A DNA stretch of 64,000 nt from contig OZ245838.1 in NCBI GenBank assembly GCA_965228735.1, positions 3,904,001 to 3,968,000 on the forward strand, read 5' to 3'. Shown one piece after another: positions 1-64,000 of this stretch (positions are counted from its first letter, which is position 1; the number at the start of each line of letters is the position of its first letter). A program made the translations under genes and the position numbers. This DNA is from Planctomycetota bacterium. GTDB taxonomy: Bacteria > Planctomycetota > UBA1135 > UBA2386. A model generated the notes under the pieces. The model saw only the letters and a program-made list of their open reading frames with translations, ran no database searches and was not told the origin of the DNA.

Positions 1-273
1 GCGGTTGCGCGCCACCGCGAGACTGCCCTCGTGCATCACGCAGCCGAGTCCGAACTCGGCGGCGACGGCCATCACGTCATCGGCGCCGCCGACGCCGCAC
101 GGCCCGCGGTGGACGACGACGATCGCATCCGCGGCGCGCGTCTGCGCGCTCAGCGATTCGAGCGCGGTCTGCAGGTGCCCGACCGGACCGTCGTGCACCA
201 CGACGACACCGACCGACTCCGGCTTCCGATCGCCGGCCTCCGTTGCCTGCTCCGCGCTCGTTGTCTCCGCCAC
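1..273 (-). CDS. Glycosyltransferase family 2, N-terminal part (runs off window)
   Basis: Manual translation from GTG 273: VGVVVVHDG..HLQTALESLSAQTRAADAIVVV...SLAVARNR, a GT-A N-terminal pattern. Confidence 0.65.
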   Translation of the reverse strand, partial: MAETTSAEQATEAGDRKPESVGVVVVHDGPVGHLQTALESLSAQTRAADAIVVVHRGPCGVGGADDVMAVAAEFGLGCVMHEGSLAVARNR

Positions 274-349
274 GAGCGCTCAAAGGTAGCGTGGCGCCAC
301 GCGCGCGCCACGGGAACCGCGGCCGATTCGCGGGGCCGGGGCGAGCCAC

Positions 350-1210
350 CTACCAGGGCATCTGCCACGTGCGGTAGTCCGCTTCGATCCGCGGCAGCAG
401 CTCCTCGACGAGCGCGCTGCCGAGCCCGATCGCAGCGCCGGCCTCGGTGTCGAACTCGTGACCTTCCGCAGCGAGCGTCGACGGCAGGTCGGAGCGCCAC
501 GCGAGGTCGTTGGCCACGTGCACGAGACTCGCGAGATCGCGATGGATCGGCGCGTCCGCGGGATTGTGGTGGTAGCGCACCGCGGTCACGAGCTCTTCCG
601 GTAGGCGCCAGAGGATGCCGAGCATCGAGCCGACGTCGGCATGGGTGAAGCCGAGGCAATCACGTTCGATCTCGAGCTCGGCATCGGGCCGCGCACTGAC
701 GGCCTCGAGCAGCTCGCGGTAGCGCACGCCCAAACTCTGCACGAGCACGATGCGGCCGATGTCGTGCAGCAGGCCGGCCATGTAGAGGTGTTCGGGGTTG
801 CTCTCGGCGAACCGCGGCGAACTCGAACCGAGGATGCGCGCCGCCACGCCCGCGAAGATCGCGTGCCGCCAGAACGCGGCCGGATCGAAGTGCGGCTGTG
901 GATCGCGCACGTCATCGAACGTCTTGAACACCCCGGCCTGCAGCGCCGTCGCGCGCGTGACATCGAAGCCGAGCACCGAAACTGCGTGGCTGATCGACGT
1001 GACCCGTGACTGCAGTCCGTAGCTGACGGAGTTGACGATGCGCAGCATGTTGGCCGCGATCGCCGGGTCCTTGCTGATGATCTCGGCGGCGTCCTGAGCC
1101 GTGCAATCGGGCGAGCTCAGCGCTTCGTCGAGGCTCACGAGCACCTCGGGCATCGTCGGCAACTCCGTCGCACCGGAGACGACGGCCAGCAGATCAGGAA
1201 CGGTGGACAT
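350..1210 (-). CDS. HDOD domain protein (paralog 2)
   Basis: LPTMPEV, ISKDPAIAANMLRIVNS, FWRHA, AGLLHDIG, THADVG..W.LP, YHH motifs. Confidence 0.9.
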   Translation of the reverse strand: MSTVPDLLAVVSGATELPTMPEVLVSLDEALSSPDCTAQDAAEIISKDPAIAANMLRIVNSVSYGLQSRVTSISHAVSVLGFDVTRATALQAGVFKTFDDVRDPQPHFDPAAFWRHAIFAGVAARILGSSSPRFAESNPEHLYMAGLLHDIGRIVLVQSLGVRYRELLEAVSARPDAELEIERDCLGFTHADVGSMLGILWRLPEELVTAVRYHHNPADAPIHRDLASLVHVANDLAWRSDLPSTLAAEGHEFDTEAGAAIGLGSALVEELLPRIEADYRTWQMPW

Positions 1211-1217
1211 CGTCGTC

Positions 1218-2090
1218 CTACCAGGGCATCTCGGAGGCACGGAAGTCCTCCTCGATCTGCGGCAGCAGCTCTTCGACCTGATCTGGCGACAGCCCGACCT
1301 CGTCGTAGACGTCGTGGTCGAGGCGCGAGGCCACGGTGCCGTTCGTCGACGGCCGCCCCGCGTTCCAGGCCAGGTGGTCCGACAGGTGGATGAGCGAGCT
1401 CAGCGACTTGTGGAACGGATCCTTGCTCGGCGCGTGGTGGTAGCGGATCGCGATCGACAGGTCCTCGGGCAGGAACCACTTGATCGCGAGCACGGAGCCG
1501 ACGTCGGAGTGCGTGAAGCCGAGTTCGTCGAGCTCGACGTCGATGTCGGGCCGGCCCTCGGCGACCGCACGGCGCAGGATCGCGAGGTACCGCGGCGCCA
1601 TGCGCTCCATGAGGATGATCTTGCCGATGTCGTGCAGCAGACCGGCGATGTAGAGGTCCTCACCGTGCGTCTCGGCAAAGACCGAGGAGTTGGTGCCGAG
1701 CGCGCGCGCCGTGACACCGGTGAACACCGCGTGCTTCCAGAAGCCCGCGGCGTCGAAGTGCTGGATCTTCTCGCGCCGCTTGCCGAACGTCGAGAACACG
1801 GCCGCCTTGAGCGCGACCTTCTTCGTCATGTTGAAACCCATGACGGAGATCGCGAGGCTCACCGCGGACACGCGCACCTGCAGGCCATAGTAGGCCGAGT
1901 TGACGATGCGCAGCAGGTTGGTCGCGACCGCCGGGTCCTTGCTGACGACCTCGCCGACCTCCTCGGCCGACACCTCGGGGTCCGCCATGACGTCGTTCAG
2001 CTTGACGAGCACTTCCGGCATCGTCGGTAGCTCGATCGTGTTGTTGACAAGACTGAGGATGTTGGTCGATTGTCCTGTCTGCGAAGTCAT
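1218..2090 (-). CDS. HDOD domain protein (paralog 1)
   Basis: LPTMPEV, DPAVATNLLRIVNSAYYG, AGLLHDIGK, THSDVG, IRYHH motifs. Confidence 0.9.
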   Translation of the reverse strand: MTSQTGQSTNILSLVNNTIELPTMPEVLVKLNDVMADPEVSAEEVGEVVSKDPAVATNLLRIVNSAYYGLQVRVSAVSLAISVMGFNMTKKVALKAAVFSTFGKRREKIQHFDAAGFWKHAVFTGVTARALGTNSSVFAETHGEDLYIAGLLHDIGKIILMERMAPRYLAILRRAVAEGRPDIDVELDELGFTHSDVGSVLAIKWFLPEDLSIAIRYHHAPSKDPFHKSLSSLIHLSDHLAWNAGRPSTNGTVASRLDHDVYDEVGLSPDQVEELLPQIEEDFRASEMPW

Positions 2091-2141
2091 GGGCTCCCTA
2101 GTGCTCCTCTCGACCCACTATCGGGACTCGCGCGAATCACC

Positions 2142-3344
2142 TTGAAGGTCATCTTTCTATGTCAGCGCGTGCCCTACCCGCCGGACCGCGGGGACCGCAT
2201 CACGACGTGGCACTTCCTGCAGCATCTGCTGGCGCAGGGCGCCGACGTGCGCGTCGGGTGCTTCGCCGAAGAAGACCGTGACAGCGCGGGAATCGCGTTC
2301 TTGCGCGAGCGCTGCCGACAGGTCTCGGCGCCGCTGCTGCGGCGCGGCACCCGCAAGCTCACGAGCCTACGGGGTCTCCTGACGGGAGAACCCCTGACCC
2401 TGCCGTTCTTCCGCCACCGCGACCTGACCCGGGCGGTGACCGGCTGGCTGCGCGACGATCCGCCGGACCTGGTCTACGTCTACAGCTCGTCGATGGCCCA
2501 ATACGTGATGCGGTCAAACCGCGCGGACCGCCAGGCGCCGCGCGTGATGCAGTTCGCCGAGCTCGACTCCGACAAGTGGCGACAATACGCCACGGCCAGC
2601 GGCTGGCCCGGCAGCTGGATCTACGCGCGCGAGGCGCGGCGGCTGCTCGCGTTCGAGGATCGGGTCGCGCGCGAGTTCGACCTGTCGCTCGTCGTCAGCG
2701 ACGTCGAGAAGGAGCTGTTCATGGCGCGCATTCCGGGCGTCGAACCCGAGGTGCTGCCCAACGGCGTCGACGTCGCGCACTTCCGGACGACGGGCGATGC
2801 GGAACGCCACCCGCGCACCGCGGTGTTCACCGGCGTGATGGACTACGAACCCAACGTCGACGGCGTCTGCTGGTTCGCCGAGGAATGCTGGCCGCGCCTG
2901 CGCGAGCGCTTTCCCGACGCCGAGCTGCTCGTCGTCGGCAGCAAGCCGGTCGCCAGGGTGCAGGCGCTCGACGACCGACCCGGCATCACCGTGACGGGGC
3001 GCGTGCCGGAGACGCCGCCGTTCTTCGACCGCGCGAGCGTCGCGATCGCCCCACTCCGGCTCGCGCGCGGCGTGCAGAACAAGGTGCTCGAAGCGCTCAG
3101 CATGGCGTTGCCCGTCGTCGCGACGCCGCAGGCTTCGCAGGGCCTCGGCCCGGACCTGCCCGCGGGCGCGCTCACCGTCGCGGACGGTGTCGATGCGACG
3201 GTCGAGGGCGTGGCCGAGCTGTTCGCCGATCCCGAACGCGCGCGCCGCATGGGGCAGGCGGCCGGCGCGTGGGTGCGCGAGCACTGGCGCTGGGAACGGA
3301 TGTACGAACGGTTCGACGCGATGCTCGAACGGCTGCGACGCTGA
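2142..3344 (+). CDS. GT4 glycosyltransferase, TIGR03087 (PEP-CTERM/exosortase-associated) type
   Basis: RVPYPPDRGDRI, DSDKWRQYA, FTGVMDYEPNVDG, ARGVQNKVLEA; TTG start inferred. Confidence 0.85.
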   Translation: MKVIFLCQRVPYPPDRGDRITTWHFLQHLLAQGADVRVGCFAEEDRDSAGIAFLRERCRQVSAPLLRRGTRKLTSLRGLLTGEPLTLPFFRHRDLTRAVTGWLRDDPPDLVYVYSSSMAQYVMRSNRADRQAPRVMQFAELDSDKWRQYATASGWPGSWIYAREARRLLAFEDRVAREFDLSLVVSDVEKELFMARIPGVEPEVLPNGVDVAHFRTTGDAERHPRTAVFTGVMDYEPNVDGVCWFAEECWPRLRERFPDAELLVVGSKPVARVQALDDRPGITVTGRVPETPPFFDRASVAIAPLRLARGVQNKVLEALSMALPVVATPQASQGLGPDLPAGALTVADGVDATVEGVAELFADPERARRMGQAAGAWVREHWRWERMYERFDAMLERLRR

Positions 3345-3365
3345 TGCCCGCGCCGCAGAACTCCG

Positions 3366-4118
3366 CTACTCGGGCGGCGCGCGCAGCTGGAACACGACCG
3401 GCACGTCGACGTCGTCGGCCACGGGCACGCCGTTCTCGGTCGTCGGCGAGAAGCGCCACTTGCGCACCGCGGCGAGCGCGGCGCGGTTGAGCCCCGGGTA
3501 CGGCGAGGCCTCTTTCAGCGCGACCGCGGTCACGTGACCGTCGGGGTCGACGGACGCCGTGACGATGACGGTGCCCTCGCGCCCGAGGCGACGTTCGCGC
3601 TTCGGGTACGGCGGCGGTTCGTTCTCGGCCAGCGGGCTCGCGGTGACGACCGCGGCGACGGGCGGCTCGGGCGGCGGCACCGTCATGGCCTCGACGACGT
3701 CGCGGTCCTCGGGCGTGGCGACGGCCTCGACGGCCGGCCGGGTTGTTTCAGGTCGAGTCGTTTCAGGCCGAGTCGTTTCGGATTGGGGCCGGATGCGCGC
3801 CAGCGAGGCCCGCGGGATCGCGGCCGGCATCACGAGCGGCGGCTCGATCACCTCGGCCGGCGGCCGGCGCTCGGGCAGCGGCGGGGGCAGCTCGATCGGC
3901 TCGGGCGGGAGCTCGAACTCGTCGCGAACGGGCTCGGGCCGCACGGGCGGCGCGGCGTCGTGCTGCGGCTGCGCGGTCGCCTCGGGCACCGGCAGCTGCT
4001 GCCGGATCGCGACCTCGGCGCGCTCACGCGCCGGCCGCGCCGTCGCGCTCGCATACGCGACGACCGCGATCGCGCCGCCGTGGGCGAGCACCGACAGAAT
4101 GAGGAACGAGGTCCGCAC
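3366..4118 (-). CDS. tonB: Energy transducer TonB family protein
   Basis: N-terminal TM with SVLAH (SxxxH), Pro-rich linker, C-terminal PPYP..RRLGREGTV...AALAAVRKWRF.P...G.PV. Confidence 0.85.
   Translation of the reverse strand: MRTSFLILSVLAHGGAIAVVAYASATARPARERAEVAIRQQLPVPEATAQPQHDAAPPVRPEPVRDEFELPPEPIELPPPLPERRPPAEVIEPPLVMPAAIPRASLARIRPQSETTRPETTRPETTRPAVEAVATPEDRDVVEAMTVPPPEPPVAAVVTASPLAENEPPPYPKRERRLGREGTVIVTASVDPDGHVTAVALKEASPYPGLNRAALAAVRKWRFSPTTENGVPVADDVDVPVVFQLRAPPE
3736..3780 (-). repeat. In-frame 15-bp tandem repeat x3 (ETTRP) in TonB linker
   Basis: Protein SETTRPETTRPETTRP; DNA gtttcaggYcgagtc units. Confidence 0.8.
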
Positions 4119-4254
4119 CGGGCGAAGAACGGTAACCGGGCCCGGGGGTTCACGGCCAGTCCCGGGGCGGCGAGCCCCCCTCGACGCCCCCGGACCGACC
4201 TCCGAGCCGCGGCGATTCGCCCGATACGGCCGGAGGAGCCGCCCGGGCGCGGGA

Positions 4255-5526
4255 TCAGTCGGCCGCCGGCGCGAGGCGGAAGATCTTGCCCGTGCGGCCG
4301 CCGTTCTTGACGAAGCACATGACGAGGACCTCGCCATCCGGAGTCTCGGCGAAACTCGCGGGCGGGAACGGCGCGGGCGCGAGCGTGACGACGCGGTGCT
4401 CACCCGTCGTATCGACCGCCCACATGCGCTTCGTCATGAAGTCGCCGTAGACGAAGTGACCGACGAGCTGCGGGATCGCCGTGCCGCGGTAGACGTGACC
4501 GCCCGTGATCGACAGCCCGTCGCGATGCGAGTACTCCGCGATCGGCGGGATCGGATTCGGCGGCGTCTCCTTGCGGCTGCGGCGCGCGACGAACTTCTCG
4601 GTCCCCTCGAACGAGTTCCAACCGTAGAAACCGCCCTTCTCGATGCGGTCGACCTCCTCGAGGCGATTCTGGCCGACATCGCCGGCCCACAACTCGCCGG
4701 TCTTCGGGTCGAACGCCATGCGCCAGACGTTGCGCAGGCCGTAGGCCCAGATCTCGCCGCGCGCACCGTCCCGATCGACGAACGGGTTGTCCTGCGGGAT
4801 CGCATACGGCGAGTCCGCGGACGCCTCGCGCACGTCGATCCGCAGCACCTTGCCGAGCAGGTTCGCGAGGCTCTCGCTGTTGCCGTAGGGATCGTTGGCC
4901 GCGCCGCCGTCGCCGATCGCGACGTAGAGCATCCCGTCGGGACCGAACACGATCGTGCCGCCGTTGTGATTGCCCCACGGCTCGAAGACCTCGAGCAGCC
5001 GCAGTTCGGTCGCCGGGTCGACGACCGGGTGCTCGCCCGAGCGGTCCACGGTCAGACGCGAGATCACCGACTGGCGATCGCTCTTGCGCTTGCGCCCACC
5101 CGCGAGTTCGCCCTCGCGCTCCTCCGTCTGCTCGGACCAGCAGATGTAGACGTGACCGTTCTGCTCGAACGCCGGATCGAACGCGAAGCCGAGCAGGCCC
5201 TCTTCCCAGTTCTTCGTGTAGACGCGTTCGCTGAAGTCGAGGAACGCGTGCCGCGCGCCACTCTCGCCGGCCGCGTCGATGCGCCAGATGTGGCCCGGCT
5301 GCGTGACGACGTAGGCCATGCCCGGATCCGTCTCGTGGTAGGCGACGAAGACCGGCCGATCGAACGGCTCCTGCGCCGGGAACGCCTCGACGAACTCGAT
5401 CGCGGGGCCCGGCCGGGGCTGCCGTTCATCGTCGCCTTGGTCCGACTGCGCGGGCGCGAAGCCGGCCATGGTCACGGCGACGACCAGGGTCCGCGCCAGG
5501 AGGTTCACTGCGAGTGTAGGCTGCAT
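4255..5526 (-). CDS. PQQ-dependent sugar dehydrogenase (GSDH beta-propeller)
   Basis: EEGLLGFAFDP, NHNGGTIVFGPDGMLY, GKVLRID, IWAYGLRN, DVGQN..EE; signal peptide. Confidence 0.9.
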   Translation of the reverse strand: MQPTLAVNLLARTLVVAVTMAGFAPAQSDQGDDERQPRPGPAIEFVEAFPAQEPFDRPVFVAYHETDPGMAYVVTQPGHIWRIDAAGESGARHAFLDFSERVYTKNWEEGLLGFAFDPAFEQNGHVYICWSEQTEEREGELAGGRKRKSDRQSVISRLTVDRSGEHPVVDPATELRLLEVFEPWGNHNGGTIVFGPDGMLYVAIGDGGAANDPYGNSESLANLLGKVLRIDVREASADSPYAIPQDNPFVDRDGARGEIWAYGLRNVWRMAFDPKTGELWAGDVGQNRLEEVDRIEKGGFYGWNSFEGTEKFVARRSRKETPPNPIPPIAEYSHRDGLSITGGHVYRGTAIPQLVGHFVYGDFMTKRMWAVDTTGEHRVVTLAPAPFPPASFAETPDGEVLVMCFVKNGGRTGKIFRLAPAAD

Positions 5527-5588
5527 TGCGGTGGGATATAGGACAACGCGGGCTCGCAGAAGCCACAACGGGACGTCAAGATCACCGC

Positions 5589-6350
5589 ATGCTGCGCCTG
5601 ACCGGATTGCGCAAGGCCTACGGGCAGAACGTCGCGCTCTCTAACCTGGACCTCGAGATCCCGGCGGGCGAGATCCTCGCGCTGCTCGGCCCGAACGGCG
5701 CCGGCAAGTCGACGACCGTGAAGTGCATCGTCGGCCTGCTGCGGCCCGATCGCGGCACGGTCGAGATCGACGGCATCGATGCATGGCAGCACCCGACGAA
5801 GACGCGCGGCCTCGTCGGCTACCTGCCGGAGATCGCACGTCTGCACGAGGCGCTCACGCCGTGGGAGTTCCTGCGCCTCAAGGGTCGGCTGTTCGACCTC
5901 GAGGACGATCTGATCCGCGCGCGCGGCGAACGTCTGCTCCAAGGGTTCGAGATCGGCGACCGCGGCGACGAGCCGATGGCCGGCTTCAGCAAGGGCATGA
6001 TGCAGAAGGTCTCGATCGCGGCCGCGCTGCTGACCGAGCCCAAGGTCCTGGTCTTCGACGAACCGCTGTCCGGCCTCGACGTCACGACGACGCTCGTCGT
6101 GAAAGAACTGATGAAGGAGTTCGCGCGTCGCGGTGGCAGCGTCCTCTACTGCAGCCACCTGCTCGACGTCGTCGAGTCGGTCGCGGACCGCATCGCGGTC
6201 ATCGGCAAGGGCGAGTTGCTCGCGGTCGGCACGGGTAAGGAGCTGCGCGATCGCGCGGGCACGGGCGACAGTTCGGCCCTCGACACGGTGTTCCGCTCGC
6301 TCGTGCAGGCCAGCGACCCCGAAGCCGCAGCCCGCTCGATCCTCGGGTGA
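5589..6350 (+). CDS. ABC transporter ATP-binding protein (ABC-2 exporter type)
   Basis: Walker A GPNGAGKS, signature FSKGM, Walker B VFDEP, H-loop SH. Confidence 0.9.
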   Translation: MLRLTGLRKAYGQNVALSNLDLEIPAGEILALLGPNGAGKSTTVKCIVGLLRPDRGTVEIDGIDAWQHPTKTRGLVGYLPEIARLHEALTPWEFLRLKGRLFDLEDDLIRARGERLLQGFEIGDRGDEPMAGFSKGMMQKVSIAAALLTEPKVLVFDEPLSGLDVTTTLVVKELMKEFARRGGSVLYCSHLLDVVESVADRIAVIGKGELLAVGTGKELRDRAGTGDSSALDTVFRSLVQASDPEAAARSILG

Positions 6351-6463
6351 ACATACGGAACCCCCCGTCGCGTCTCAGCGTGGGGCGCCGTGCCATCGCG
6401 GGTTCGGGCTCTCGGTGACGGTCGGCGGTCAAGCGACCTCACGGGCGAGCCGATGCCCCTCGC

Positions 6464-8185
6464 ATGACGGTTGCTGGCGACCTGTCGACGATCGATCTGC
6501 CGGATCTCCTGCAGAACATCGAATCCCATGGCCGCACGGGGACGCTGCGGCTGACGGGTGAGCACGGGGCGGCCCACGTGCTGTTCCGCGATGGCCATCT
6601 GATGGCCTTGGCCGCGGATTGGCGCAAGAGCCTCGGGGAACGTCTCGTCGCGACGGGTCATCTGACCGAGCGCAAGCTCGCCGGCGCGCGCAAGCGGCAG
6701 CGCGCCGGTCGCAAGTCGCTCGGCCAGGTGCTCACGGCGGCGCGCGCGATGACGGCCGACGAACTGCGCGCAGCGGCCGAGCACTTCCTGTCCGAGGACG
6801 TGATCGATCTGATCTCGTCCGCGCAGGGAGAGTTCGAGTTCGTCGAGGGGCCGCCGCCGAAGGGCGTCTTCGAACGCGACGAGGCCACGCTCGGCCTCGC
6901 GATCGCGGTCGCACCACTGATCCTCGAGGCCAGCCGCCGGGTCGATCAGTGGACCGAGATCCGGCGCTACGTGCCGAACGACGCAGTGCATCTGCGCGTC
7001 CGCGACAACGCCCAGGTCAGCCCCGACTGCGAGGACCCGGAGTTCGCCACGGACGTGCTCGAGGCGCTGGACGGCGCGCTCAGCGTGGTCGAGGTCGCCG
7101 AGCGGTTCCCCGACCGGCGCTTCGAGTGCTTCGAGCTCGTCGCCGCGTTCACGCGCGATCATGTGACGCGCGCGCTGAACGCCGATGACCTGCTGGCCGT
7201 CGCCGAGTCGGTCGGCAAGGCGCGGCCCGGCCGGGCGCGGGTCGTCGCCCGCCGCGGACTGCGCTGCGAGCCGCAGCACGAGGACCTGCTCGCGTTCGAG
7301 GCCGAACTCTCCGAACAGCTCGGTGATCTCACCGCGGCGGTCGAAGCCCACAAACTGCTCGCCCACATTCTCGCGGAGAACGGCAGCAGCGACGACGCAC
7401 TCGCCGAGCTCGAACGGGCCCGCGACCTGGCCCCGAACGATCCCGCGATCGTCGAACGCACCCTCACGCTGCGACAAGAGCTCGGTCATACCCAGGAAGC
7501 GCAGCAGGACGGCCTCCGCCTCGTCGAGCTCTATCGCGCACCCGGCCTGCACGCGCGCGCCAAGGACGTGCTCGTTCGGCTGCAGCGCGCCGACCCGGAG
7601 TCGATCGAGCTCGAGCTCGAAATCGCGCGCACGCGGGTCGACTGCGGCGAGGCTCCGGCGGCCATCCAACAGCTGCTGCGCCGCGGCAAGAGGCTCGTTG
7701 GCGCGGAGAACTACGTCGGCGCGCACCTGCTCTTCGAAGCCGTGCTCGAGATCGAGCCGAGCAACCGCGAAGCCGCGGTCTCGGTCGAGATGATCGACAA
7801 GGAGGAGTTCGCGCGGCGCCGGCAAAGGCAACGCCAGCTGCTGCGGCGGTGCTACACGACGCTGTGGCTGCTGGCGCTGGCGACCGTCGTCTGGATCGAG
7901 GCGTCGGCGCGCATCGCGTACGTCGACCTGCGTTCGCGGATCGGCAGCGACCGGCTGCTCGAACGTGGGGAGCGCGCCGAGGCTGCGCGGCTCTGGCGTG
8001 CGTTCTGCGACGAGCACAGCTGCTCGTTCACCGCGTTGCTCGATGTGCCGACCCTGCTCGCCGAGCTCGAGAGCGCGGCCGGTGAGCGCCCGGGCGACGC
8101 CCCCGAGGACAACAGCGGAGCGCCGAACGATGACGACGGCGCGCGCGTCCTGCGGCGGGCCGGCGACACCACCGGCGGCCAGTGA
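6464..8185 (+). CDS. DUF4388 (PATAN-like) domain protein with TPR region and C-terminal TM
   Basis: GDLSTIDLPDLLQ...TGTLRL...VLFRDG, LGERLV..G, helical TPR-like repeats, hydrophobic LWLLALATVVWI. Confidence 0.75.
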   Translation: MTVAGDLSTIDLPDLLQNIESHGRTGTLRLTGEHGAAHVLFRDGHLMALAADWRKSLGERLVATGHLTERKLAGARKRQRAGRKSLGQVLTAARAMTADELRAAAEHFLSEDVIDLISSAQGEFEFVEGPPPKGVFERDEATLGLAIAVAPLILEASRRVDQWTEIRRYVPNDAVHLRVRDNAQVSPDCEDPEFATDVLEALDGALSVVEVAERFPDRRFECFELVAAFTRDHVTRALNADDLLAVAESVGKARPGRARVVARRGLRCEPQHEDLLAFEAELSEQLGDLTAAVEAHKLLAHILAENGSSDDALAELERARDLAPNDPAIVERTLTLRQELGHTQEAQQDGLRLVELYRAPGLHARAKDVLVRLQRADPESIELELEIARTRVDCGEAPAAIQQLLRRGKRLVGAENYVGAHLLFEAVLEIEPSNREAAVSVEMIDKEEFARRRQRQRQLLRRCYTTLWLLALATVVWIEASARIAYVDLRSRIGSDRLLERGERAEAARLWRAFCDEHSCSFTALLDVPTLLAELESAAGERPGDAPEDNSGAPNDDDGARVLRRAGDTTGGQ

Positions 8186-8199
8186 CGGACGGCGCCGGG

Positions 8200-8937
8200 C
8201 TACGCGGCCTGGAACTGCGTCATGTCGAGCGCGAAGTGCACCGGCCAGAACCACCAGAGGTCGCGCGTCGCCTGCACGGTGCGGCAGACGCCGAGGCCGA
8301 GCGCGACGTCACCGAGGAGCAGCGCGAAATCGCCGAGGGCGGCCTCACCGTGGACCATCGCCGGGATGTGACCCGAGGCGAACAGTGCGGCCACGAGTCC
8401 GGCGACGACCCACTCGCGCCTGAGCGATGCGCCGAGGCGGACGAGCAGGACGCCGATCGAGAGATCCTCGAGCCCGACCTGCGCGAGTTCGTCGAGGTGC
8501 TCGAAACGGAACGTGTGCTGCAGTCGGCTGCCGAGGCCGACCGACTCGGGCGCGGCGAGGTCGAACGCCTGCAGCGCGATCACGGCGAGCGCGACGCCGA
8601 GCGCGAGCCGCCAGTGCACCTGCGAGAGCGGGAACCACGCCGTGGCCGGATGCTGTCGCCGCACGACCAGCAGCAGCACGATCGGCAGGAAGATGAACAG
8701 CTGGTTGAGCGCCGAGAACACCGGGTTGGTCTCCGGCAGCCGCACGCCGTTCTGCCAGAGCTGACCGACTCCGATCACGAGAACGGCGGCGAGGAACGCG
8801 TAGCCCACCTCGCGCCAGGGGCTCTCGAACTCGGCCCGCGGCGCCGGTTCGGGCCTTCCGACGGCACGATGCAGCGCGAGCCGCCCGACGACCACCGCGC
8901 CGTAGCCGGCAAAGAGCGCGACATGATGGTCGATCAC
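8200..8937 (-). CDS. CPBP/Abi (CAAX) family intramembrane protease-like protein
   Basis: Multi-TM; LED, LFASGH, WPVHFALD motifs; GTG overlaps tetR stop. Confidence 0.65.
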   Translation of the reverse strand: MIDHHVALFAGYGAVVVGRLALHRAVGRPEPAPRAEFESPWREVGYAFLAAVLVIGVGQLWQNGVRLPETNPVFSALNQLFIFLPIVLLLVVRRQHPATAWFPLSQVHWRLALGVALAVIALQAFDLAAPESVGLGSRLQHTFRFEHLDELAQVGLEDLSIGVLLVRLGASLRREWVVAGLVAALFASGHIPAMVHGEAALGDFALLLGDVALGLGVCRTVQATRDLWWFWPVHFALDMTQFQAA

Positions 8938-9578
8938 GCTGCCCCCTGCGCCGCCGGCGTGAGGTAGGCCGTGAGCATCGCTGCGAGCTCGCGTTCGAGC
9001 GTGCGGTCGGCGAAGTGGCGCGACGTCCGGTGGACCGCGTCCTCGACGAGGATCTTGTCCTTGCAGACCGCCATGAGCGCGACGACCGCGAACTCGGCGG
9101 CGAGCGCCGGTCGCCCCGTCGTCCCCGCGAGCAGGCTGGCGCATCGCGCCACGAGCCGCTGCCGGTCCGCGCGACTCTCGGGGCTGATCGCCTCGGGATG
9201 ACACACCCCGTGGACGAGCACCGCGCGCCACAGCCCCCGCCGCTGCCGATACAGCGTGACCGCGATCTTCGCCATGCGCGCGGCGCGCTCACCGAGCGAC
9301 AGCCCCAGCCACCGTGCCGGATCGAGCGTCATCTGCAGGTCGCCGGCGAGCGCGACCTCGTAGCGTTCGTAGAGCAGCGGCAGCAGCGCCTCCTTGTCGC
9401 GAAAGCGCCGATAGAACGTGCCGACGGCGACGCCCGCCTCCGCAGCGATCTCCGCAACCGACAACTCGTCGAACACGCGCTCTTCGAGCAGCCGCTCCGC
9501 CGCGTCGAGCAACCGCTCGTGCGTCTGCCGACTGCGCGACTGCCGCGCCACGTGACTCGCACCGGGAGCTGCTCGCAT
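8934..9578 (-). CDS. TetR/AcrR family regulator
   Basis: QSRSRQTHERLLDAA...SVAEIAAEAGVAVGTFYRRFRDKEALL HTH. Confidence 0.92.
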   Translation of the reverse strand: MRAAPGASHVARQSRSRQTHERLLDAAERLLEERVFDELSVAEIAAEAGVAVGTFYRRFRDKEALLPLLYERYEVALAGDLQMTLDPARWLGLSLGERAARMAKIAVTLYRQRRGLWRAVLVHGVCHPEAISPESRADRQRLVARCASLLAGTTGRPALAAEFAVVALMAVCKDKILVEDAVHRTSRHFADRTLERELAAMLTAYLTPAAQGAA

Positions 9579-9605
9579 GGAATGCGAATCTATGTTCACA
9601 TTCCA
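9578..9605. promoter_or_regulatory. Probable TetR autoregulatory operator
   Basis: TGGAATGCGAA-tctatg-TTCACATTCCA, 11-bp inverted repeat with 1 mismatch abutting the tetR start. Confidence 0.65.
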
Positions 9606-9648
9606 AACGAAGCAAGTCCAGACCAGAGGTCTTCGGAAGGTCAGTAGT

Positions 9649-9764
9649 TGGCGGTACCGAACCCGCTTCGAATCCGCCACGCCGGTGCGGCGCTACATCG
9701 CTCGACAACGGTGACTTGCAATCCGCGTCGGGGTGGCGGATTTGAAGCGGGTTTGGTACCGCCA
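9649..9764. repeat. REPIN-like inverted doublet of a 32-bp element
   Basis: 9649-9680 TGGCGGTACCGAACCCGCTTCGAATCCGCCAC; 9733-9764 is its reverse complement with 2 mismatches. Confidence 0.85.
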
Positions 9765-9765
9765 G

Positions 9766-11865
9766 TCAGTCGCCGAGCGCGATCGTGAGACGACCAGTGA
9801 GCGACAGGCCGAGCACGGGACCGCCGTCGAGCACCGCCGACTGGACGAGGATACGGACACCGCGAAGTGTGGGGTCGAACGGCACCGGCATCGGAACGTC
9901 GAGCTGGCCGAACGAGTTCGTGGGCGCGAACAACGAGGTGGCCGGCACGAGCAGCTGATCGCACCCGGGTGTCAGCGTGACCTGCGTCGGCATGAAACCG
10001 TAGATCACGAACGCGGGCTGGCTGGCGGCGCCTTCCACGTGAACGGCCGGAGTGCCGCCGAGCGTCGCGCGGCCGAACAGCCGCAGGTCCGGTGCGCTGC
10101 CGCAGGTCTGCGGAGTCAGGCTCGCGGCCGCCGCTGCGGCAGTCAGGATGCGGGTGTCATACGTCGTGCGCAGCACGAGCTGACCCCGAAGCGGGGCGTG
10201 GATCACGCGCGCTTGCGGGGGCAGAGCGGTCGGCGCGAGGGTCGGGCTCCAATCGACGCCATCCCAGTGCCAGACGGCACCGCTGGTGACGAGCGCGACC
10301 TGCCCGGCCGTGGCGTCGAACGTCGCCTGGTAGTCACCCGGAACCGGCCCGTGCGCCGGGAAGTGTCGCAACCAGTTGATCCCGTCCCACTCCCACGTCT
10401 CGTCAGTGGACTGCGCGAGGATACGACCGCCGAACATGACGGCCCGCTGCCGGATCGGATCCCACGCCATCGCGTGGTCGACCCGACCGACGGGCACCGT
10501 CGCGGGCTGCAGCAACGTCCACTGCACGCCGTCGAACCGCCACGTGTCGTTCAGTCCGCCCCCGCCGAAGAGCAGGACGTCCGCACCCGTGCCGACCATC
10601 GCATGGCCACTGCGTGGCGCCGGCGACGTCGCGGTCACGACCTGCGTCCACGACTGCCCATCCCAGCGCCAGGTATCGCCGAACGAGGTCTCCGGGAACG
10701 TCGATCGGTCCGCCCCCCCGAACAGGACGAGGTCACCGCCGAGCGGCGCGAACGCCGCGTCGCCGCGCGCTGCCGGCCGCGGCCCCGTCGTGACCGCACG
10801 CTGCCAACCCCCGACCGGATCACGCCAGCGCCACGTGTCACCGGACGGCGGCGTCGCGGCCAGCACCGCCTCGCCGCGCGGCGCGTGATAGGCAAACGTC
10901 GGATCCTGCGGCACCTCGGGGTTCCACACCCCGTCCGGCGTCGGGTCGGCGAGGAGCGCGGTCCAACCGCCGCCGGCCCCACGCCGCCAGACGCTCGCGC
11001 GCCCGGTCACGAGCAGCAGGGCGCTCCCGTCGTCACAGCCGAACGCGATGTTCTGCTCGGGCAGCCCCGTCCGCGGCAGCCAGTCCGTTCCGTCCCATTC
11101 GAAGCAGTCGTCAACCAGCTGCCGGGCCAGACCGGTCCCGCCGAGAATGACGACGCGCTGAGCCACTGGATCGAACGCGAGGCGCGTGCGCCGCTTCGCC
11201 GGCACGGTGGACGGCGCCATCTGGCTCCACTGCACGCCGTCCCACTCCCAGGTGTCGTCGAGGAACGCCACACCGTCCGAGCCACCGAACAGGACGACCC
11301 GATTGCGAGCCCGATCGAGGACCATGCCCGCGCCAGAGCGCTTACGCGGCCGCACGGCCGGCGTGAGCTCCGACCACTGACTGCCGTTCCAGCGATGCAT
11401 CGAGTCGAGGGGCTGGAACCCGATCCCGGAGCCGCCGAACACGAGCAGACCGCCGCCGTTCGGGTCCCGAGCTGGCTGGGCGAAACGCGCATACGGCGAC
11501 TGGTTGGGTACGGCCAGCGACCAACCGGCGCCCGACCGGGTCCACGTCCGCGACCAGAACGTGTTGACGCCTTCGCCCGTGACCACGAGGCCGCCGCCGG
11601 TTGCCGGGTCGTTGCCGACGAACAACACCGCGCCGTGTGCCACGGCGCCGAGCCCGGGTTCGATGAGCTGCCAGCGTTGCCCGTCGAAGGCCCAGCAGTC
11701 GACCTCGAAATCACTCACGGCGACGAGTCGATCGGCGGCTGCATCCCAGAAGACATCGGCGATGCGCGGCGGGAGGTCTCGCTCAGGAGCCCAGACCATC
11801 GGAGCCTGAGCGACGAGCGAGCCGGGAAGGACCGCGGCGAACGAGAGCAGGAACGTGCGAACCAT
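9766..11865 (-). CDS. Secreted Kelch-repeat beta-propeller protein with C-terminal beta domain
   Basis: Signal peptide; repeated LFGG...DTWEWDG..W....P..R..HAM units. Confidence 0.85.
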   Translation of the reverse strand: MVRTFLLSFAAVLPGSLVAQAPMVWAPERDLPPRIADVFWDAAADRLVAVSDFEVDCWAFDGQRWQLIEPGLGAVAHGAVLFVGNDPATGGGLVVTGEGVNTFWSRTWTRSGAGWSLAVPNQSPYARFAQPARDPNGGGLLVFGGSGIGFQPLDSMHRWNGSQWSELTPAVRPRKRSGAGMVLDRARNRVVLFGGSDGVAFLDDTWEWDGVQWSQMAPSTVPAKRRTRLAFDPVAQRVVILGGTGLARQLVDDCFEWDGTDWLPRTGLPEQNIAFGCDDGSALLLVTGRASVWRRGAGGGWTALLADPTPDGVWNPEVPQDPTFAYHAPRGEAVLAATPPSGDTWRWRDPVGGWQRAVTTGPRPAARGDAAFAPLGGDLVLFGGADRSTFPETSFGDTWRWDGQSWTQVVTATSPAPRSGHAMVGTGADVLLFGGGGLNDTWRFDGVQWTLLQPATVPVGRVDHAMAWDPIRQRAVMFGGRILAQSTDETWEWDGINWLRHFPAHGPVPGDYQATFDATAGQVALVTSGAVWHWDGVDWSPTLAPTALPPQARVIHAPLRGQLVLRTTYDTRILTAAAAAASLTPQTCGSAPDLRLFGRATLGGTPAVHVEGAASQPAFVIYGFMPTQVTLTPGCDQLLVPATSLFAPTNSFGQLDVPMPVPFDPTLRGVRILVQSAVLDGGPVLGLSLTGRLTIALGD

Positions 11866-12078
11866 GCGAGCCACCTGAGAGGCGTTGCGTCACCGAATAG
11901 ATCCCCACCGCGGTGCGGCGGGACGACGTTTCGTCCGCGTAACACCAACCGCGTGACCGGAGAGCGGAACCGCGGCAAACGCATGCGCCACGGCCCGATC
12001 GACGGTCCTGCACGCGGTGTACCAACGCCGCGGGATTCCCGGTCGCGATCGGTCCCGCCCGGTCGATCCGGGCAGCGC

Positions 12079-13281
<1,203 letters not shown>

Positions 13282-13533
13282 TCTTCGTTCTTGTCCGATA
13301 CGGCGTGAACCATGGTCGGGTGCACGCATGAATATTGGGCGCGTGGGCAGGCTGCCGCGCAGCGGCTCACGCAGTTCAGCGCGGGACGGACGCGTATCGT
13401 CGGGTCCGGACTGGCGCTGGCCGATGTTGCGCCGACCGACACTTGCGGTCGCCGCTGGAGAGTGCATCGGCATCGACCCGTCTCGCCTTGAGACCGGCCA
13501 CCCACGTTCGGCGCGGGCTCTCCGTTCGCGGAA

Positions 13534-13562
13534 AGTATAGGGTCCCGGCCCCAAATCGCCAA
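13534..13562 (-). promoter_or_regulatory. Sigma70-type promoter for the helicase
   Basis: Minus strand TTGGCG-N17-TATACT, about 250 nt upstream of the GTG. Confidence 0.6.
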
Positions 13563-13628
13563 GAGAACCGCAATTGCCGTCGCCGGCCGGCCGCTGCGAC
13601 GGGCTCCTGGGGCCAAGAACCCATCCGT

Positions 13629-13659
13629 TTGGCGGTACCGAACCCGCTTCGAATCCGCC
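13629..13659 (+). repeat. REP-like element, solo copy
   Basis: TTGGCGGTACCGAACCCGCTTCGAATCCGCC, identical to 9648-9678. Confidence 0.85.
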
Positions 13660-13673
13660 GCCCGGCGTGGCGC

Positions 13674-14246
13674 CTACAGCTCGAGATCGAGGTGGATGCC
13701 GGGCCGGAACTGCGCGAGCAGCAGCTGCAGGAACGACTCGGTGTCGCCCGTGCCCTCGCCGTCGCCGTCCTCGTCATCGCCGTCGCCGAAGAGCGCGTCG
13801 TCGAGACTGCTCGGGCCGTCCCCGCCGAGCAACGCCGCGGCCTGCGCCCCAGCCCCCAGAGTGGCAGCCCCTAGAGGCGCCGCGCCGAGCGTCGCCGCGC
13901 CGGTCTGGTTGAGCGGCACGAACGCCGCGTTGGCCGCCGTCTCGAGCACCGCGGGATCGAAGCCGTGCTCCGTCAGCGCCGCTTCGAGCGCCGCCCGCGC
14001 CACCGCGGCCCGATCCGCCCCGGCCGGGGCATCGCGCAGCGCGTCGCGCACCGCGGCATGCAGCTGCTCGCGGATGTCGAACAGGCTCTGACCCTGCGCG
14101 TTCGTCAGGGTGCCGAGCGCGTTGCCGCCACCGGCCGCCCGCTCGGCCGCAGCCGCCGCGCTGCCACCCGGCGCACCGACGGTGTGAACCTGACCGTTCG
14201 CCGGCGCGTGCGACGGCGAGTTGGAGAGGACCTGGATCTCGCTCAT
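13674..14246 (-). CDS. Hypothetical protein (low complexity, acidic tract)
   Basis: GC3-biased ORF MSEIQV...GAATL repeats...DGDDEDGDGEG...ESFLQLLLAQFRPGIHLDLEL. Confidence 0.55.
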   Translation of the reverse strand: MSEIQVLSNSPSHAPANGQVHTVGAPGGSAAAAAERAAGGGNALGTLTNAQGQSLFDIREQLHAAVRDALRDAPAGADRAAVARAALEAALTEHGFDPAVLETAANAAFVPLNQTGAATLGAAPLGAATLGAGAQAAALLGGDGPSSLDDALFGDGDDEDGDGEGTGDTESFLQLLLAQFRPGIHLDLEL

Positions 14247-14427
14247 GCCGATCCCGTCGCAACCGCGGTGCCAGGTCCGGCGGCCGCTCGGAGCGCGACC
14301 TGCGAGCCACCGACTGCACGCATCGGCAACTCCTGCCGACGGCTGCGGCATCCCGTGCCGCGGACCGGCCGATTCTGCCGCCGATGCCGAGCTGCGTCGT
14401 GAGCGGAGCGGGCTAACGTGCCCTGCG

Positions 14428-14892
14428 ATGACCGCCGCCCTCCTCGAGACCTGGCGGGTCCACAATCGTGCGACCTGGCTCATGTTCGACGCCCTCCCGA
14501 GCAAGGCGTTCGGCGATCGCTACACCGACCGCACGCGCACGGTGGCCGCGCAGTTCGCGCACATCCACAACGTTCGCGTGTCCCATCTGCAGCGCCGGGG
14601 GCCGCAGCACCTCGGTGACCTGGAGGCGTTCGAGCGCGGCGCCGAGCCCGGCAAGGCGGCGCTGAAGAAAGCGCTGAAGGCCTCCGAACGCGCGGTCGCG
14701 AACCTGCTCGCCGAGTGCGAGACGACGGGCAAGGTGAGGTCGTGGCAGAACTCGGTGACGACCTACCTCGGCTACTTCATCGCGCACGAGGCGCACCACC
14801 GCGCGCTCATCATGGTGTGTCTGCGGTTCTCCGGCACGAAGGCGCCCGACGCCGCGAAGTACGGCATCTGGGACACGTGGCGCAAGAAGTGA
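14428..14892 (+). CDS. DinB family protein
   Basis: RTVAAQFAHIHNVR and YFIAHEAHHR metal-ligand motifs. Confidence 0.85.
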   Translation: MTAALLETWRVHNRATWLMFDALPSKAFGDRYTDRTRTVAAQFAHIHNVRVSHLQRRGPQHLGDLEAFERGAEPGKAALKKALKASERAVANLLAECETTGKVRSWQNSVTTYLGYFIAHEAHHRALIMVCLRFSGTKAPDAAKYGIWDTWRKK

Positions 14893-14913
14893 GCAGCCGC
14901 GACGCGCCGGCGC

Positions 14914-16368
14914 TCAGACGCCGAGCCGCCGCGACAGATCCGTCTGCATCAGGTTGTCCGGATCGACGCGCTGCTTGAGCGCGCGGAACTGCCGCACCGC
15001 ATCCGCGCCGTGCACCTTCTCGAACGACGAGCTCAGGAGCACCGCGTCCTTGGCGTAGTAGAACCGCCCGCCGGCCTCGAGCACGACCTCGGCGAGCTCC
15101 TGACACAGCCGCCACAATGCGTCGCGCCGGCTCTTGCTCCTGCTGACCGCGAAGTCCATCGCGAGCGAGTAGCCGTCGACCGCGTGCGTCATGAGGAACG
15201 GGTCGGGGCGGTGGCGCTTCAGCACGCCGAGGTACGGCACGAAGCCAGTCTGCTGACACCGCTCGATGAGGCGACGCAGCACGCGCGACGCTTCCTTGGC
15301 CGGCACGAACGGCTGGAACTGGATCAGCCCGCCGGGCTTGGTCATCCAGTGCCAGCGCGGCACGTAGTCGAGCAGGAAGTGGAACGCGCCGTGCGACTGC
15401 AGGTAGGGCGAGCCGCGCTGCTCGCGGAAGCCCGCGAGGAACTTCAGCCAGTTCACGAGCCAGACCTGCCGCGCCTGCACCGCGCACCACATGCCGGGCC
15501 AGAGCCAACCCTTGGGCACCAGCCCAAACAGTTTCATCGGCACGTCCTGCAGCAAGGGATCGAGGTAGCGCAACCCTTCGGGATCCTCGCCCGGCTTGAG
15601 TTGGTCCGCGCGGTGCAGCAGCCCGCGCCCGAGCCCGGCACCCTTGCCGTGCAGGTCGAGCCACGAGACGAGATAGTCGGCCTTGCCCCGCGCCTCCTCG
15701 ATCATCTCGATGTTGTGGTCGAGGTCGCGCGCGACGAGCCCCCAGACGCGCAGCCGACCGCTGTGCACGCGCTTGGTCTCGATCTCGAGCTTCGTGAAGC
15801 AACCGAGCATCCCGAAGCCGCTGATCGCCGCGTGGAAGAGCTCGGGATCCGACTCCCGCGTGACCGTCACCTGTTCGCCAGCCGGCGTGAGCAGATCGAA
15901 CGACCGCACGCACTCGCCGAACGAACCGAGCGCGTAGTTGTTCTTGCCGTGGATGTTCATCGCCGCCGCGCCGCCCATCGACACGGCCATCGTTCCGCTC
16001 ACGACCTTGGGCCAGAACGAGAAGCCGATCGACCGACGCCAGAGATCGCGCACGGTCACGCCCGGCTCACACTGCGCGACGCCGGTCTCGGGGTCGAACG
16101 CGAGGATCCGGTTCATCGCGGTGAGGTCGAGCACGCGCCCCTGCACCGCGGTCGACGCGTCGCCGTAGCTGCAGCCCGCGCCGCGCAGCGCGATCGGCGT
16201 GCCGTCCTTCTTCGCGACCGCGAAGACGTCGGCGATCTGCTCGGCGGTCGTCGGCCGCAGCACGCTGGCCTTGCCGCCCATCGCCATGCCGAACCCGCGC
16301 ACGTCCTCCTGCTGCCACGGCAGCGAGTCGGCGCGATCCGAGGTCGGGTCGGTCGAGAGACTGGTCAC
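14914..16368 (-). CDS. FAD-binding oxidoreductase, DprE1-like
   Basis: RGAGCSYGD, SGT..VSMGGAAAMNIHGKN, FHFLLD, IQFQ, YLGVLK, GYSLAMDF, GGRFYYAKD, SRRLG. Confidence 0.8.
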   Translation of the reverse strand: MTSLSTDPTSDRADSLPWQQEDVRGFGMAMGGKASVLRPTTAEQIADVFAVAKKDGTPIALRGAGCSYGDASTAVQGRVLDLTAMNRILAFDPETGVAQCEPGVTVRDLWRRSIGFSFWPKVVSGTMAVSMGGAAAMNIHGKNNYALGSFGECVRSFDLLTPAGEQVTVTRESDPELFHAAISGFGMLGCFTKLEIETKRVHSGRLRVWGLVARDLDHNIEMIEEARGKADYLVSWLDLHGKGAGLGRGLLHRADQLKPGEDPEGLRYLDPLLQDVPMKLFGLVPKGWLWPGMWCAVQARQVWLVNWLKFLAGFREQRGSPYLQSHGAFHFLLDYVPRWHWMTKPGGLIQFQPFVPAKEASRVLRRLIERCQQTGFVPYLGVLKRHRPDPFLMTHAVDGYSLAMDFAVSRSKSRRDALWRLCQELAEVVLEAGGRFYYAKDAVLLSSSFEKVHGADAVRQFRALKQRVDPDNLMQTDLSRRLGV

Positions 16369-16370
16369 GG

Positions 16371-17117
16371 TCAGATCGAGAGCTTGCGGAACACGAACGA
16401 CGGGATGTTGCGGATCACGAACATGACGAACCGCCACTTGCCCGGCACGTATGCGATCGGCTGCTTGCGGTCCCGCGCCTTGAGGATGAGTTCGGCCGCC
16501 TTGTCCGCCGAGATCGCGCCCTTCAGCTCGAGCCCCGCTGTCATCGGCGTCTCGACGAACCCCGGGCGGATCGTCGTGACGTAGACGCCGTGCCGCCAGA
16601 GTCGGTTGCGCAGCGCCTCGAGGTAGGTGTCCATGCCGGCCTTGCTCGCATTGTATACCGGTCGCCCGACGCGGCCGCGGTCCTGCGCGACCGAACTGAT
16701 GCCGACGAGGTGACCGGCCTTGCGCTGCAGGAAGCGCCGGGCCATCGCGTTCATGAACGCGATGCAGCCGAGCATGTTGACCTCGACCTGCTGGCGATCC
16801 TTCTGGAAGTCGAACTCGTCGATCGCGACCTCGGGCATCACGCCCGCCGCGTAGTGCACTTCGTCGACGGTGCCGAGCTCGTTCTCGATGCGGTCGATCA
16901 GCGCGTCCGCCGCGTCGTAGTCCGTCGCATCGTGCGGATACGCGAACGCCGCCTCGCGGCCGAGCACGTCGTTGATCGCGGCCGCCTGCGCCCGCAGCTC
17001 GGGCTCGCGCCGCGCCAGCATCGCGACCTTGCGGCCGCTCAGCGCGAGGCGGCGCGCGAGCGCGGTGCCCATGCCCGAAGAGCTGCCGACGATGATGCAG
17101 GTGCCGCTGGTGGCCAT
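16371..17117 (-). CDS. SDR oxidoreductase, DprE2-like
   Basis: GSSSGMG, SSVAQDRGR, YNASK, RPGFVETPMT, FVIRNIPSFVFRKL. Confidence 0.8.
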   Translation of the reverse strand: MATSGTCIIVGSSSGMGTALARRLALSGRKVAMLARREPELRAQAAAINDVLGREAAFAYPHDATDYDAADALIDRIENELGTVDEVHYAAGVMPEVAIDEFDFQKDRQQVEVNMLGCIAFMNAMARRFLQRKAGHLVGISSVAQDRGRVGRPVYNASKAGMDTYLEALRNRLWRHGVYVTTIRPGFVETPMTAGLELKGAISADKAAELILKARDRKQPIAYVPGKWRFVMFVIRNIPSFVFRKLSI

Positions 17118-17219
17118 GAGCGAGAGAGCAGACCCGGGCGGAAGGGGAATGCAACCCGGGTCCCGACCTGGTCCGGCTGGCCGCTTGTTCCCGGCCGGAG
17201 AACGGTCGATGATGCCGCC

Positions 17220-18350
17220 ATGACGGCTCGGTCAGGCTTTCGGTCCCGCTCGCCGGCGCGGCGCGCCAGCGGCATCGCGTCGACCATCGCGGTCGTGGTG
17301 CTCTCCGCATCGCCCGTGATGACGCAGGAGCCGGCGGCCCCCACGCCTGCCGCACCCGCACCGGCCAAACCCAAGGGGCAGCCGCAACGGATCGATCGGG
17401 TGATCGCGACCGTCAACGACGCGGCGATCATGGAGAGCACGCTGCGGGCGGCGATCGCCGGCCGGCGCAACGCCATGGAGGCGCAGCTGCAACGGCAGCT
17501 GCTACCGCAGGAGGAGCGCGCGCTCATCGGCTTCGCGCTCAACAAGGAGCTCGAGCGGCACCAGCTCGCCCAGTCCGCGAAGACGCTCGGCATTCTGCCG
17601 CCCGAACGGGTCGAGGCCCTGCTGCAGGACGAGATCCAACGCGGCGTCGCCGAACGCGTCCGCGACGTGGGGTCGTGGCAGCAGTTCACCGACGAGCTGC
17701 AGCGCACGGGCTCCTGGCGCAGCTACATGCGCCGCGAGCGGGTCCAGACCCTGTCGAACTTCGCGCGCCAGATCGCCGTCGGCCTGCGGATGCAGAAGCA
17801 GGACAACCTGTTCCTGACGCCCAAGATGATGCGCGACGTCTGGCGCCGCCAGACGACCGGCGAGTTCGCGGGCAACAATCGGTTCGTCAGCCCGGCTTCC
17901 GCGGTGATCGAGCTCGTCCACTTCGCTGGTGAGGACGCCGAGAAGCTCGCCAACGCTGCTCGTAAGCTCTGGACCGAAAAGGACATGGGCGCCAAGGACC
18001 TGCTCGCGGCGCTGCCCGGGGCGACCCCGTCCAACAGCTCCGCGATCGAGGCCCTCACGGTCACCCCGGCAGCGCGCGAGGACCTCGCGGCGCCCGAGAT
18101 CGCCGACTTCGCCCTGGCCGGCCCCGAGGGCGCGGTGAGCGCGCCGATCCCGGTGGCGGACGGCACCCGGATGGTCGTCCGGATCCGGTTCTACACCGCG
18201 GCGCGAAACGCCGAGTTCAGCGATCCGGAAGTGCAGCGGCAGCTGCGGATCATCTGCATGAACGCGATCGAGGAAGGCTTCATCCGCCAGGCTCTCGCGC
18301 GCGCCCAGACCCGAACGCAAATCTGGCTATCGCCTGAACTTAGGCGCTAG
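17220..18350 (+). CDS. SurA N-terminal / parvulin-like periplasmic chaperone
   Basis: Signal-like N-terminus, IDRVIATVND, late GAVSAPI parvulin-like segment. Confidence 0.6.
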   Translation: MTARSGFRSRSPARRASGIASTIAVVVLSASPVMTQEPAAPTPAAPAPAKPKGQPQRIDRVIATVNDAAIMESTLRAAIAGRRNAMEAQLQRQLLPQEERALIGFALNKELERHQLAQSAKTLGILPPERVEALLQDEIQRGVAERVRDVGSWQQFTDELQRTGSWRSYMRRERVQTLSNFARQIAVGLRMQKQDNLFLTPKMMRDVWRRQTTGEFAGNNRFVSPASAVIELVHFAGEDAEKLANAARKLWTEKDMGAKDLLAALPGATPSNSSAIEALTVTPAAREDLAAPEIADFALAGPEGAVSAPIPVADGTRMVVRIRFYTAARNAEFSDPEVQRQLRIICMNAIEEGFIRQALARAQTRTQIWLSPELRR

Positions 18351-18589
18351 TGCCACGAACTGACCGGAGCCCCGGAGCGAGGGCGCGGCCGCCGACCCGG
18401 AAACCTCGGGGAGAACCCGCGGTCCCGGTTGCCTGAACCCACCGGGTTCGCTCTACTCTTTCGCCCCCTCTCCTGAACCTGCCCGCAGGTTCCACCGTTG
18501 TTCGCGGTGCGGTCCCGTCTGTCTTCCGGGGCCCTGATCCAAGCTCGCGCGAACCCAACTTTCGCGACCCAATTCGCCAGGACGTCCCA

Positions 18590-20110
18590 ATGTCGCAGGT
18601 CGACCCAACCAAGATCCACGTCGAGTCCAACCAGGTTCCCATCTGGGAGTCCGAGGTCACGTTCCAGGACATGATGGCTGAGCAGCTGCGCCACGCTCCG
18701 TGGCTGGCCCTCAGCGCGATTCTCCACGCCATCCTCTTCGCGATCCTCTACGCCGTCATCCCGGCGGACAAGAAGGAGGAGCCGAAGAAGAAGGCCGAGA
18801 TGATCCAGAAGATCGAGGAGGACGTCGTCGAGCCGCCGCCCCCGCCGCCGCCGGAGACGCAGCCGGAGGAGACGGTCGACGAGATCGAGCTCACGGAGCA
18901 GGTCATCACCGAGACCGAGAACGTCGAGACGATCAGCGAGGTCAACCAGAAGGAGTCGGCGTTCGACAGCAACCAGTGGAACTCGGCCGTCGGTCTCGGC
19001 GGCGGTGCTGGTGGCAAGTACGGCGGCCGCGGCGGCAAGGGTGGCAAGAAGGGCGGCGGCAAGGCCTACGCCGAAGCCATCGACGCCGGCCTGCGCTGGC
19101 TCAAGAACCACCAGGACGAGGACGGCAAGTGGGACTGCGATCAGTTCATGAAGCACGACCTCGAGGGTGAGATCTGCGACGGTGCCGGCAACGCCGTGCA
19201 CGACGTGGGCGTCACCGGCCTCGCGCTGCTCGCCTTCCTCGGCGACAACAACACGATGCGCGCCGGCCCCTACAAGCAGGTCGTCAAGGACGGCGTGAAG
19301 TGGCTGCGCAGCCAGCAGCAGGAGAACGGGCTGTTCGGCACCAACACGTCGCACGACTTCATCTACGACCACGCGATCGCGTCGTACGCGATGTGCGAGG
19401 CGTTCGGCCTGAGCAACTACACGCTGCTCAAGAGCACGGCGCAGAAGAGCATCAACTACCTCGAGTCGCACCGGAACCCGTACTCGGTCTGGCGCTACCA
19501 GCCGCGCGACAACGACAACGACACGTCGGTCACGGGCTGGGGCATCATGGCCTACAAGTCGGGCGAGTACTTCGGCCTGACGGTCAGCAAGACCGCGCTC
19601 GAACTCTGCGCGACGTGGATGGACCAGGTCTCCGACCCGTCGGGCCGTCACGGCTACAGCAAGCAGGGCGAGCAGTCCTCGCGCAAGCCGGGCGACCACA
19701 AGGTGCGCTTCCCGGTCGACGAAGGCGAGTCGATGACCGCCGTCGGTCTGTTCTGCCGCTTCTTCATGGGCCAGGACCCGAAGGAGAAGCCGATCATGAA
19801 GAAGGCCGCCGACCTGATTCTCAGCAAGCCCCCGGTGTGGGACGAGAAGAAGGGCTCGATCGACCACTACTACTGGTACTACGGCACCTACGCCCTCTTC
19901 CAGATGGGCGGCCGCCACTGGACCACGTGGCAGAAGGAGCTCAACAAGGCGGTCGTGAAGACGCAGGAGCGCGACAAGACCAAGAAGAACCTCTACGGCT
20001 CCTGGGACCCGATCGGTGCCTGGGGTGAGGACGGCGGCCGCGTCTACAGCACGGCGATCCTCACGCTGACGCTGGAGGCGTTCTACCGCTACACGAAGCT
20101 GATTCGCTGA
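18590..20110 (+). CDS. Prenyltransferase/squalene-oxidase repeat protein with TonB-like N-terminus (paralog 1)
   Basis: TM SAILH, PPPPPP linker, GLRWLKNHQDEDGKW, TGLALLAFLG, WRY, DTSVTGW, YYWYY, GSWDP, GGRVYSTA. Confidence 0.85.
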   Translation: MSQVDPTKIHVESNQVPIWESEVTFQDMMAEQLRHAPWLALSAILHAILFAILYAVIPADKKEEPKKKAEMIQKIEEDVVEPPPPPPPETQPEETVDEIELTEQVITETENVETISEVNQKESAFDSNQWNSAVGLGGGAGGKYGGRGGKGGKKGGGKAYAEAIDAGLRWLKNHQDEDGKWDCDQFMKHDLEGEICDGAGNAVHDVGVTGLALLAFLGDNNTMRAGPYKQVVKDGVKWLRSQQQENGLFGTNTSHDFIYDHAIASYAMCEAFGLSNYTLLKSTAQKSINYLESHRNPYSVWRYQPRDNDNDTSVTGWGIMAYKSGEYFGLTVSKTALELCATWMDQVSDPSGRHGYSKQGEQSSRKPGDHKVRFPVDEGESMTAVGLFCRFFMGQDPKEKPIMKKAADLILSKPPVWDEKKGSIDHYYWYYGTYALFQMGGRHWTTWQKELNKAVVKTQERDKTKKNLYGSWDPIGAWGEDGGRVYSTAILTLTLEAFYRYTKLIR

Positions 20111-20264
20111 TCAGCTTGCTGCTCTTTTGACGGCGCATAGGAGCCCACTCGGGCGCGGGAAGAGGGTTGGCGCGACGCCGTCGGGAGGCGGCTTCGCCGT
20201 CTCGGGGCGGAGAAACGGCTTCGCCTCCTTTCGCTGGGTCGGCGCGCCGCGGAGCGGGAGCTCG

Positions 20265-20308
20265 GGATCCTGCGTACGGTACCCGGATCCTGCGTACGGT
20301 ACCCGGTT
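20265..20308. repeat. 20-bp tandem repeat containing the REP-like core
   Basis: GGATCCTGCGTACGGTACCC x2 between convergent genes. Confidence 0.8.
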
Positions 20309-20345
20309 CGTGGTGCCGGGCTGGGCGGCGCTTGGTGCCTCTCGT

Positions 20346-21239
20346 TCAGGTCCGCGTCATCGGACTCAGCGCGGCGGGGCCGTTCAGTAACGGCTGTCCG
20401 CGCACCATGAGGATGTCTTCGTTGGGGTGTGGGTGCGGTCTGAAGTCGGCTTCGAAGCGGTCCGGGGTGAACCAGGTTTCGAGCGCTTGGATCGGTTGGT
20501 CGCTGTGGCTGGTCATCGCGGCGAGGATTCGTGGCAGCGGTGGCGGGGTTTCGGCGACGACGTCGTAGAGCCGCAGGACGCCGTCTTCGACCTCGCCCAC
20601 GAGCACGGCCTGGTCCTCCGGCAGTGCGATGAGCAGTGATTCGGACGGGGTAGCCGTCGCTTCGAGCCAGAGCGCGAGGTCGATGTAGAAGTGCCAGCCG
20701 GGGTCCGCTGCCGAAAGCTGCGCCGAGACGGGCTGGCGTCGCTCGAGGGCGGATTGCAGCAGGTCCAGATCTGCTGGTTGATCGAGCGCAAGCGCGTGCG
20801 TGGCGACGCTCTCGTCCGCCGTCTCCACCGCTGCAGCTGGGAGCCGAAACACCGACTCGGGCTCCGGCTCGAAGCCGAACCGGCGGTAGAAGTCGACCTT
20901 CTCCGACCAGAGGATGACGCGCTCGCAGCTCGCGACGTCGACGTCGCGCAACGCGCGCTCGATCGCGCGGCGCGCGTGACCGGCACCGCGATGCGACTCG
21001 CGCACGCAGATGCCGTGCAGCGCCGCGACGCGCCGCACCTTGCCGTCGATCGCGAACCGACAGTCGATGCGCCCGACGTGGGCGATCGGCAGCTCGCCGT
21101 CGAACTCGAGGTAGGGCGTCGACACGTCGAACCAGTGCCCGCCCCACCTCGCCGCGCGTTCGATGCCGCGGGGCACGAACGGCCACACGGTGCCGAGCAG
21201 CTCCATGACGTGACGCCGGATTGTCGCGCGATCCTGCAC
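20346..21239 (-). CDS. GNAT family N-acetyltransferase
   Basis: IAHVG, ICVRESHRGAGHAR (motif A), FYRRFGF; start uncertain. Confidence 0.8.
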   Translation of the reverse strand: MQDRATIRRHVMELLGTVWPFVPRGIERAARWGGHWFDVSTPYLEFDGELPIAHVGRIDCRFAIDGKVRRVAALHGICVRESHRGAGHARRAIERALRDVDVASCERVILWSEKVDFYRRFGFEPEPESVFRLPAAAVETADESVATHALALDQPADLDLLQSALERRQPVSAQLSAADPGWHFYIDLALWLEATATPSESLLIALPEDQAVLVGEVEDGVLRLYDVVAETPPPLPRILAAMTSHSDQPIQALETWFTPDRFEADFRPHPHPNEDILMVRGQPLLNGPAALSPMTRT

Positions 21240-21267
21240 GGCGACAGTAGACCCCAGCCAACGCGGT

Positions 21268-21696
21268 TCAGGCCAGGGCCAACGCGCGCAGCAACTTCGA
21301 CCTCGGCCGCAAGAGGTCGGCCAGCGTGTAACCGTCGAGCGCCTGCACGAACGCCGCGGTCGCCTCACCGAGCGCGCGCTGCAGGACGCAGCGGTCGGTC
21401 AGTACGCACGCACTCTCGCTCCGGAAGCACTCCACGATCTCGAGGTTCTCCAGGCTCGACACGAGGGCGCCGAGCCGGATGCGACTCGGCGGACGCCCGA
21501 GCTCGATGCCGCCGCTGCGACCGCGGAAGGTCGCGAGGTGGCCGAGTTCCTGCAGCCGGTGCACGACCTTGACGATGTGATTGCGCGAGATCCCGTAGGC
21601 CTCGCTGACCTCGGTGATCGACGATCGTTCGTCCGGCCGAAGGCCGACGTAGACGAGCACCCGCAGCGAGTAGTCGGTGAACGCAGTGAGCTGCAT
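21268..21696 (-). CDS. nsrR: Rrf2 family NO-sensing repressor NsrR
   Basis: MQLTAFTDYSLRVL, YGISRNHIVKVV, RGRSGG, three Cys (ECF..C....C). Confidence 0.88.
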   Translation of the reverse strand: MQLTAFTDYSLRVLVYVGLRPDERSSITEVSEAYGISRNHIVKVVHRLQELGHLATFRGRSGGIELGRPPSRIRLGALVSSLENLEIVECFRSESACVLTDRCVLQRALGEATAAFVQALDGYTLADLLRPRSKLLRALALA

Positions 21697-21699
21697 GGC

Positions 21700-21978
21700 T
21701 CACTCGGCCGCGCGGAAGAACTCCAGCTGGAACCGCGCGTCGTCGCTGAGTTCGACCCGGTGCGGCAGGTCCGGCGGCACGGTTCCGGTCTCACCCTGCG
21801 CGATCGCGGTCACCTGGTTCGCGCCCAGGTCCACGAACGTCACGGTTCCCGAGAACACCGTCAATCGGGCCCAGCGACCCGCCGCCAGGGTATGGCGCGA
21901 AAGTAGGGCTGCCGGCACGTTGCCGGGGTCGAACTCGGGCGATCGGCCAGTGGATTCGAGGTTGTCGGGCATGTTCAT
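21700..21978 (-). CDS. DUF1971 (TehB N-terminal-like cupin) protein
   Basis: SPEFD..VPAALLSRH...GRWARLTVFSG...VPPDLPHRVE...FQLEF. Confidence 0.8.
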   Translation of the reverse strand: MNMPDNLESTGRSPEFDPGNVPAALLSRHTLAAGRWARLTVFSGTVTFVDLGANQVTAIAQGETGTVPPDLPHRVELSDDARFQLEFFRAAE

Positions 21979-21991
21979 GTCGGCTACTCTA

Positions 21992-22014
21992 AAGATGTAA
22001 GCAGTCTACATGTT
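21992..22014. promoter_or_regulatory. NsrR box (11-1-11)
   Basis: AAGATGTAAGCAGTCTACATGTT resembles the enterobacterial AANATGYA-N7-TRCATNTT site; lies between divergent DUF1971-nsrR and trHb. Confidence 0.75.
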
Positions 22015-22035
22015 TCAGGGCAACGGAGCAACGGT

Positions 22036-22425
22036 GTGACCATCGACATCTTCGAGATGCGCCGACGGGTCACCGAGACCGACATCGCGAGGCTGGTGGA
22101 CGGCTTCTACGACCGGGTTCGGGAGCACCCGACGCTGGCACCGGTGTTCGATGCTCGCGTCGAGAACGAGGATTGGCCCGAGCACCTCGCCAAGATGAAG
22201 CGCTTCTGGTCGACGGTCCTGCTCGGCACCGGTCGGTATCGCGGCAATCCCATGACGGCGCACGAGTCGATTCCCGGCGTCTCGCGCGCGCACTTCGCGG
22301 ACTGGCTCTCGCTGTTCGAAGACGTGGTTCACGACGTCTTCGCCACGGAGGTCGCGGCCGCGATCGTGCAGCGTGCGCACCGCATGGGTGACAGTCTGAT
22401 GGCGAACCTGCGCCTCGCCGACTGA
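22036..22425 (+). CDS. Group III truncated hemoglobin (trHbP)
   Basis: LVDGFYDRVR...LAPVF...WPEHL.KM..FW...Y.GNPM.AH...HFADWLSLF. Confidence 0.9.
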   Translation: MTIDIFEMRRRVTETDIARLVDGFYDRVREHPTLAPVFDARVENEDWPEHLAKMKRFWSTVLLGTGRYRGNPMTAHESIPGVSRAHFADWLSLFEDVVHDVFATEVAAAIVQRAHRMGDSLMANLRLAD

Positions 22426-22595
22426 TCCCGCCCGGCCGCCGCTGCACGTTTTCCCATTCCCGGGTGCGAGCCTGCTGAACCGAGCCGCCGCGAAATCGTT
22501 GCCGCGCGGATCGGCCAACGGGCTTGAACCACGCGCGAGCCGCCGGCGTTTCCCGAGCCGTCCGACCGATCCAACGGACGACAGCGGAGCCGACA

Positions 22596-24110
22596 ATGAC
22601 GCAGCTCGATCCCACGAAGTTCTCGGTCTCTTCGAACCTCGAAGACGACATCACGTTCCAGGACATGGTCGCCGAACAACTGCGGCGCTCACCGTGGCTC
22701 ATGATCTCCAGTGCGCTGCACGCGCTCGGCGTGCTCGTGCTCTGGGCGCTCGTGCCGGTGGAACGCCCGCCCGAACCGCAGCACCAGAGCCAGGTACTCA
22801 TGCCGCAAACGCAGCCGGTCGTCGAGCCGCCGCAGCCGGAGAAGACCGAGATCGAACCCGAGCCGACGATCGACGACATCGAGCTCACCCCCGTCGACGT
22901 GCCGATCGAGAACGAAGCGGTGGAGGTCGCCGATGCGACGGCCACCGAATCGACGCTGTCCGCGTTCACGAGCAACGGCGACAACCCGGCGCTCGGCCTC
23001 GGCGGCAACGCGGGCGGCCCCTACGGCAACCGCGGCCCGCGCGGCGGCGGCGTGGGCGGCCGCGCCGCACTCCCGACGATCGACCGCGCTCTCGAGTGGC
23101 TCGCGCGGCATCAGGACGCGGACGGCCGCTGGGACTGCGACCAGTTCATGAAGCACGACCTCGAGGGTGAGATCTGCGACGGTGCCGGCAACGCGGTGCA
23201 CGACGTCGGTGTCACGGGTCTCGCGCTGCTCGCGTTTCTCGGCGACAACCACACGCTGCGCGCCGGCAAGTACCGCGACGTCGTGAAGCGCGGCGTGATG
23301 TGGCTGCGCAGCGAGCAGCAGGACAACGGCCTGTTCGGCTCGGACACGTCGCACGACTACATCTACGACCACGCGATCGCGACCTACGCGATGTGCGAAG
23401 CGTGCGGCCTGTCGCGCTCCCGCCTGCTCCGGCCGGTCGCCCAGCGCGCGCTCAACTACCTCGAGTCGCACCGCAACCCGTACTCGGTCTGGCGCTACCA
23501 GCCGCGCGACGGCGACAACGACACGTCGATCACGGGCTGGGCGATCATGGCCTACGAGGCCGGCAAGTTCTTCGAGCTGCAGGTCAGCGACGCGGCGCTG
23601 CAGTGCTGCGCAGCGTGGCTCGACCAGGTCTGCGACTCGAACGGGCGGCACGGCTACCGCAAGCAGGGCGAGCTCAGTTCGCGCAAGCCCGGCGATCACA
23701 AGACGCGCTTCCCCGTCGACCGTGGCGAGGCGATGACGGCGGTCGGACTGTTCTCCCGCTTCTTCCTCGGGCAGAACCCGAAGGAGGTGCCGGTGATGAA
23801 GCAGGCGGCGACGTTGATCGGCAAGAAGCCGCCCGTGTGGGACGAGGGCGCCGGCGCGATCGACCATTACTACTGGTATTACGCGACCTACGCGCTGTTC
23901 CAGATCGGCGGCCGGCCGTGGCAACAGTGGCAGAAGGCGCTCGGCAAGGCGATCCTGCCGACGCAGCACCAGGACAGATCGCGCCCCAACCACCTCGGCT
24001 CGTGGGATCCGGTCGGCGCCTGGGGCGACGATGGCGGCCGCGTCTACAGCACCGCGATCCTCACCCTCACGCTGCAGGCGCACTACCGGTACTCGCCCCT
24101 GCTGCGGTGA
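22596..24110 (+). CDS. Prenyltransferase/squalene-oxidase repeat protein with TonB-like N-terminus (paralog 2)
   Basis: Colinear with 18590-20110; TM SSALH, Pro-rich linker, same barrel motifs. Confidence 0.85.
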   Translation: MTQLDPTKFSVSSNLEDDITFQDMVAEQLRRSPWLMISSALHALGVLVLWALVPVERPPEPQHQSQVLMPQTQPVVEPPQPEKTEIEPEPTIDDIELTPVDVPIENEAVEVADATATESTLSAFTSNGDNPALGLGGNAGGPYGNRGPRGGGVGGRAALPTIDRALEWLARHQDADGRWDCDQFMKHDLEGEICDGAGNAVHDVGVTGLALLAFLGDNHTLRAGKYRDVVKRGVMWLRSEQQDNGLFGSDTSHDYIYDHAIATYAMCEACGLSRSRLLRPVAQRALNYLESHRNPYSVWRYQPRDGDNDTSITGWAIMAYEAGKFFELQVSDAALQCCAAWLDQVCDSNGRHGYRKQGELSSRKPGDHKTRFPVDRGEAMTAVGLFSRFFLGQNPKEVPVMKQAATLIGKKPPVWDEGAGAIDHYYWYYATYALFQIGGRPWQQWQKALGKAILPTQHQDRSRPNHLGSWDPVGAWGDDGGRVYSTAILTLTLQAHYRYSPLLR

Positions 24111-24386
24111 CGGGTGGCGGCGCGGCAACGCGCCACGCCGCGCGCCGCGATTTGCGGTGATTCTCGCTTCGAGCCCGGCCTGACCGCGGCGGCTGTCGGC
24201 GCGCCCGACAGTCCTGCAACTGCGCCATCCGCGACCGGCGCGCGACCCGTCGATGGCGTGGGCATTGTGGAAAAACCCGCTTCCCGGCGTGAGATTTCCT
24301 GAAGTAGGACTCAAGCGGCTGCCGAAGAGCCAGGGAGTGAGAGGGCGGATCCAGCTGCCCCGAGAGGACAGGCAAAGGAGTCGACA

Positions 24387-25217
24387 ATGGGCCTACGGGT
24401 CAATTCCAACATCGCATCGCTCAACGCGCGACGGTCACTGTCACGAACGACCGAACAACTGCAGGCGAACTACCGGCGCCTCTCCACGGGTCTGCGCATT
24501 TCCACCGCATCGGACGACGCCGCCGGCCTTGCGATCTCGGAGCGCTTCCGCGCCCAGATCCGGTCGACCAACCAGGCGATCCGGAACGCGCAGGACGGCA
24601 TCTCGCTAACGCAGACGGGTGAGGGCGCACTCAACGAAGTGTCCGCGATCCTCATCCGCATGCGGGAACTGTCGATGCAGGCGAGCAACGGCACGGTCAG
24701 CTCGGCCGACCGGACGACGCTGCATCAGGAGTTCAGCGACCTCATCAACGAGATCGACCGCATCGCGGAATCGACGAGCTTCAACGGCGTCCGCCTGCTG
24801 GACGGCACGGGCTCGACGATCACGTTCCAGGTCGGCACCGGCACGATCGCCGGCATCGACACGATCCAACTCACGACGTCGGACACGCTGGCGTCGACGC
24901 TCGGGCTCTCGAGCCTCGACATCGGTTCGGCCGGCACGCCGACCGTGGCGGTCTCGGCGCTCGACGACGCGATCAACATCGTGTCCCGCATCCGTGGTCA
25001 GTTCGGCGCGGCCCAGAACCGCCTCACGACCACGATCGCGAACCTGCAGATCCAGACCGAGAACCTCAGCGCGGCGGAGTCGCGCATTCGCGACGTCGAC
25101 GTCGCGGTCGAGACCTCGTCGCTGACGCGGAACTCGATCCTGCAGCAGGCCGCGATCTCGGTGCTCGCGCAGGCGAACACGCAACCGCAGGCCGCGCTGC
25201 AGCTGCTGCAGACCTAA
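24387..25217 (+). CDS. fliC: Flagellin (short, 276 aa)
   Basis: LRVNSN, RLSTGLRI..ASDDAAGLAI, RNAQDGIS, GAAQNRL, SRIRDVD, QAN..PQ; AAGGAG RBS. Confidence 0.95.
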   Translation: MGLRVNSNIASLNARRSLSRTTEQLQANYRRLSTGLRISTASDDAAGLAISERFRAQIRSTNQAIRNAQDGISLTQTGEGALNEVSAILIRMRELSMQASNGTVSSADRTTLHQEFSDLINEIDRIAESTSFNGVRLLDGTGSTITFQVGTGTIAGIDTIQLTTSDTLASTLGLSSLDIGSAGTPTVAVSALDDAINIVSRIRGQFGAAQNRLTTTIANLQIQTENLSAAESRIRDVDVAVETSSLTRNSILQQAAISVLAQANTQPQAALQLLQT

Positions 25218-25266
25218 GGGTAGCGGCAGCCGCTCGACCCACGCGGGGGAGCAACCGCTCGGCCGC

Positions 25267-25533
25267 TCAGGCCGACAGGCTCGCGACGGCGCGCGTCACG
25301 AGGCTCTTCTTCCGAGCCGCCGTGTTGGCGTGGATGATGTGGCTCTTGGCCGCCTTGTCGATGAGCTTGTGCACGCCAGAAAGCGCCGCTTCGGCGGTGC
25401 TCTTGTCGCCAGCCTCGACCGCGGTGAGAAGCTTCTTCATCTCGGTCCGCATGCGGGACATCTTGGCCTTGTTGGCCAAACGGTCGCGCTCGGTCTGGCG
25501 AACGCGCTTCTGTGCTTGCTTGCTGTGGGCCAT
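25267..25533 (-). CDS. rpsT: 30S ribosomal protein S20
   Basis: MAHSKQAQKRVRQ...IDKAAK..IIHANTAARKKS. Confidence 0.97.
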   Translation of the reverse strand: MAHSKQAQKRVRQTERDRLANKAKMSRMRTEMKKLLTAVEAGDKSTAEAALSGVHKLIDKAAKSHIIHANTAARKKSLVTRAVASLSA

Positions 25534-25623
25534 TTTGGGGGCGGGGATCCTAGCGGGAAGCGGCGGGGCTGGGAAGGCCGGAAGGGGAAAAGGCGACCCC
25601 GGGTCCGAGACCCCGGAGCGGCG

Positions 25624-26958
25624 TCAGGACGCCTTGAGCTGCTCGACCTTCTCCGTGACGTCACGGAAGCCGATATCGGTCTCCAGAATGCGCGTGAAGT
25701 GCTGCATCGCCTCGTCGCGACGGCCGGCCGCTGCACAGATCTCGCCCATCTCGTAGAGCACCTCGAGCGCCCGATTACCCGAGCTGACGGCCTCGAGGGC
25801 CTTCTCGAACTGGCCCAGGGCAAGGTCCGGCAAGTCCTTTTTCTGAAAGGCCTTACCGAGCAAGAACAGGGCCTCGGCCTTGCGCCGCGGGTCCTTGACG
25901 GCCTGCTGCAGCTCCTTGACGGCCGCATCGGTCTCGCCGGCATCGAGCAGGCAGCTGCCGAGCTCGAAGCGGGCCGCGGTGTCGGACGGGTTGCGGTCCA
26001 GCCGGCGGCGCGCCTCGTCGACCTTCATGCCCGCCAGGGCCTCGCGCGCCCGCGCGGCGGCCGCCTCGTCGCCGCGCTTCTGCGCCTTGTCGACCATCTG
26101 CTGCTGCAGCCGGATGCGCAGATCGCTCGCGTGCGCCGCGAGGTCCGCGTCACCGGGCTCGAGCTGCGCCAGCCGATCGAGCAGATCGAGCGCCCCGGCC
26201 AGGTCCTTCGCCATCTCGCGCAGCTTGGCGATGCGGCGCAGCAGCTGCCGGTCGTCCGGGCTGTCCGGCAGCCTGGCCTCGAGCTCCTCGAGCTCCTGGT
26301 CGATCTCCTCGGCGGAGAGCTGCAGCCGTTCTTCGCGTTCGAGCTGCCGCTGCTGCTCCTTGTCCTTGATGAGCTCGCGCGAGCTCTTCGCCTTGTCGAT
26401 GCCCGTCGACGCGAGCGCGCCCTCGGCCGCGAGGTTCTTGCGCGCCTTCAGCGACTCCTGATCGCGCGGATCGACCTTGAGCGCCTGCTCGTACATCGCG
26501 AGCGCCTCGTTGACCTTGCCGTGCTCGTAGAACAGTCGGCCCGCGGCGCGGCACGCCGGCAGGCAGCGCGGCTCGGCCTCCGCGTAGGCCTCGTAGACCG
26601 CGAGCGCCGACTTGGTGAGGCCGGCGCGCTCGAGCGAGTCGCCGAGCTTGAGGTTGATGCCCTCGCTGAGCGGGTCGTGGGCGAGGTAGCGCTCGAAGCT
26701 CTTGGTGGCGCTGGCGTGCTGCCCGATGAGGCGCATCAACGTGCCGAACAGCAGCGGCAGCCCGCCGATCAGGATCGCCGTGAGCTTGCTGCTGCCCTTG
26801 TGCTTGACCTTGTCGAACAGGGCACGACGAAGCCCCGCACGGGCCTCGCCGAAGTCGGGCTGCAGCTGCAGCACCTGGCCGTAGATCTTGATGGCGAGCG
26901 CATGGTTGCGGCGCTTGACCGCATCCTTCGCGTTCTCGAGGTGCTTGCTGAGGTCCAT
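25624..26958 (-). CDS. Tetratricopeptide repeat protein
   Basis: Multiple TPR units (ALAMYEQALKVDP, RFELG, LYEMG), ends DIGFRDV. Confidence 0.85.
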   Translation of the reverse strand: MDLSKHLENAKDAVKRRNHALAIKIYGQVLQLQPDFGEARAGLRRALFDKVKHKGSSKLTAILIGGLPLLFGTLMRLIGQHASATKSFERYLAHDPLSEGINLKLGDSLERAGLTKSALAVYEAYAEAEPRCLPACRAAGRLFYEHGKVNEALAMYEQALKVDPRDQESLKARKNLAAEGALASTGIDKAKSSRELIKDKEQQRQLEREERLQLSAEEIDQELEELEARLPDSPDDRQLLRRIAKLREMAKDLAGALDLLDRLAQLEPGDADLAAHASDLRIRLQQQMVDKAQKRGDEAAAARAREALAGMKVDEARRRLDRNPSDTAARFELGSCLLDAGETDAAVKELQQAVKDPRRKAEALFLLGKAFQKKDLPDLALGQFEKALEAVSSGNRALEVLYEMGEICAAAGRRDEAMQHFTRILETDIGFRDVTEKVEQLKAS

Positions 26959-27088
26959 GCCAGTGCGAGGTCAGGCGGGCGCCGGCTCCGGGCCTTCGAG
27001 GAAGCCTTGACGCCGGCGGAGGGGGCGAGGACTCTAACCCTGGCCCGATCCGGTGGCAACCAGAGCGGCCTCGACCCACGACAAGCGC

Positions 27089-27604
27089 ATGGAAATCCGC
27101 GTCTACCCCGACCCAGTCCTCCGCCGCGGCGGTCAGACCGTCACGGACTTCGGCCCCGAGCTCAAGGCGACCGCCGACGCCATGATGGCGGCGATGTACG
27201 AAGAGGGCGGCGTCGGCCTCGCCGCGCCGCAGGTCGGCATCGAGCAGAAGCTGCTCGTGCTCAACCCGACCGGCAGCAAGGACGACACGAGCGGCGAGCT
27301 CGTGCTGCTCAACCCGAAGATCACGCGCAAGAAGGGGCGGGAGTTCGGCGACGAGGGATGCCTCTCGTTCCCCGGCATCCAGGCCGAGGTCGAACGCTCG
27401 ATCAAGATCACCGTGACCTACACGGACCTCGACGGCCAGGAGCAGACGCTGTCGGCCGAGGGGTGGCTCGCGCGCATCATCCAGCACGAGCTCGACCACC
27501 TCGAGGGCGTGCTGTTCGTCGATCGGCTGACGCCGGTCGACAAGCTGCGCGTCAAGCCGCAGCTGACCGAGCTCGAGGAGCGCTACAGCTCCCGGGCGTC
27601 GTAG
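27089..27604 (+). CDS. def: Peptide deformylase
   Basis: GVGLAAPQ, EGCLS, QHELDH motifs. Confidence 0.97.
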   Translation: MEIRVYPDPVLRRGGQTVTDFGPELKATADAMMAAMYEEGGVGLAAPQVGIEQKLLVLNPTGSKDDTSGELVLLNPKITRKKGREFGDEGCLSFPGIQAEVERSIKITVTYTDLDGQEQTLSAEGWLARIIQHELDHLEGVLFVDRLTPVDKLRVKPQLTELEERYSSRAS

Positions 27605-27614
27605 CGGAGCGCCC

Positions 27615-28562
27615 GTGCCGCTGATCGAGGGGCTCGACGCGCTGCTGTCGCTGGACCTCGAGGCGCGCTACGGCAGCGGCACGGCGGCGCGGTCCGTCGT
27701 CGCCGTCGGCGTCTTCGACGGCGTGCACCTCGGCCACCAGCGACTGCTGCATCAGCTGCTCGAGATGGCCTCCGCGCTCGACGCGACGCCGACGGTCGTC
27801 ACGTTCACCAACCACCCGGACCAGGTGCTGCATGGCGAGGCGCCGCCGTTGATCGTCAGCGTCCCGCATCGCCTCCGGCTGCTGCGCCGCGCGGGCGTGC
27901 GCCGAGTCGCCTTGCTCACGTTCGAGGAGCGGCTGCGGGCGATGCCGGCGCGCGAGTTCGCCGAACGCGTGCTGCAGCGGAGCCTGCGCGCGCGCGGACT
28001 GCTGCTCGGCTACGACTCCGCGATGGGGAAGAACCGCGAAGGCACGCCGCAGCGCTTCCGCGAGCTCGGCGCCGAGTTCGGCTTCGAGGTGCGCACCGGG
28101 TCACCGTTCGACGTCGATAGCGAGCCGGTGTCGTCGACGCGGATCCGCAACGCGATCCAGGCCGGCGAGCTCGACCTGGCGCAACGCTTCCTCGGCCGCT
28201 TCCCCGGCGCGTTCGGCAAGGTCGTCCACGGCCACGGTCGCGGCCGCGGGCTCGGCTTCCCGACCGCCAACGTCGCGGTGCAGACCGCCGTGCTGCCTCC
28301 CGACGGCGTCTACGCGGTCGAGGCGGTCCTCGACGGCAGCGTGCATCCCGCGGTCGCCAATCTCGGTCCGAGCCCGACGTTCGAGGGCGAACGCGCCCTC
28401 GAGGTCCACCTGCTCGATTTCACGGGCGACCTCTACGACCGCGAACTCGAGGTGCAGTTCCGCCGCCACCTGCGCCCGGTGCAGAAGTTCACCGACGCGG
28501 CCGCCCTGCGCACCCAGATCGAGCACGATGTGGCCGCCGCGCGCGACTGCCTGACAGCCTGA
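27615..28562 (+). CDS. ribF: Riboflavin kinase/FAD synthetase
   Basis: GVFDGVHLGH, VSSTRIR, GFPTAN, NLGPSPT, EVHLLDF. Confidence 0.95.
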   Translation: MPLIEGLDALLSLDLEARYGSGTAARSVVAVGVFDGVHLGHQRLLHQLLEMASALDATPTVVTFTNHPDQVLHGEAPPLIVSVPHRLRLLRRAGVRRVALLTFEERLRAMPAREFAERVLQRSLRARGLLLGYDSAMGKNREGTPQRFRELGAEFGFEVRTGSPFDVDSEPVSSTRIRNAIQAGELDLAQRFLGRFPGAFGKVVHGHGRGRGLGFPTANVAVQTAVLPPDGVYAVEAVLDGSVHPAVANLGPSPTFEGERALEVHLLDFTGDLYDRELEVQFRRHLRPVQKFTDAAALRTQIEHDVAAARDCLTA

Positions 28563-28566
28563 CTCC

Positions 28567-28641
28567 GGCGTACGGTACCCGGTTCACGCTGCCGGGCCGG
28601 CAGCGTGAACCAGGTACCGTACGCCAAGGTACCGTACGCCA
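28567..28641. repeat. 59-bp near-perfect palindrome of REP-like units plus 15-bp tandem duplication
   Basis: GGCGTACGGTACCCGGTTCACGCTGCCGG-g-reverse complement with 1 mismatch (28567-28625); AGGTACCGTACGCCA x2 (28612-28641). Confidence 0.85.
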
Positions 28642-28652
28642 ACCTGACAGCT

Positions 28653-28670
28653 TGAACATACCGAACCCGG
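28653..28670 (+). repeat. 18-bp direct repeat, left copy
   Basis: TGAACATACCGAACCCGG, identical at 35088-35105. Confidence 0.85.
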
Positions 28671-28675
28671 GATGT

Positions 28676-29998
28676 TCACTTCTCGAAGCGGAGGTGGCAG
28701 ACGCTGATGTGGCGTTCGCGGAAGCCGGCTTCGCAGTAGGCGAAGTAGAACGACCAGGCGCGGAGGAGTTCGTCGCCCGCGTCGCGGCCGCCCGCCAGGG
28801 TGGCCACCTCGTCGCGCTTCGTCTGCCACGTCTCGCGCCAGCGCTGCAGCGTGTCCGCGTAGTGCAGGCCGAAGTCCTCGAGGCGGGTCAGGCGCAGGTC
28901 GGTGTGGCGCGTCGCCGCGGCCGTGATGGCCGAGACCGACGGGATGAAGCTGCCAGGGAAGACGTGACGCTTGATGTAGTCGACGTGGCGCAGCGCGGAC
29001 TCGTAGTGCTGGTCGCGGATCGTGATCGCCTGCAGCCCGAGGACGCCGCCGCGGCGCAGGCGCGCGTCACAGGTCTTCAGGTACTCCGGCAGATACTGCG
29101 CGCCGACGGCTTCGATCATCTCGCACGAGATCAGCTTGTCGAACGTGCCGCCCAGCTCGCGGTAGTCGCGTTGCAACGCCGCCACGCGATCGGTCAGTCC
29201 GGCGGCAGCCACGCGCCGCCGCGCCGTCTCGAACTGGTTGCTCGAGATCGTCGTCGTCGTCACGTGCGCGTCGAACTCGGCGGCGGCGGTGATCGCGAGG
29301 CTGCCCCAGCCGGTGCCGATCTCGAGGAGGCGCTCGCCGGGCGCCAGATCGACGAGCCGGCAGAGTCGGCGCAGCTTGTGCCGTTGCGCGTCCTCGAGCG
29401 ACTGGTTCGGTGATTCGAACCACGCCGACGAGTAGGTCATCGTCGGATCGAGGAACAGCTCGAACAGCTCGTCGCTGAGATCGTAGTGCGCCGCGATGTT
29501 GCGCTTGCTGCCGATCTGACTGTTGCGTCGCAGGGCGTGACCGAGGCGCAGCAGCCACTGTCGCGGCGTGCTCCACAGCGAGCGGTCGACGTCGAGCAAC
29601 ACCTCGCGGTCGCGTACGAGCAGCCGCAGAACGGTGACGAGGTCGTCGGTATCCCAGGCCCCGCCGACGAACGCCTCGCCCGCGCCGATCGCGCCCGAGG
29701 TCGCGAGCGCGGAATAGAACGCCGGGTCCCGGATCCAGATCCTGGCGCAACCGAGCGGGCCCGCCGCATCGCCGAAGCGCGCCGTGCCCGCGAAGTCGTG
29801 GATCTCGAGCGCGCCGCTCCGCAGCTGCCGAAGGCGCGCGTGAATGCGCTCCCGCAGCACGCGCTGCCACCAGCTGGCGCGGGCAGCGGATGGCGCCCGC
29901 CAACGCTCGGTCGGGCGCGAGATCGGCGCCGGTGCCGGTCGCGCCGCGCCGCGACGCTGCGGTCGACCGGCCGGAGAAACGAGGATGGGGGCGGTCAT
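28676..29998 (-). CDS. Cyclopropane-fatty-acyl-phospholipid synthase family methyltransferase (UfaA1/UfaM-like)
   Basis: NIAAHYDLS, LDPTMTYS, LEIGTGWG, SCEMIEAVG, VFPG, FYFAYCEAGF. Confidence 0.9.
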   Translation of the reverse strand: MTAPILVSPAGRPQRRGAARPAPAPISRPTERWRAPSAARASWWQRVLRERIHARLRQLRSGALEIHDFAGTARFGDAAGPLGCARIWIRDPAFYSALATSGAIGAGEAFVGGAWDTDDLVTVLRLLVRDREVLLDVDRSLWSTPRQWLLRLGHALRRNSQIGSKRNIAAHYDLSDELFELFLDPTMTYSSAWFESPNQSLEDAQRHKLRRLCRLVDLAPGERLLEIGTGWGSLAITAAAEFDAHVTTTTISSNQFETARRRVAAAGLTDRVAALQRDYRELGGTFDKLISCEMIEAVGAQYLPEYLKTCDARLRRGGVLGLQAITIRDQHYESALRHVDYIKRHVFPGSFIPSVSAITAAATRHTDLRLTRLEDFGLHYADTLQRWRETWQTKRDEVATLAGGRDAGDELLRAWSFYFAYCEAGFRERHISVCHLRFEK

Positions 29999-30849
29999 GT
30001 GCTTGCGCGCGCCTTCTGGGGATGGGCGTAGAACGGCGCCCGCCGCAGCCAGAGCCGCGCCGCGTGCCAATAGATGCCGGCAATGATCTTCAGGCTCAGC
30101 CACGGGTGCCGAACGAACGCGCGCGCGAGCGCACCCGTTGACCACGGCTGCCGCGTCATGACTAGCGTCGCATCGAACGCCTTGCCGTCCTCGCCGTGGT
30201 TCTCCATGTGCACCGCGAGCCGGTCACCCGGCGGCGAGAACCGCCAGCGATACTCGTGCTCCATCGGCTGGAACGGACTCACGTGGAACGCCTTGTCGAA
30301 CGTGCGCCGCAGCCGTCCGCGTTCGTCCCGTGCCACGACGTAGTGATGTCGCTCCCCCCACGGCGTGTTCGTGATCTCCGCGAGGACCGCGACCGGCCGT
30401 TCCTCCGCATCGCGGTCGAAGCAGTAGTAGAACGTGACCGGGTTGAACGAGTAGCCGAAGCACCGCAGGCCGGTGAGCATGCGCACCGCCCCGGTCGGCC
30501 GCGCGCCCGTCGCCCGTTCGACCGCGTCCTTCACCGCGTCCCCGAGGGGCTGCGCGGGATCGCCGAAGTAGTCCGCGCGGCGGAAGCGCATCGGCGCCGG
30601 CCGCTTCGCCGACCAGAACCACCGCCCGGCGAACGCCGCGTCGATCTCGTCGACGTCGAGATAGACGTAGGCCAGCCGCACGGCAAAGCCGTGATCCACC
30701 GCGTCGAATCGGCGGTGTCGCACGGTTCCGAAGTAGACGCCGCTATGCCGGACGGCACCGTTCTCGACAGCACCGTTCTCGACGGCGCCGCTCTCGACGG
30801 GGCTGCTCGGAACGACACCGCGTCCGACCTCGTTCGCCGCCACGCTCAT
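29995..30849 (-). CDS. DUF1365 protein (UfaO-like)
   Basis: VRHRR, GYSFNPVTFYYC, EITNTPWGERH.Y, KAFHVSPF, IYWHAARLW. Confidence 0.9.
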   Translation of the reverse strand: MSVAANEVGRGVVPSSPVESGAVENGAVENGAVRHSGVYFGTVRHRRFDAVDHGFAVRLAYVYLDVDEIDAAFAGRWFWSAKRPAPMRFRRADYFGDPAQPLGDAVKDAVERATGARPTGAVRMLTGLRCFGYSFNPVTFYYCFDRDAEERPVAVLAEITNTPWGERHHYVVARDERGRLRRTFDKAFHVSPFQPMEHEYRWRFSPPGDRLAVHMENHGEDGKAFDATLVMTRQPWSTGALARAFVRHPWLSLKIIAGIYWHAARLWLRRAPFYAHPQKARAST

Positions 30850-32174
30850 GCGACGACGAGCTCCGGCACGGTCTTAGGGCCCACACCGCTGTCGATGCCG
30901 AACGCACGCGCGACGCGCAGCGCTGCCTTGACGCCGTCCTCGTGAAAGCCGAACCCGCACCACGCGCCACAGAACCACACGCGGTTGCTGCCGCTGACGG
31001 CGTCGAGTCGCCCCTGCGCCGCGACACCGGCTGCGTCGAACACCGGATGGTGATACTCGAAGCGCTGCACGATCTTCTGCGGATCGATCGCGTCGGTGCT
31101 GTTCAGGCTCACGAGATAGCGCTCGTCGGTTCGCAGCCCCATCAGCGTGTTCATGTCGTAGGTCACCGTCGCGCAATCCGCCTCTGACTTCGGCAACCGG
31201 TAGTTCCACGCCGACCACGCAGCGCGGCGCTCGGGCAACTGCCGTTCGTCGGTGTGCAGGACCACGTCGTTGGGCTGGTACGGGATCGCCGCGAGCAGCT
31301 CGCGTTCGGCCGGGCTGGGATCGACGAGCATCCGCAGCGCGGTGTCGCTGTGCGTCGCGAGCACCGCGTGATCGAAGCGCTCGGGCTCGCGCCCCATGAC
31401 ACGAACGTCGACCCCGGCCGCGGCGCGCTCGACCGCGACGACCGGCGACCGCAGCCGGATGCGATCCGCGAACGTCCGGGTCAGCGGTTCGAGGTATTCG
31501 CGCGAACCGCCGACGACCGTGTACCACTGCGGCCGGCCGCGGACCTGCAGCATCCCGTGGTTCTTGAAGAAGCGCACGAAGAAGCGGGCCGGCATGGCGG
31601 CGAGCGCCTCGGGTCGAGCCGACCAGATCGCGGCCATCATTGGCACGAGGTACCACTCGGCGAACGCCGACCCGAGCCTGGCCCGTTCGAGCACCTCCGC
31701 GAGCGTGAGGTCGGTGTCCTCGAACGACTCGGCCAGATCGTGAAAGCGCAGGATGTCGCGCACCATCCGCAGGAAGCGCGGCCGCAGCAGGTTGCGCTTC
31801 TGGGCGAACAGCCCGCGCAGGCCCGTGCCGCAGTATTCGAGGCCAGTGCGCTCACAGTGCACCGAGAAACTCATCGTCGACGGCCGCAACGCGACGCCGA
31901 GGCGCGCGAGCAACGCGAAGAACTCGGGATACGTTCGGTCGTTGCAGACGATGAACCCCGTGTCGACCGCGACCGACTCGGACCCGCCGCCGGCCTTCTT
32001 CTGCCGTGCGACATCGACGGTGTGCGTGTGCCCCCCGATCCGCTCCGCCGCCTCGAAGACGGTGACCTCGTGTCGCGTCGCGAGCCGTTCGGCCGCGAGC
32101 AACCCGGAGATGCCCGTGCCGATCACCGCGATGCGACGCGGTGCTCCATCGATCACGGACGCCCCGCTCGTCAC
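30846..32174 (-). CDS. FAD-dependent oxidoreductase (UfaD/Rv0449c-like)
   Basis: IAVIGTGISG, GGHTHT, VDTGFIV, AAWSAWNY, YHHP, GFGFHEDG. Confidence 0.9.
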   Translation of the reverse strand: MTSGASVIDGAPRRIAVIGTGISGLLAAERLATRHEVTVFEAAERIGGHTHTVDVARQKKAGGGSESVAVDTGFIVCNDRTYPEFFALLARLGVALRPSTMSFSVHCERTGLEYCGTGLRGLFAQKRNLLRPRFLRMVRDILRFHDLAESFEDTDLTLAEVLERARLGSAFAEWYLVPMMAAIWSARPEALAAMPARFFVRFFKNHGMLQVRGRPQWYTVVGGSREYLEPLTRTFADRIRLRSPVVAVERAAAGVDVRVMGREPERFDHAVLATHSDTALRMLVDPSPAERELLAAIPYQPNDVVLHTDERQLPERRAAWSAWNYRLPKSEADCATVTYDMNTLMGLRTDERYLVSLNSTDAIDPQKIVQRFEYHHPVFDAAGVAAQGRLDAVSGSNRVWFCGAWCGFGFHEDGVKAALRVARAFGIDSGVGPKTVPELVVA

Positions 32175-33106
32175 CGTTCGTCCTTCGGCAGCATCCGATC
32201 CCGCGCACGCGCGCGGGCGGGCAGCGGCCGGATACCGGCAACGAGCCCGAGGCATGCCATCGTCCACAACACGTAGAATGAGACGTCGATCTGCCACCAA
32301 CGGAAGCCCTGGCGCACGTTGCCGGGGCACCAGTGATGATTGTTGTGCCAGCCTTCGCCGAGCGTGAGCACCGCGAGCACGAGGGAGTTGCGACTGTGAT
32401 CGCGTGTCGGCCACACGCGCCGGCCGAGCACGTGACCGGCGCTGTTCACGAGTGCAGTCACGTGGAAGAGCGCGGTCGTCGAGATGCAGAAGCCCCAGAC
32501 GACCATCTGCAGCGCGGACGTCTCGAGCGCCGGCGAGGTCGCCTCGAGGACGGCGCCCAGGCCTGCGAGCGCGAGCACGAGCAGGATCGGCACGATCCGG
32601 TCGTGTCGATCGAGCCAGACGAGCTCGGGGAACTTCGCGAGATCCTGAACCTGCGAGAGGTCGGTGCGCCAACCCGACCGCGTCGTGAACCACCCGATGT
32701 GTGACCACCAGAAGCCGTGCACGTGCGGCGAGTGCGGATCCGCGCTCGTGTCCGAACCGCGGTGGTGCTTGCGATGATGGGCCGCCCACCACAGCGGCCC
32801 GCGCTGGACCGCGGCGGCGCCGAGCAGCGCGGCGGCGAACTGCACCGGCCGCGACATCCGGTAAGTCCGATGCGCGAAGTAGCGGTGGTAGAACGCCGTG
32901 ATGGCGAACATCCGCACGAGGTAGAGTAGGCTCGCGACGGCGACGGCGACCGGACTCCAGCCCACGACGAGAACGAGGAGGCAACCCGCGTGCATCACGA
33001 GCCACGGACTGATCCGCCCCCACTGCACTGCGTCGTCCGGGCCTCGGCGACGGGCGGGGTCGGTGTCGGTCGCCGAAGGCGGGAGAGCGGGCTGGATGGC
33101 GGTCAC
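32171..33106 (-). CDS. Acyl-CoA (delta-9 type) desaturase
   Basis: His boxes HRYFAH, HRKHH, DPHSP, GEGWHNNHH. Confidence 0.9.
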   Translation of the reverse strand: MTAIQPALPPSATDTDPARRRGPDDAVQWGRISPWLVMHAGCLLVLVVGWSPVAVAVASLLYLVRMFAITAFYHRYFAHRTYRMSRPVQFAAALLGAAAVQRGPLWWAAHHRKHHRGSDTSADPHSPHVHGFWWSHIGWFTTRSGWRTDLSQVQDLAKFPELVWLDRHDRIVPILLVLALAGLGAVLEATSPALETSALQMVVWGFCISTTALFHVTALVNSAGHVLGRRVWPTRDHSRNSLVLAVLTLGEGWHNNHHWCPGNVRQGFRWWQIDVSFYVLWTMACLGLVAGIRPLPARARARDRMLPKDER

Positions 33107-33128
33107 GAACGAGATCCTCACGCTAACG

Positions 33129-33155
33129 TTCGCGCAGGTCGAGAACGCAGATGCA
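33129..33155 (-). promoter_or_regulatory. Putative SigK-like ECF promoter (desaturase operon)
   Basis: Minus strand TGCATCT-N16-CGAA. Confidence 0.7.
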
Positions 33156-33163
33156 GTTCGCCC

Positions 33164-33190
33164 TGCATCCCGCGGGGGAATCCCGGCGAA
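33164..33190 (+). promoter_or_regulatory. Putative SigK-like ECF promoter (DUF1295 operon)
   Basis: TGCATCC-N16-CGAA, 14 nt before ATG 33205. Confidence 0.75.
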
Positions 33191-33204
33191 CCGACCTGTT
33201 ACGC

Positions 33205-34026
33205 ATGAACCCGTTCGCCGCCGCTGCTCCGCTCCTGGGTCTCGCCTGGGCCACCCTTGCCGCCCTCTTCGGGCTGCTCTGGTGGCGGCAGACCAAGACC
33301 CGGAATGCGACATCCGTCGATGCCGGCTGGTCGGCGGCGATCGGCGCCGTCGCTCTCGTCGGCGCGATCGCCGGCACGGGCAGCCTGAACCAGCGGATCC
33401 TGCTGGCCGCGCTCGCGCTGGCGTGGAGCGGCCGGTTGACGTGGCATCTCGTGCGCGATCGCATCCTCGCCGAGTCCGAGGAGGACGGCCGCTACCGCGC
33501 TTTGCGTGACGTATTCGGCCAGCGCGAGCAGCTCGGCTTCTTCGCCGTCTACCAGTTCCAGGCGTTCCTCGCGCTCGCGTTTGCCACGCCGTTCGTCGTG
33601 GCCGCCTGGGGCGAGGCCACGAGCATCACGCCGCTGCAGAGCGCCGGCGTCGCGCTCGCCGCGCTCAGCCAGGTGCTCGAGAACATCGCGGATCGCCAGC
33701 TGAGCGCGCACCGCCGCGACCCGAACAATCGCGGCGTCACCTGCCGGCGCGGTCTCTGGCGCTACAGCCGGCATCCGAATTACTTCTTCGAGTGGCTCAC
33801 GTGGTGCGGCTTCGGCCTCGTCCACGTGCCCGCGCTCGGCTGGTTCGCGATGATCGCGCCGGCCCTCATGTTCATCTTCGTCCGCTACTTCTCCGGCATC
33901 CCGTTCACCGAGAAGCGCGCGCTGAAGACGCGCGGCGACGACTACCGCCGCTACATGCAGACGACCAACGCGTTCTTCCCGGGCCCGCCCAGCGCGATTA
34001 CCGAAGCCTCCAACCCATCGTCATGA
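33205..34026 (+). CDS. DUF1295 membrane protein
   Basis: VDAGW, EDGRY, ADRQL, GLWRYSRHPNYFFEW, SGIP..E, YM..TNAFFP. Confidence 0.9.
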   Translation: MNPFAAAAPLLGLAWATLAALFGLLWWRQTKTRNATSVDAGWSAAIGAVALVGAIAGTGSLNQRILLAALALAWSGRLTWHLVRDRILAESEEDGRYRALRDVFGQREQLGFFAVYQFQAFLALAFATPFVVAAWGEATSITPLQSAGVALAALSQVLENIADRQLSAHRRDPNNRGVTCRRGLWRYSRHPNYFFEWLTWCGFGLVHVPALGWFAMIAPALMFIFVRYFSGIPFTEKRALKTRGDDYRRYMQTTNAFFPGPPSAITEASNPSS

Positions 34027-35090
34027 CCACCTTCACCGAACGCGCTCTCGAGCGCGGCATCCTGCCCGACGTGCTCGTGCGCTTCGGCATCCGCCGACTC
34101 CTGAAGAAGCGCCTGGAGCGCGAGCAGGTCAGCGACCCCGAGATCTCCGCGCAGCGGCTGCAGGACTGGATCGCGCGCTGCGACGACAGTCCGATCGCGA
34201 TCGACACCGCGGCGGCGAACGACCAGCACTACGAGGTGCCGGCCGCGTTCTTCGAGCGCGTGCTCGGCAAGCATCGCAAGTACAGCAGCGGCCTCTGGAC
34301 CGCGCCGGATGCCACGCTCGACGACGCCGAGGCCGCCATGCTGCTGCAGACCGTCAAGCGCGCCGACATCCAGGACGGCATGCGCGTGCTCGACCTCGGG
34401 TGCGGCTGGGGCTCGATCAGCCTCTGGGTGGCGCCCCACTTCCCGCGGTGCCAGGTCATCGGTGTCAGCAACTCGAACAGCCAACGCGAGTTCATCATGG
34501 CCGAGGCGAGGGCGCGCGGTCTCGACAACCTCGAGATCCGCACGTGCGATGCCAACCGCTTCGAGCTGACCGAGCCCGTCGACCGCATCGTCTCCGTCGA
34601 GATGATGGAGCACACTCGCAACTGGCGCGGCCTGCTTCGGAATGCCAGCCACTGGCTCGTGCCCGACGGCAAGATGTTCGTGCACGTCTTCACGCACCGG
34701 AGCGTGGGCTACGAGTTCGCCGACGCGGGTGACGACGACTGGATGGCGCGGCATTTCTTCACCGGCGGCCAGATGCCGGCGGACAGCCAGCTGCTGCATT
34801 TCCAGGACGACATGCAGGTCGAATCGCACTGGCGCGTGAACGGCCGGCACTACCAGCGCACCGCCGAAGCGTGGCTGCAGAACCTCGACCGGAACCGCTC
34901 GGAGATCACCGAGATCCTGCGCGCGCCGTACGGCGAGCGCGCCGCGGCCATGACCAACCTGTGGCGCGTCTTCTTCATGGCCTGCGCCGAGCTCTGGGGC
35001 TACGACCGCGGCCGCGAGTGGATCGTCTCGCACTACCGGCTTCATCCGCGCGCGGCGAACGTGCGCCCCGTGATCGCCCGCTCGGCGTGA
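34023..35090 (+). CDS. Second Cfa-like SAM methyltransferase (coclaurine-NMT-like subgroup)
   Basis: ANDQHYEVP, KYSS, LDLGCGWG, SNSNSQ, WMARHFFTGG, WRVFFMACAELW. Confidence 0.88.
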   Translation: MTTFTERALERGILPDVLVRFGIRRLLKKRLEREQVSDPEISAQRLQDWIARCDDSPIAIDTAAANDQHYEVPAAFFERVLGKHRKYSSGLWTAPDATLDDAEAAMLLQTVKRADIQDGMRVLDLGCGWGSISLWVAPHFPRCQVIGVSNSNSQREFIMAEARARGLDNLEIRTCDANRFELTEPVDRIVSVEMMEHTRNWRGLLRNASHWLVPDGKMFVHVFTHRSVGYEFADAGDDDWMARHFFTGGQMPADSQLLHFQDDMQVESHWRVNGRHYQRTAEAWLQNLDRNRSEITEILRAPYGERAAAMTNLWRVFFMACAELWGYDRGREWIVSHYRLHPRAANVRPVIARSA

Positions 35091-35105
35091 ACATACCGAA
35101 CCCGG
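35088..35105 (+). repeat. 18-bp direct repeat, right copy
   Basis: TGAACATACCGAACCCGG overlapping the stop codon; ATACCG-AACC-CGGTAT hairpin. Confidence 0.85.
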
Positions 35106-35115
35106 TATCTTCGTC

Positions 35116-36171
35116 TCACCGCGCGTCGAGCAATCGGCGGATCTCCGCGGACGCAGAGGTGCCGTCCGTCGCCGCGGCGTCCGCGCCGATCGCGCGGAAC
35201 AAATCGGGCGCGATCGCGAACGGCGCGCCGCCCGCGACGATCGGGGTCGCCTCGCCGACGAGTCGGCGCAGCTCGGTGACGAGAATCGACATCGAGTGCA
35301 GGTGCAGCGGCATCGTCGCGCTCACCGCGATGACGTCGAAGCGCTCGGCCAGCACGCTCTCGAGATCCTGCGGCGGCATGTCGGGACCGAGGTTGTGCAC
35401 CCGCAGCCCCTCCGCCTGCAGGCGCTGTGCGATCATGCGCAGGCCGAAGCTGTGGTTGTCGCCGCTCGTGCCCATGAGCAATACCCTGGGCGCGTCGGCC
35501 GGCGGCTGCGCGATGTGGTCCTGCGCCGCCCACAACACGCGGTCGACGACCTGCGAACTGAAATGCTCCTCGGCGACCTGGATCTCGCCGATCAGCCACA
35601 TCCGGCCCGTCTCGCGCTGCACGGGCACGAGGATCTCGTCGTGCAGCTGCGGCACGGTCATGCCGTCCTGCAGGGCCTGCCGCACGAGCGCAACCGCGTC
35701 GTCGGCGCGCCCCTCGAGCGTCGCGAGCAGGAACTGCCCCGCGAGGCGGCCACGCGGCGTCGTGACATCGAGATGCGGCGTCGGCTCGAACTCGACGTTC
35801 CGCAGCGCAGCGACGCCCGCATCGAGGATCCGCGTCGCGGCCGGCTGTGCCGACCTCGGCAGTTCGTCGATCAACGCCACGCGCAGCGCCTGCAGCGTGG
35901 CGGCGAGGTAGGCGTCCGGCACCGCGCGATGCCGCAAGGCAACCGCGTACCACTGCACCGAGTGAGCGAACAATTCCGCCCGATCGAATTCGACGGCCGC
36001 CGCGAGGTGCTGCAGCCGAACGAGCACATCGTCGCGCGGCGTGGCGAAGCTGCTCGGCAGCTGCGCGAGCAATTCGGCGTGGTCACTCTCGAGGCGCACC
36101 AGTGCGGCGCTCGCGAGGCCACGTTGCGAGGAGCGAATCAGCTCGGCAGCAAACTCCGCAGTCGTAGTCAT
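35116..36171 (-). CDS. Cobalamin-binding protein with N-terminal globin-like (photoglobin-type) domain, no DNA-binding domain
   Basis: W-x9-EH (WLIGEIQVAEEH), DNHSFG, NLGPDMP, SAT, VAGG; N-terminal helical D...L.HLA.A....LF...W...L..R.VP. Confidence 0.8.
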   Translation of the reverse strand: MTTTAEFAAELIRSSQRGLASAALVRLESDHAELLAQLPSSFATPRDDVLVRLQHLAAAVEFDRAELFAHSVQWYAVALRHRAVPDAYLAATLQALRVALIDELPRSAQPAATRILDAGVAALRNVEFEPTPHLDVTTPRGRLAGQFLLATLEGRADDAVALVRQALQDGMTVPQLHDEILVPVQRETGRMWLIGEIQVAEEHFSSQVVDRVLWAAQDHIAQPPADAPRVLLMGTSGDNHSFGLRMIAQRLQAEGLRVHNLGPDMPPQDLESVLAERFDVIAVSATMPLHLHSMSILVTELRRLVGEATPIVAGGAPFAIAPDLFRAIGADAAATDGTSASAEIRRLLDAR

Positions 36172-36226
36172 GGGGTCGCGATCGGGTTCTTCGAGCGGCG
36201 GCTGATGGGCGTTCGGGCGAGGGCCG

Positions 36227-36253
36227 TGCATCCGGTCAGACGGGCGGGTCGAA
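36227..36253 (+). promoter_or_regulatory. Putative SigK-like ECF promoter (fasciclin-sigma operon)
   Basis: TGCATCC-N16-CGAA. Confidence 0.75.
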
Positions 36254-36336
36254 CAGCACAGCCGTGGCCGCCGATCGGCGTATCGACGTCAGCGCCGCCA
36301 CCCATCATCCCACCTAGGACACGCTGGAGACTCTTC

Positions 36337-37641
36337 ATGACCCGTTTCGTCATTCCGATTCTGACTGTTTCTATCCTCGGCGCGAACGCATTCGCGCAAT
36401 CCGGCAACATCGTGGAGGTTGCCAGCAACGCAGGCAAGTTCAACACGCTCATCACGGCCGCGAAGGCTGCCGGGCTGGCCGGCGCCCTGAGCGGCAAGGG
36501 CCCGTTCACGGTGTTCGCCCCGACCGACGCCGCCTTCGGCAAACTCGGTGACGAGGCGATCGCCGATCTGCTGAAGCCGGCGAACAAGGCCAAGCTGGCG
36601 GCGATCCTCAAGTACCACGTCGTCGCCGGGAACGTGCCCGCCTCGGCCGCCATCAAGCTCGACAACGCCAAGACTCTGGGCGGCGAGATGCTGGACCTCG
36701 ATTGGGACGGCAAGGTCCTGACCGTCGGCGGCGCCAAGGTCGTGAGCGCCGACGTCAACGCGAGCAACGGCGTGATCCACGTGATCGACTCCGTGCTGGT
36801 GCCGGACATGCGCCCGAACATCGTGCAGGTCGCGAGCAAGGCCGGTTCGTTCAGCACGCTGCTCGCCGCCGCGAAGGCCGCGGGCCTCGTCGACACGCTG
36901 AGCAACGGTGGCCCGTTCACCGTCTTCGCGCCGACCGACGCCGCGTTCGAGAAGGTCGGCAAGGACACGATCGCGTCGCTCCTCAAGCCGGAGAACAAGG
37001 CCAAGCTCACGGCGATCCTGAAGTACCACGTCGTGAGCGGCAACGTGATGGCCAAGACGGCCGTCAAGCTGAAGCAGGCGGAGGCGATCAGCGGCGCGAC
37101 GATTCCGTTCGCGTTCGACGGCAAGGTCCTCCGCGTCGCCGGCGCGAAGGTCGTGAAGACCGACATCGAGGCCAAGAACGGCGTCATCCACGTCGTGGAC
37201 AGCGTCATGATGCCGCCCAAGACCCCGAACATCGTCGGCGCCGCTGCTGCGGCCGGCAAGTTCGGCACGCTGCTCGCCGCGGCGAAGGCGGCCGGGCTCG
37301 CGGAGACGCTCGGGAACGGCGGTCCGTTCACCGTGTTCGCGCCGACGGACGCCGCGTTCGCCAGGCTCGGCGACGACACGATCGCGATGCTGCTAAAGCC
37401 CGAGAACAAGTCGAAGCTCGTGAACATCCTGAAGTATCACGTCGTCGCCGGGACCGTCCCGAGCGCGACCGCGATCAAGCTCACCGAAGCCAAGGCGATC
37501 AACGGCGGCTCGCTGGCGCTGAAGTTCGACGGCAAGGTCCTGCGCATCGGCGACGCGACGGTCATCCAGGCCGACGTGCCCGCGAGCAACGGCGTCATCC
37601 ACGTCATCGACACCGTCCTGCTCCCGAAGAGCAACGATTGA
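36337..37641 (+). CDS. Secreted triple fasciclin (FAS1) domain protein
   Basis: Signal peptide; three copies of GPFTVFAPTDAAF...ILKYHVV...NGVIHV.D.V. Confidence 0.95.
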   Translation: MTRFVIPILTVSILGANAFAQSGNIVEVASNAGKFNTLITAAKAAGLAGALSGKGPFTVFAPTDAAFGKLGDEAIADLLKPANKAKLAAILKYHVVAGNVPASAAIKLDNAKTLGGEMLDLDWDGKVLTVGGAKVVSADVNASNGVIHVIDSVLVPDMRPNIVQVASKAGSFSTLLAAAKAAGLVDTLSNGGPFTVFAPTDAAFEKVGKDTIASLLKPENKAKLTAILKYHVVSGNVMAKTAVKLKQAEAISGATIPFAFDGKVLRVAGAKVVKTDIEAKNGVIHVVDSVMMPPKTPNIVGAAAAAGKFGTLLAAAKAAGLAETLGNGGPFTVFAPTDAAFARLGDDTIAMLLKPENKSKLVNILKYHVVAGTVPSATAIKLTEAKAINGGSLALKFDGKVLRIGDATVIQADVPASNGVIHVIDTVLLPKSND

Positions 37642-37821
37642 TCAACCGCCCCGGCCGGCAGCGTCGCGGCCTTTGGGCCGCGCCGTGGAGCCCGGCCGGG
37701 ACGAAATCCTGCCGGCCTCGCCGCCCGCCGGCTGGCCGATACACCCTAGGTCCAGTTCGTGTCTCCTGACCGCACCTTGTCCGGCGGCCCCTCGACGTCT
37801 TCAATGCGCGGTAGCCAGCGC

Positions 37822-38391
37822 ATGCCAGACACTCTGCTCATCGATGTAGCAGCGGGCCGCCCGGCCGCTGTGGAAGCGTTCTTGAAACGCTACAGCGGGG
37901 CGGTCTGGGGCCTGGCCCGCCGATTCTGCTCCTCGGCCGAAGATGCCGAGGACGCGACCCAGGAGATCTTCGTCGAGGTCTGGAAGAGCGCCGAGCGCTT
38001 CGATCCTCAGGCCGGGAGCGAGCTGACGTTCCTCATGACGATCGCGCGCCGCCGCCTCATCGACCGCACGCGACGACTCGGGCGGCGACCGGCGCCCACT
38101 CTGCTCGAGGATCCGACTACGATCGCCGCTCCCGAGGACAACCGAACCGAACTCGACGACGAAGTGCAGCGCGCCCAGCAGGCCATGACGCAGCTCAAGC
38201 CCGAGCAGCAGCAGGTGCTCGGGCTCGCGCTGGGCCAGGGCCGCACCCACCAGGAGATCTCGGCGGCGATCGGCATCCCGCTCGGCACGGTCAAGAGCCA
38301 CGCACGCCGTGGCCTGATCCGCCTGCGTGAGCTGCTCGGCGCCGACAGTCCGAGCGATGCGCCCTCGACCGGCACGGAGGGGCCGCGATGA
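37822..38391 (+). CDS. ECF sigma factor, SigK-like
   Basis: DAEDATQEIFVEVWKSAERFDP, IARRRLID, THQEIS...PLGTVKS; followed by RskA; start uncertain. Confidence 0.9.
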   Translation: MPDTLLIDVAAGRPAAVEAFLKRYSGAVWGLARRFCSSAEDAEDATQEIFVEVWKSAERFDPQAGSELTFLMTIARRRLIDRTRRLGRRPAPTLLEDPTTIAAPEDNRTELDDEVQRAQQAMTQLKPEQQQVLGLALGQGRTHQEISAAIGIPLGTVKSHARRGLIRLRELLGADSPSDAPSTGTEGPR

Positions 38392-39224
38392 GCACCACCG
38401 ACAACTTCGACGACCGCAACTACGACGAACGGCTCGAGCAGCTCGCCGAGGCGGTCGTCTTCGCGCACGACGAGACCGTGACGCTGCCGGCGGAGAGCGC
38501 CGAGGTCCGTGAGTTCGAACACATGGCCGCGGTCGCCGCCGCCGTCTTCTCGCGAAGCGACGAAGTGCCGAGCGGACTCGCCGCCCGACTCTCGGCGGAT
38601 GCGCTCGCGTTCTGCGCGGAACGCACCAGCACCAGGCCGGCGCTCGAGCATCTCAGCGGTGGCGAACGCGAGCGAGCGGGCATCACGGCGCCAACCGTCG
38701 AGGCGACGGCGGCGAGGCCGCTGCTCGCTTCCGAGAGGACCGGCGGCACGCCGGCCGTGCTCACGTTCTTGCTCGGAGTCGCCGCCGTCGCCCTCGTGTG
38801 GATCGGCGTCGACATGAGCGCCGCCGACGCGCCTCCCATCGATCTGCTTCGCACCGCGCTCGTCGAACGCTCCGGCACCCGCACCCTGCAGTGGCAGGCC
38901 GGCCCGAGTCCGCTGAGTGGCAGCGTGCAGGGCGACGTCGTGTGGAACGACGAAGCCCAGGAAGGCTACCTGACCTTCGCGGGCCTGCCGCCGCTCGACG
39001 AGACCCGCCGCTTCCAGCTCTGGATCGTCGACGCCGACCGCCCGGACAGCGATCCGGTCGACGGCGGGCTGTTCTCGATCGAGGACAGCAGCCGGTCCGA
39101 GATCGTCCGCATCGACCCCAAGATCCCGATCCGGAAGGCGGCCGCGTTCGTGGTCACCGTCGAGGACTGGGACGGCGTCGTGGTGTCGAAGAAGCAGGAC
39201 GTCGTCGCCGTCGCCGGGCTGTAG
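38388..39224 (+). CDS. Anti-sigma factor, RskA type
   Basis: Overlaps the sigma stop; single TM; GDVVW...GLPP...FQLW...PVDGG...AFVVTVE..GVVVS. Confidence 0.85.
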   Translation: MSTTDNFDDRNYDERLEQLAEAVVFAHDETVTLPAESAEVREFEHMAAVAAAVFSRSDEVPSGLAARLSADALAFCAERTSTRPALEHLSGGERERAGITAPTVEATAARPLLASERTGGTPAVLTFLLGVAAVALVWIGVDMSAADAPPIDLLRTALVERSGTRTLQWQAGPSPLSGSVQGDVVWNDEAQEGYLTFAGLPPLDETRRFQLWIVDADRPDSDPVDGGLFSIEDSSRSEIVRIDPKIPIRKAAAFVVTVEDWDGVVVSKKQDVVAVAGL

Positions 39225-39365
39225 CCCGCCCGACGACCGAAGCGAAGCCGACACCGAGCCCGACAACGGAAGGGCGCCCCGCGGACTTGCACGGGACCCC
39301 GCAGCCCGCTACGGTCCCCCGCCCGGCTCTCCCGGACGCCCCGACCAGGGCCCCGGCGACCGTTC

Positions 39366-39441
39366 GGGCAGGTAGCTCAGTTGGTAGAGCACAGCACTGA
39401 AAATGCTGGGGTCGGCGGTTCAAATCCGCCCCTGCCCACCA
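39366..39441 (+). tRNA. tRNA-Phe (GAA)
   Basis: GGGCAGG/CCTGCCC acceptor stem, D arm, CAGCA-CTGAAAA-TGCTG anticodon arm, GGTTCAAATCC, encoded CCA. Confidence 0.97.
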
Positions 39442-39560
39442 CTTCTAGGGGGAGCTGATCGCCAAGTTGCGAACCTGCCGTGGAAGGCGGCAGCGCAGCG
39501 CGAGAACTCGTTCCGTGTCGGTCGTTACCGGTTTCGGAGCAGGGAGACGCCTCATCATGG

Positions 39561-39810
39561 CCGGGCCGATGTCGAACGCGCGCTCGAGGAGTTCGAGCGC
39601 GGTCGCGCTGTCCCCGTAGGGCCACGGCGCCTGCGCCAGGAAGCGTCCGCGCAGCACGAGCGGCGCGCCGTTCTCGAACGACGGGTCCGCCGCCATGGCC
39701 GCGCGCGTCGCTGCCGCCAGTCGCGGGCCGAGGCCGGCCAAGAGACTCCGAGCGACGCCTTGCGCTCTCGCTGTCAGGGCGAGGTGCAGCGCGAGGTAGT
39801 GCGCGGCTCG
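39561..39810 (-). pseudogene. Internal fragment of a TPR-like protein
   Basis: AHYLALHLALTARAQG...AADPSFENGAP..LRGRFLAQAPWPYGD..ALELLERA; no start codon upstream of this segment before a TGA near 39866. Confidence 0.45.
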
Positions 39811-39839
39811 GGATCTACCCGACGGTGCTCGGCTTCCCG

Positions 39840-40526
39840 ATGCCGACCAACCACTTCCACGCGATCAGCTGGACCGTCACGTTCCTGCTGGTCATCGAGG
39901 TGCTCGACCTCGTGTTCGGGCTCGCGGACTCGGTGTCCCGGACGATCGGCAAGCAGCTCGAGATCTTCTCCCTCGTGCTGCTGCGAAAGACGTTCGACGA
40001 GCTTCCCAAGTTTCCCGAACCGCTGATCGTCGAGGGTCACGTCGACGCGCTTTGGCGCATGGGATCGCAGACCGGCGGCGCGCTGCTCGTGTTCGGACTG
40101 TTGCTCGTCTACTACTCGCTCGAACAGCGCCGGCCGGCAGCCCCGGATCGCACGGACATCGCAGGGTTCATCGCGTTCAAGAAAGTCGTCTGCCTCGTGC
40201 TGCTGGCCGCGTTCACGGTCATCGGCGCCGTGGCCGGCATCCAGAGCGTCACGCTCGTCGACCCCGACGCGACGCTGTCGCTGCGCTTCTTCGAGCTGTT
40301 CTACACGATCCTCGTCTTCGCCGACGTGCTGCTGGTGCTCGCCTCGCTCAGCACCGACGAGAGCTACGGCATCGTCTTCCGCAACTTCGGCTACGCGGTC
40401 GTCACCGTGACCCTGCGGCTGGCGCTCGCGGCCGAGCCGCACCTGAACGCCATCCTCGGCGTCCTCGCCGCCGGCGTGGCCCTGGCGATCGCGTGGCTGT
40501 TCCAGACGTCGCGGCGCCTGGACTGA
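39840..40526 (+). CDS. Conserved multi-pass membrane protein, possibly N-terminally truncated
   Basis: PTNHFHAI..FLLVIEV...SVS..IGKQLEI.SL.LLR..F, FYTILVFADVL, FRNFGY. Confidence 0.6.
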   Translation: MPTNHFHAISWTVTFLLVIEVLDLVFGLADSVSRTIGKQLEIFSLVLLRKTFDELPKFPEPLIVEGHVDALWRMGSQTGGALLVFGLLLVYYSLEQRRPAAPDRTDIAGFIAFKKVVCLVLLAAFTVIGAVAGIQSVTLVDPDATLSLRFFELFYTILVFADVLLVLASLSTDESYGIVFRNFGYAVVTVTLRLALAAEPHLNAILGVLAAGVALAIAWLFQTSRRLD

Positions 40527-40545
40527 CGGGCGCCACGGCGGTGGA

Positions 40546-42930
40546 TCAACGCCGCCGCAAGCCCTGACCGATCGCCCGCACGCGCTTCGGCAGTCGCTGC
40601 ACCTCGAGTTCCACGTCCAGCGGCGCGTCGCTTTCCGGCAGCACCACGACCTGCTTCGCGCGCGTCTCCCACCCCGTGATCCAGTTGCACGTGTCCATGC
40701 CCAGTTCGATCGCTCCATCGCCATCCGGGCGCACGATCCACTCGCCCTGCTCGGGCCGCACCCAGGTTTCGCGCGCACCATCGAGTGCGAGCGTCCGGAC
40801 GAAGACGCCGGGAGGCAGCACGCCGCCCGGCGGCAGCCGCAGTCGCAGCTGCGCGCGCGGACGCAACATCACGGTGGCCGCTCGACCCGCCGGCCGAACG
40901 ACCTCACTGCGGTAGCCGGGACACATCGCGATGAGCTCGACGCCGTCGACGACCGGCACGTCCACGAGACCCCGCTCGTCACACGGCAGCCGGCCACCGC
41001 TCTCGGTGTCACCCTTGCTCATCAGCGAGATCAGCGCGGGCGGTCCGATGCTGCCGTCGGTCGTCTGCACGTGCACCCGCACGAACCGCACGCGCGCGTG
41101 CCAGTCGATGTTCACGAGTCGCGGGTCTCTGCAGTCGGCACCGGGGCCGACGTCGACCGCGTCGATCGCGATCAGTTCCTGGTCGAGAAACCGAACCGCG
41201 ACGTCGTAGCGACCCGGCGGAACGTCCGAGAACACGAGCTCGCGCTGGCCGGAGGTAACGGCCTCGTGGCGGTCGTCGCGATCGATCGAGCGCAGCACGC
41301 ACGACATCGTGCGGTCGCGCGCCGGTTGCCGCAGCCGCACGACGACGCGGCCCGGTCGCGCCACTCGCAGCTCGAGAGCACGATCGCCGGGCTCGACAGT
41401 GCAGGGATCGAGCACGAGCCAGCCGTCGGGGACTCCGAGCGTGTAACGGTGCGCCAGGCGGTCGACGCCGTAGAACGCGAACCGGCCCGCCGCGTCGGTC
41501 TCGACGGACTGGCCCCGGGCGATCGGGTCACGATCGTTCGCCGTCGGCGAAAGGCCAATGGCGAGTCCACGCACCGGCCTGCCGTCCTGATCGACGGCCA
41601 CGCCCGAGAAGATCGGCGCCTCCGGCGCCAGCTCGAGCTCGACATCGACGAGCCCGCGGGCGTCGGCAGGAACCGTCGCCACGGCCGAACGAGCCGGCGC
41701 GTCCGAGCGCCGCGCGTCCGCCGTAACCTGGAGATCGACGTCCGTCCCGCCGCGGCGCGCCATGTCGATCACGCAGTGGAGCTGGCCACTGGCATCCGTC
41801 GACGCGCGGTCATCGTCGCTGCGCCCGTCCTCGGCAACCCGGATCCACGCCTGCTTCGCACCGAACGGATCGCCGTCGGCAGTCGCGATCCGCGCGCGCA
41901 AGAAGACCGCGGTGCCGAGGTCGCGGAAGTCGAGCGTGACGGTCTCACCCGCGCGCCGCGGCCCGCGACCGAGCAGGGCCAGCGGGTCGCCCGCCGCGCC
42001 ATCGAACGTCGTCTCCGCTCGCAGCGGCTCGTCGATGCCGGCCAACACGTTCGCGTAGTGCTGCGCAAGCGGCGTGATCGTCGTCGGCGGCCACCGCATC
42101 GCGGGCGCGCGATCCTCTGCCGCCGGGAACGCCAGCGTGCTGCGGGGCCCCAGCCCACGCCCTTCGTCCGGGACGCGAACGACCGCGCTGCCGATGGCCG
42201 GCAGCGTGAGCCGGACCACCCCCGGCGCGCCTCGGAAGTAGCGCGGTGTCAGGTCGATGCCGATCGACGATCGGGCCACCACGCCTGCGACCACTCGCAT
42301 CCGAAACAGATCCGCCCGACTGCGCAGCTCGGTGACGATGCGGGCGCGACCGTTCGGCCCGGTGCGGCCGATACCGCGCGGCTCCGTTCGACCTTCGGCG
42401 CCGGCAAAGACGCACAGCGGCACATCCGGCACCGCTCGACCGGCATCGTCGGTGACCTCGATCCGCACGAGTCGGTGCCGCGTCAATTCGATGCGGGTTG
42501 CCGACGTTCGCGCCGGACTCCGTCCGATCGCGAGGCCGTCGATCGCGATGCAGAATCCGTTCTCGGGCATGTTCACCGCGACCGCGCCGTTCGCTGCCGT
42601 GCGATACCGGCGACCGAAGCGACTCGCGAGAACATCGAACTCGCGCGTGCCGTAGTGCGACCGGACGAACTCGCGCGTCGCCGCATCGATGCCCTTCGGC
42701 GTGACGACGTAGAGGTCGCAGCCAGACACGGGCAACCCATCGCGCGTGCACACGGTCACGACATGCCCGCCATCGACCGGTCGTTCGACCGGCAGCTGCG
42801 CGAGCGTCGCGTACGGATCGGCCGGCCACTGCCGCAGGTCCTGCTGCGCGGCGAGCGCTCCGGCGAGCAGCGCGAGCAGGGCCGGGAGCCTCGACGCGAT
42901 GTCACGCGGCGTGTGGCGGGAAGGTGCCAT
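40546..42930 (-). CDS. Secreted protein with carboxypeptidase-regulatory-like beta-sandwich repeats
   Basis: Signal peptide; repeated V.D..G.PV, TDA.G.F, VPPGRYDV. Confidence 0.65.
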   Translation of the reverse strand: MAPSRHTPRDIASRLPALLALLAGALAAQQDLRQWPADPYATLAQLPVERPVDGGHVVTVCTRDGLPVSGCDLYVVTPKGIDAATREFVRSHYGTREFDVLASRFGRRYRTAANGAVAVNMPENGFCIAIDGLAIGRSPARTSATRIELTRHRLVRIEVTDDAGRAVPDVPLCVFAGAEGRTEPRGIGRTGPNGRARIVTELRSRADLFRMRVVAGVVARSSIGIDLTPRYFRGAPGVVRLTLPAIGSAVVRVPDEGRGLGPRSTLAFPAAEDRAPAMRWPPTTITPLAQHYANVLAGIDEPLRAETTFDGAAGDPLALLGRGPRRAGETVTLDFRDLGTAVFLRARIATADGDPFGAKQAWIRVAEDGRSDDDRASTDASGQLHCVIDMARRGGTDVDLQVTADARRSDAPARSAVATVPADARGLVDVELELAPEAPIFSGVAVDQDGRPVRGLAIGLSPTANDRDPIARGQSVETDAAGRFAFYGVDRLAHRYTLGVPDGWLVLDPCTVEPGDRALELRVARPGRVVVRLRQPARDRTMSCVLRSIDRDDRHEAVTSGQRELVFSDVPPGRYDVAVRFLDQELIAIDAVDVGPGADCRDPRLVNIDWHARVRFVRVHVQTTDGSIGPPALISLMSKGDTESGGRLPCDERGLVDVPVVDGVELIAMCPGYRSEVVRPAGRAATVMLRPRAQLRLRLPPGGVLPPGVFVRTLALDGARETWVRPEQGEWIVRPDGDGAIELGMDTCNWITGWETRAKQVVVLPESDAPLDVELEVQRLPKRVRAIGQGLRRR

Positions 42931-43138
42931 GGGCAAGCAGAGGATACGTGTCGGACGTCGCCTCACGGACGCGTCCCGCATCAACAACGCATCGCCGGCC
43001 CCGACGACGAGCCACCGGGGCAAATCACCCGACGATCGAGCGATCTTCCTCCGCGCGATCGAGTCGAGAGCAGCCAACACCGCGGCATGATGCCCGAGGG
43101 GGTGCCCCCACCCGCAGCCGCCGCATACCGTTTCCAGT

Positions 43139-43933
43139 ATGCTGGTCGCGCCACGAAACCGCCTTCGTTCCGCCGTGCTCACTGCCCTGACCGGGCTGGC
43201 CTGGCCCGCTCTCGCAGCGGCGCAGCAGGGCGAGCCGCAGACCGAACGTGCGGACCCCGCGCGCTCCGAAGCGGACGAGAAGGCGCAGCGCGAGAAGCAG
43301 CTCGAGCAGGCGCGAAAACTGCTGAAGGCGGCGCAGAGGGCGAAGGCCGCGGCCAACACGAAGCGGGTCGCCGAGGCGATGCGAAGGCAGCGGCTACGAC
43401 GCATGTCGATGTCGATCGACTCCGAAACGCCGCTCGAGAACTTGATCGAAGCGCTCCTCTACGACGACTCGACGGTCCGCGTCGCAGCCGCTCGACTGGC
43501 CGAGATCGGAATCGCGGCGCGCGTGGCGATGCCGCGGATGGCCGAGCTGCTCGATGAACGCAGCAACCGCGCCGTGCAGCTCGCGGTCATCGCCGCGATG
43601 CTGCAGATCGACCCGCTGCACCCGGCAGCGTGCGCGGCCCACCACGACCGCATCTGCAACGGCACGACCGCGGAGCGCCGCGCGGCAGCACTGGCGCTGG
43701 GCGCGCTCGGCGCCGCCGCCGAGCCCGCGGTGCTCGCGATGATCTCGGCGACCCGCGAACCGAAGCCGGCACTCGTCCGCGACGCGGTGACCGCCCTCGG
43801 CATGCTCGGCAAGACCGCCGGGCCCGCGCTGCGCCGCCTGCGCCAACTGGCGGCATCGGAGCAGAAGGAACTGGCCGCGCGCGCCGGCGTCGCCGTCCGA
43901 CAGATCGAGCGCTGCCTGCAGACGAAGGAGTGA
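43139..43933 (+). CDS. Secreted HEAT-repeat protein
   Basis: Signal peptide; VRVAAARLAEIG, RRAAALALGALG, VRDAVTALG. Confidence 0.7.
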   Translation: MLVAPRNRLRSAVLTALTGLAWPALAAAQQGEPQTERADPARSEADEKAQREKQLEQARKLLKAAQRAKAAANTKRVAEAMRRQRLRRMSMSIDSETPLENLIEALLYDDSTVRVAAARLAEIGIAARVAMPRMAELLDERSNRAVQLAVIAAMLQIDPLHPAACAAHHDRICNGTTAERRAAALALGALGAAAEPAVLAMISATREPKPALVRDAVTALGMLGKTAGPALRRLRQLAASEQKELAARAGVAVRQIERCLQTKE

Positions 43934-44021
43934 TCCTCTCCACGCTCATCGACCGCGGGCGCCAGTGCGACCCGCGGCGATGAGCGCTGGACCCTACGGT
44001 CAGGGTCCCAGTCGCGGCGAA

Positions 44022-44420
44022 TCAGAGCCGACGAAGGGCGAGAATCGGGAACGCAGACTCGACGCTGCGGCCGTTCGCACCTTGTTCGTCTTGCGACAGG
44101 ATCGTGATCTCGGATTGACCGGCCGGCCCCATGTCGTGCGCCAGCACGGCATCGACGACGAGCTCTTCGAACCTCGTCGTGTTCGTGCGGTTGGGCGGCG
44201 TCGCGAACCAAAGCTCGTACGGCTTGTCGTCATGATTGCCCGTGAGACGAATCGCGACCTCGCCGGTTGCGTCGACGGACCAGCCGCTGAGCTTGCCGGT
44301 GCGCTGCATCGGTTGGCCGACTTCCGCCGGCGGCGCAGTGGTCGAGGCGATGAGACTCATCGTCGCCAACAGAGCAGCGGCCGAGCCGACGCGAACGAAA
44401 CCTGGAGTCCAGTTTTTCAT
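44022..44420 (-). CDS. Hypothetical secreted protein
   Basis: Signal-peptide-like N-terminus, coding-like GC3 bias. Confidence 0.55.
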   Translation of the reverse strand: MKNWTPGFVRVGSAAALLATMSLIASTTAPPAEVGQPMQRTGKLSGWSVDATGEVAIRLTGNHDDKPYELWFATPPNRTNTTRFEELVVDAVLAHDMGPAGQSEITILSQDEQGANGRSVESAFPILALRRL

Positions 44421-44489
44421 GGCATGGTCTTCGTTGCAGACGCACCCACGGACTCAGGATTCTGGCGTGGGTTGACGGTCGGGACGCCG

Positions 44490-44515
44490 TGCATCCGCTC
44501 GCGTCGTTCTGCGAA
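44490..44515 (+). promoter_or_regulatory. Putative SigK-like ECF promoter (nhaA)
   Basis: TGCATCC-N15-CGAA, 13 nt before ATG 44529. Confidence 0.65.
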
Positions 44516-44528
44516 TACCGAGTCGCGA

Positions 44529-45737
44529 ATGGATTCGATGTCCCCCGACGACGAGACCGGCGAGCTCGCCGAAGACGCGCGTCGCCGGACGGACCTGATC
44601 GGCGGCCTGCTGCTGATCGCCGCTACGGTCTGTGCGATCGTAGCCGCAAATACGCCGTTGGCGACGATCTACGACCAGCTGCTCGACACGCGCCTCGCCG
44701 TGAGCGTAGGCGACGCGGCACTCGACAAGCCGCTGCTGCTCTGGATCAACGATGGCCTCATGGCGATATTCTTCCTGCTGGTCGGCCTCGAGCTGAAGCA
44801 GGAAGTGCTGGCGGGTCAGCTTTCGAGCGTTCAACGGGCGCTGCTCCCGCTCTGCGCCGCGGCGGGCGGCGTCGTCGTGCCCGTTGCGATCTACGCGTTG
44901 TGGAACTGCGACGATCCGGGCCGGATGCAGGGCTGGGCGATCCCCGCGGCCACCGACATCGCCTTCGCGATCGGCGTGCTCGCGCTGCTCGGCCGCCGTG
45001 TCCCCGTCGCGCTCCGCACGTTTCTGCTCTCGCTCGCGGTCTTCGACGACCTCGCGGCGATCGTGATCATCGCTGCTGCCTACACCGACAAGATCGCCTG
45101 GGGGGCCCAGATGGCGGCGCTCGCGACCGTCGTCGTGCTCTTCGTGATGAACCGGCTGCGCGTGACCCGCTACGGCATGTATCTGCTGGTCGGCGCCGTG
45201 CTCTGGGTGTGCGTGCTCAAGTCGGGCATTCACGCGACGCTCGCCGGTGTCATCGTCGGCGCCGCGATACCGCGTCGCCCGGTGAACGCGCTCGGCCACT
45301 CGCCGCTGCACCAGCTCGAACACGTGCTGCGCCCCTGGGTCGCGTTCTTCATCCTCCCGGTATTTGCCTTCGTCAATGCCGGAGTCGCGTTGCGATCGGT
45401 GGAGCTCGCCACGTTCGCGGACACCGTGACCCTCGGCGTCGGCACGGGGCTGCTCATCGGCAAGCTGCTCGGGGTATTCGGCACCACGATGGTGTTGCGA
45501 CGCTTCGGCTACGGGCGCGATCCCGGCGATCCGACGCCATCGCAGTTCTTCGGGGCCGCCGCGCTGGCCGGGATCGGCTTCACGATGAGTCTGTTCATCG
45601 GCACCCTGGCGTTCGAGGACGCACCGCGCAGCTACGATGTGCCGATTCGTCTCGGCGTTCTCGGCGCCAGCGTCGCCGCCGCGGTGCTCGGCCTCGCCGT
45701 GCTCAACCGCGCGCTCCCGACCCGCCCCGCGCAGTAA
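44529..45737 (+). CDS. nhaA: Na+/H+ antiporter NhaA
   Basis: WINDGLMAIFF, GWAIPAATDIAFA, FDDL, KSGIHAT, GK..G, GIGFTMSLFI. Confidence 0.95.
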   Translation: MDSMSPDDETGELAEDARRRTDLIGGLLLIAATVCAIVAANTPLATIYDQLLDTRLAVSVGDAALDKPLLLWINDGLMAIFFLLVGLELKQEVLAGQLSSVQRALLPLCAAAGGVVVPVAIYALWNCDDPGRMQGWAIPAATDIAFAIGVLALLGRRVPVALRTFLLSLAVFDDLAAIVIIAAAYTDKIAWGAQMAALATVVVLFVMNRLRVTRYGMYLLVGAVLWVCVLKSGIHATLAGVIVGAAIPRRPVNALGHSPLHQLEHVLRPWVAFFILPVFAFVNAGVALRSVELATFADTVTLGVGTGLLIGKLLGVFGTTMVLRRFGYGRDPGDPTPSQFFGAAALAGIGFTMSLFIGTLAFEDAPRSYDVPIRLGVLGASVAAAVLGLAVLNRALPTRPAQ

Positions 45738-45748
45738 CGCACGCCAGG

Positions 45749-46633
45749 TCAGCGGCGCTGCGTCTGGCGAATATGGCCGTAGTTGAGAACGGCGACGAAC
45801 ACCGACCCGCCGACGAGATTGCCAGCTATCGCGGTGCCGATGTGCACGACGGCCGACCACGCGTCCACACCGTGGACGAACGCCGCGGTCACGACCTCGG
45901 CCGTGCCCGCGATCGAATGATGCAGCCCGCCGAGGCCGATGAGGAACGTCGTGAAGTAGATGACGACGATCTGGCTGACATCCGGCGGCGTGGACAAGAC
46001 GAGCCAGCCCCCGAGCGCCATGAGCCAACCCGCCAGGATCGCGCTCGCGAACGTCGCACCCGGCGCGAAGTGCAGCATGTGATCGGCAACCACCCGATAA
46101 CCCTCGCCGGCGCCGACGACGCTTTCGGTCGTCGACAGCATGAACGCGCCGATGACGCAGCCGATGAGATTGCCGCCGAGCACCGTCAGCCAGACGCGCA
46201 GCATGCTGCGGACCGAGGACCGACCGTCGAGCATCGGGTAGACCGCCAGCGCCGTGTGCTCCGTGAACAGCTGCGTGCCGCTCATCAGGACGAGCACGAA
46301 GCCGAGCGGGTAGACGAGCGCGACGAGGATCCGGCTCGCGACCCCACCGAGATCGGCTGCAAACATCGTCATCACCCCGACGGCCATCGCCGTGAACGCC
46401 AGAATGGCGCCGGCTGATATGGCCGACAGCAGCAGCGAAGCGAGCGGACGAAGCGATTGTTCCGCACCTTCGCGGATCGCCGTCTGCAGCACGTCGTCCG
46501 GATGCCGGATGACCTGGTCGCTGCGCTTGAGGACGACCGGCGTGAACTCGGAGTCTTCCCGAGCGCGCTCGACCTGACGTTCGGTCGGTGCGTCGTCGGG
46601 TTCGGGGTCGGAGAGGTCGGGGTCGCTCGTCAT
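45749..46633 (-). CDS. Formate/nitrite transporter family protein (YfdC-like)
   Basis: EG..LRP, YPLGF, QLFTEHT, GNLIG, AGWLMA, HSIAG, GNLVGG. Confidence 0.85.
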   Translation of the reverse strand: MTSDPDLSDPEPDDAPTERQVERAREDSEFTPVVLKRSDQVIRHPDDVLQTAIREGAEQSLRPLASLLLSAISAGAILAFTAMAVGVMTMFAADLGGVASRILVALVYPLGFVLVLMSGTQLFTEHTALAVYPMLDGRSSVRSMLRVWLTVLGGNLIGCVIGAFMLSTTESVVGAGEGYRVVADHMLHFAPGATFASAILAGWLMALGGWLVLSTPPDVSQIVVIYFTTFLIGLGGLHHSIAGTAEVVTAAFVHGVDAWSAVVHIGTAIAGNLVGGSVFVAVLNYGHIRQTQRR

Positions 46634-46727
46634 TGGACTCACAGCTTACGTCGCATGGATCCGTCATACGGGTCCGGCGCGCGACGCGACGCTTCGGCCG
46701 CCCCTCGAACCTGGTGGGCGAAGCAGA

Positions 46728-47213
46728 CTACATTTCGCGCTGCGAGTGGAGCATCCAGTGGTGCTTCTCGAGCGCGCCGACCACGGCGATGGCGAGGTCC
46801 TCGCTGACGGGATCGACCTCACCGAGAGCTGCGATGCAGCCGCGGCCGTTCTTGACGACGATCGAGATGTCGTCACAGACGGTGTCGATCGCGTCTTCCA
46901 CGGAAAGCAGGCCGGCCGGGAACTCACCGAACGGCGATTCCTCCGCGACCCGTCCGGGCAGGCCGTCGGCAGCGCCACCCAGCGTCACGATCCGCTCCGC
47001 GATGTCGTCGACGGCATTCCGCACGTCGACCAGGATCTCGTCCAGCTGCTCGTGCACGGACTTGAACCGCATCCCGCGCAGGTTCCAGTGCGCCTGCTTC
47101 AGGCGCAGGGCCAGGCCGATGGTCGGCGGCAGCCAGCGTTGCAGCGCCGCGAGCGCCTGCTCGCGGGATTCATCGGACAGATCGAACGGAACGGGGCGGA
47201 GGAGGCGTTTCAC
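46728..47213 (-). CDS. dps: Dps ferritin-like protein
   Basis: KQAHWNLRG..F..VHEQLD, DDIAER, EKHHWML. Confidence 0.93.
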   Translation of the reverse strand: MKRLLRPVPFDLSDESREQALAALQRWLPPTIGLALRLKQAHWNLRGMRFKSVHEQLDEILVDVRNAVDDIAERIVTLGGAADGLPGRVAEESPFGEFPAGLLSVEDAIDTVCDDISIVVKNGRGCIAALGEVDPVSEDLAIAVVGALEKHHWMLHSQREM

Positions 47214-47222
47214 GTCCCGGTC

Positions 47223-47249
47223 TTCGCCGGGGCGCGGCCGGCGGTTGCA
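47223..47249 (-). promoter_or_regulatory. Putative SigK-like ECF promoter (dps)
   Basis: Minus strand TGCAACC-N16-CGAA, 9 nt before GTG 47213. Confidence 0.65.
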
Positions 47250-47292
47250 GTCTTGCTCCCCTGGATGCGCTCGTCCGCAGACCGCTGGCGGC

Positions 47293-47319
47293 TGCATCCC
47301 CGTGCCTGACGCGGGCGAA
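47293..47319 (+). promoter_or_regulatory. Putative SigK-like ECF promoter (photolyase)
   Basis: TGCATCC-N16-CGAA. Confidence 0.75.
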
Positions 47320-47394
47320 ACGCCAACGCGTGATGGTCGTCGAAGATTGCCCCTGCCGCATCCCGGAGCTGCTCCCGAGCCGCGGGGTTTCAGG

Positions 47395-48981
47395 ATGACG
47401 GCGTTCTCGCGGCCGTGGATTCGCGGCCGGGCGCGCCGCCTGCTGATCGTCTTCGGCGACCAGCTGGACAAGAGCGCGCCCGCACTCACCGGGCTCGACC
47501 GAGAACAGGACGCCGTCCTGATGGTCGAGGTCGAGGACGAAGCCCGGCGTGGGCCGAGCCACAAGCAGCGGGTCGTGATGTTCCTTGCCGCGATGCGGCA
47601 CTTCGCGAGCACCCTGCAGGACGACGGCTACCGCGTCGAATACGTGACCTTGGATCACGCCGACAACACGCAGTCGTTCCAGAGCGAGATCGAGCGCGTC
47701 GGCCGCAAGGTCGAGGCCGAGCAGCTCGTCGCGACGCAGCCGGGTGAGTGGCGCGTGCTCGACGCTGTCGCGGCAGCCGCCGACACGCTCGGAGTGCCGC
47801 ACGAAGTGCTGCCGGACGAGCACTTCTTCACCGCCCTGGAGGACTTCGACCGCTGGGCCGAGGGCCGCAGCAGGCTCACGATGGAGTACTTCTACCGGGA
47901 GCAGCGCAAACGACTGGGCATCCTCGTCGACGACGACGGCAAACCGGAGGGCGGCGACTGGAACTACGATTCCGAGAACCGCGAGTCCTTCGACTCCGCG
48001 CCGGACGTCCGCGCGCCCTACACGCCGCGCCCCGATGACATCACGCTCGAGGTGTGCGAGCTCGTCGAGCGGCGACTGTCCGACCTTCCCGGCAAACTCG
48101 AGCCCGACGAGTTCCGCTGGCCGGTGACGCCGACCACCGCACGGCGCGCGCTCGACGACTTCATCGAGCACCGCCTCGGACGCTTCGGAACGTACGAGGA
48201 CGCGATGTGGAGCGGCGAGCCGGTGCTCTACCATTCGATGCTCTCGGCCGCGCTGAATCTCAAACTGCTCGATCCGCGGGACTGTGTCGAGGCGGCCGTC
48301 AAGGCCTACGAGAACGGCGACGCGCCGCTCAACAGCGTCGAGGGCTTCGTCCGCCAGCTGATCGGCTGGCGCGAGTTCATCCGCGGCGTCTACTGGCGCG
48401 AAGGCCGCGACTACCGCGACCGCAACGGGCTGCGCCAATACGGCGAGCTGCCCGAGTTCTTCTGGAACGCCGAGACCGAAATGGCGTGCCTCGCCGATTG
48501 TCTGCGGCCCGTCGTGGACTCGGCGTACTCCCACCACATTCCGCGGCTCATGGTCATCGGCAACTTCGCCATGACCGCGGGCATACAACCGCGCGCGATC
48601 GGCGACTGGTTCTACGGCATGTACACCGACGCCGTCGATTGGGTCACGACGCCGAACACGATCGGCATGGCGATGCACGCGGACCACGCGGTCGTCGGCA
48701 CCAAGCCGTACGCAGCCAGCGGCAAGTACGTGAAGCGCATGGGAAACTACTGCAGCTCCTGCCGCTACGACGTCAACGAACGATCCGGTCCGGACGCCTG
48801 CCCGTTCAACGTGTTCTACTGGGACTTCCTGCGGCGCAACCGCGACCGGTTCGAGGACAACAACCGGATGGCGATGATGCTGAAGAACCTCGATCGGATG
48901 GCCGACGACGAGGCCGAGGCGATCACCCGTGACGCGCGGCGACTGCGGCGCGAGTTCGGCATCGGCGCCATCTCGCGCTGA
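47395..48981 (+). CDS. FeS-BCP cryptochrome/(6-4) photolyase (CryB / Agrobacterium PhrB type)
   Basis: FGDQL, HKQ, MEYFYR, GG.WNYD..NR, EGFVRQ.IGWRE, HHI.RLM, KPY, four Cys (MACL, YCSSC, ACPFN). Confidence 0.93.
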   Translation: MTAFSRPWIRGRARRLLIVFGDQLDKSAPALTGLDREQDAVLMVEVEDEARRGPSHKQRVVMFLAAMRHFASTLQDDGYRVEYVTLDHADNTQSFQSEIERVGRKVEAEQLVATQPGEWRVLDAVAAAADTLGVPHEVLPDEHFFTALEDFDRWAEGRSRLTMEYFYREQRKRLGILVDDDGKPEGGDWNYDSENRESFDSAPDVRAPYTPRPDDITLEVCELVERRLSDLPGKLEPDEFRWPVTPTTARRALDDFIEHRLGRFGTYEDAMWSGEPVLYHSMLSAALNLKLLDPRDCVEAAVKAYENGDAPLNSVEGFVRQLIGWREFIRGVYWREGRDYRDRNGLRQYGELPEFFWNAETEMACLADCLRPVVDSAYSHHIPRLMVIGNFAMTAGIQPRAIGDWFYGMYTDAVDWVTTPNTIGMAMHADHAVVGTKPYAASGKYVKRMGNYCSSCRYDVNERSGPDACPFNVFYWDFLRRNRDRFEDNNRMAMMLKNLDRMADDEAEAITRDARRLRREFGIGAISR

Positions 48982-49008
48982 TCGCGACCCGCCGCGAGCG
49001 AACGAATC

Positions 49009-49035
49009 GGCATCCGCACGCGGCCCCCCGGCGAA
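49009..49035 (+). promoter_or_regulatory. Putative SigK-like ECF promoter (sodC)
   Basis: GGCATCC-N16-CGAA, 12 nt before ATG 49048. Confidence 0.7.
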
Positions 49036-49047
49036 CATGCCAGGGCG

Positions 49048-49605
49048 ATGATCTGCACCAGACCAGGAGTGGCAGCGATGCTGCTCGTAACCCTTCTCAG
49101 CGGCTGCGAGTCCGAGGCCCACGGGACCAGTATCGGCACCGGACCCGTCGAGAACGCCGTCGCCGTGATCCGACCGGTCGGCGACAGCAACGTCCGCGGC
49201 ACCGTGCGGTTCGAACTGACCACCGCGGGCGTGAAGCTCACGGGTCAGGTGACCGGCCTCACTCCGGGCAAGCACGGCTTCCACATTCACGAGTTCGGCG
49301 ATCTCACGAACGCGCAGGACGGTTCCTCCGCCGGCGGCCACTACGCTCCGCGGGGCCGCGCCCACGGCCAACCGACGGCCAGAGAACGCCACTTCGGCGA
49401 TCTCGGCAACATCGAGGCCGACGCCAACGGCATCGCCAAGATCGACATGACCGACAAACTCATCGAGCTCGGCGGCGTGCACTTCATCGTCGGCCGGGCC
49501 GTCGTGGTCCACGCGGGCGAGGACACGTTCGGGCAGCCGACCGGCGACGCCGGCGACCGCGTCGGCTTCGGCGTCATCGGCGTCGCCAGCGGCAACGGCA
49601 ACTGA
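49048..49605 (+). CDS. sodC: Cu/Zn superoxide dismutase, lipoprotein
   Basis: Lipobox LLSGC; HGFHIH, SAGGHY, AHG, RHFGDLGN, VVHAGED. Confidence 0.92.
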   Translation: MICTRPGVAAMLLVTLLSGCESEAHGTSIGTGPVENAVAVIRPVGDSNVRGTVRFELTTAGVKLTGQVTGLTPGKHGFHIHEFGDLTNAQDGSSAGGHYAPRGRAHGQPTARERHFGDLGNIEADANGIAKIDMTDKLIELGGVHFIVGRAVVVHAGEDTFGQPTGDAGDRVGFGVIGVASGNGN

Positions 49606-49773
49606 GTCACTCCATGCGCCGTGACGACCCGTCCCCCGGCAACATGACGACCGAGCGCCCGCGCGAGGTCATCGAGGTGCTCGCCAACCGAATCGGCGTG
49701 CGGGACGAGGAAGTCTCGCGCCGCCTGGCCGAGCTGCACAGCTGGTAAACGCCACACCCCGAACCGCTCAGCC

Positions 49774-50133
49774 ATGATCACCCTCATCGTCATCGGTGCG
49801 ATCTACGTCGTGCTCGGCATCTGGTGCACCGTCACCCCTCGGGCCGCGGCAAAGGCGGTCGGATTCGAGCTGCCCGGCCCCGGCGGGATGTCCGAGTTCA
49901 TCACGGTCTACGGCGGGATCGAGGTCGGACTCGGCCTCGCCATGATCCTGACCGCCCTCGACCCGCAGCTGCGCCGGGGCGGCCTCGCCTTCGCCCTCGT
50001 CTTCTCCGCGATGCTGCCGCTGTTCCGCCTGCCCACGGTGATCGTCCTGCCGGTGCCGCGGTCGTGCTACTGGTTGCTCGCCGTCGAGATCACGCTCGCG
50101 GTCGCGCTCCTCATCGCCTGGTTCCGTCGCTGA
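49774..50133 (+). CDS. DUF4345-like membrane protein
   Basis: Four TMs, G.SEF.TVYGG.E.GLG. Confidence 0.7.
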   Translation: MITLIVIGAIYVVLGIWCTVTPRAAAKAVGFELPGPGGMSEFITVYGGIEVGLGLAMILTALDPQLRRGGLAFALVFSAMLPLFRLPTVIVLPVPRSCYWLLAVEITLAVALLIAWFRR

Positions 50134-50202
50134 GCACGCCGGGTCGGATCGAGCTCGACTTGAAGACTCCGGTCGGATCGACACACTAGCGTTGGCGGCG
50201 CC

Positions 50203-50886
50203 GTGTCGAACTTCCCCCTCTCCTCGCTCTTCGTCACCCTGCCCTGGCGCGAAACGCTGTGGCGGCTGCCGCAGGTCGTGCTCGGACTGTGGTTGTTCGG
50301 CACTGGGATCGCGCTCATGGTGCTGGCGGACTTCGGACTGCCGCCGTGGGACGTGTTCCATCAGGGCATCGCGCGCACCGCGGGCCTCAGCCTCGGCACC
50401 GTCATCATCATCACGGGCGTCATCCTCGTCCTGGCCTTCATCCCGCTGCGCGAACGGGTCGGGCTGGGCACGCTGCTCAACGCAGTCCTCATCGGGGTCT
50501 CCGTCGACACGACGCTCGCGTGGGTCGCGCGCCCCGAGAGTCTCGCGCCGCGTCTCGTGTTCTGCGCGCTCGGACCGGCCGTCGTCGGGCTCGCGTCGGG
50601 GCTCTACATCGGCGGTGGTCTCGGCCCCGGGCCGCGCGACGGTCTGATGACGGGCTTCAGCAAGCGTGGCTTCACGACGTGGAAGGTGCGCACGACGATC
50701 GAGCTCAGCGTGCTGGTCATCGGCTTCTTCCTCGGCGGTTCGATCGGCCTCGGCACGGCGTGGTTCGCGCTCAGCGTCGGACCGTTCGTGCAGTTCTTCC
50801 TGCGGCGGCTGGCGCGCGAACGGGCGAACGCGGCGGAACCGGCTGGTGACGGGCTCGTATCGATGCGCGACCAGGACAGCACATGA
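50203..50886 (+). CDS. YczE/YyaS/YitT family membrane protein
   Basis: GLPPWDVFHQG, GLGTLLN, GPGPRDGLM, R..IE, G.IGLGT. Confidence 0.85.
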   Translation: MSNFPLSSLFVTLPWRETLWRLPQVVLGLWLFGTGIALMVLADFGLPPWDVFHQGIARTAGLSLGTVIIITGVILVLAFIPLRERVGLGTLLNAVLIGVSVDTTLAWVARPESLAPRLVFCALGPAVVGLASGLYIGGGLGPGPRDGLMTGFSKRGFTTWKVRTTIELSVLVIGFFLGGSIGLGTAWFALSVGPFVQFFLRRLARERANAAEPAGDGLVSMRDQDST

Positions 50887-51878
50887 CACGACCCACCACC
50901 GTTGGCGGCGCGCTCGCACTCGCGCTCGCTTGCCAATCGCCGCTCGCCGGGCAAGAACGCGCCGCCCGTGCCCCCGAGGCTCTGACGCAGATCCACCAGG
51001 AGTTCGAGCGCGTCCACCGCGCGTGGATCGCCGACCTGAGTCGCGGCGAGCCGATCGCAGCGGCGCCGAGCAAACCGTTCGTCGATCGCTGCCTGCGCGC
51101 GGCCAAGACGGTGCAGGGCACGGCCGACGCGGTGCCGTATCTCGTCTGGATCCTGCAGCACGGCGTCGACGAGAAGGCGTCGATGCAGCAGGCGCTCACC
51201 GCGATGGTCGAGAACCACGCCGACAGTGCGGCATGGGCGGATGTCATCGACGTCCTGCTGGCGCTCGAGCCGATCGTCGGCGAGAAGGCCGTCGCCGTAG
51301 CGCTCGCGACGATCATCGATCGAACGCCACACGCCGAAGTCGAAGCGCGCGCCCGCTTCGTGCGTGGCATCCGCGCGTTGCGGAATCGTGAGTCCGACGA
51401 TCGGCATGCCGGTCATCGCGACCTGACCGCGGCGTTCGATCGCAGCGCGGACCCGGAGCTGCGAGGCCGGGCCGAAGCGTTCCGCGCGCCGGTTCCGGAG
51501 CCGCTGGTGATCATCGACGATCACGACAAGGCCCGGCGGATGGCTGCCCGCGAGGGCAAGCTGCTGCTGCTGACGTTCAGCGGGTTCAACTGCGCGTCGT
51601 GCCGCGTCATGGAGCAGCACGTCCTCGGTCAGTCGACGATCCGGGAACGACTCGCCGAGCGCTTCATCGAATCCCGCCTCCACGTCGACACCCGCTCCAC
51701 GCTGACCGAAGCGACGTTCGCGAGAAACCGCGAGGTGCGGGCCCGATACGGCAACAAGCTCGCGATACCGACCTACTTCGTCGTCGATCCGCGGACGGGC
51801 CGGCCGCTCCGGCACCACGAGTTGACGGGCGGCCCCGGCGGGTGGACGAAGGACTTCCTCGCGTTCGTGAGTCGGTAG
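50883..51878 (+). CDS. Secreted protein with C-terminal thioredoxin-like domain
   Basis: Signal peptide; FSGFNCASCRVME (CxxC), F....LHVD, AIP. Confidence 0.75.
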   Translation: MTRPTTVGGALALALACQSPLAGQERAARAPEALTQIHQEFERVHRAWIADLSRGEPIAAAPSKPFVDRCLRAAKTVQGTADAVPYLVWILQHGVDEKASMQQALTAMVENHADSAAWADVIDVLLALEPIVGEKAVAVALATIIDRTPHAEVEARARFVRGIRALRNRESDDRHAGHRDLTAAFDRSADPELRGRAEAFRAPVPEPLVIIDDHDKARRMAAREGKLLLLTFSGFNCASCRVMEQHVLGQSTIRERLAERFIESRLHVDTRSTLTEATFARNREVRARYGNKLAIPTYFVVDPRTGRPLRHHELTGGPGGWTKDFLAFVSR

Positions 51879-51904
51879 CCCCGGATCGCCGTCGCTTGCT
51901 CGGC

Positions 51905-52990
51905 CTATCGATCGAGCGACCGCAGCGCCGCCGCGGCCCGCTTCTGCAGCCGCGCGTCCGACGACGATCGCAGCTCGCGCAGCCGCTCGATCACGACCAC
52001 GCGCCGATCCCCGAGGCGACCCAGGGTCGAGACGGCCTCTTCGGCGACGCGCAGGTCCGCATCGTCCGTCGCCTCGACCACCGCGGGCACGACGTCGAAC
52101 GCGTCGGGTGCCAGCGATGGCGTCATCGCCATCAGCGCCCGCAGCCGTTCGTCCGGGCAATCGGCGAGCAGGAGCAGCGTGAGTCCGCGCCGCGCCTCGA
52201 CTCGCGCCGGGTCGATCCGCGCGATCGCGATCGCGGCGGCGTCGCGCACGAGATCGTGGAAGTCCGCGGTCAGGGAGCCGACGCCCTTGCGGCGCGTCAC
52301 GCGCGGGTGCTTCTCGGTGCGCTCGGTTTCGATCAGGACATCGATCGCCGGCGCCGCGGCCGCGCCGAGTCGGCCGAGGTGCTCGGCCGCGAAGCGCCGG
52401 CGCAGCGGGTCTTCGCCGCGCAGGTCGCGCGCGAGCGCGTCGACGTCGTCCGTGGCGGTCCACGAGAGTCGCTGGTGCACGTCGTACCAGAGTCGCATCT
52501 TGTCGACCCAACGCCTGAATCGTGCGAGCGGTTGTCCGCCCGGCGAACGGATCTCGATCGCCCGGACCGTCGCGATCATCCGTTCCTTGTCGGTGACGCC
52601 CGGGACGAGCTGCGCCACCGTGATGAGCAACGCCACGTCGTCGCGCGAGATGTCGCGCGCGACGTGATCGAGGAGCGTCGGCACCACGGCGTCGGCCACC
52701 GCCGGTCCGATGAGGCGCAGGCACCGCAACGCGCGCATCCGACGCCGGGCTCCGAGCTCGGACTGATCGCCGAAGTCACCGAGAACTGCGAGCAGTCCGG
52801 GAACCGCGCGCGGCCCCGCGTCGACGAGAGCGCCGAACGCCGCACGATCGAAGCGCTCGGCCTCGATCACGACCCGAACCTCGCTCGTCGCGAGCGGCGG
52901 CTCGACCGACCCCTCCTGGGCCGAACAGAGCGGCAGCAGCGCCGACGACACCGCTGGCAGCAACCACGCTCGAGAACGGTGTCCGAACAT
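51905..52990 (-). CDS. Secreted HEAT-repeat protein
   Basis: Signal peptide; RRFAAEHLGRLG, VRDAAAIAI, VAEEAVSTLGRLG. Confidence 0.7.
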   Translation of the reverse strand: MFGHRSRAWLLPAVSSALLPLCSAQEGSVEPPLATSEVRVVIEAERFDRAAFGALVDAGPRAVPGLLAVLGDFGDQSELGARRRMRALRCLRLIGPAVADAVVPTLLDHVARDISRDDVALLITVAQLVPGVTDKERMIATVRAIEIRSPGGQPLARFRRWVDKMRLWYDVHQRLSWTATDDVDALARDLRGEDPLRRRFAAEHLGRLGAAAAPAIDVLIETERTEKHPRVTRRKGVGSLTADFHDLVRDAAAIAIARIDPARVEARRGLTLLLLADCPDERLRALMAMTPSLAPDAFDVVPAVVEATDDADLRVAEEAVSTLGRLGDRRVVVIERLRELRSSSDARLQKRAAAALRSLDR

Positions 52991-52997
52991 GGAACCC

Positions 52998-54377
52998 CTA
53001 CCGCAACGCCCGCACGCGCCAGTTGCGCAGCTCGATCGGCAGCGAGTGATCCTGGAAGCCGATCGCGCCGGTGCGCGGACGGTCCGCGATCTTGCTGTGG
53101 TCGAGCGGCATGGCCTGCACGAGCTTGCCGTTCAGGGTGACATGGAACGTGCCGTCCTCGACGAGGACGTGCATGTGATTCCACTCGCCGATCGGGCGCG
53201 ACGCGTTCCTGTTCGGCGGACCACCGGGAATGATCCCACCCGCGTCGTGGTCCGTGAGGCGGTCCTGCGGCTTGTCCACGGGCGTCGCGTAGAGCTGGAC
53301 CTCGACGCCGGTCGCCACGGGCTTGCTACGGTCGCCGACGTGGAAGTAGAAGCCGCTGTTACCGCCCTCCTGCAGGCGATACTCGAACTCGGCCTCGAAA
53401 TCACCCCACTCGCCCTCGCTCCAGAGGTAGTGGTCGAAGCGGCGCCAGCCGCGCTCGCCGTCGCGCGGCGTCAGGGTCGCGACGCCGTCCGCGAGGCTCC
53501 AGTTGCCCTTCGTCTCGCAATGCGCCGACAGCGCCTCGCCGCCGAGCGGTCGCAACCACGGGCCGGGCTCGTCGAGCTCGAGCAGTTCGACCTTGCGGAA
53601 CTGCACGGGATGGCTCTCGGACTGCAGCGAAATCGTGCCGCGCGTGAGCAGCTTGTCGCGACCGTCCGCGAGCAGCTTCTTCGCGTCGCCATCGCGCGGA
53701 TCGAGCTGCGGATCGTCGTAGGCCAGCACCGTGTCGCCGTCGATCACGTGCCGGAACGTGTTGCCGCGGACGATCACCTCGACGGTGACCCAGCCGTCGC
53801 CACGGAACGTCGCCGAGCTCGAGTCGAGACAGTGCCGCGTCCACAGCTTGCCATCGCGCACGACGTTGGTTCCCGGCGTGCAGAGGTTGGCCGTCGAACG
53901 CTTGCCCTTCTCCCGGCCGCCGAGCAGCTGCACCTCGATCGACGCGGGGAAGTCCTGGTCCTGGCCCATGGTCGCGAGCGGCTGTCCGTGCAGCATCAGA
54001 CCGCTGTTGCGGAACGCCCAGCCCGGACCGCCCTTCACCTGGTCGCCAGTGAACCGATACTCGGCGCGCAGCCGGTAGCTGCCGAACTCCGACTCGTAGA
54101 ACAGGTGCCCGAAGCGGTTCTCGAACGTCTCGTAGGCATCGTACGCCACGGTCAGCAGACCGTCCTCGACGCGGAACGTCGAACCGAAGTTCTCGCCCGC
54201 GGGATAGCCGCGGATCTTCGGCGTCCAGCCCGTGAGGTCCTCGCCGTTGAACAGCTGGCGCCACTCGCGCGTCGGCGCTCGCTCCTCTCCCGCTCGCCCC
54301 TGGGCAAAGGAGGTGCCGATCGTGGCCAGCACGGCGAGGGCGGCGAGGCCCGGAACGTTCGAGAGCGCGGCGATCAT
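52998..54377 (-). CDS. Tandem DUF1080 (3-keto-disaccharide hydrolase-like) protein
   Basis: LFNGEDLTGW, NSG, EVQL, ISLQSE; second domain GGNSG, EVQ, GEWN, IGFQDH. Confidence 0.9.
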   Translation of the reverse strand: MIAALSNVPGLAALAVLATIGTSFAQGRAGEERAPTREWRQLFNGEDLTGWTPKIRGYPAGENFGSTFRVEDGLLTVAYDAYETFENRFGHLFYESEFGSYRLRAEYRFTGDQVKGGPGWAFRNSGLMLHGQPLATMGQDQDFPASIEVQLLGGREKGKRSTANLCTPGTNVVRDGKLWTRHCLDSSSATFRGDGWVTVEVIVRGNTFRHVIDGDTVLAYDDPQLDPRDGDAKKLLADGRDKLLTRGTISLQSESHPVQFRKVELLELDEPGPWLRPLGGEALSAHCETKGNWSLADGVATLTPRDGERGWRRFDHYLWSEGEWGDFEAEFEYRLQEGGNSGFYFHVGDRSKPVATGVEVQLYATPVDKPQDRLTDHDAGGIIPGGPPNRNASRPIGEWNHMHVLVEDGTFHVTLNGKLVQAMPLDHSKIADRPRTGAIGFQDHSLPIELRNWRVRALR

Positions 54378-54859
54378 GGCCGCACAGTATCGCCTCGCGC
54401 GCGGATCGCCCGCCTCACCCCGGCATCTCGTTCCGGCGCGAGGTGGTCGCGAGGTGTTCGGGGTCGCGCGGCGGCCGGATGTAGAGCCACCAGTAGACCG
54501 GCATCGCGATCCGCGGGATCACCGAGGTGACGATGGACACGGGCAGGCAACGCCGGATCAGGTCGACGAGTTGCCCGGGGTCGGCCGAGCCGCCGCCAGC
54601 GTGAAGAATCCGATCGCCATCAGAACGGTGGTCCAGACGAGTCCGACCGCTGGCGCGAAACTCAGGAAGCCGAGCAGGAACTCGAGGGGGTGCTCATCGA
54701 TGCACGCTCGTGTCCATCATCGAGCACCGCAGCTCGATAGCCCAGGGCACCCGGTTCGGTCTCGATCTGGCGGCAGTGAATGCACCCGCCTAACGTGGCG
54801 GATCATGCGATCGCCTCAGCTCTCCCTGTGGCTCTCGGCAACGGTGCTCTGGGTCCTCT

Positions 54860-55088
54860 GGCATGGGCGGCCGCCAGGCCATGGGCGGAGATCCTGACCC
54901 ACGACCCACACGCACGCGCGATCGTGGCGAGCGGCTACTCGGACGACCCGACGATGGCGGACTTCCGCGCTGCCGGATTCCAGGCCGCGCTGGCCAAACC
55001 GTTCCGGCTCTCCGATCTCGCCCAGGCGGTCAACGCGGTGATCCGGCAGGACGGCAGCCTCCTGCGAACGAACGAGCCCGAGAGCTGA
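54860..55088 (+). pseudogene. Frameshifted C-terminal remnant of a receiver (REC) domain
   Basis: GMGGRQAM, extra G near 54884, then [27 protein letters not shown]...KPF. Confidence 0.7.
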
Positions 55089-55168
55089 CCCGGGGTCGAA
55101 ACCCGCGGATAGCTGGCGGCCACGGCCGGAAGCGGACGCTGTGGGGGCGAACCCGACTCCTCAGAACC

Positions 55169-57673
55169 GTGCGCTCCACCAGAATCATCGCTCTCTTCGC
55201 CGTGTTCGCCGCCCTCGCCATGGGCGTCACGGTGCCCGCCCAGGTCATCGTGACGCTCTCCGGCGATGTCTACGACGGCAACGGCGGACCGCTCACGACC
55301 GGCACGTATCACTGCCAGAACATCCGCGTGCCTGCCGGTGAGACCCTGACGCTCTCGGGCGTGAACCTGAAGTTCCACGACAACCGCACGTTCACCGTGG
55401 ACGGCGTCGTCGACGCGAGCCAGGGCGCGTTCCTGACGTCGGTGCACGACGACGCGGTCGGCGGCGACACCAACGGCAATGGTGCAGCGACCGTGCCGCA
55501 GCGCGGGGACTGGCAGGGCGTGCGCTTCGGATCGACCGCGGGCAACTCGATCCTCAACGCGTCGATCCGTTACGCCGGTCGCGGCGGCAACCCGGGTCTC
55601 GTGATCAGCAACCCGGCATGCGAGCTGTCCATGACCAACGCGGTCATCGGTGACATCGGCGGCGATGGCGCCCATCTCGGCAGCTCGCGACCGATCTTCA
55701 ACAACCTGCTCGTGGCCAACTGCGGCGGCGTCGCGATGAAAGGCGCGCTGCCGATGCTCGATCGGATCGTCAACTGCAGTGCGTTCAACTGCGCTGGCGG
55801 CAACTACATCGCGCGGCTCACCGCGCAGGGTGGCGGCCCGCAATGGCCGGCCGGCACGCCGAGTGTGACGTTCGGGCCGCAGCACACGCTCAACGGCAGC
55901 GGCGTCATGGTCGTCGATGGCGTGATCAACGTGCCCGTCGGCAACACGCTGAGGTTCGGGCCCGGCGTCGACCTCAAGCTCACGAGCAACGGCGGCTTTC
56001 TCGTTCGCGGTGGATTCGAGGCCGAAGGCACGGCGAACGATCCGGTGACGTTCACGTCGCTGCTGGACGACACGGTCGGTGGCGACACCAACCTCGACGG
56101 CTCGGCGACGAGTCCGGCACCCGGTGACTGGCGCTCGATCCGGTGCGACAACGCGGCCGGCAACCTGGCGTTCACGGACGCCGAAGTGCGCTATGCCGGC
56201 GGCTCGTTCAGCTTCGGCGGGGCGATCCTCGTCGGCACCGGGCGTTGCGACGCGCTGCGCACCGTCGTGCGCGACACGATCGGTTTCGGCATCGACTTCG
56301 GCGTCACCTCGACGTCGAGCACCAGCTTCTCGTCGGTCCAGGACTGCACCTTCGTCGACCTCACGGACTTCGGCATCCACGATGCGCCGCTCGACGACCT
56401 GCCGGACCACCGCGGCAACATCGCGTCGGGCACGACACCGGCGCTGACCTCGATCCAACCGCTGCTGCGGCGCGACACGACGGTCGAACGCGAGAATCTG
56501 ATCCACGGCGTCGGGCAACCGACCGGCACGTTCTCGGTGCCAGGCGGCCGCCGCCTCGTGATCCTCGGCGGCACGGCGTGGAAGCTGCGATCGAACAGCT
56601 CACTGTCGACCAACACCGGCACCATCGAACTGCGGGGCTCGCCCGACGCGCGGATCGTGCTCACCTCCGAGCACGACGACACCGTCGGCGGCGACACCAA
56701 CGGCAATGGTAGCGCGACGACGCCGGCGACCGGCGACTGGACCGGCATCGCGCTCAACGGCTCGACCGACTCGTTCGTGCGGTTCATCGACGTTCGCTTC
56801 GCGACGACGGGCATCCGCAACAACTCGAACCAGACCAGCGTCGGGTGCGTGCAGCTGCTGCGCTGTCGCGACGGGCTGTGGTTCTCGCAGCACCAGGGAC
56901 CGCTCGACAACATCGTCGCCGCGAGCTGCACCCGCGACGGGATCCGGATCGGCGGCAACGGCTACGATCTGCGGCACGCCTCCGTCGAAGGCAGCGGCGC
57001 GCTCGGCATCGTCGCCTCGAACTTCAACGGCAGCGTCCGCAACTCGATCGCCTGGAACAGCACGACGGCCAACTTCTCCGGCCTGGCAGCGGCGCAGGTG
57101 TTCTCGTCCTGCGGCGACTTCGCCGGGCAGAACGGCAACATCGCGGTCGATCCGCAGTTCGCCGATCCGGACACGCTGACGCTGCTCTCGTCGTCGCCCT
57201 GCCGTGACACCGCCGCGCTGGCGCCGGCGATCCAGGTCGGCTACGACGTCGAGGGCCGCTCCCGCGTCGCCGCGTTCAACTTCGGCAGCGTCGCGCTGCC
57301 CGACATGGGCGCGCACGAGCTCGTGAGCTGCCGGCTCACGACCGACAACCCGCTGCCGCGCATCGGCGAGACCGTGACGTTCCAGGTCGTGCCCGACAGC
57401 CCCGTCAACCAGGGCGCCGCGCTGATCGGCGCGGGCCTCGGCCACACCCGCGGCCTCGCGTTCGTGCCGCCGTTCGGGGTCGCCAACGCGGGCTTCCCGC
57501 AGCTCGTGCTGCTCGGCGTCGGACCGAACACGATTCCGACGGCGTTCGCACTGCCGACCAACCCGACGTTCGCGGGGATCGAGCTGTCGATCCAGGGCCT
57601 GCTGCTGCCGAACGCGCTGCCGAACCGCGGCAGCTTCACGAACGTCGCGCAGCTGCGGTTGCTCGCGCCGTAG
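55169..57673 (+). CDS. Secreted beta-helix-like protein with three TS..DD.VGGDTN repeats and C-terminal beta domain
   Basis: Signal peptide; 3x [36 protein letters not shown]. Confidence 0.8.
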
Positions 57674-57777
57674 ACACTGCTTGTAGGTCCAAGAACCGCG
57701 CGCGTCCTCGACCGCGAGTGCCGCCGGTTGCGCGGGCGCGGAGTCCCGGGGAGGATGCCCGGACAAACGCGAACGCC

Positions 57778-58176
57778 ATGGGCATCTCCGATTGGTGGAA
57801 ACGGGCGTCGGGCACGGCCGACGTCGCGATCCTCGCCCGCGACCTGATGGCGCGGGCGCGGCTCGCGCAGCGCATGGGCGATCTCGAGTTCGAACCGGCC
57901 GGCCTGTTGCTTGCCAAGGGGGCCGGGCGCAGACACCGTCGGCTGCGAACGCTGCTCGTGCAGCTCTCGGGCCACGAGTCGATCGACGAAGAACGCTACG
58001 ACCTCGTGCCGCGCGATCGGCTCGGCGAGCTGATCGCCAGCTGCACCGCCGGGACCGAGCGCAACGACCTCACGAGCCGGCTCGCGGGTCTGGCAGCCGA
58101 ACGCTTCGCGGTGCTCGTCGGACGCGGCGACGGCGCCATCGAACTGCACGACTTCGACTGGCCCGAGTCGTCGTAA
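57778..58176 (+). CDS. Hypothetical protein
   Basis: GC3-biased ORF MGISDWWKR...HDFDWPESS. Confidence 0.45.
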   Translation: MGISDWWKRASGTADVAILARDLMARARLAQRMGDLEFEPAGLLLAKGAGRRHRRLRTLLVQLSGHESIDEERYDLVPRDRLGELIASCTAGTERNDLTSRLAGLAAERFAVLVGRGDGAIELHDFDWPESS

Positions 58177-58314
58177 TCGAGGACGCCGAAGCGGGTAAGA
58201 CCGCACCAGCCATGCTGGCCGCCAAGCTCCGCGGCATCTTCACGGTGGCTTCGACCCGCGCTCGCAGTCCGTGCTCTATCCTGGCTGTCTCTCAAGGAGA
58301 CCCCCCCTACAGCC

Positions 58315-60261
58315 ATGATCACGAGAGTCCTTGTTTCGTGCGCCGCCCTCGCCGCGCTCTCCCCTGCCCAGAACAACTCGAACCTGCCGCGCGGTCAGGA
58401 GCCCGCCACGGTAACCCAGGGTCTGTTCGACAACGACGCCGCCCGTACCGACGACGTCGGCTTCAATCAGGTCGACATCTGCTCGCCCAAGGAGTTCCTG
58501 CCGGCTGCGGGCGGCTTCGTCGCCACCTCGCGCCTCGTCTACGCGCTCTTCCCCGAGATCGACGGCAACGGCGACGTGATCTTCCAGGTCCGCCGCAGCA
58601 TCACGGGCGGCCGCACGTGGGAAGCACCGGTCACGATCTACACCGCCGACACCGCCGGCGGTGAGGATCTCAATACCGGCGACGAAGGCACGCACCTCTA
58701 CTGCTACGAGAACAAGGTCTACGCGACGATCCAGACCAACGCGCACGACAAGACCCAGATCGGGCAGACGCTCTGGTGCATCGCGTCGGACGACCAGGGC
58801 CAGACCTGGTCGGCGCCGCTGCTCGTCAGCACGGGCGTGCTGTTCGACGTCGACGACGCGGTCGGCGCCGCCTCGTCGAGCGGCCTGCATCTCGCGTGGG
58901 AAGCCGACGACCCGACGTTCACCAACGAGAACCTGCTCTACTCGAGCGTCGACATCAACGGCGGCGTGCTGTCCGTGGCGGTCCCGGAGACCGCGCTGAC
59001 CAACTACACCGGCCAGTCGGACGTCGACCTGCCCAACATCGACGCGCAGGACGACGTCGTGCTGATCGCCTGGCTCGACGACGACGCGAGCTACAACAGC
59101 GTCGCGCCGAGCGGCAACGTCACGGTCTCGGTGCACTCGTTCGATGCCGGCGCGACGTTCAGCACGCCGTTCGTCCACAGCGGCAACACGCCGGGCACCT
59201 TCCCGCTGGCCTGGGCTTCGCCGCGCCGGCCGTTCCCGCGGCTCGACCTGCCGTTCGGCTACGTCTTCCAGGAGGACTCGCGCCTCGACGAGGACGACCT
59301 GTGGATGGACCGCGCCGACGTCGACACCTCGACGCAGACGTTCAACTGGTCGGTCTCCGGCGTGCAGTGCAACTTCACGTCGATCGGCGCGGGTACCGGC
59401 GACATCGACGGCATCTCGGTCGAAGCGCGCGACGGCATCATCGCGATCATCTACCGCGACGACAGCGCCGGCATCCCGCTCGACAACTCCAACGAGACCT
59501 ACATGGTGGTCGACGACGCGTTCGGCTTCGAGTTCATCGCCGGCACGGCGACGAACCACACCCTGACCGGCACCAAGGCCAACGGCTTCGGCCAGGTCGA
59601 GGTCGAGATCGCCGGCAACGTGATCGCGACCGTGTTCGAGCACCAGCCGAGCGCCGATGACGGCGTCCTGGTGTACAGCACCGACCGCGGCAACACCGTG
59701 ACGGCCGACGTGTTCACCGACCTCGGAGGCGGGGGGACCAACTCGGTCGACATCGACAATGAATACGTCGCCGTCACGCTCAACGGCGACATCAACATCA
59801 TCTTCGTCGACAACGAGGCCGGCGCCAGCACGGCGAACTCGACCAACACGTCGTACACGACGGGTATCAAGGCGATGAACGGCACCTACGATGCCGCCAG
59901 CCAGACCTTCACCGTCGAAGGCATCGATCCGACCCTCGCCGCCACGAGCCAGGCCTTCCTCATGGCCTCCACGGGGACCGCGCCGGGCACGGACCTCAAC
60001 GCCTACCTCAACAACGGCGCGCCGGGCAGCGGGTTCTTCGTCGGCCTGCAGCAGGACCTGCTGTGGTCGCTGCTCTGGGCCAACCCGCTCCCGTACTTCG
60101 TGCCGATCTCGAGCACCGGCACCGCGACGATGAACAACGTCCTCAACGGCACGGCGATTCTCGGCCTGCCGGTCTACCTCGCCGCCGGCACGCTCGATTT
60201 CAGCAAGCTGCCGGGTGACGTGCTCGATCCGGGCAGCTTCACCGATCCGGTCGTGCAGTAG
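58315..60261 (+). CDS. Secreted acidic BNR/Asp-box beta-propeller protein
   Basis: Signal peptide; RSITGGRTW, ASDDQGQTW, HSFDAGATF, YSTDRGNT. Confidence 0.75.
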   Translation: MITRVLVSCAALAALSPAQNNSNLPRGQEPATVTQGLFDNDAARTDDVGFNQVDICSPKEFLPAAGGFVATSRLVYALFPEIDGNGDVIFQVRRSITGGRTWEAPVTIYTADTAGGEDLNTGDEGTHLYCYENKVYATIQTNAHDKTQIGQTLWCIASDDQGQTWSAPLLVSTGVLFDVDDAVGAASSSGLHLAWEADDPTFTNENLLYSSVDINGGVLSVAVPETALTNYTGQSDVDLPNIDAQDDVVLIAWLDDDASYNSVAPSGNVTVSVHSFDAGATFSTPFVHSGNTPGTFPLAWASPRRPFPRLDLPFGYVFQEDSRLDEDDLWMDRADVDTSTQTFNWSVSGVQCNFTSIGAGTGDIDGISVEARDGIIAIIYRDDSAGIPLDNSNETYMVVDDAFGFEFIAGTATNHTLTGTKANGFGQVEVEIAGNVIATVFEHQPSADDGVLVYSTDRGNTVTADVFTDLGGGGTNSVDIDNEYVAVTLNGDINIIFVDNEAGASTANSTNTSYTTGIKAMNGTYDAASQTFTVEGIDPTLAATSQAFLMASTGTAPGTDLNAYLNNGAPGSGFFVGLQQDLLWSLLWANPLPYFVPISSTGTATMNNVLNGTAILGLPVYLAAGTLDFSKLPGDVLDPGSFTDPVVQ

Positions 60262-60362
60262 CCCGACCGTTCCGCCGACTCGCCGGCCGGCCCCTGATCC
60301 CGGGCCCGCGGTCCTGGGATTTCAGGGCTTGCGGGCCGCGGCGTCTGGTTCGATGGCACGGC

Positions 60363-61844
60363 ATGCCCGCCGCCGCCGTCCCGGAGCTCCGCATCACCGC
60401 CGCCAACGACTGCTCCGTGCGCGGGGACGGCGATCACGTCCTCTACTGGATGATCGCCGCGCGTCGGGCGCAGTACAACTTCGGCCTCGACCGCGCGATC
60501 GAGCACGCCCGCGAGCTCGGCAAGCCGCTCATCGTGCTCGAGGCGCTGCGCACGGGCTACCGGTGGGCGAGCGACCGACTGCACGCGTTCGTGCTCACGG
60601 GCATGCGCGACAACGTCGACGCGTTCGCCGACTCGCCGGTGCGATACTACCCCTACGTCGAGCCGGATGACGGTGCCGGCAGCGGCCTGCTCGAGGAGCT
60701 CGCGAAGGCCGCTTGCGTCGTCGTGACCGACGACTTCCCGTGCTTCTTCCTGCCGCGGATGGTAGCGGCCGCGGCCGAGAAGCTGTCCTGCCGCCTCGAG
60801 AAGGTCGACAGCAACGGCCTGCTGCCCGTCGCCGCCCCCGGCGAGAAGGTGTTCTCTCGCGCCGTCGACCTGCGCCGCTGGTTGCAGAAGAACCTCGCGC
60901 CGCATCTCGACGAGACGCCGAAGGCGCGACCGCTCGCCCGCCTCGACCTGCCGCAGGCGCACGTGCCGCAACCGATCCTCGACCGCTGGCCGGAAGCGAC
61001 CAAGGCGCTGCTGGCGGGGGACCGCGACGAGCTCGCCGAGCTACCGATCGATCACGACATCGCGCCGGTCGCCGGCATCACCGGCGGCGCGGTCAACGGT
61101 CGCCGTCACATGCGCACGTTCCTCGACGACCACCTCGGGAGCTACGACGACGACCGCAACCACCCCGACAAGGGCGGCGGCAGCGGGCTGTCACCGTGGC
61201 TGCACTTCGGTCACGTCTCGGCGCATGAGCTGTTCCACGAGTTGACGAAGCGCGAGGACTGGTCCACCGACGACCTCGGCGACCAGCGCCGCGGCGGGCG
61301 CGACGGGTTCTGGAAGATGAGCGCGCCGGCCGAGGCGTTCCTCGACGAGTTCGTCACGTGGCGTGAGCTCGGCTTCAACTTCTGCGCGCGCGTGCCGGAC
61401 TACGACGAGTACGGCTCGCTGCCGGATTGGGCGCGCAAGACGCTGCGCGAGCACGGCGGCGACCCGCGGCCGCACGTCTACTCGATCGGCGAGTTCGACA
61501 ACGCCGAAACGCACGACCCGATCTGGAACGCCGCCCAACGCCAGCTCCGTCGCGAGGGCCGCATCCACAACTACTTGCGCATGCTCTGGGGCAAGAAGGT
61601 GCTGCACTGGACCGAGACGCCGCAGATCGCCGCCGAGATCCTCATCGAGCTCAACAACCGTTACGCGCTCGATGGCCGCGACCCCAACTCCTACAGCGGC
61701 ATCTTCTGGGTGCTCGGCCGATTCGATCGCGCTTGGGGGCCCGAACGGGAGGTGTTCGGCAAGGTGCGCTACATGGCGAGCGATCGCACGAAGGCCAAGA
61801 TCCGGATGAAGGAGTATCTCGAGGAGTTCGGCGCGGAATCCTGA
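60363..61844 (+). CDS. Class II CPD DNA photolyase
   Basis: VLYWM, SGLSPWLHFG, THDPIWNAAQ, IHNYLRMLWGKK, NNRYALDGRDPNSY, DRAW, FGKVRYM. Confidence 0.93.
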   Translation: MPAAAVPELRITAANDCSVRGDGDHVLYWMIAARRAQYNFGLDRAIEHARELGKPLIVLEALRTGYRWASDRLHAFVLTGMRDNVDAFADSPVRYYPYVEPDDGAGSGLLEELAKAACVVVTDDFPCFFLPRMVAAAAEKLSCRLEKVDSNGLLPVAAPGEKVFSRAVDLRRWLQKNLAPHLDETPKARPLARLDLPQAHVPQPILDRWPEATKALLAGDRDELAELPIDHDIAPVAGITGGAVNGRRHMRTFLDDHLGSYDDDRNHPDKGGGSGLSPWLHFGHVSAHELFHELTKREDWSTDDLGDQRRGGRDGFWKMSAPAEAFLDEFVTWRELGFNFCARVPDYDEYGSLPDWARKTLREHGGDPRPHVYSIGEFDNAETHDPIWNAAQRQLRREGRIHNYLRMLWGKKVLHWTETPQIAAEILIELNNRYALDGRDPNSYSGIFWVLGRFDRAWGPEREVFGKVRYMASDRTKAKIRMKEYLEEFGAES

Positions 61845-61916
61845 TTGCGCGCAGGGGCGTAGATCGGGACAGTCGGTCGCCCAATCTCGTCCCCCCAGAA
61901 TCAGATCAGGAGACTC

Positions 61917-63167
61917 ATGCACCGCCAGCTTCTTCTCGCCCTGGCAGCGATGTTCACGTTCACCTTCGGAGCCGTGGCTCAGGAGGATCCGCCGCAGGCG
62001 CAGACCACAGCGCAGACGAACGGTGATTACATGGCGAAGGAGGAGCTCAAGCTCCGCCTCAAGCCGATGCGACTCGCGCAGGTCGAGGTCGAGCTCGAAG
62101 CCTGGCTCGGCATCCTCGAGAGCAAGACCCGTGAGATCGCGACGAACCAGATCGCGAACAACAACGCGCCGGCGCCGACAGCGGATGACGAAGCCGCACA
62201 GATGGCGATCGTGGACCGTGTCGAGGTGGTGATCGATGCGTATCGGAAACGCGGTGCGGACTCGGCGAAGATCGAGACCTACGAAGCCTACGTGGCTTCC
62301 GCGACCGGCGTCGAGATCGACTCGGGTGACATCGCCGGCCTGGTCAACTACGCGAAGGACTGGCTGGTTTCGCCGACCGGCGGCATCGAGCTCGCGCTCA
62401 ACATCGTGTTCTTCCTGCTCACGATCATCGCGTTCCGCATCCTCGCCGGGATCGCGGCGCGCATCGTCCGCACAGCGGTGTCACGCATGAAGAAGACGTC
62501 GGAGCTGCTGCGCGACTTCTTCGTCACCGTGACGCGTCAGATCATCAACATCATCGGTCTCGTCGTCGCGCTCTCGGTGCTCGGCATCGAGGTCGGGCCG
62601 TTCGTCGCCGCGATCGGCGCCGTCGGCTTCATCGTCGGTTTCGCGCTGCAGGGCACCCTCGCCAACTTCGCGGCCGGCATCATGATCCTGGTCTACCGCC
62701 CGTACGACGTCGGCGAGGTCGTGACCGTCGCGGGCAAGACCGGCAAGGTCGACGCGATGTCGCTCGTGTCGACGACGCTGCGCCTGTTCGACAACCAGGT
62801 CGTGATCATCCCCAACGGCTCGATCTGGGGCGACGTGATCCAGAACGCGACGACCGAGGACACGCGCCGCGTCGACATGACGTTCGGCTGTGGCTACGAC
62901 GACGATCTGAAGAAGGTCCAGAGCGTGCTCGAGGACATCATCAACAACCACGAGAAGGTGCTGCAGGACCCGGCTCCCGTGGTCAAGCTGCACGAGCTCG
63001 CCGACTCGTCGGTCAACTTCGTCGTGCGGCCGTGGTCCAAGACCGCCGACTACTGGGACGTCTTCTGGGACGTCACGCGCACGGTCAAGGAGCGCTTCGA
63101 CGCCGAAGGGCTCAGCATCCCGTTCCCGCAGCGGGACGTGCACATGCACGAGGTCAAGGCCGACTGA
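61917..63167 (+). CDS. mscS: Small-conductance mechanosensitive channel with periplasmic N-terminal extension
   Basis: GFALQGTLANFAAG, RPYDVG, IPNG, RRVD, ELADSSVN, IPFPQRDVH. Confidence 0.92.
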   Translation: MHRQLLLALAAMFTFTFGAVAQEDPPQAQTTAQTNGDYMAKEELKLRLKPMRLAQVEVELEAWLGILESKTREIATNQIANNNAPAPTADDEAAQMAIVDRVEVVIDAYRKRGADSAKIETYEAYVASATGVEIDSGDIAGLVNYAKDWLVSPTGGIELALNIVFFLLTIIAFRILAGIAARIVRTAVSRMKKTSELLRDFFVTVTRQIINIIGLVVALSVLGIEVGPFVAAIGAVGFIVGFALQGTLANFAAGIMILVYRPYDVGEVVTVAGKTGKVDAMSLVSTTLRLFDNQVVIIPNGSIWGDVIQNATTEDTRRVDMTFGCGYDDDLKKVQSVLEDIINNHEKVLQDPAPVVKLHELADSSVNFVVRPWSKTADYWDVFWDVTRTVKERFDAEGLSIPFPQRDVHMHEVKAD

Positions 63168-63194
63168 GTCGGCCGACCACCCGCCCGAACGCGA

Positions 63195-63228
63195 AACGCC
63201 CGCTGCGTCGATCGACGCAGCGGGCGTT
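63195..63228. terminator. Perfect 34-bp palindrome, probable bidirectional terminator
   Basis: AACGCCCGCTGCGTCGATCGACGCAGCGGGCGTT between convergent genes. Confidence 0.7.
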
Positions 63229-63265
63229 CTCGTTGGTCCTTCCGGCCCATGGCCGGGAGGAACGA

Positions 63266-64000
63266 CTACAGCCAGTTGATCAGGAGCGGCGCCGACAGCG
63301 TGAACGTCGCCAGGTCGCCGGCCTGCATCTTGGCGCCGAAGCCGCCGAAGCCACCCGGGATCTGGATCAGCTGACGCGCGAAGCCCTCGGGATCCGCGAG
63401 CGGCAGCAGCACGCCGAGCGCCGGGATGTTGGGGTAGTACTCGTCCCAGCTCGGGCCGAAGAACGTGCCGAGCGGGCTCACGGGCAGGCGACCCGGGAAC
63501 AGACCCGGCGCACCACCGAGGAACTCGAGGTCGAACACCAGGACGACGAAGCCGTTGGGCGTCGCGCCGCTGATGTCGATGTTGAAGTCCGCGGGCGTCG
63601 TGCCCTGGAACACCGGGAAGGTGTCGCAGTGCATCGCGTTCGGACCCTGCGGCGAGCTGAACTGGAACGCGATCGCCGACGGGTTGCGCGGGTTGGGACC
63701 GCCGAAGCCGCCCGCGAGACCGAAGGCCGCAGCACCCTGGAGCGGGACACCGTTGACCGACGGGACCACGCCCGGCGTCGAGTTCGAGGGGTTGTTCTTG
63801 GTGCTGACGAGGCCTTCGTCGGCGTTGTCCTGGTTGCACAGCCACAGGTGCGGCATGGTCAGGTTCGTCGTGCTGCTCGTGTAGGTGCCGCCCGTCGGAT
63901 CGAGCGCGATGCCGAGCAGGTCGCTGTTGGCGTTCGTGCCGCCGAAGCTGTAGCCGGCGTTGGTGAAGATCGCGAGCACCTCGGCTTCCGTCAGGACGAT
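63266..64000 (-). CDS. C-terminal part of a probable secreted protein (starts outside window)
   Basis: Open frame to the window edge; Gly/Asn/Thr-rich; ends ADPEGFARQLIQIP...QAGDLATFTLSAPL. Confidence 0.7.
   Translation of the reverse strand: MVLTEAEVLAIFTNAGYSFGGTNANSDLLGIALDPTGGTYTSSTTNLTMPHLWLCNQDNADEGLVSTKNNPSNSTPGVVPSVNGVPLQGAAAFGLAGGFGGPNPRNPSAIAFQFSSPQGPNAMHCDTFPVFQGTTPADFNIDISGATPNGFVVLVFDLEFLGGAPGLFPGRLPVSPLGTFFGPSWDEYYPNIPALGVLLPLADPEGFARQLIQIPGGFGGFGAKMQAGDLATFTLSAPLLINWL

Follow-up and report, generated by a model that had tools for sequence, protein, structure and literature searches.

The LitR/LitS light switch is the closest precedent for the locus described here, and was absent from the original prediction for this DNA. 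In S. coelicolor, the gene at position -1 relative to litS encodes LitR, a MerR-B12 protein (PMC7826278, supplementary file 1). The LitS proteins of Streptomyces and Burkholderia act as light switches, and that of Burkholderia multivorans turns on a cyclopropane-fatty-acid synthase and the photolyase PhrB2 in light (PMC7826278 supplement; PMC11519972). The light-inducible promoter consensus given for sigma-LitS is GCATCCR-N15-CVGAAD (PMC11519972), and the -35 element of ECF18 is listed as TGCATCTT (PMC7826278, supplement). Light induces fasciclin genes that have putative SigK sites in M. kansasii, and the same source terms the SigK-RskA stimulus obscure (PMC9861118). In the RpoE-ChrR regulon, furan-fatty-acid genes encode UfaD (RSP1091) and UfaO, a DUF1365 protein (PMC7380195).

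Here, we analyze a 64,000-nt window from a Planctomycetota genome, in which a recurring motif precedes an ECF sigma operon and several lipid, repair, and defense genes (Table 1). The motif, TGCATCC-N16-CGAA, nearly equals the LitS consensus (PMC11519972), and the lipid genes match ufaD and ufaO (PMC7380195), as anticipated when they were likened to RpoE-ChrR targets. The sigma factor resembles mycobacterial SigK but lacks the cysteine pair of its sigma-4 region, and the B12 protein encoded next to it has no DNA-binding domain, unlike the repressor LitR. We consider it probable that the motif is the promoter of the local SigK/LitS-type sigma factor and that the regulon serves in defense against light-driven (UV and photo-oxidative) damage.

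Table 1. Genes and predicted promoters in the window
Feature	Coordinates	Strand	Evidence or remark
Cyclopropane-fatty-acid-synthase (CMAS) family methyltransferase	28676..29860	-	PF02353 2.2e-78
DUF1365 protein, UfaO-like	29995..30849	-	PF07103 3.8e-82
Flavin amine-oxidase-like protein, UfaD-like	30846..32126	-	PF01593; likeness by family, not direct homology
Fatty-acid desaturase family protein	32171..33028	-	PF00487 1.3e-16
Predicted promoter TGCATCT-N16-CGAA	33129..33155	-	desaturase-ufaD-ufaO-CMAS operon; half of a back-to-back pair kept in relatives
Predicted promoter TGCATCC-N16-CGAA	33164..33190	+	DUF1295 and CMAS-like methyltransferase genes
DUF1295 membrane protein	33205..34026	+	PF06966 5.6e-58
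Second CMAS-like SAM methyltransferase	34023..35090	+	PF02353 1.3e-39
Photocobilin-like protein	35116..36171	-	N-terminal photoglobin, then B12-binding_2 and B12-binding; divergent from sigma operon
Predicted autoregulatory promoter TGCATCC-N16-CGAA	36227..36253	+	fasciclin-sigma-RskA operon
Exported three-fasciclin-domain protein	36337..37641	+	Fasciclin E 8.5e-111, three stretches; first gene of sigma operon
ECF sigma factor, SigK/LitS-like (ECF18/19 clade)	37759..38391	+	Sigma70_r2 and r4 domains
RskA-type single-pass membrane anti-sigma	38388..39224	+	RskA_C 40.6 bits vs 29.4 cut-off
Probable promoter TGCATCC-N15-CGAA	44490..44515	+	nhaA; weakest among the seven
NhaA Na+/H+ antiporter	44529..45737	+	PF06965 1.3e-136
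Dps	46728..47213	-	Ferritin domain; NCBIfam Dps 104 bits, under 114-bit cut-off
Predicted promoter TGCAACC-N16-CGAA	47223..47249	-	dps; this genome only
Predicted promoter TGCATCC-N16-CGAA	47293..47319	+	(6-4) photolyase gene
FeS-BCP type (6-4) photolyase	47395..48981	+	DPRP 6.3e-76
Predicted promoter GGCATCC-N16-CGAA	49009..49035	+	sodC; this genome only
Cu/Zn superoxide dismutase (SodC)	49048..49605	+	Sod_Cu 4.6e-43

A promoter-like motif with a 16-nt spacer

The original prediction described seven intergenic, correctly oriented motif sites. A regex scan of the window recovers all seven, and inspection of the sequence confirms that each lies between genes and is oriented toward the gene named in Table 1. 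The two back-to-back divergent pairs are real as well, their -35 elements being 8 nt and 43 nt apart. In the window, GCAWCY-N16-CGAA has nine matches against 0.71 ± 0.88 expected (100 shuffles, shuffle maximum 4). Across the 7.19-Mb genome, GCATCC-N16-CGAA occurs 44 times, with 15 non-coding matches, and 14 sites are promoter-like (followed within 300 nt by a gene on the same strand), a lower bound because two true sites (DUF1295 and fasciclin) escaped the crude gene caller. The other 17 spacers in the range 8–25 yield one to four promoter-like sites (mean 2.0), resulting in a Poisson P of 3e-8 for at least 14 such sites at N16. Enrichment in this genome-wide scan, one of the checks proposed earlier, is specific to the 16-nt spacing and to orientation. 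Sites with an N15 spacer show no clear enrichment across the genome and are present at orthologous promoters of relatives.

A looser pattern has 11 matches in the window, four of which are intragenic (14998, 32088, 56159, and 63324) and probably due to chance. These matches, together with the roughly two-thirds of genome-wide matches that are coding, would fit a GC-rich word pair that recurs by chance in intergenic DNA. This explanation is contradicted by the restriction of the excess to one spacer length, by the shuffle control, and by a motif position that is kept across genera, and we consider it exceedingly improbable.

The spacer itself shows no sequence conservation (47 regex-chosen sites), while the core positions of the motif model are invariant by construction, as it was trained on regex-selected sites. 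Among 84 non-coding sites, an ATG or GTG follows CGAA after 9 nt at 25 sites and after 10 nt at 11, compared with about two at other offsets, and in 25 of the 84 a codon at 9–10 nt is the first of the downstream ORF. This clustering of start codons implies leaderless transcripts. At dps, CGAA is followed 9 nt later by an in-frame GTG start, which is leaderless spacing; the ATG codons of sodC and nhaA lie at 12 and 13 nt, respectively. In total, the motif precedes the sigma factor's own operon and about 15–20 other units in the genome, pointing toward their genes. Beyond the window, these units encode two more fasciclin proteins, an Fpg/Nei glycosylase, three AhpC/TSA-like proteins, an SDR, a DoxX protein, and PQQ_2 propellers.

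The sigma operon and its conservation

The best solved relatives of the sigma factor are M. tuberculosis SigK (4NQW, 1e-19) and R. sphaeroides RpoE (2Q1Z, 2e-19), and its score against the NCBIfam SigK subfamily is 130 bits, under the 226-bit cut-off. Along with the cysteine pair, the redox switch of SigK is missing. The rskA start overlaps the stop of the sigma gene, and its product has a single hydrophobic stretch (about residues 123–143) and no HxxxCxxC motif. The proposed SigK-RskA-like pair is borne out by the SigK match and the RskA_C domain. No terminator-like site was found in the interval that separates the fasciclin gene from sigma.

All relatives examined are Planctomycetota and kin of the source genome, not independent samples. 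The motif precedes the sigma gene or the fasciclin-sigma operon in 16 of 20 of their sigma loci, with a diverged spacer. Two of the other four loci end (L052) or start (L063) within the fasciclin gene, one has no motif before the sigma operon (L060), and in the last (L070) sigma is preceded by an NmrA/DUF2867 gene that has the motif in front of it. Among 33 loci found via the B12 protein, nearly all have the motif in the stretch separating the B12 gene from the sigma operon. Matches far exceed a backwards control in G013 (37 vs 2) and in G001 (52 vs 2). Co-occurrence of motif and sigma factor across genomes is weak: counts overlap between genomes without the sigma factor (0, 2, 7, 3, and 1) and with it (5, 4, 9, 5, and 5).

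Based on these observations, the local SigK/LitS-type ECF sigma factor very likely recognizes TGCATCC-N16-CGAA; enrichment and conservation support the earlier proposal that this factor drives the regulon through the motif. Planctomycete genomes are rich in ECF sigma factors (PMC7826278), and another ECF sigma factor of this genome, or a DNA-binding protein recognizing a two-box operator, might be the reader. We regard this as quite unlikely, as the motif accompanies this operon across the lineages examined, including those with other gene orders, and matches the published promoter of the sigma factor's own family (PMC11519972). Furthermore, rigid spacing, a free spacer, and a fixed start-codon distance suit a promoter and not an operator, and the genome has no second close paralogue, the sigma factor being its sole match at E<=1e-20.

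A conserved core and a genome-specific periphery

The desaturase, amine oxidase, DUF1365, and CMAS genes form one unit; the methyltransferase of this unit matches NCBIfam CFA synthase models under their cut-offs. The back-to-back motif pair between the two lipid units is kept in relatives, with -35 elements mostly 5–8 nt apart. The photolyase matches PhrB (4DJA, 3.3e-150) and CryB (3ZXS, 6.4e-143) in the PDB. In relatives, the motif lies directly upstream of the FeS-type (6-4) photolyase gene in six of 13 loci, with proteins just 32–46% identical. In the same-genus genome G001, the motif also precedes orthologues of the fasciclin operon, DUF1295, photolyase, a fasciclin-PDZ protein, a PQQ_2 protein, and Fpg/Nei (72% identical); in G013, it precedes those of a 206-aa protein of no family, an SDR, a CIA30-fasciclin protein, and a PQQ_2 protein. 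The proposed search upstream of orthologues in related genomes thus found conservation at the sigma locus, the lipid pair, and the photolyase gene.

Outside these units, the motif was found in just one of 10 relatives' or paralogous loci for dps, in none of six relatives' loci for sodC, and in none of 20 for nhaA. Of the regulon as originally drawn, the listed ROS-defense and ion-homeostasis arms are therefore peculiar to this genome. Six genes here, whose G013 orthologues (one a weak match) lie behind non-coding motifs, have no site within one mismatch, which indicates a periphery that is plastic or partly chance.

A candidate light sensor beside the sigma operon

The photoglobin-B12 gene had originally been left unconnected to sigma. 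Of 33 loci, 31 have it next to the sigma operon, and among 41 genomes its product and the sigma orthologue occur in an identical set of 23, including those where the genes are unlinked. The sensor gene follows rskA within the operon in two genomes (G007 and G021), and in another (G020) it comes immediately after the sigma gene, without an intervening rskA. All four published light-response signatures (GxxW, EH, GxxH, and GxxxP; PMC11796333) are conserved. The N-domain profile matches photocobilin globin domains alone in the PDB, at 8e-8, and its fold reaches TM 0.70–0.78 to bilin-binding phycobiliprotein folds. Domain analysis found no HTH in the protein.

Gene content, neighborhood, and precedent suggest light or singlet oxygen as the trigger. 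It is also conceivable, but rather unlikely, that the regulon is real and its trigger is not light: the outer domain of RskA would respond to a cue from the envelope, redox state, or metals, as discussed for mycobacterial SigK (whose stimulus PMC9861118 calls obscure), with photolyase and lipid genes serving stress in general and the B12 protein being a co-regulated member instead of the sensor. RskA_C lies outside the membrane, and such an extracytoplasmic domain suggests an envelope signal over a cytoplasmic light sensor; the B12 gene of some relatives has a motif copy to itself, like a regulon member, and Dps, SodC, and peroxiredoxin-like genes serve in any oxidative stress. Against this, the (6-4) photolyase, which is useful in light only, is a conserved member, the sensor-like protein accompanies sigma in 23 of 23 genomes even when unlinked, its gene occupies the anti-sigma slot in G020, and both studied LitS relatives respond to light (PMC7826278 supplement; PMC11519972).

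In the light-driven regulon that we favor, the membrane protein RskA would keep the sigma factor inactive until a signal frees it, after which it would boost its own operon and transcribe its targets, in many cases into leaderless mRNAs. As targets, we predict the ufaD-, ufaO-, and CMAS-like genes for furan/methylated fatty acids, the (6-4) photolyase, the Fpg/Nei glycosylase, fasciclin proteins, and peroxiredoxin-like proteins, with Dps, SodC, and NhaA added in this genome alone. Light is the probable signal, and at least part of its sensing is probably done by the neighboring photoglobin-B12 protein, which, having no DNA-binding domain, would contact the sigma/anti-sigma pair and not repress in the manner of LitR. 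The locus thus likely encodes a light/photo-oxidative response of a known type, in which a predicted vitamin-B12/bilin sensor replaces the usual DNA-binding one.

The motif in the window and across the genome

The original prediction placed a recurring ECF-type promoter, (T/G)GCA(T/A)C(C/T)-N15/16-CGAA in its loose form, upstream of seven units: a desaturase operon, a DUF1295 gene, the fasciclin–sigma–rskA operon, nhaA, dps, a photolyase gene and sodC. A regular-expression scan of the window recovers all seven sites, and reading of the DNA places each of them between genes and oriented toward its named gene. The gene names also hold in Pfam. The minus-strand unit encodes FA_desaturase, flavin amine oxidase, DUF1365 and CMAS proteins, and the DUF1295 gene is accompanied by a second CMAS-like methyltransferase. 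The sigma operon encodes a three-domain fasciclin protein, the ECF sigma factor and an RskA_C anti-sigma factor, and the remaining motif-bearing genes encode NhaA, Dps, a DPRP-family photolyase and a Cu/Zn SOD. Among PDB matches, the closest solved relatives of this photolyase are the (6-4) photolyase PhrB (3.3e-150) and then CryB. The loose pattern matches 11 times within the window; four of these matches were ruled out as promoters, as all of them lie within genes (Table). One of the four, GGCATCT-N16-CGAA just within the amine-oxidase (ufaD-like) gene at its 5′ end, past the desaturase stop, is probably a chance match rather than an internal promoter, because relatives do not keep the site. 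With the spacing fixed at N16, the window holds nine matches, against 0.71 ± 0.88 in shuffled sequence.

Coordinates of the features discussed (window positions, unless a genome and contig are named)
Feature	Position	Strand	Remark
Loose motif match	14998		within a gene
Region found in public runs	32000–39300		
GGCATCT-N16-CGAA	32088–32114	−	within a gene
Photoglobin-B12 sensor gene	35116–36171	−	divergent from sigma operon
ECF sigma gene	37759–38391	+	
rskA	38388–39224	+	
Region after rskA	39400–50000		
Frame upstream of photolyase	47330–47398		ATG at 47333
ATGA overlap with photolyase	47395–47398		
Genes 3′ of sodC	49774–51878		
Loose motif match	56159		within a gene
Loose motif match	63324		within a gene
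Motif cluster	G000:C1:3812133-3968846		
206-aa protein gene (L008)	G000:C1:3812168-3812788		
Sensor–sigma locus (L070)	G020:C6 8437–11850		

The whole genome (G000; 7.19 Mb, one contig, 69% G+C) was then scanned for GCATCC-Nx-CGAA at x = 8 to 25, using 5,474 genes called with a simple codon-usage model. This gene model is crude, as it merged the fasciclin gene with a shadow of the sensor gene and placed the DUF1295 start too early. GCATCC-N16-CGAA has 44 matches, 15 of which are non-coding, and 14 of these are promoter-like, lying at most 300 nt upstream of a same-strand gene. The other 17 spacers give only 1–4 promoter-like sites each (mean 2.0; Poisson P ~3e-8 for the 14 N16 sites). Relaxing the −35 box to GCAWCY results in 21 promoter-like sites at N16 versus a mean of 4.6 at the other spacers. 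Genome-wide, the excess is tied to the 16-nt spacer and located upstream of same-strand genes.

Outside the window, N16 sites precede genes for a CIA30-fasciclin protein, a fasciclin-PDZ protein, an Fpg/Nei DNA glycosylase, three AhpC/TSA-like proteins, a short-chain dehydrogenase (SDR) just past the window end, a DoxX protein, two PQQ_2 propellers, a DUF7218 protein, a 206-aa protein of no family and a 2-oxoglutarate dehydrogenase, the last of which may be a chance site. N15 sites precede genes for an ABC ATPase and a DUF4397 protein. As a set, these targets make biological sense. Twelve of the ~25 best motif sites fall within 157 kb (3.812–3.969 Mb), comprising the window and ~90 kb before it, and the regulon is therefore strongly clustered around the sigma gene. 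It forms a loose super-cluster both here and in G001, a genome of the same genus, where seven motif matches lie within ~100 kb of one contig (C8).

The 206-aa protein has a leaderless-type site, with its ATG 9 nt after CGAA, and matches nothing in Pfam or NCBIfam; its orthologue in the relative G013 also bears the motif. It is a conserved member of the predicted regulon. Downstream of sodC lie genes for a DUF4345 protein, a YczE-family membrane protein (213.7 bits, above the cut-off) and a thioredoxin-like protein, each without a motif of its own; readthrough from the promoter of sodC may transcribe them.

Conservation in relatives and start-codon spacing

The sigma factor has matches in 25 of 41 related genomes at E≤1e-20, 23 of them at E≤1e-43; the two weaker matches are probably paralogues. 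From 20 related genomes, up to 9.5 kb on each side of the sigma gene was taken, and genes were mapped by tblastn. The motif lies upstream of the sigma gene or the fasciclin–sigma operon in 16 of these 20 loci. Of the other four, two are truncated within the fasciclin gene, one lacks a motif at this place and one has a motif before a gene farther upstream. In relatives, too, the desaturase operon and DUF1295 are separated by back-to-back motifs whose −35 boxes are mostly 5–8 nt apart, while the 16-nt spacer shows no conservation whatever. Loci of another family are arranged as motif–sigma–rskA–amine oxidase–DUF1365–CMAS–DUF1295–CMAS, a layout much like that of the mycobacterial sigK locus. The FeS-type photolyase gene has the motif directly upstream in 6 of 13 relatives' loci, encoding proteins only 32–46% identical to that of G000. 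The motif expected upstream of orthologues in relatives is thus found at the sigma gene and also at some of the photolyase loci.

Whole-genome pattern scans gave 37 matches in G013 and 52 in G001, each against 2 for a backwards control. Non-coding sites in G013 precede orthologues of the 206-aa protein, the SDR, the CIA30-fasciclin protein and a PQQ_2 protein; those in G001 precede orthologues of the fasciclin operon, DUF1295, the photolyase, Fpg/Nei, the fasciclin-PDZ protein and a PQQ_2 protein. Six further genes behind non-coding G013 sites have no site within one mismatch in G000 and were rejected as shared regulon members. TGCATCC-N16-CGAA was also counted in ten genomes: the five that lack the sigma factor have 0, 2, 7, 3 and 1 matches, overlapping with the 5, 4, 9, 5 and 5 of the five that possess it, a modest difference that is not strong evidence.

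The seven-unit list stands as far as the sites in this genome are concerned, but for three of the units the motif is not conserved. It is found upstream of sodC in none of 6 relatives' loci, upstream of nhaA in none of 20 and upstream of dps in only 1 of 10. The region after rskA, which contains unknown ORFs, a large Ig-like protein, a HEAT protein, nhaA, an FNT channel, dps, the photolyase gene and sodC, shows no synteny with G001. These three units are therefore additions of G000 or, less likely, chance matches. We retain dps, sodC and nhaA as probable regulon members because the background is only ~2–5 promoter-like sites per ~5,500 genes and because of their start spacings (9, 12 and 13 nt after CGAA, respectively). 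The photolyase of G000 is 35–37% identical to those of G001 and G002 (another relative), and 46% identical to one from a genome of another family. Judging from gene order and such identities, the region after rskA may have been acquired or replaced as a segment and may have gained its promoters afterwards.

The spacing of start codons was analyzed over 84 non-coding sites from G000 and relatives. ATG or GTG occurs 9 nt after CGAA at 25 sites and 10 nt after it at 11, compared with ~2 at any other offset, and a codon at 9–10 nt opens the downstream ORF at 25 of the 84 sites. Many motif promoters thus seem to yield leaderless mRNAs with the start codon at their 5′ end, which places the transcription start ~10 nt after CGAA, near the spacing stated in the original prediction. 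At the photolyase promoter, a GTG ten nt after CGAA, with an ATG close by (Table), opens a frame of 21–22 codons whose TGA stop overlaps the photolyase ATG. One possibility is that the frame represents a leaderless, photolyase-coupled upstream ORF. The G001 promoter instead has its start codon 9 nt past CGAA and in frame with the photolyase itself.

The sigma factor, its anti-sigma factor and a photoglobin-B12 neighbour

The 210-aa sigma factor contains regions 2 and 4 only (PF04542 with PF04545/PF08281), which is the architecture of an ECF sigma factor. Its best PDB matches are M. tuberculosis SigK (4NQW, 1e-19) and R. sphaeroides RpoE (2Q1Z, 2e-19); its top NCBIfam rows, PRK12519 (131 bits, cut-off 222) and SigK PRK09646 (130 bits, cut-off 226), are both below cut-off. 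Two conserved sigma-4 cysteines act as a redox switch in ECF18 and some ECF19 subgroups. Here, the only cysteine is in region 2, so that the SigK disulfide switch is absent, and no cysteine is invariant across a 17-sequence alignment. The rskA gene, at +1, overlaps the sigma stop; its product scores above the RskA_C cut-off and has one hydrophobic membrane span, with no HxxxCxxC zinc motif and no sequence match in the PDB. Excerpts of the PMC7826278 supplement (file 1, part 8) describe an RskA-like anti-sigma factor at +1 for the ECF18/ECF19 clade, a fasciclin at −1 in ECF18s2, and an ECF18 promoter with the −35 element TGCATCTT and −10 CGTA. The consensus for sigma-LitS in an excerpt of PMC11519972 is GCATCCR-N15-CVGAAD. 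TGCATCC-N16-CGAA agrees with the clade's promoters in these two sources; its −10 box is closer to LitS/SigK than to ECF18, and, given the LitS consensus, it is thus the clade's known promoter type, shifted by about one base.

The gene divergent from the sigma operon encodes a protein whose best PDB sequence matches are the photocobilins 8J2Y, 8J2X and 8J2W (1.9e-18 to 1e-16), followed by CtMerR and CarH. Its B12 module keeps all four light-response signatures given in an excerpt of PMC11796333 (GxxW, EH, GxxH and GxxxP): G189, W192, E202, G237, H240, G262 and P266 are invariant among 17 sensor orthologues, and H203 is at least 90% conserved. The whole sensor was modelled by AlphaFold with a pLDDT of 94.2. 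Foldseek with this model aligned the B12 module only (TMt ~0.8 to the CarH and CtMerR B12 domains); the N-terminal 135 residues were hence folded and searched alone (pLDDT 95.6). As a profile, this domain matched only photocobilin globin domains (8J2X/8J2W/8J2Y, 7.9e-8 to 1.3e-6), the next match being allophycocyanin at 0.35. Its model reaches a TMq of 0.70–0.78 to smURFP, allophycocyanin, phycocyanin and photocobilin, with a Foldseek E of only ~5e-3, and is predicted to fold as a phycobiliprotein-like globin. The PDB matches, signatures, N-domain profile and fold together identify the sensor as a photoglobin-B12 protein in which the globin comes first; both domain orders exist in this group (PMC8717448). 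D48 (at least 90% conserved) and W74 (invariant) align with the biliverdin contacts Asp270 and Trp296 of the photocobilin SasPcob, using a numbering offset of 6 derived from Trp61 and Glu71-His72. By its conserved residues, the sensor would be expected to bind adenosylcobalamin and biliverdin and to respond to light. No HTH family was found in it with Pfam or NCBIfam, and it has no MerR-type DNA-binding domain by these searches.

A search of species genomes with a 7-sequence sensor alignment, with a reach of one clade of Planctomycetota, resulted in 33 loci, nearly all from Planctomycetota. In 31 of the 33, the sensor gene adjoins the fasciclin–sigma–rskA operon with a motif between them, an arrangement with a photoreceptor-type neighbour as in LitR–LitS. 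A second motif faces the sensor gene in at least 5 of the 33 loci, and in up to 8 with variant −35 boxes. Two relatives (G007 and G021) have the sensor gene behind rskA within one operon. In a third (G020), the sensor gene comes directly after the sigma gene and rskA is absent; the order there is motif, NmrA/DUF2867 protein, sigma and sensor, with stop/start overlap, and a sigma-54 activator gene comes next. The sensor in this locus occupies the usual slot of the anti-sigma factor. Sigma orthologue (E≤1e-43) and sensor (E≤1e-30) occur in the same 23 of 41 genomes, with the genes apart in three, a tight pairing among genomes that are kin rather than independent. 'ECF' occurs 0 times in the photoglobin paper PMC8717448, and excerpts of PMC10979010 contain 'sigma' only for STAS/SpoIIE partners. 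None of the literature searched describes a link between a photoglobin-B12 protein and an ECF sigma factor.

Relation to LitS, SigK and RpoE, and a proposed mechanism

The system resembles LitR–LitS of Streptomyces coelicolor/griseus (ECF19s4) in its ECF sigma factor, probably of the same clade, its near-identical promoter (PMC11519972, excerpt) and its divergent neighbour gene for a B12-binding photoreceptor-type protein. In S. coelicolor, the MerR-B12 protein LitR, from the gene at −1, induces LitS, and an RskA-domain protein, LitB, is encoded at +2, comparable to the nearby RskA here. In Burkholderia multivorans, light switches on cyclopropane-fatty-acid synthase and the photolyase PhrB2 via LitS (ECF18s6), targets that are shared with the present regulon (both from excerpts of the PMC7826278 supplement). 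In contrast to LitR, which acts on DNA through a MerR helix-turn-helix, the sensor here is a photoglobin protein with no recognisable DNA-binding domain. In addition, no carotenoid genes were seen among the targets, and many transcripts are predicted to be leaderless.

Mycobacterial SigK–RskA (ECF19s2) includes the best solved relative of the sigma factor, an RskA_C anti-sigma factor and fasciclin targets (MPT70/MPT83). Amine-oxidase, DUF1365, CMAS and DUF1295 genes at the sigma locus and autoregulation are further likenesses (PMC7509140 and PMC7826278 supplement, excerpts). Unlike SigK, the sigma factor here lacks the sigma-4 cysteine pair and scores 130 bits against the 226-bit NCBIfam cut-off; its regulon is much larger, includes a photolyase and comes with a photoreceptor-type partner.

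The RpoE–ChrR regulon of R. sphaeroides (ECF11) also includes a photolyase, and the RpoE −35 consensus differs from the −35 box here. RpoE is equally similar to the sigma factor, and the cargo is alike, with ufaD/ufaO-type furan-fatty-acid genes, a CMAS methylase and an SDR (PMC7380195 and PMC7826278 supplement, excerpts). The pathway there includes ufaD (RSP1091) and ufaO (RSP1090, for a DUF1365 protein) (PMC7380195, excerpt), to which the lipid genes here appear to correspond by shared families rather than direct alignment. ChrR is a soluble zinc/cupin protein, whereas the anti-sigma factor here is a predicted membrane-bound RskA without HxxxCxxC, and does not belong to the ChrR type. The photocobilins (SasPcob 8J2W/8J2X and AbPcob 8J2Y) share both modules, the signatures and the aligned biliverdin-contact residues with the sensor, which has the reversed domain order.

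The sequences directly show the motif with its specificity, conservation and targets, as well as what the proteins are, and we infer that the sigma factor reads the motif. In the proposed mechanism, RskA would hold the sigma factor, which would autoregulate its own operon and drive transcripts of which many would be leaderless. The signal would be light or photo-oxidative damage, and the sensor would act by protein contact. Tentatively, and with rather low confidence, we suggest that the sensor is a light-gated partner, either a soluble anti-sigma or an anti-anti-sigma factor, that binds or releases its partner on photolysis of the cobalamin–carbon bond. Many public runs, belonging to 10 studies, have contigs that contain the region around the sigma operon (Table) near-completely; runs labelled coral or macroalgae metagenome contain parts of it (shares 0.57, 0.34 and 0.31), which is only a hint of a sunlit habitat.

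Taken as an in-silico result, the regulon is sound and well conserved, a predicted photo-oxidative defence of the known LitS/SigK/RpoE type in a phylum new to it. What sets it apart is that the putative light sensor is of another kind, that the target set is larger and in part lineage-specific, and that the promoters have a predicted leaderless architecture. It bridges RpoE–ChrR, SigK–RskA and LitR–LitS, three systems studied separately that have a single cargo and almost a single promoter in common. Should the sensor indeed act by protein contact, the short, strictly spaced and often leaderless promoter, together with a sensor without a DNA-binding domain, might serve as a compact optogenetic light-switch. 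The regulon constitutes the output side for the photocobilin–SigK pairing, and its content, with a (6-4) photolyase, base-excision repair and furan-fatty-acid genes, points to light. The stimulus of SigK–RskA is called obscure in the mycobacterial literature (PMC9861118, excerpt), and the motif promoters offer a concrete readout for testing it. If the sensor is indeed such a light-gated partner of the sigma/anti-sigma pair, this would be the first sigma factor under direct control of a B12/bilin photoreceptor, and light would be the ancestral, long-sought signal of the whole SigK–RskA family, its mycobacterial members included.
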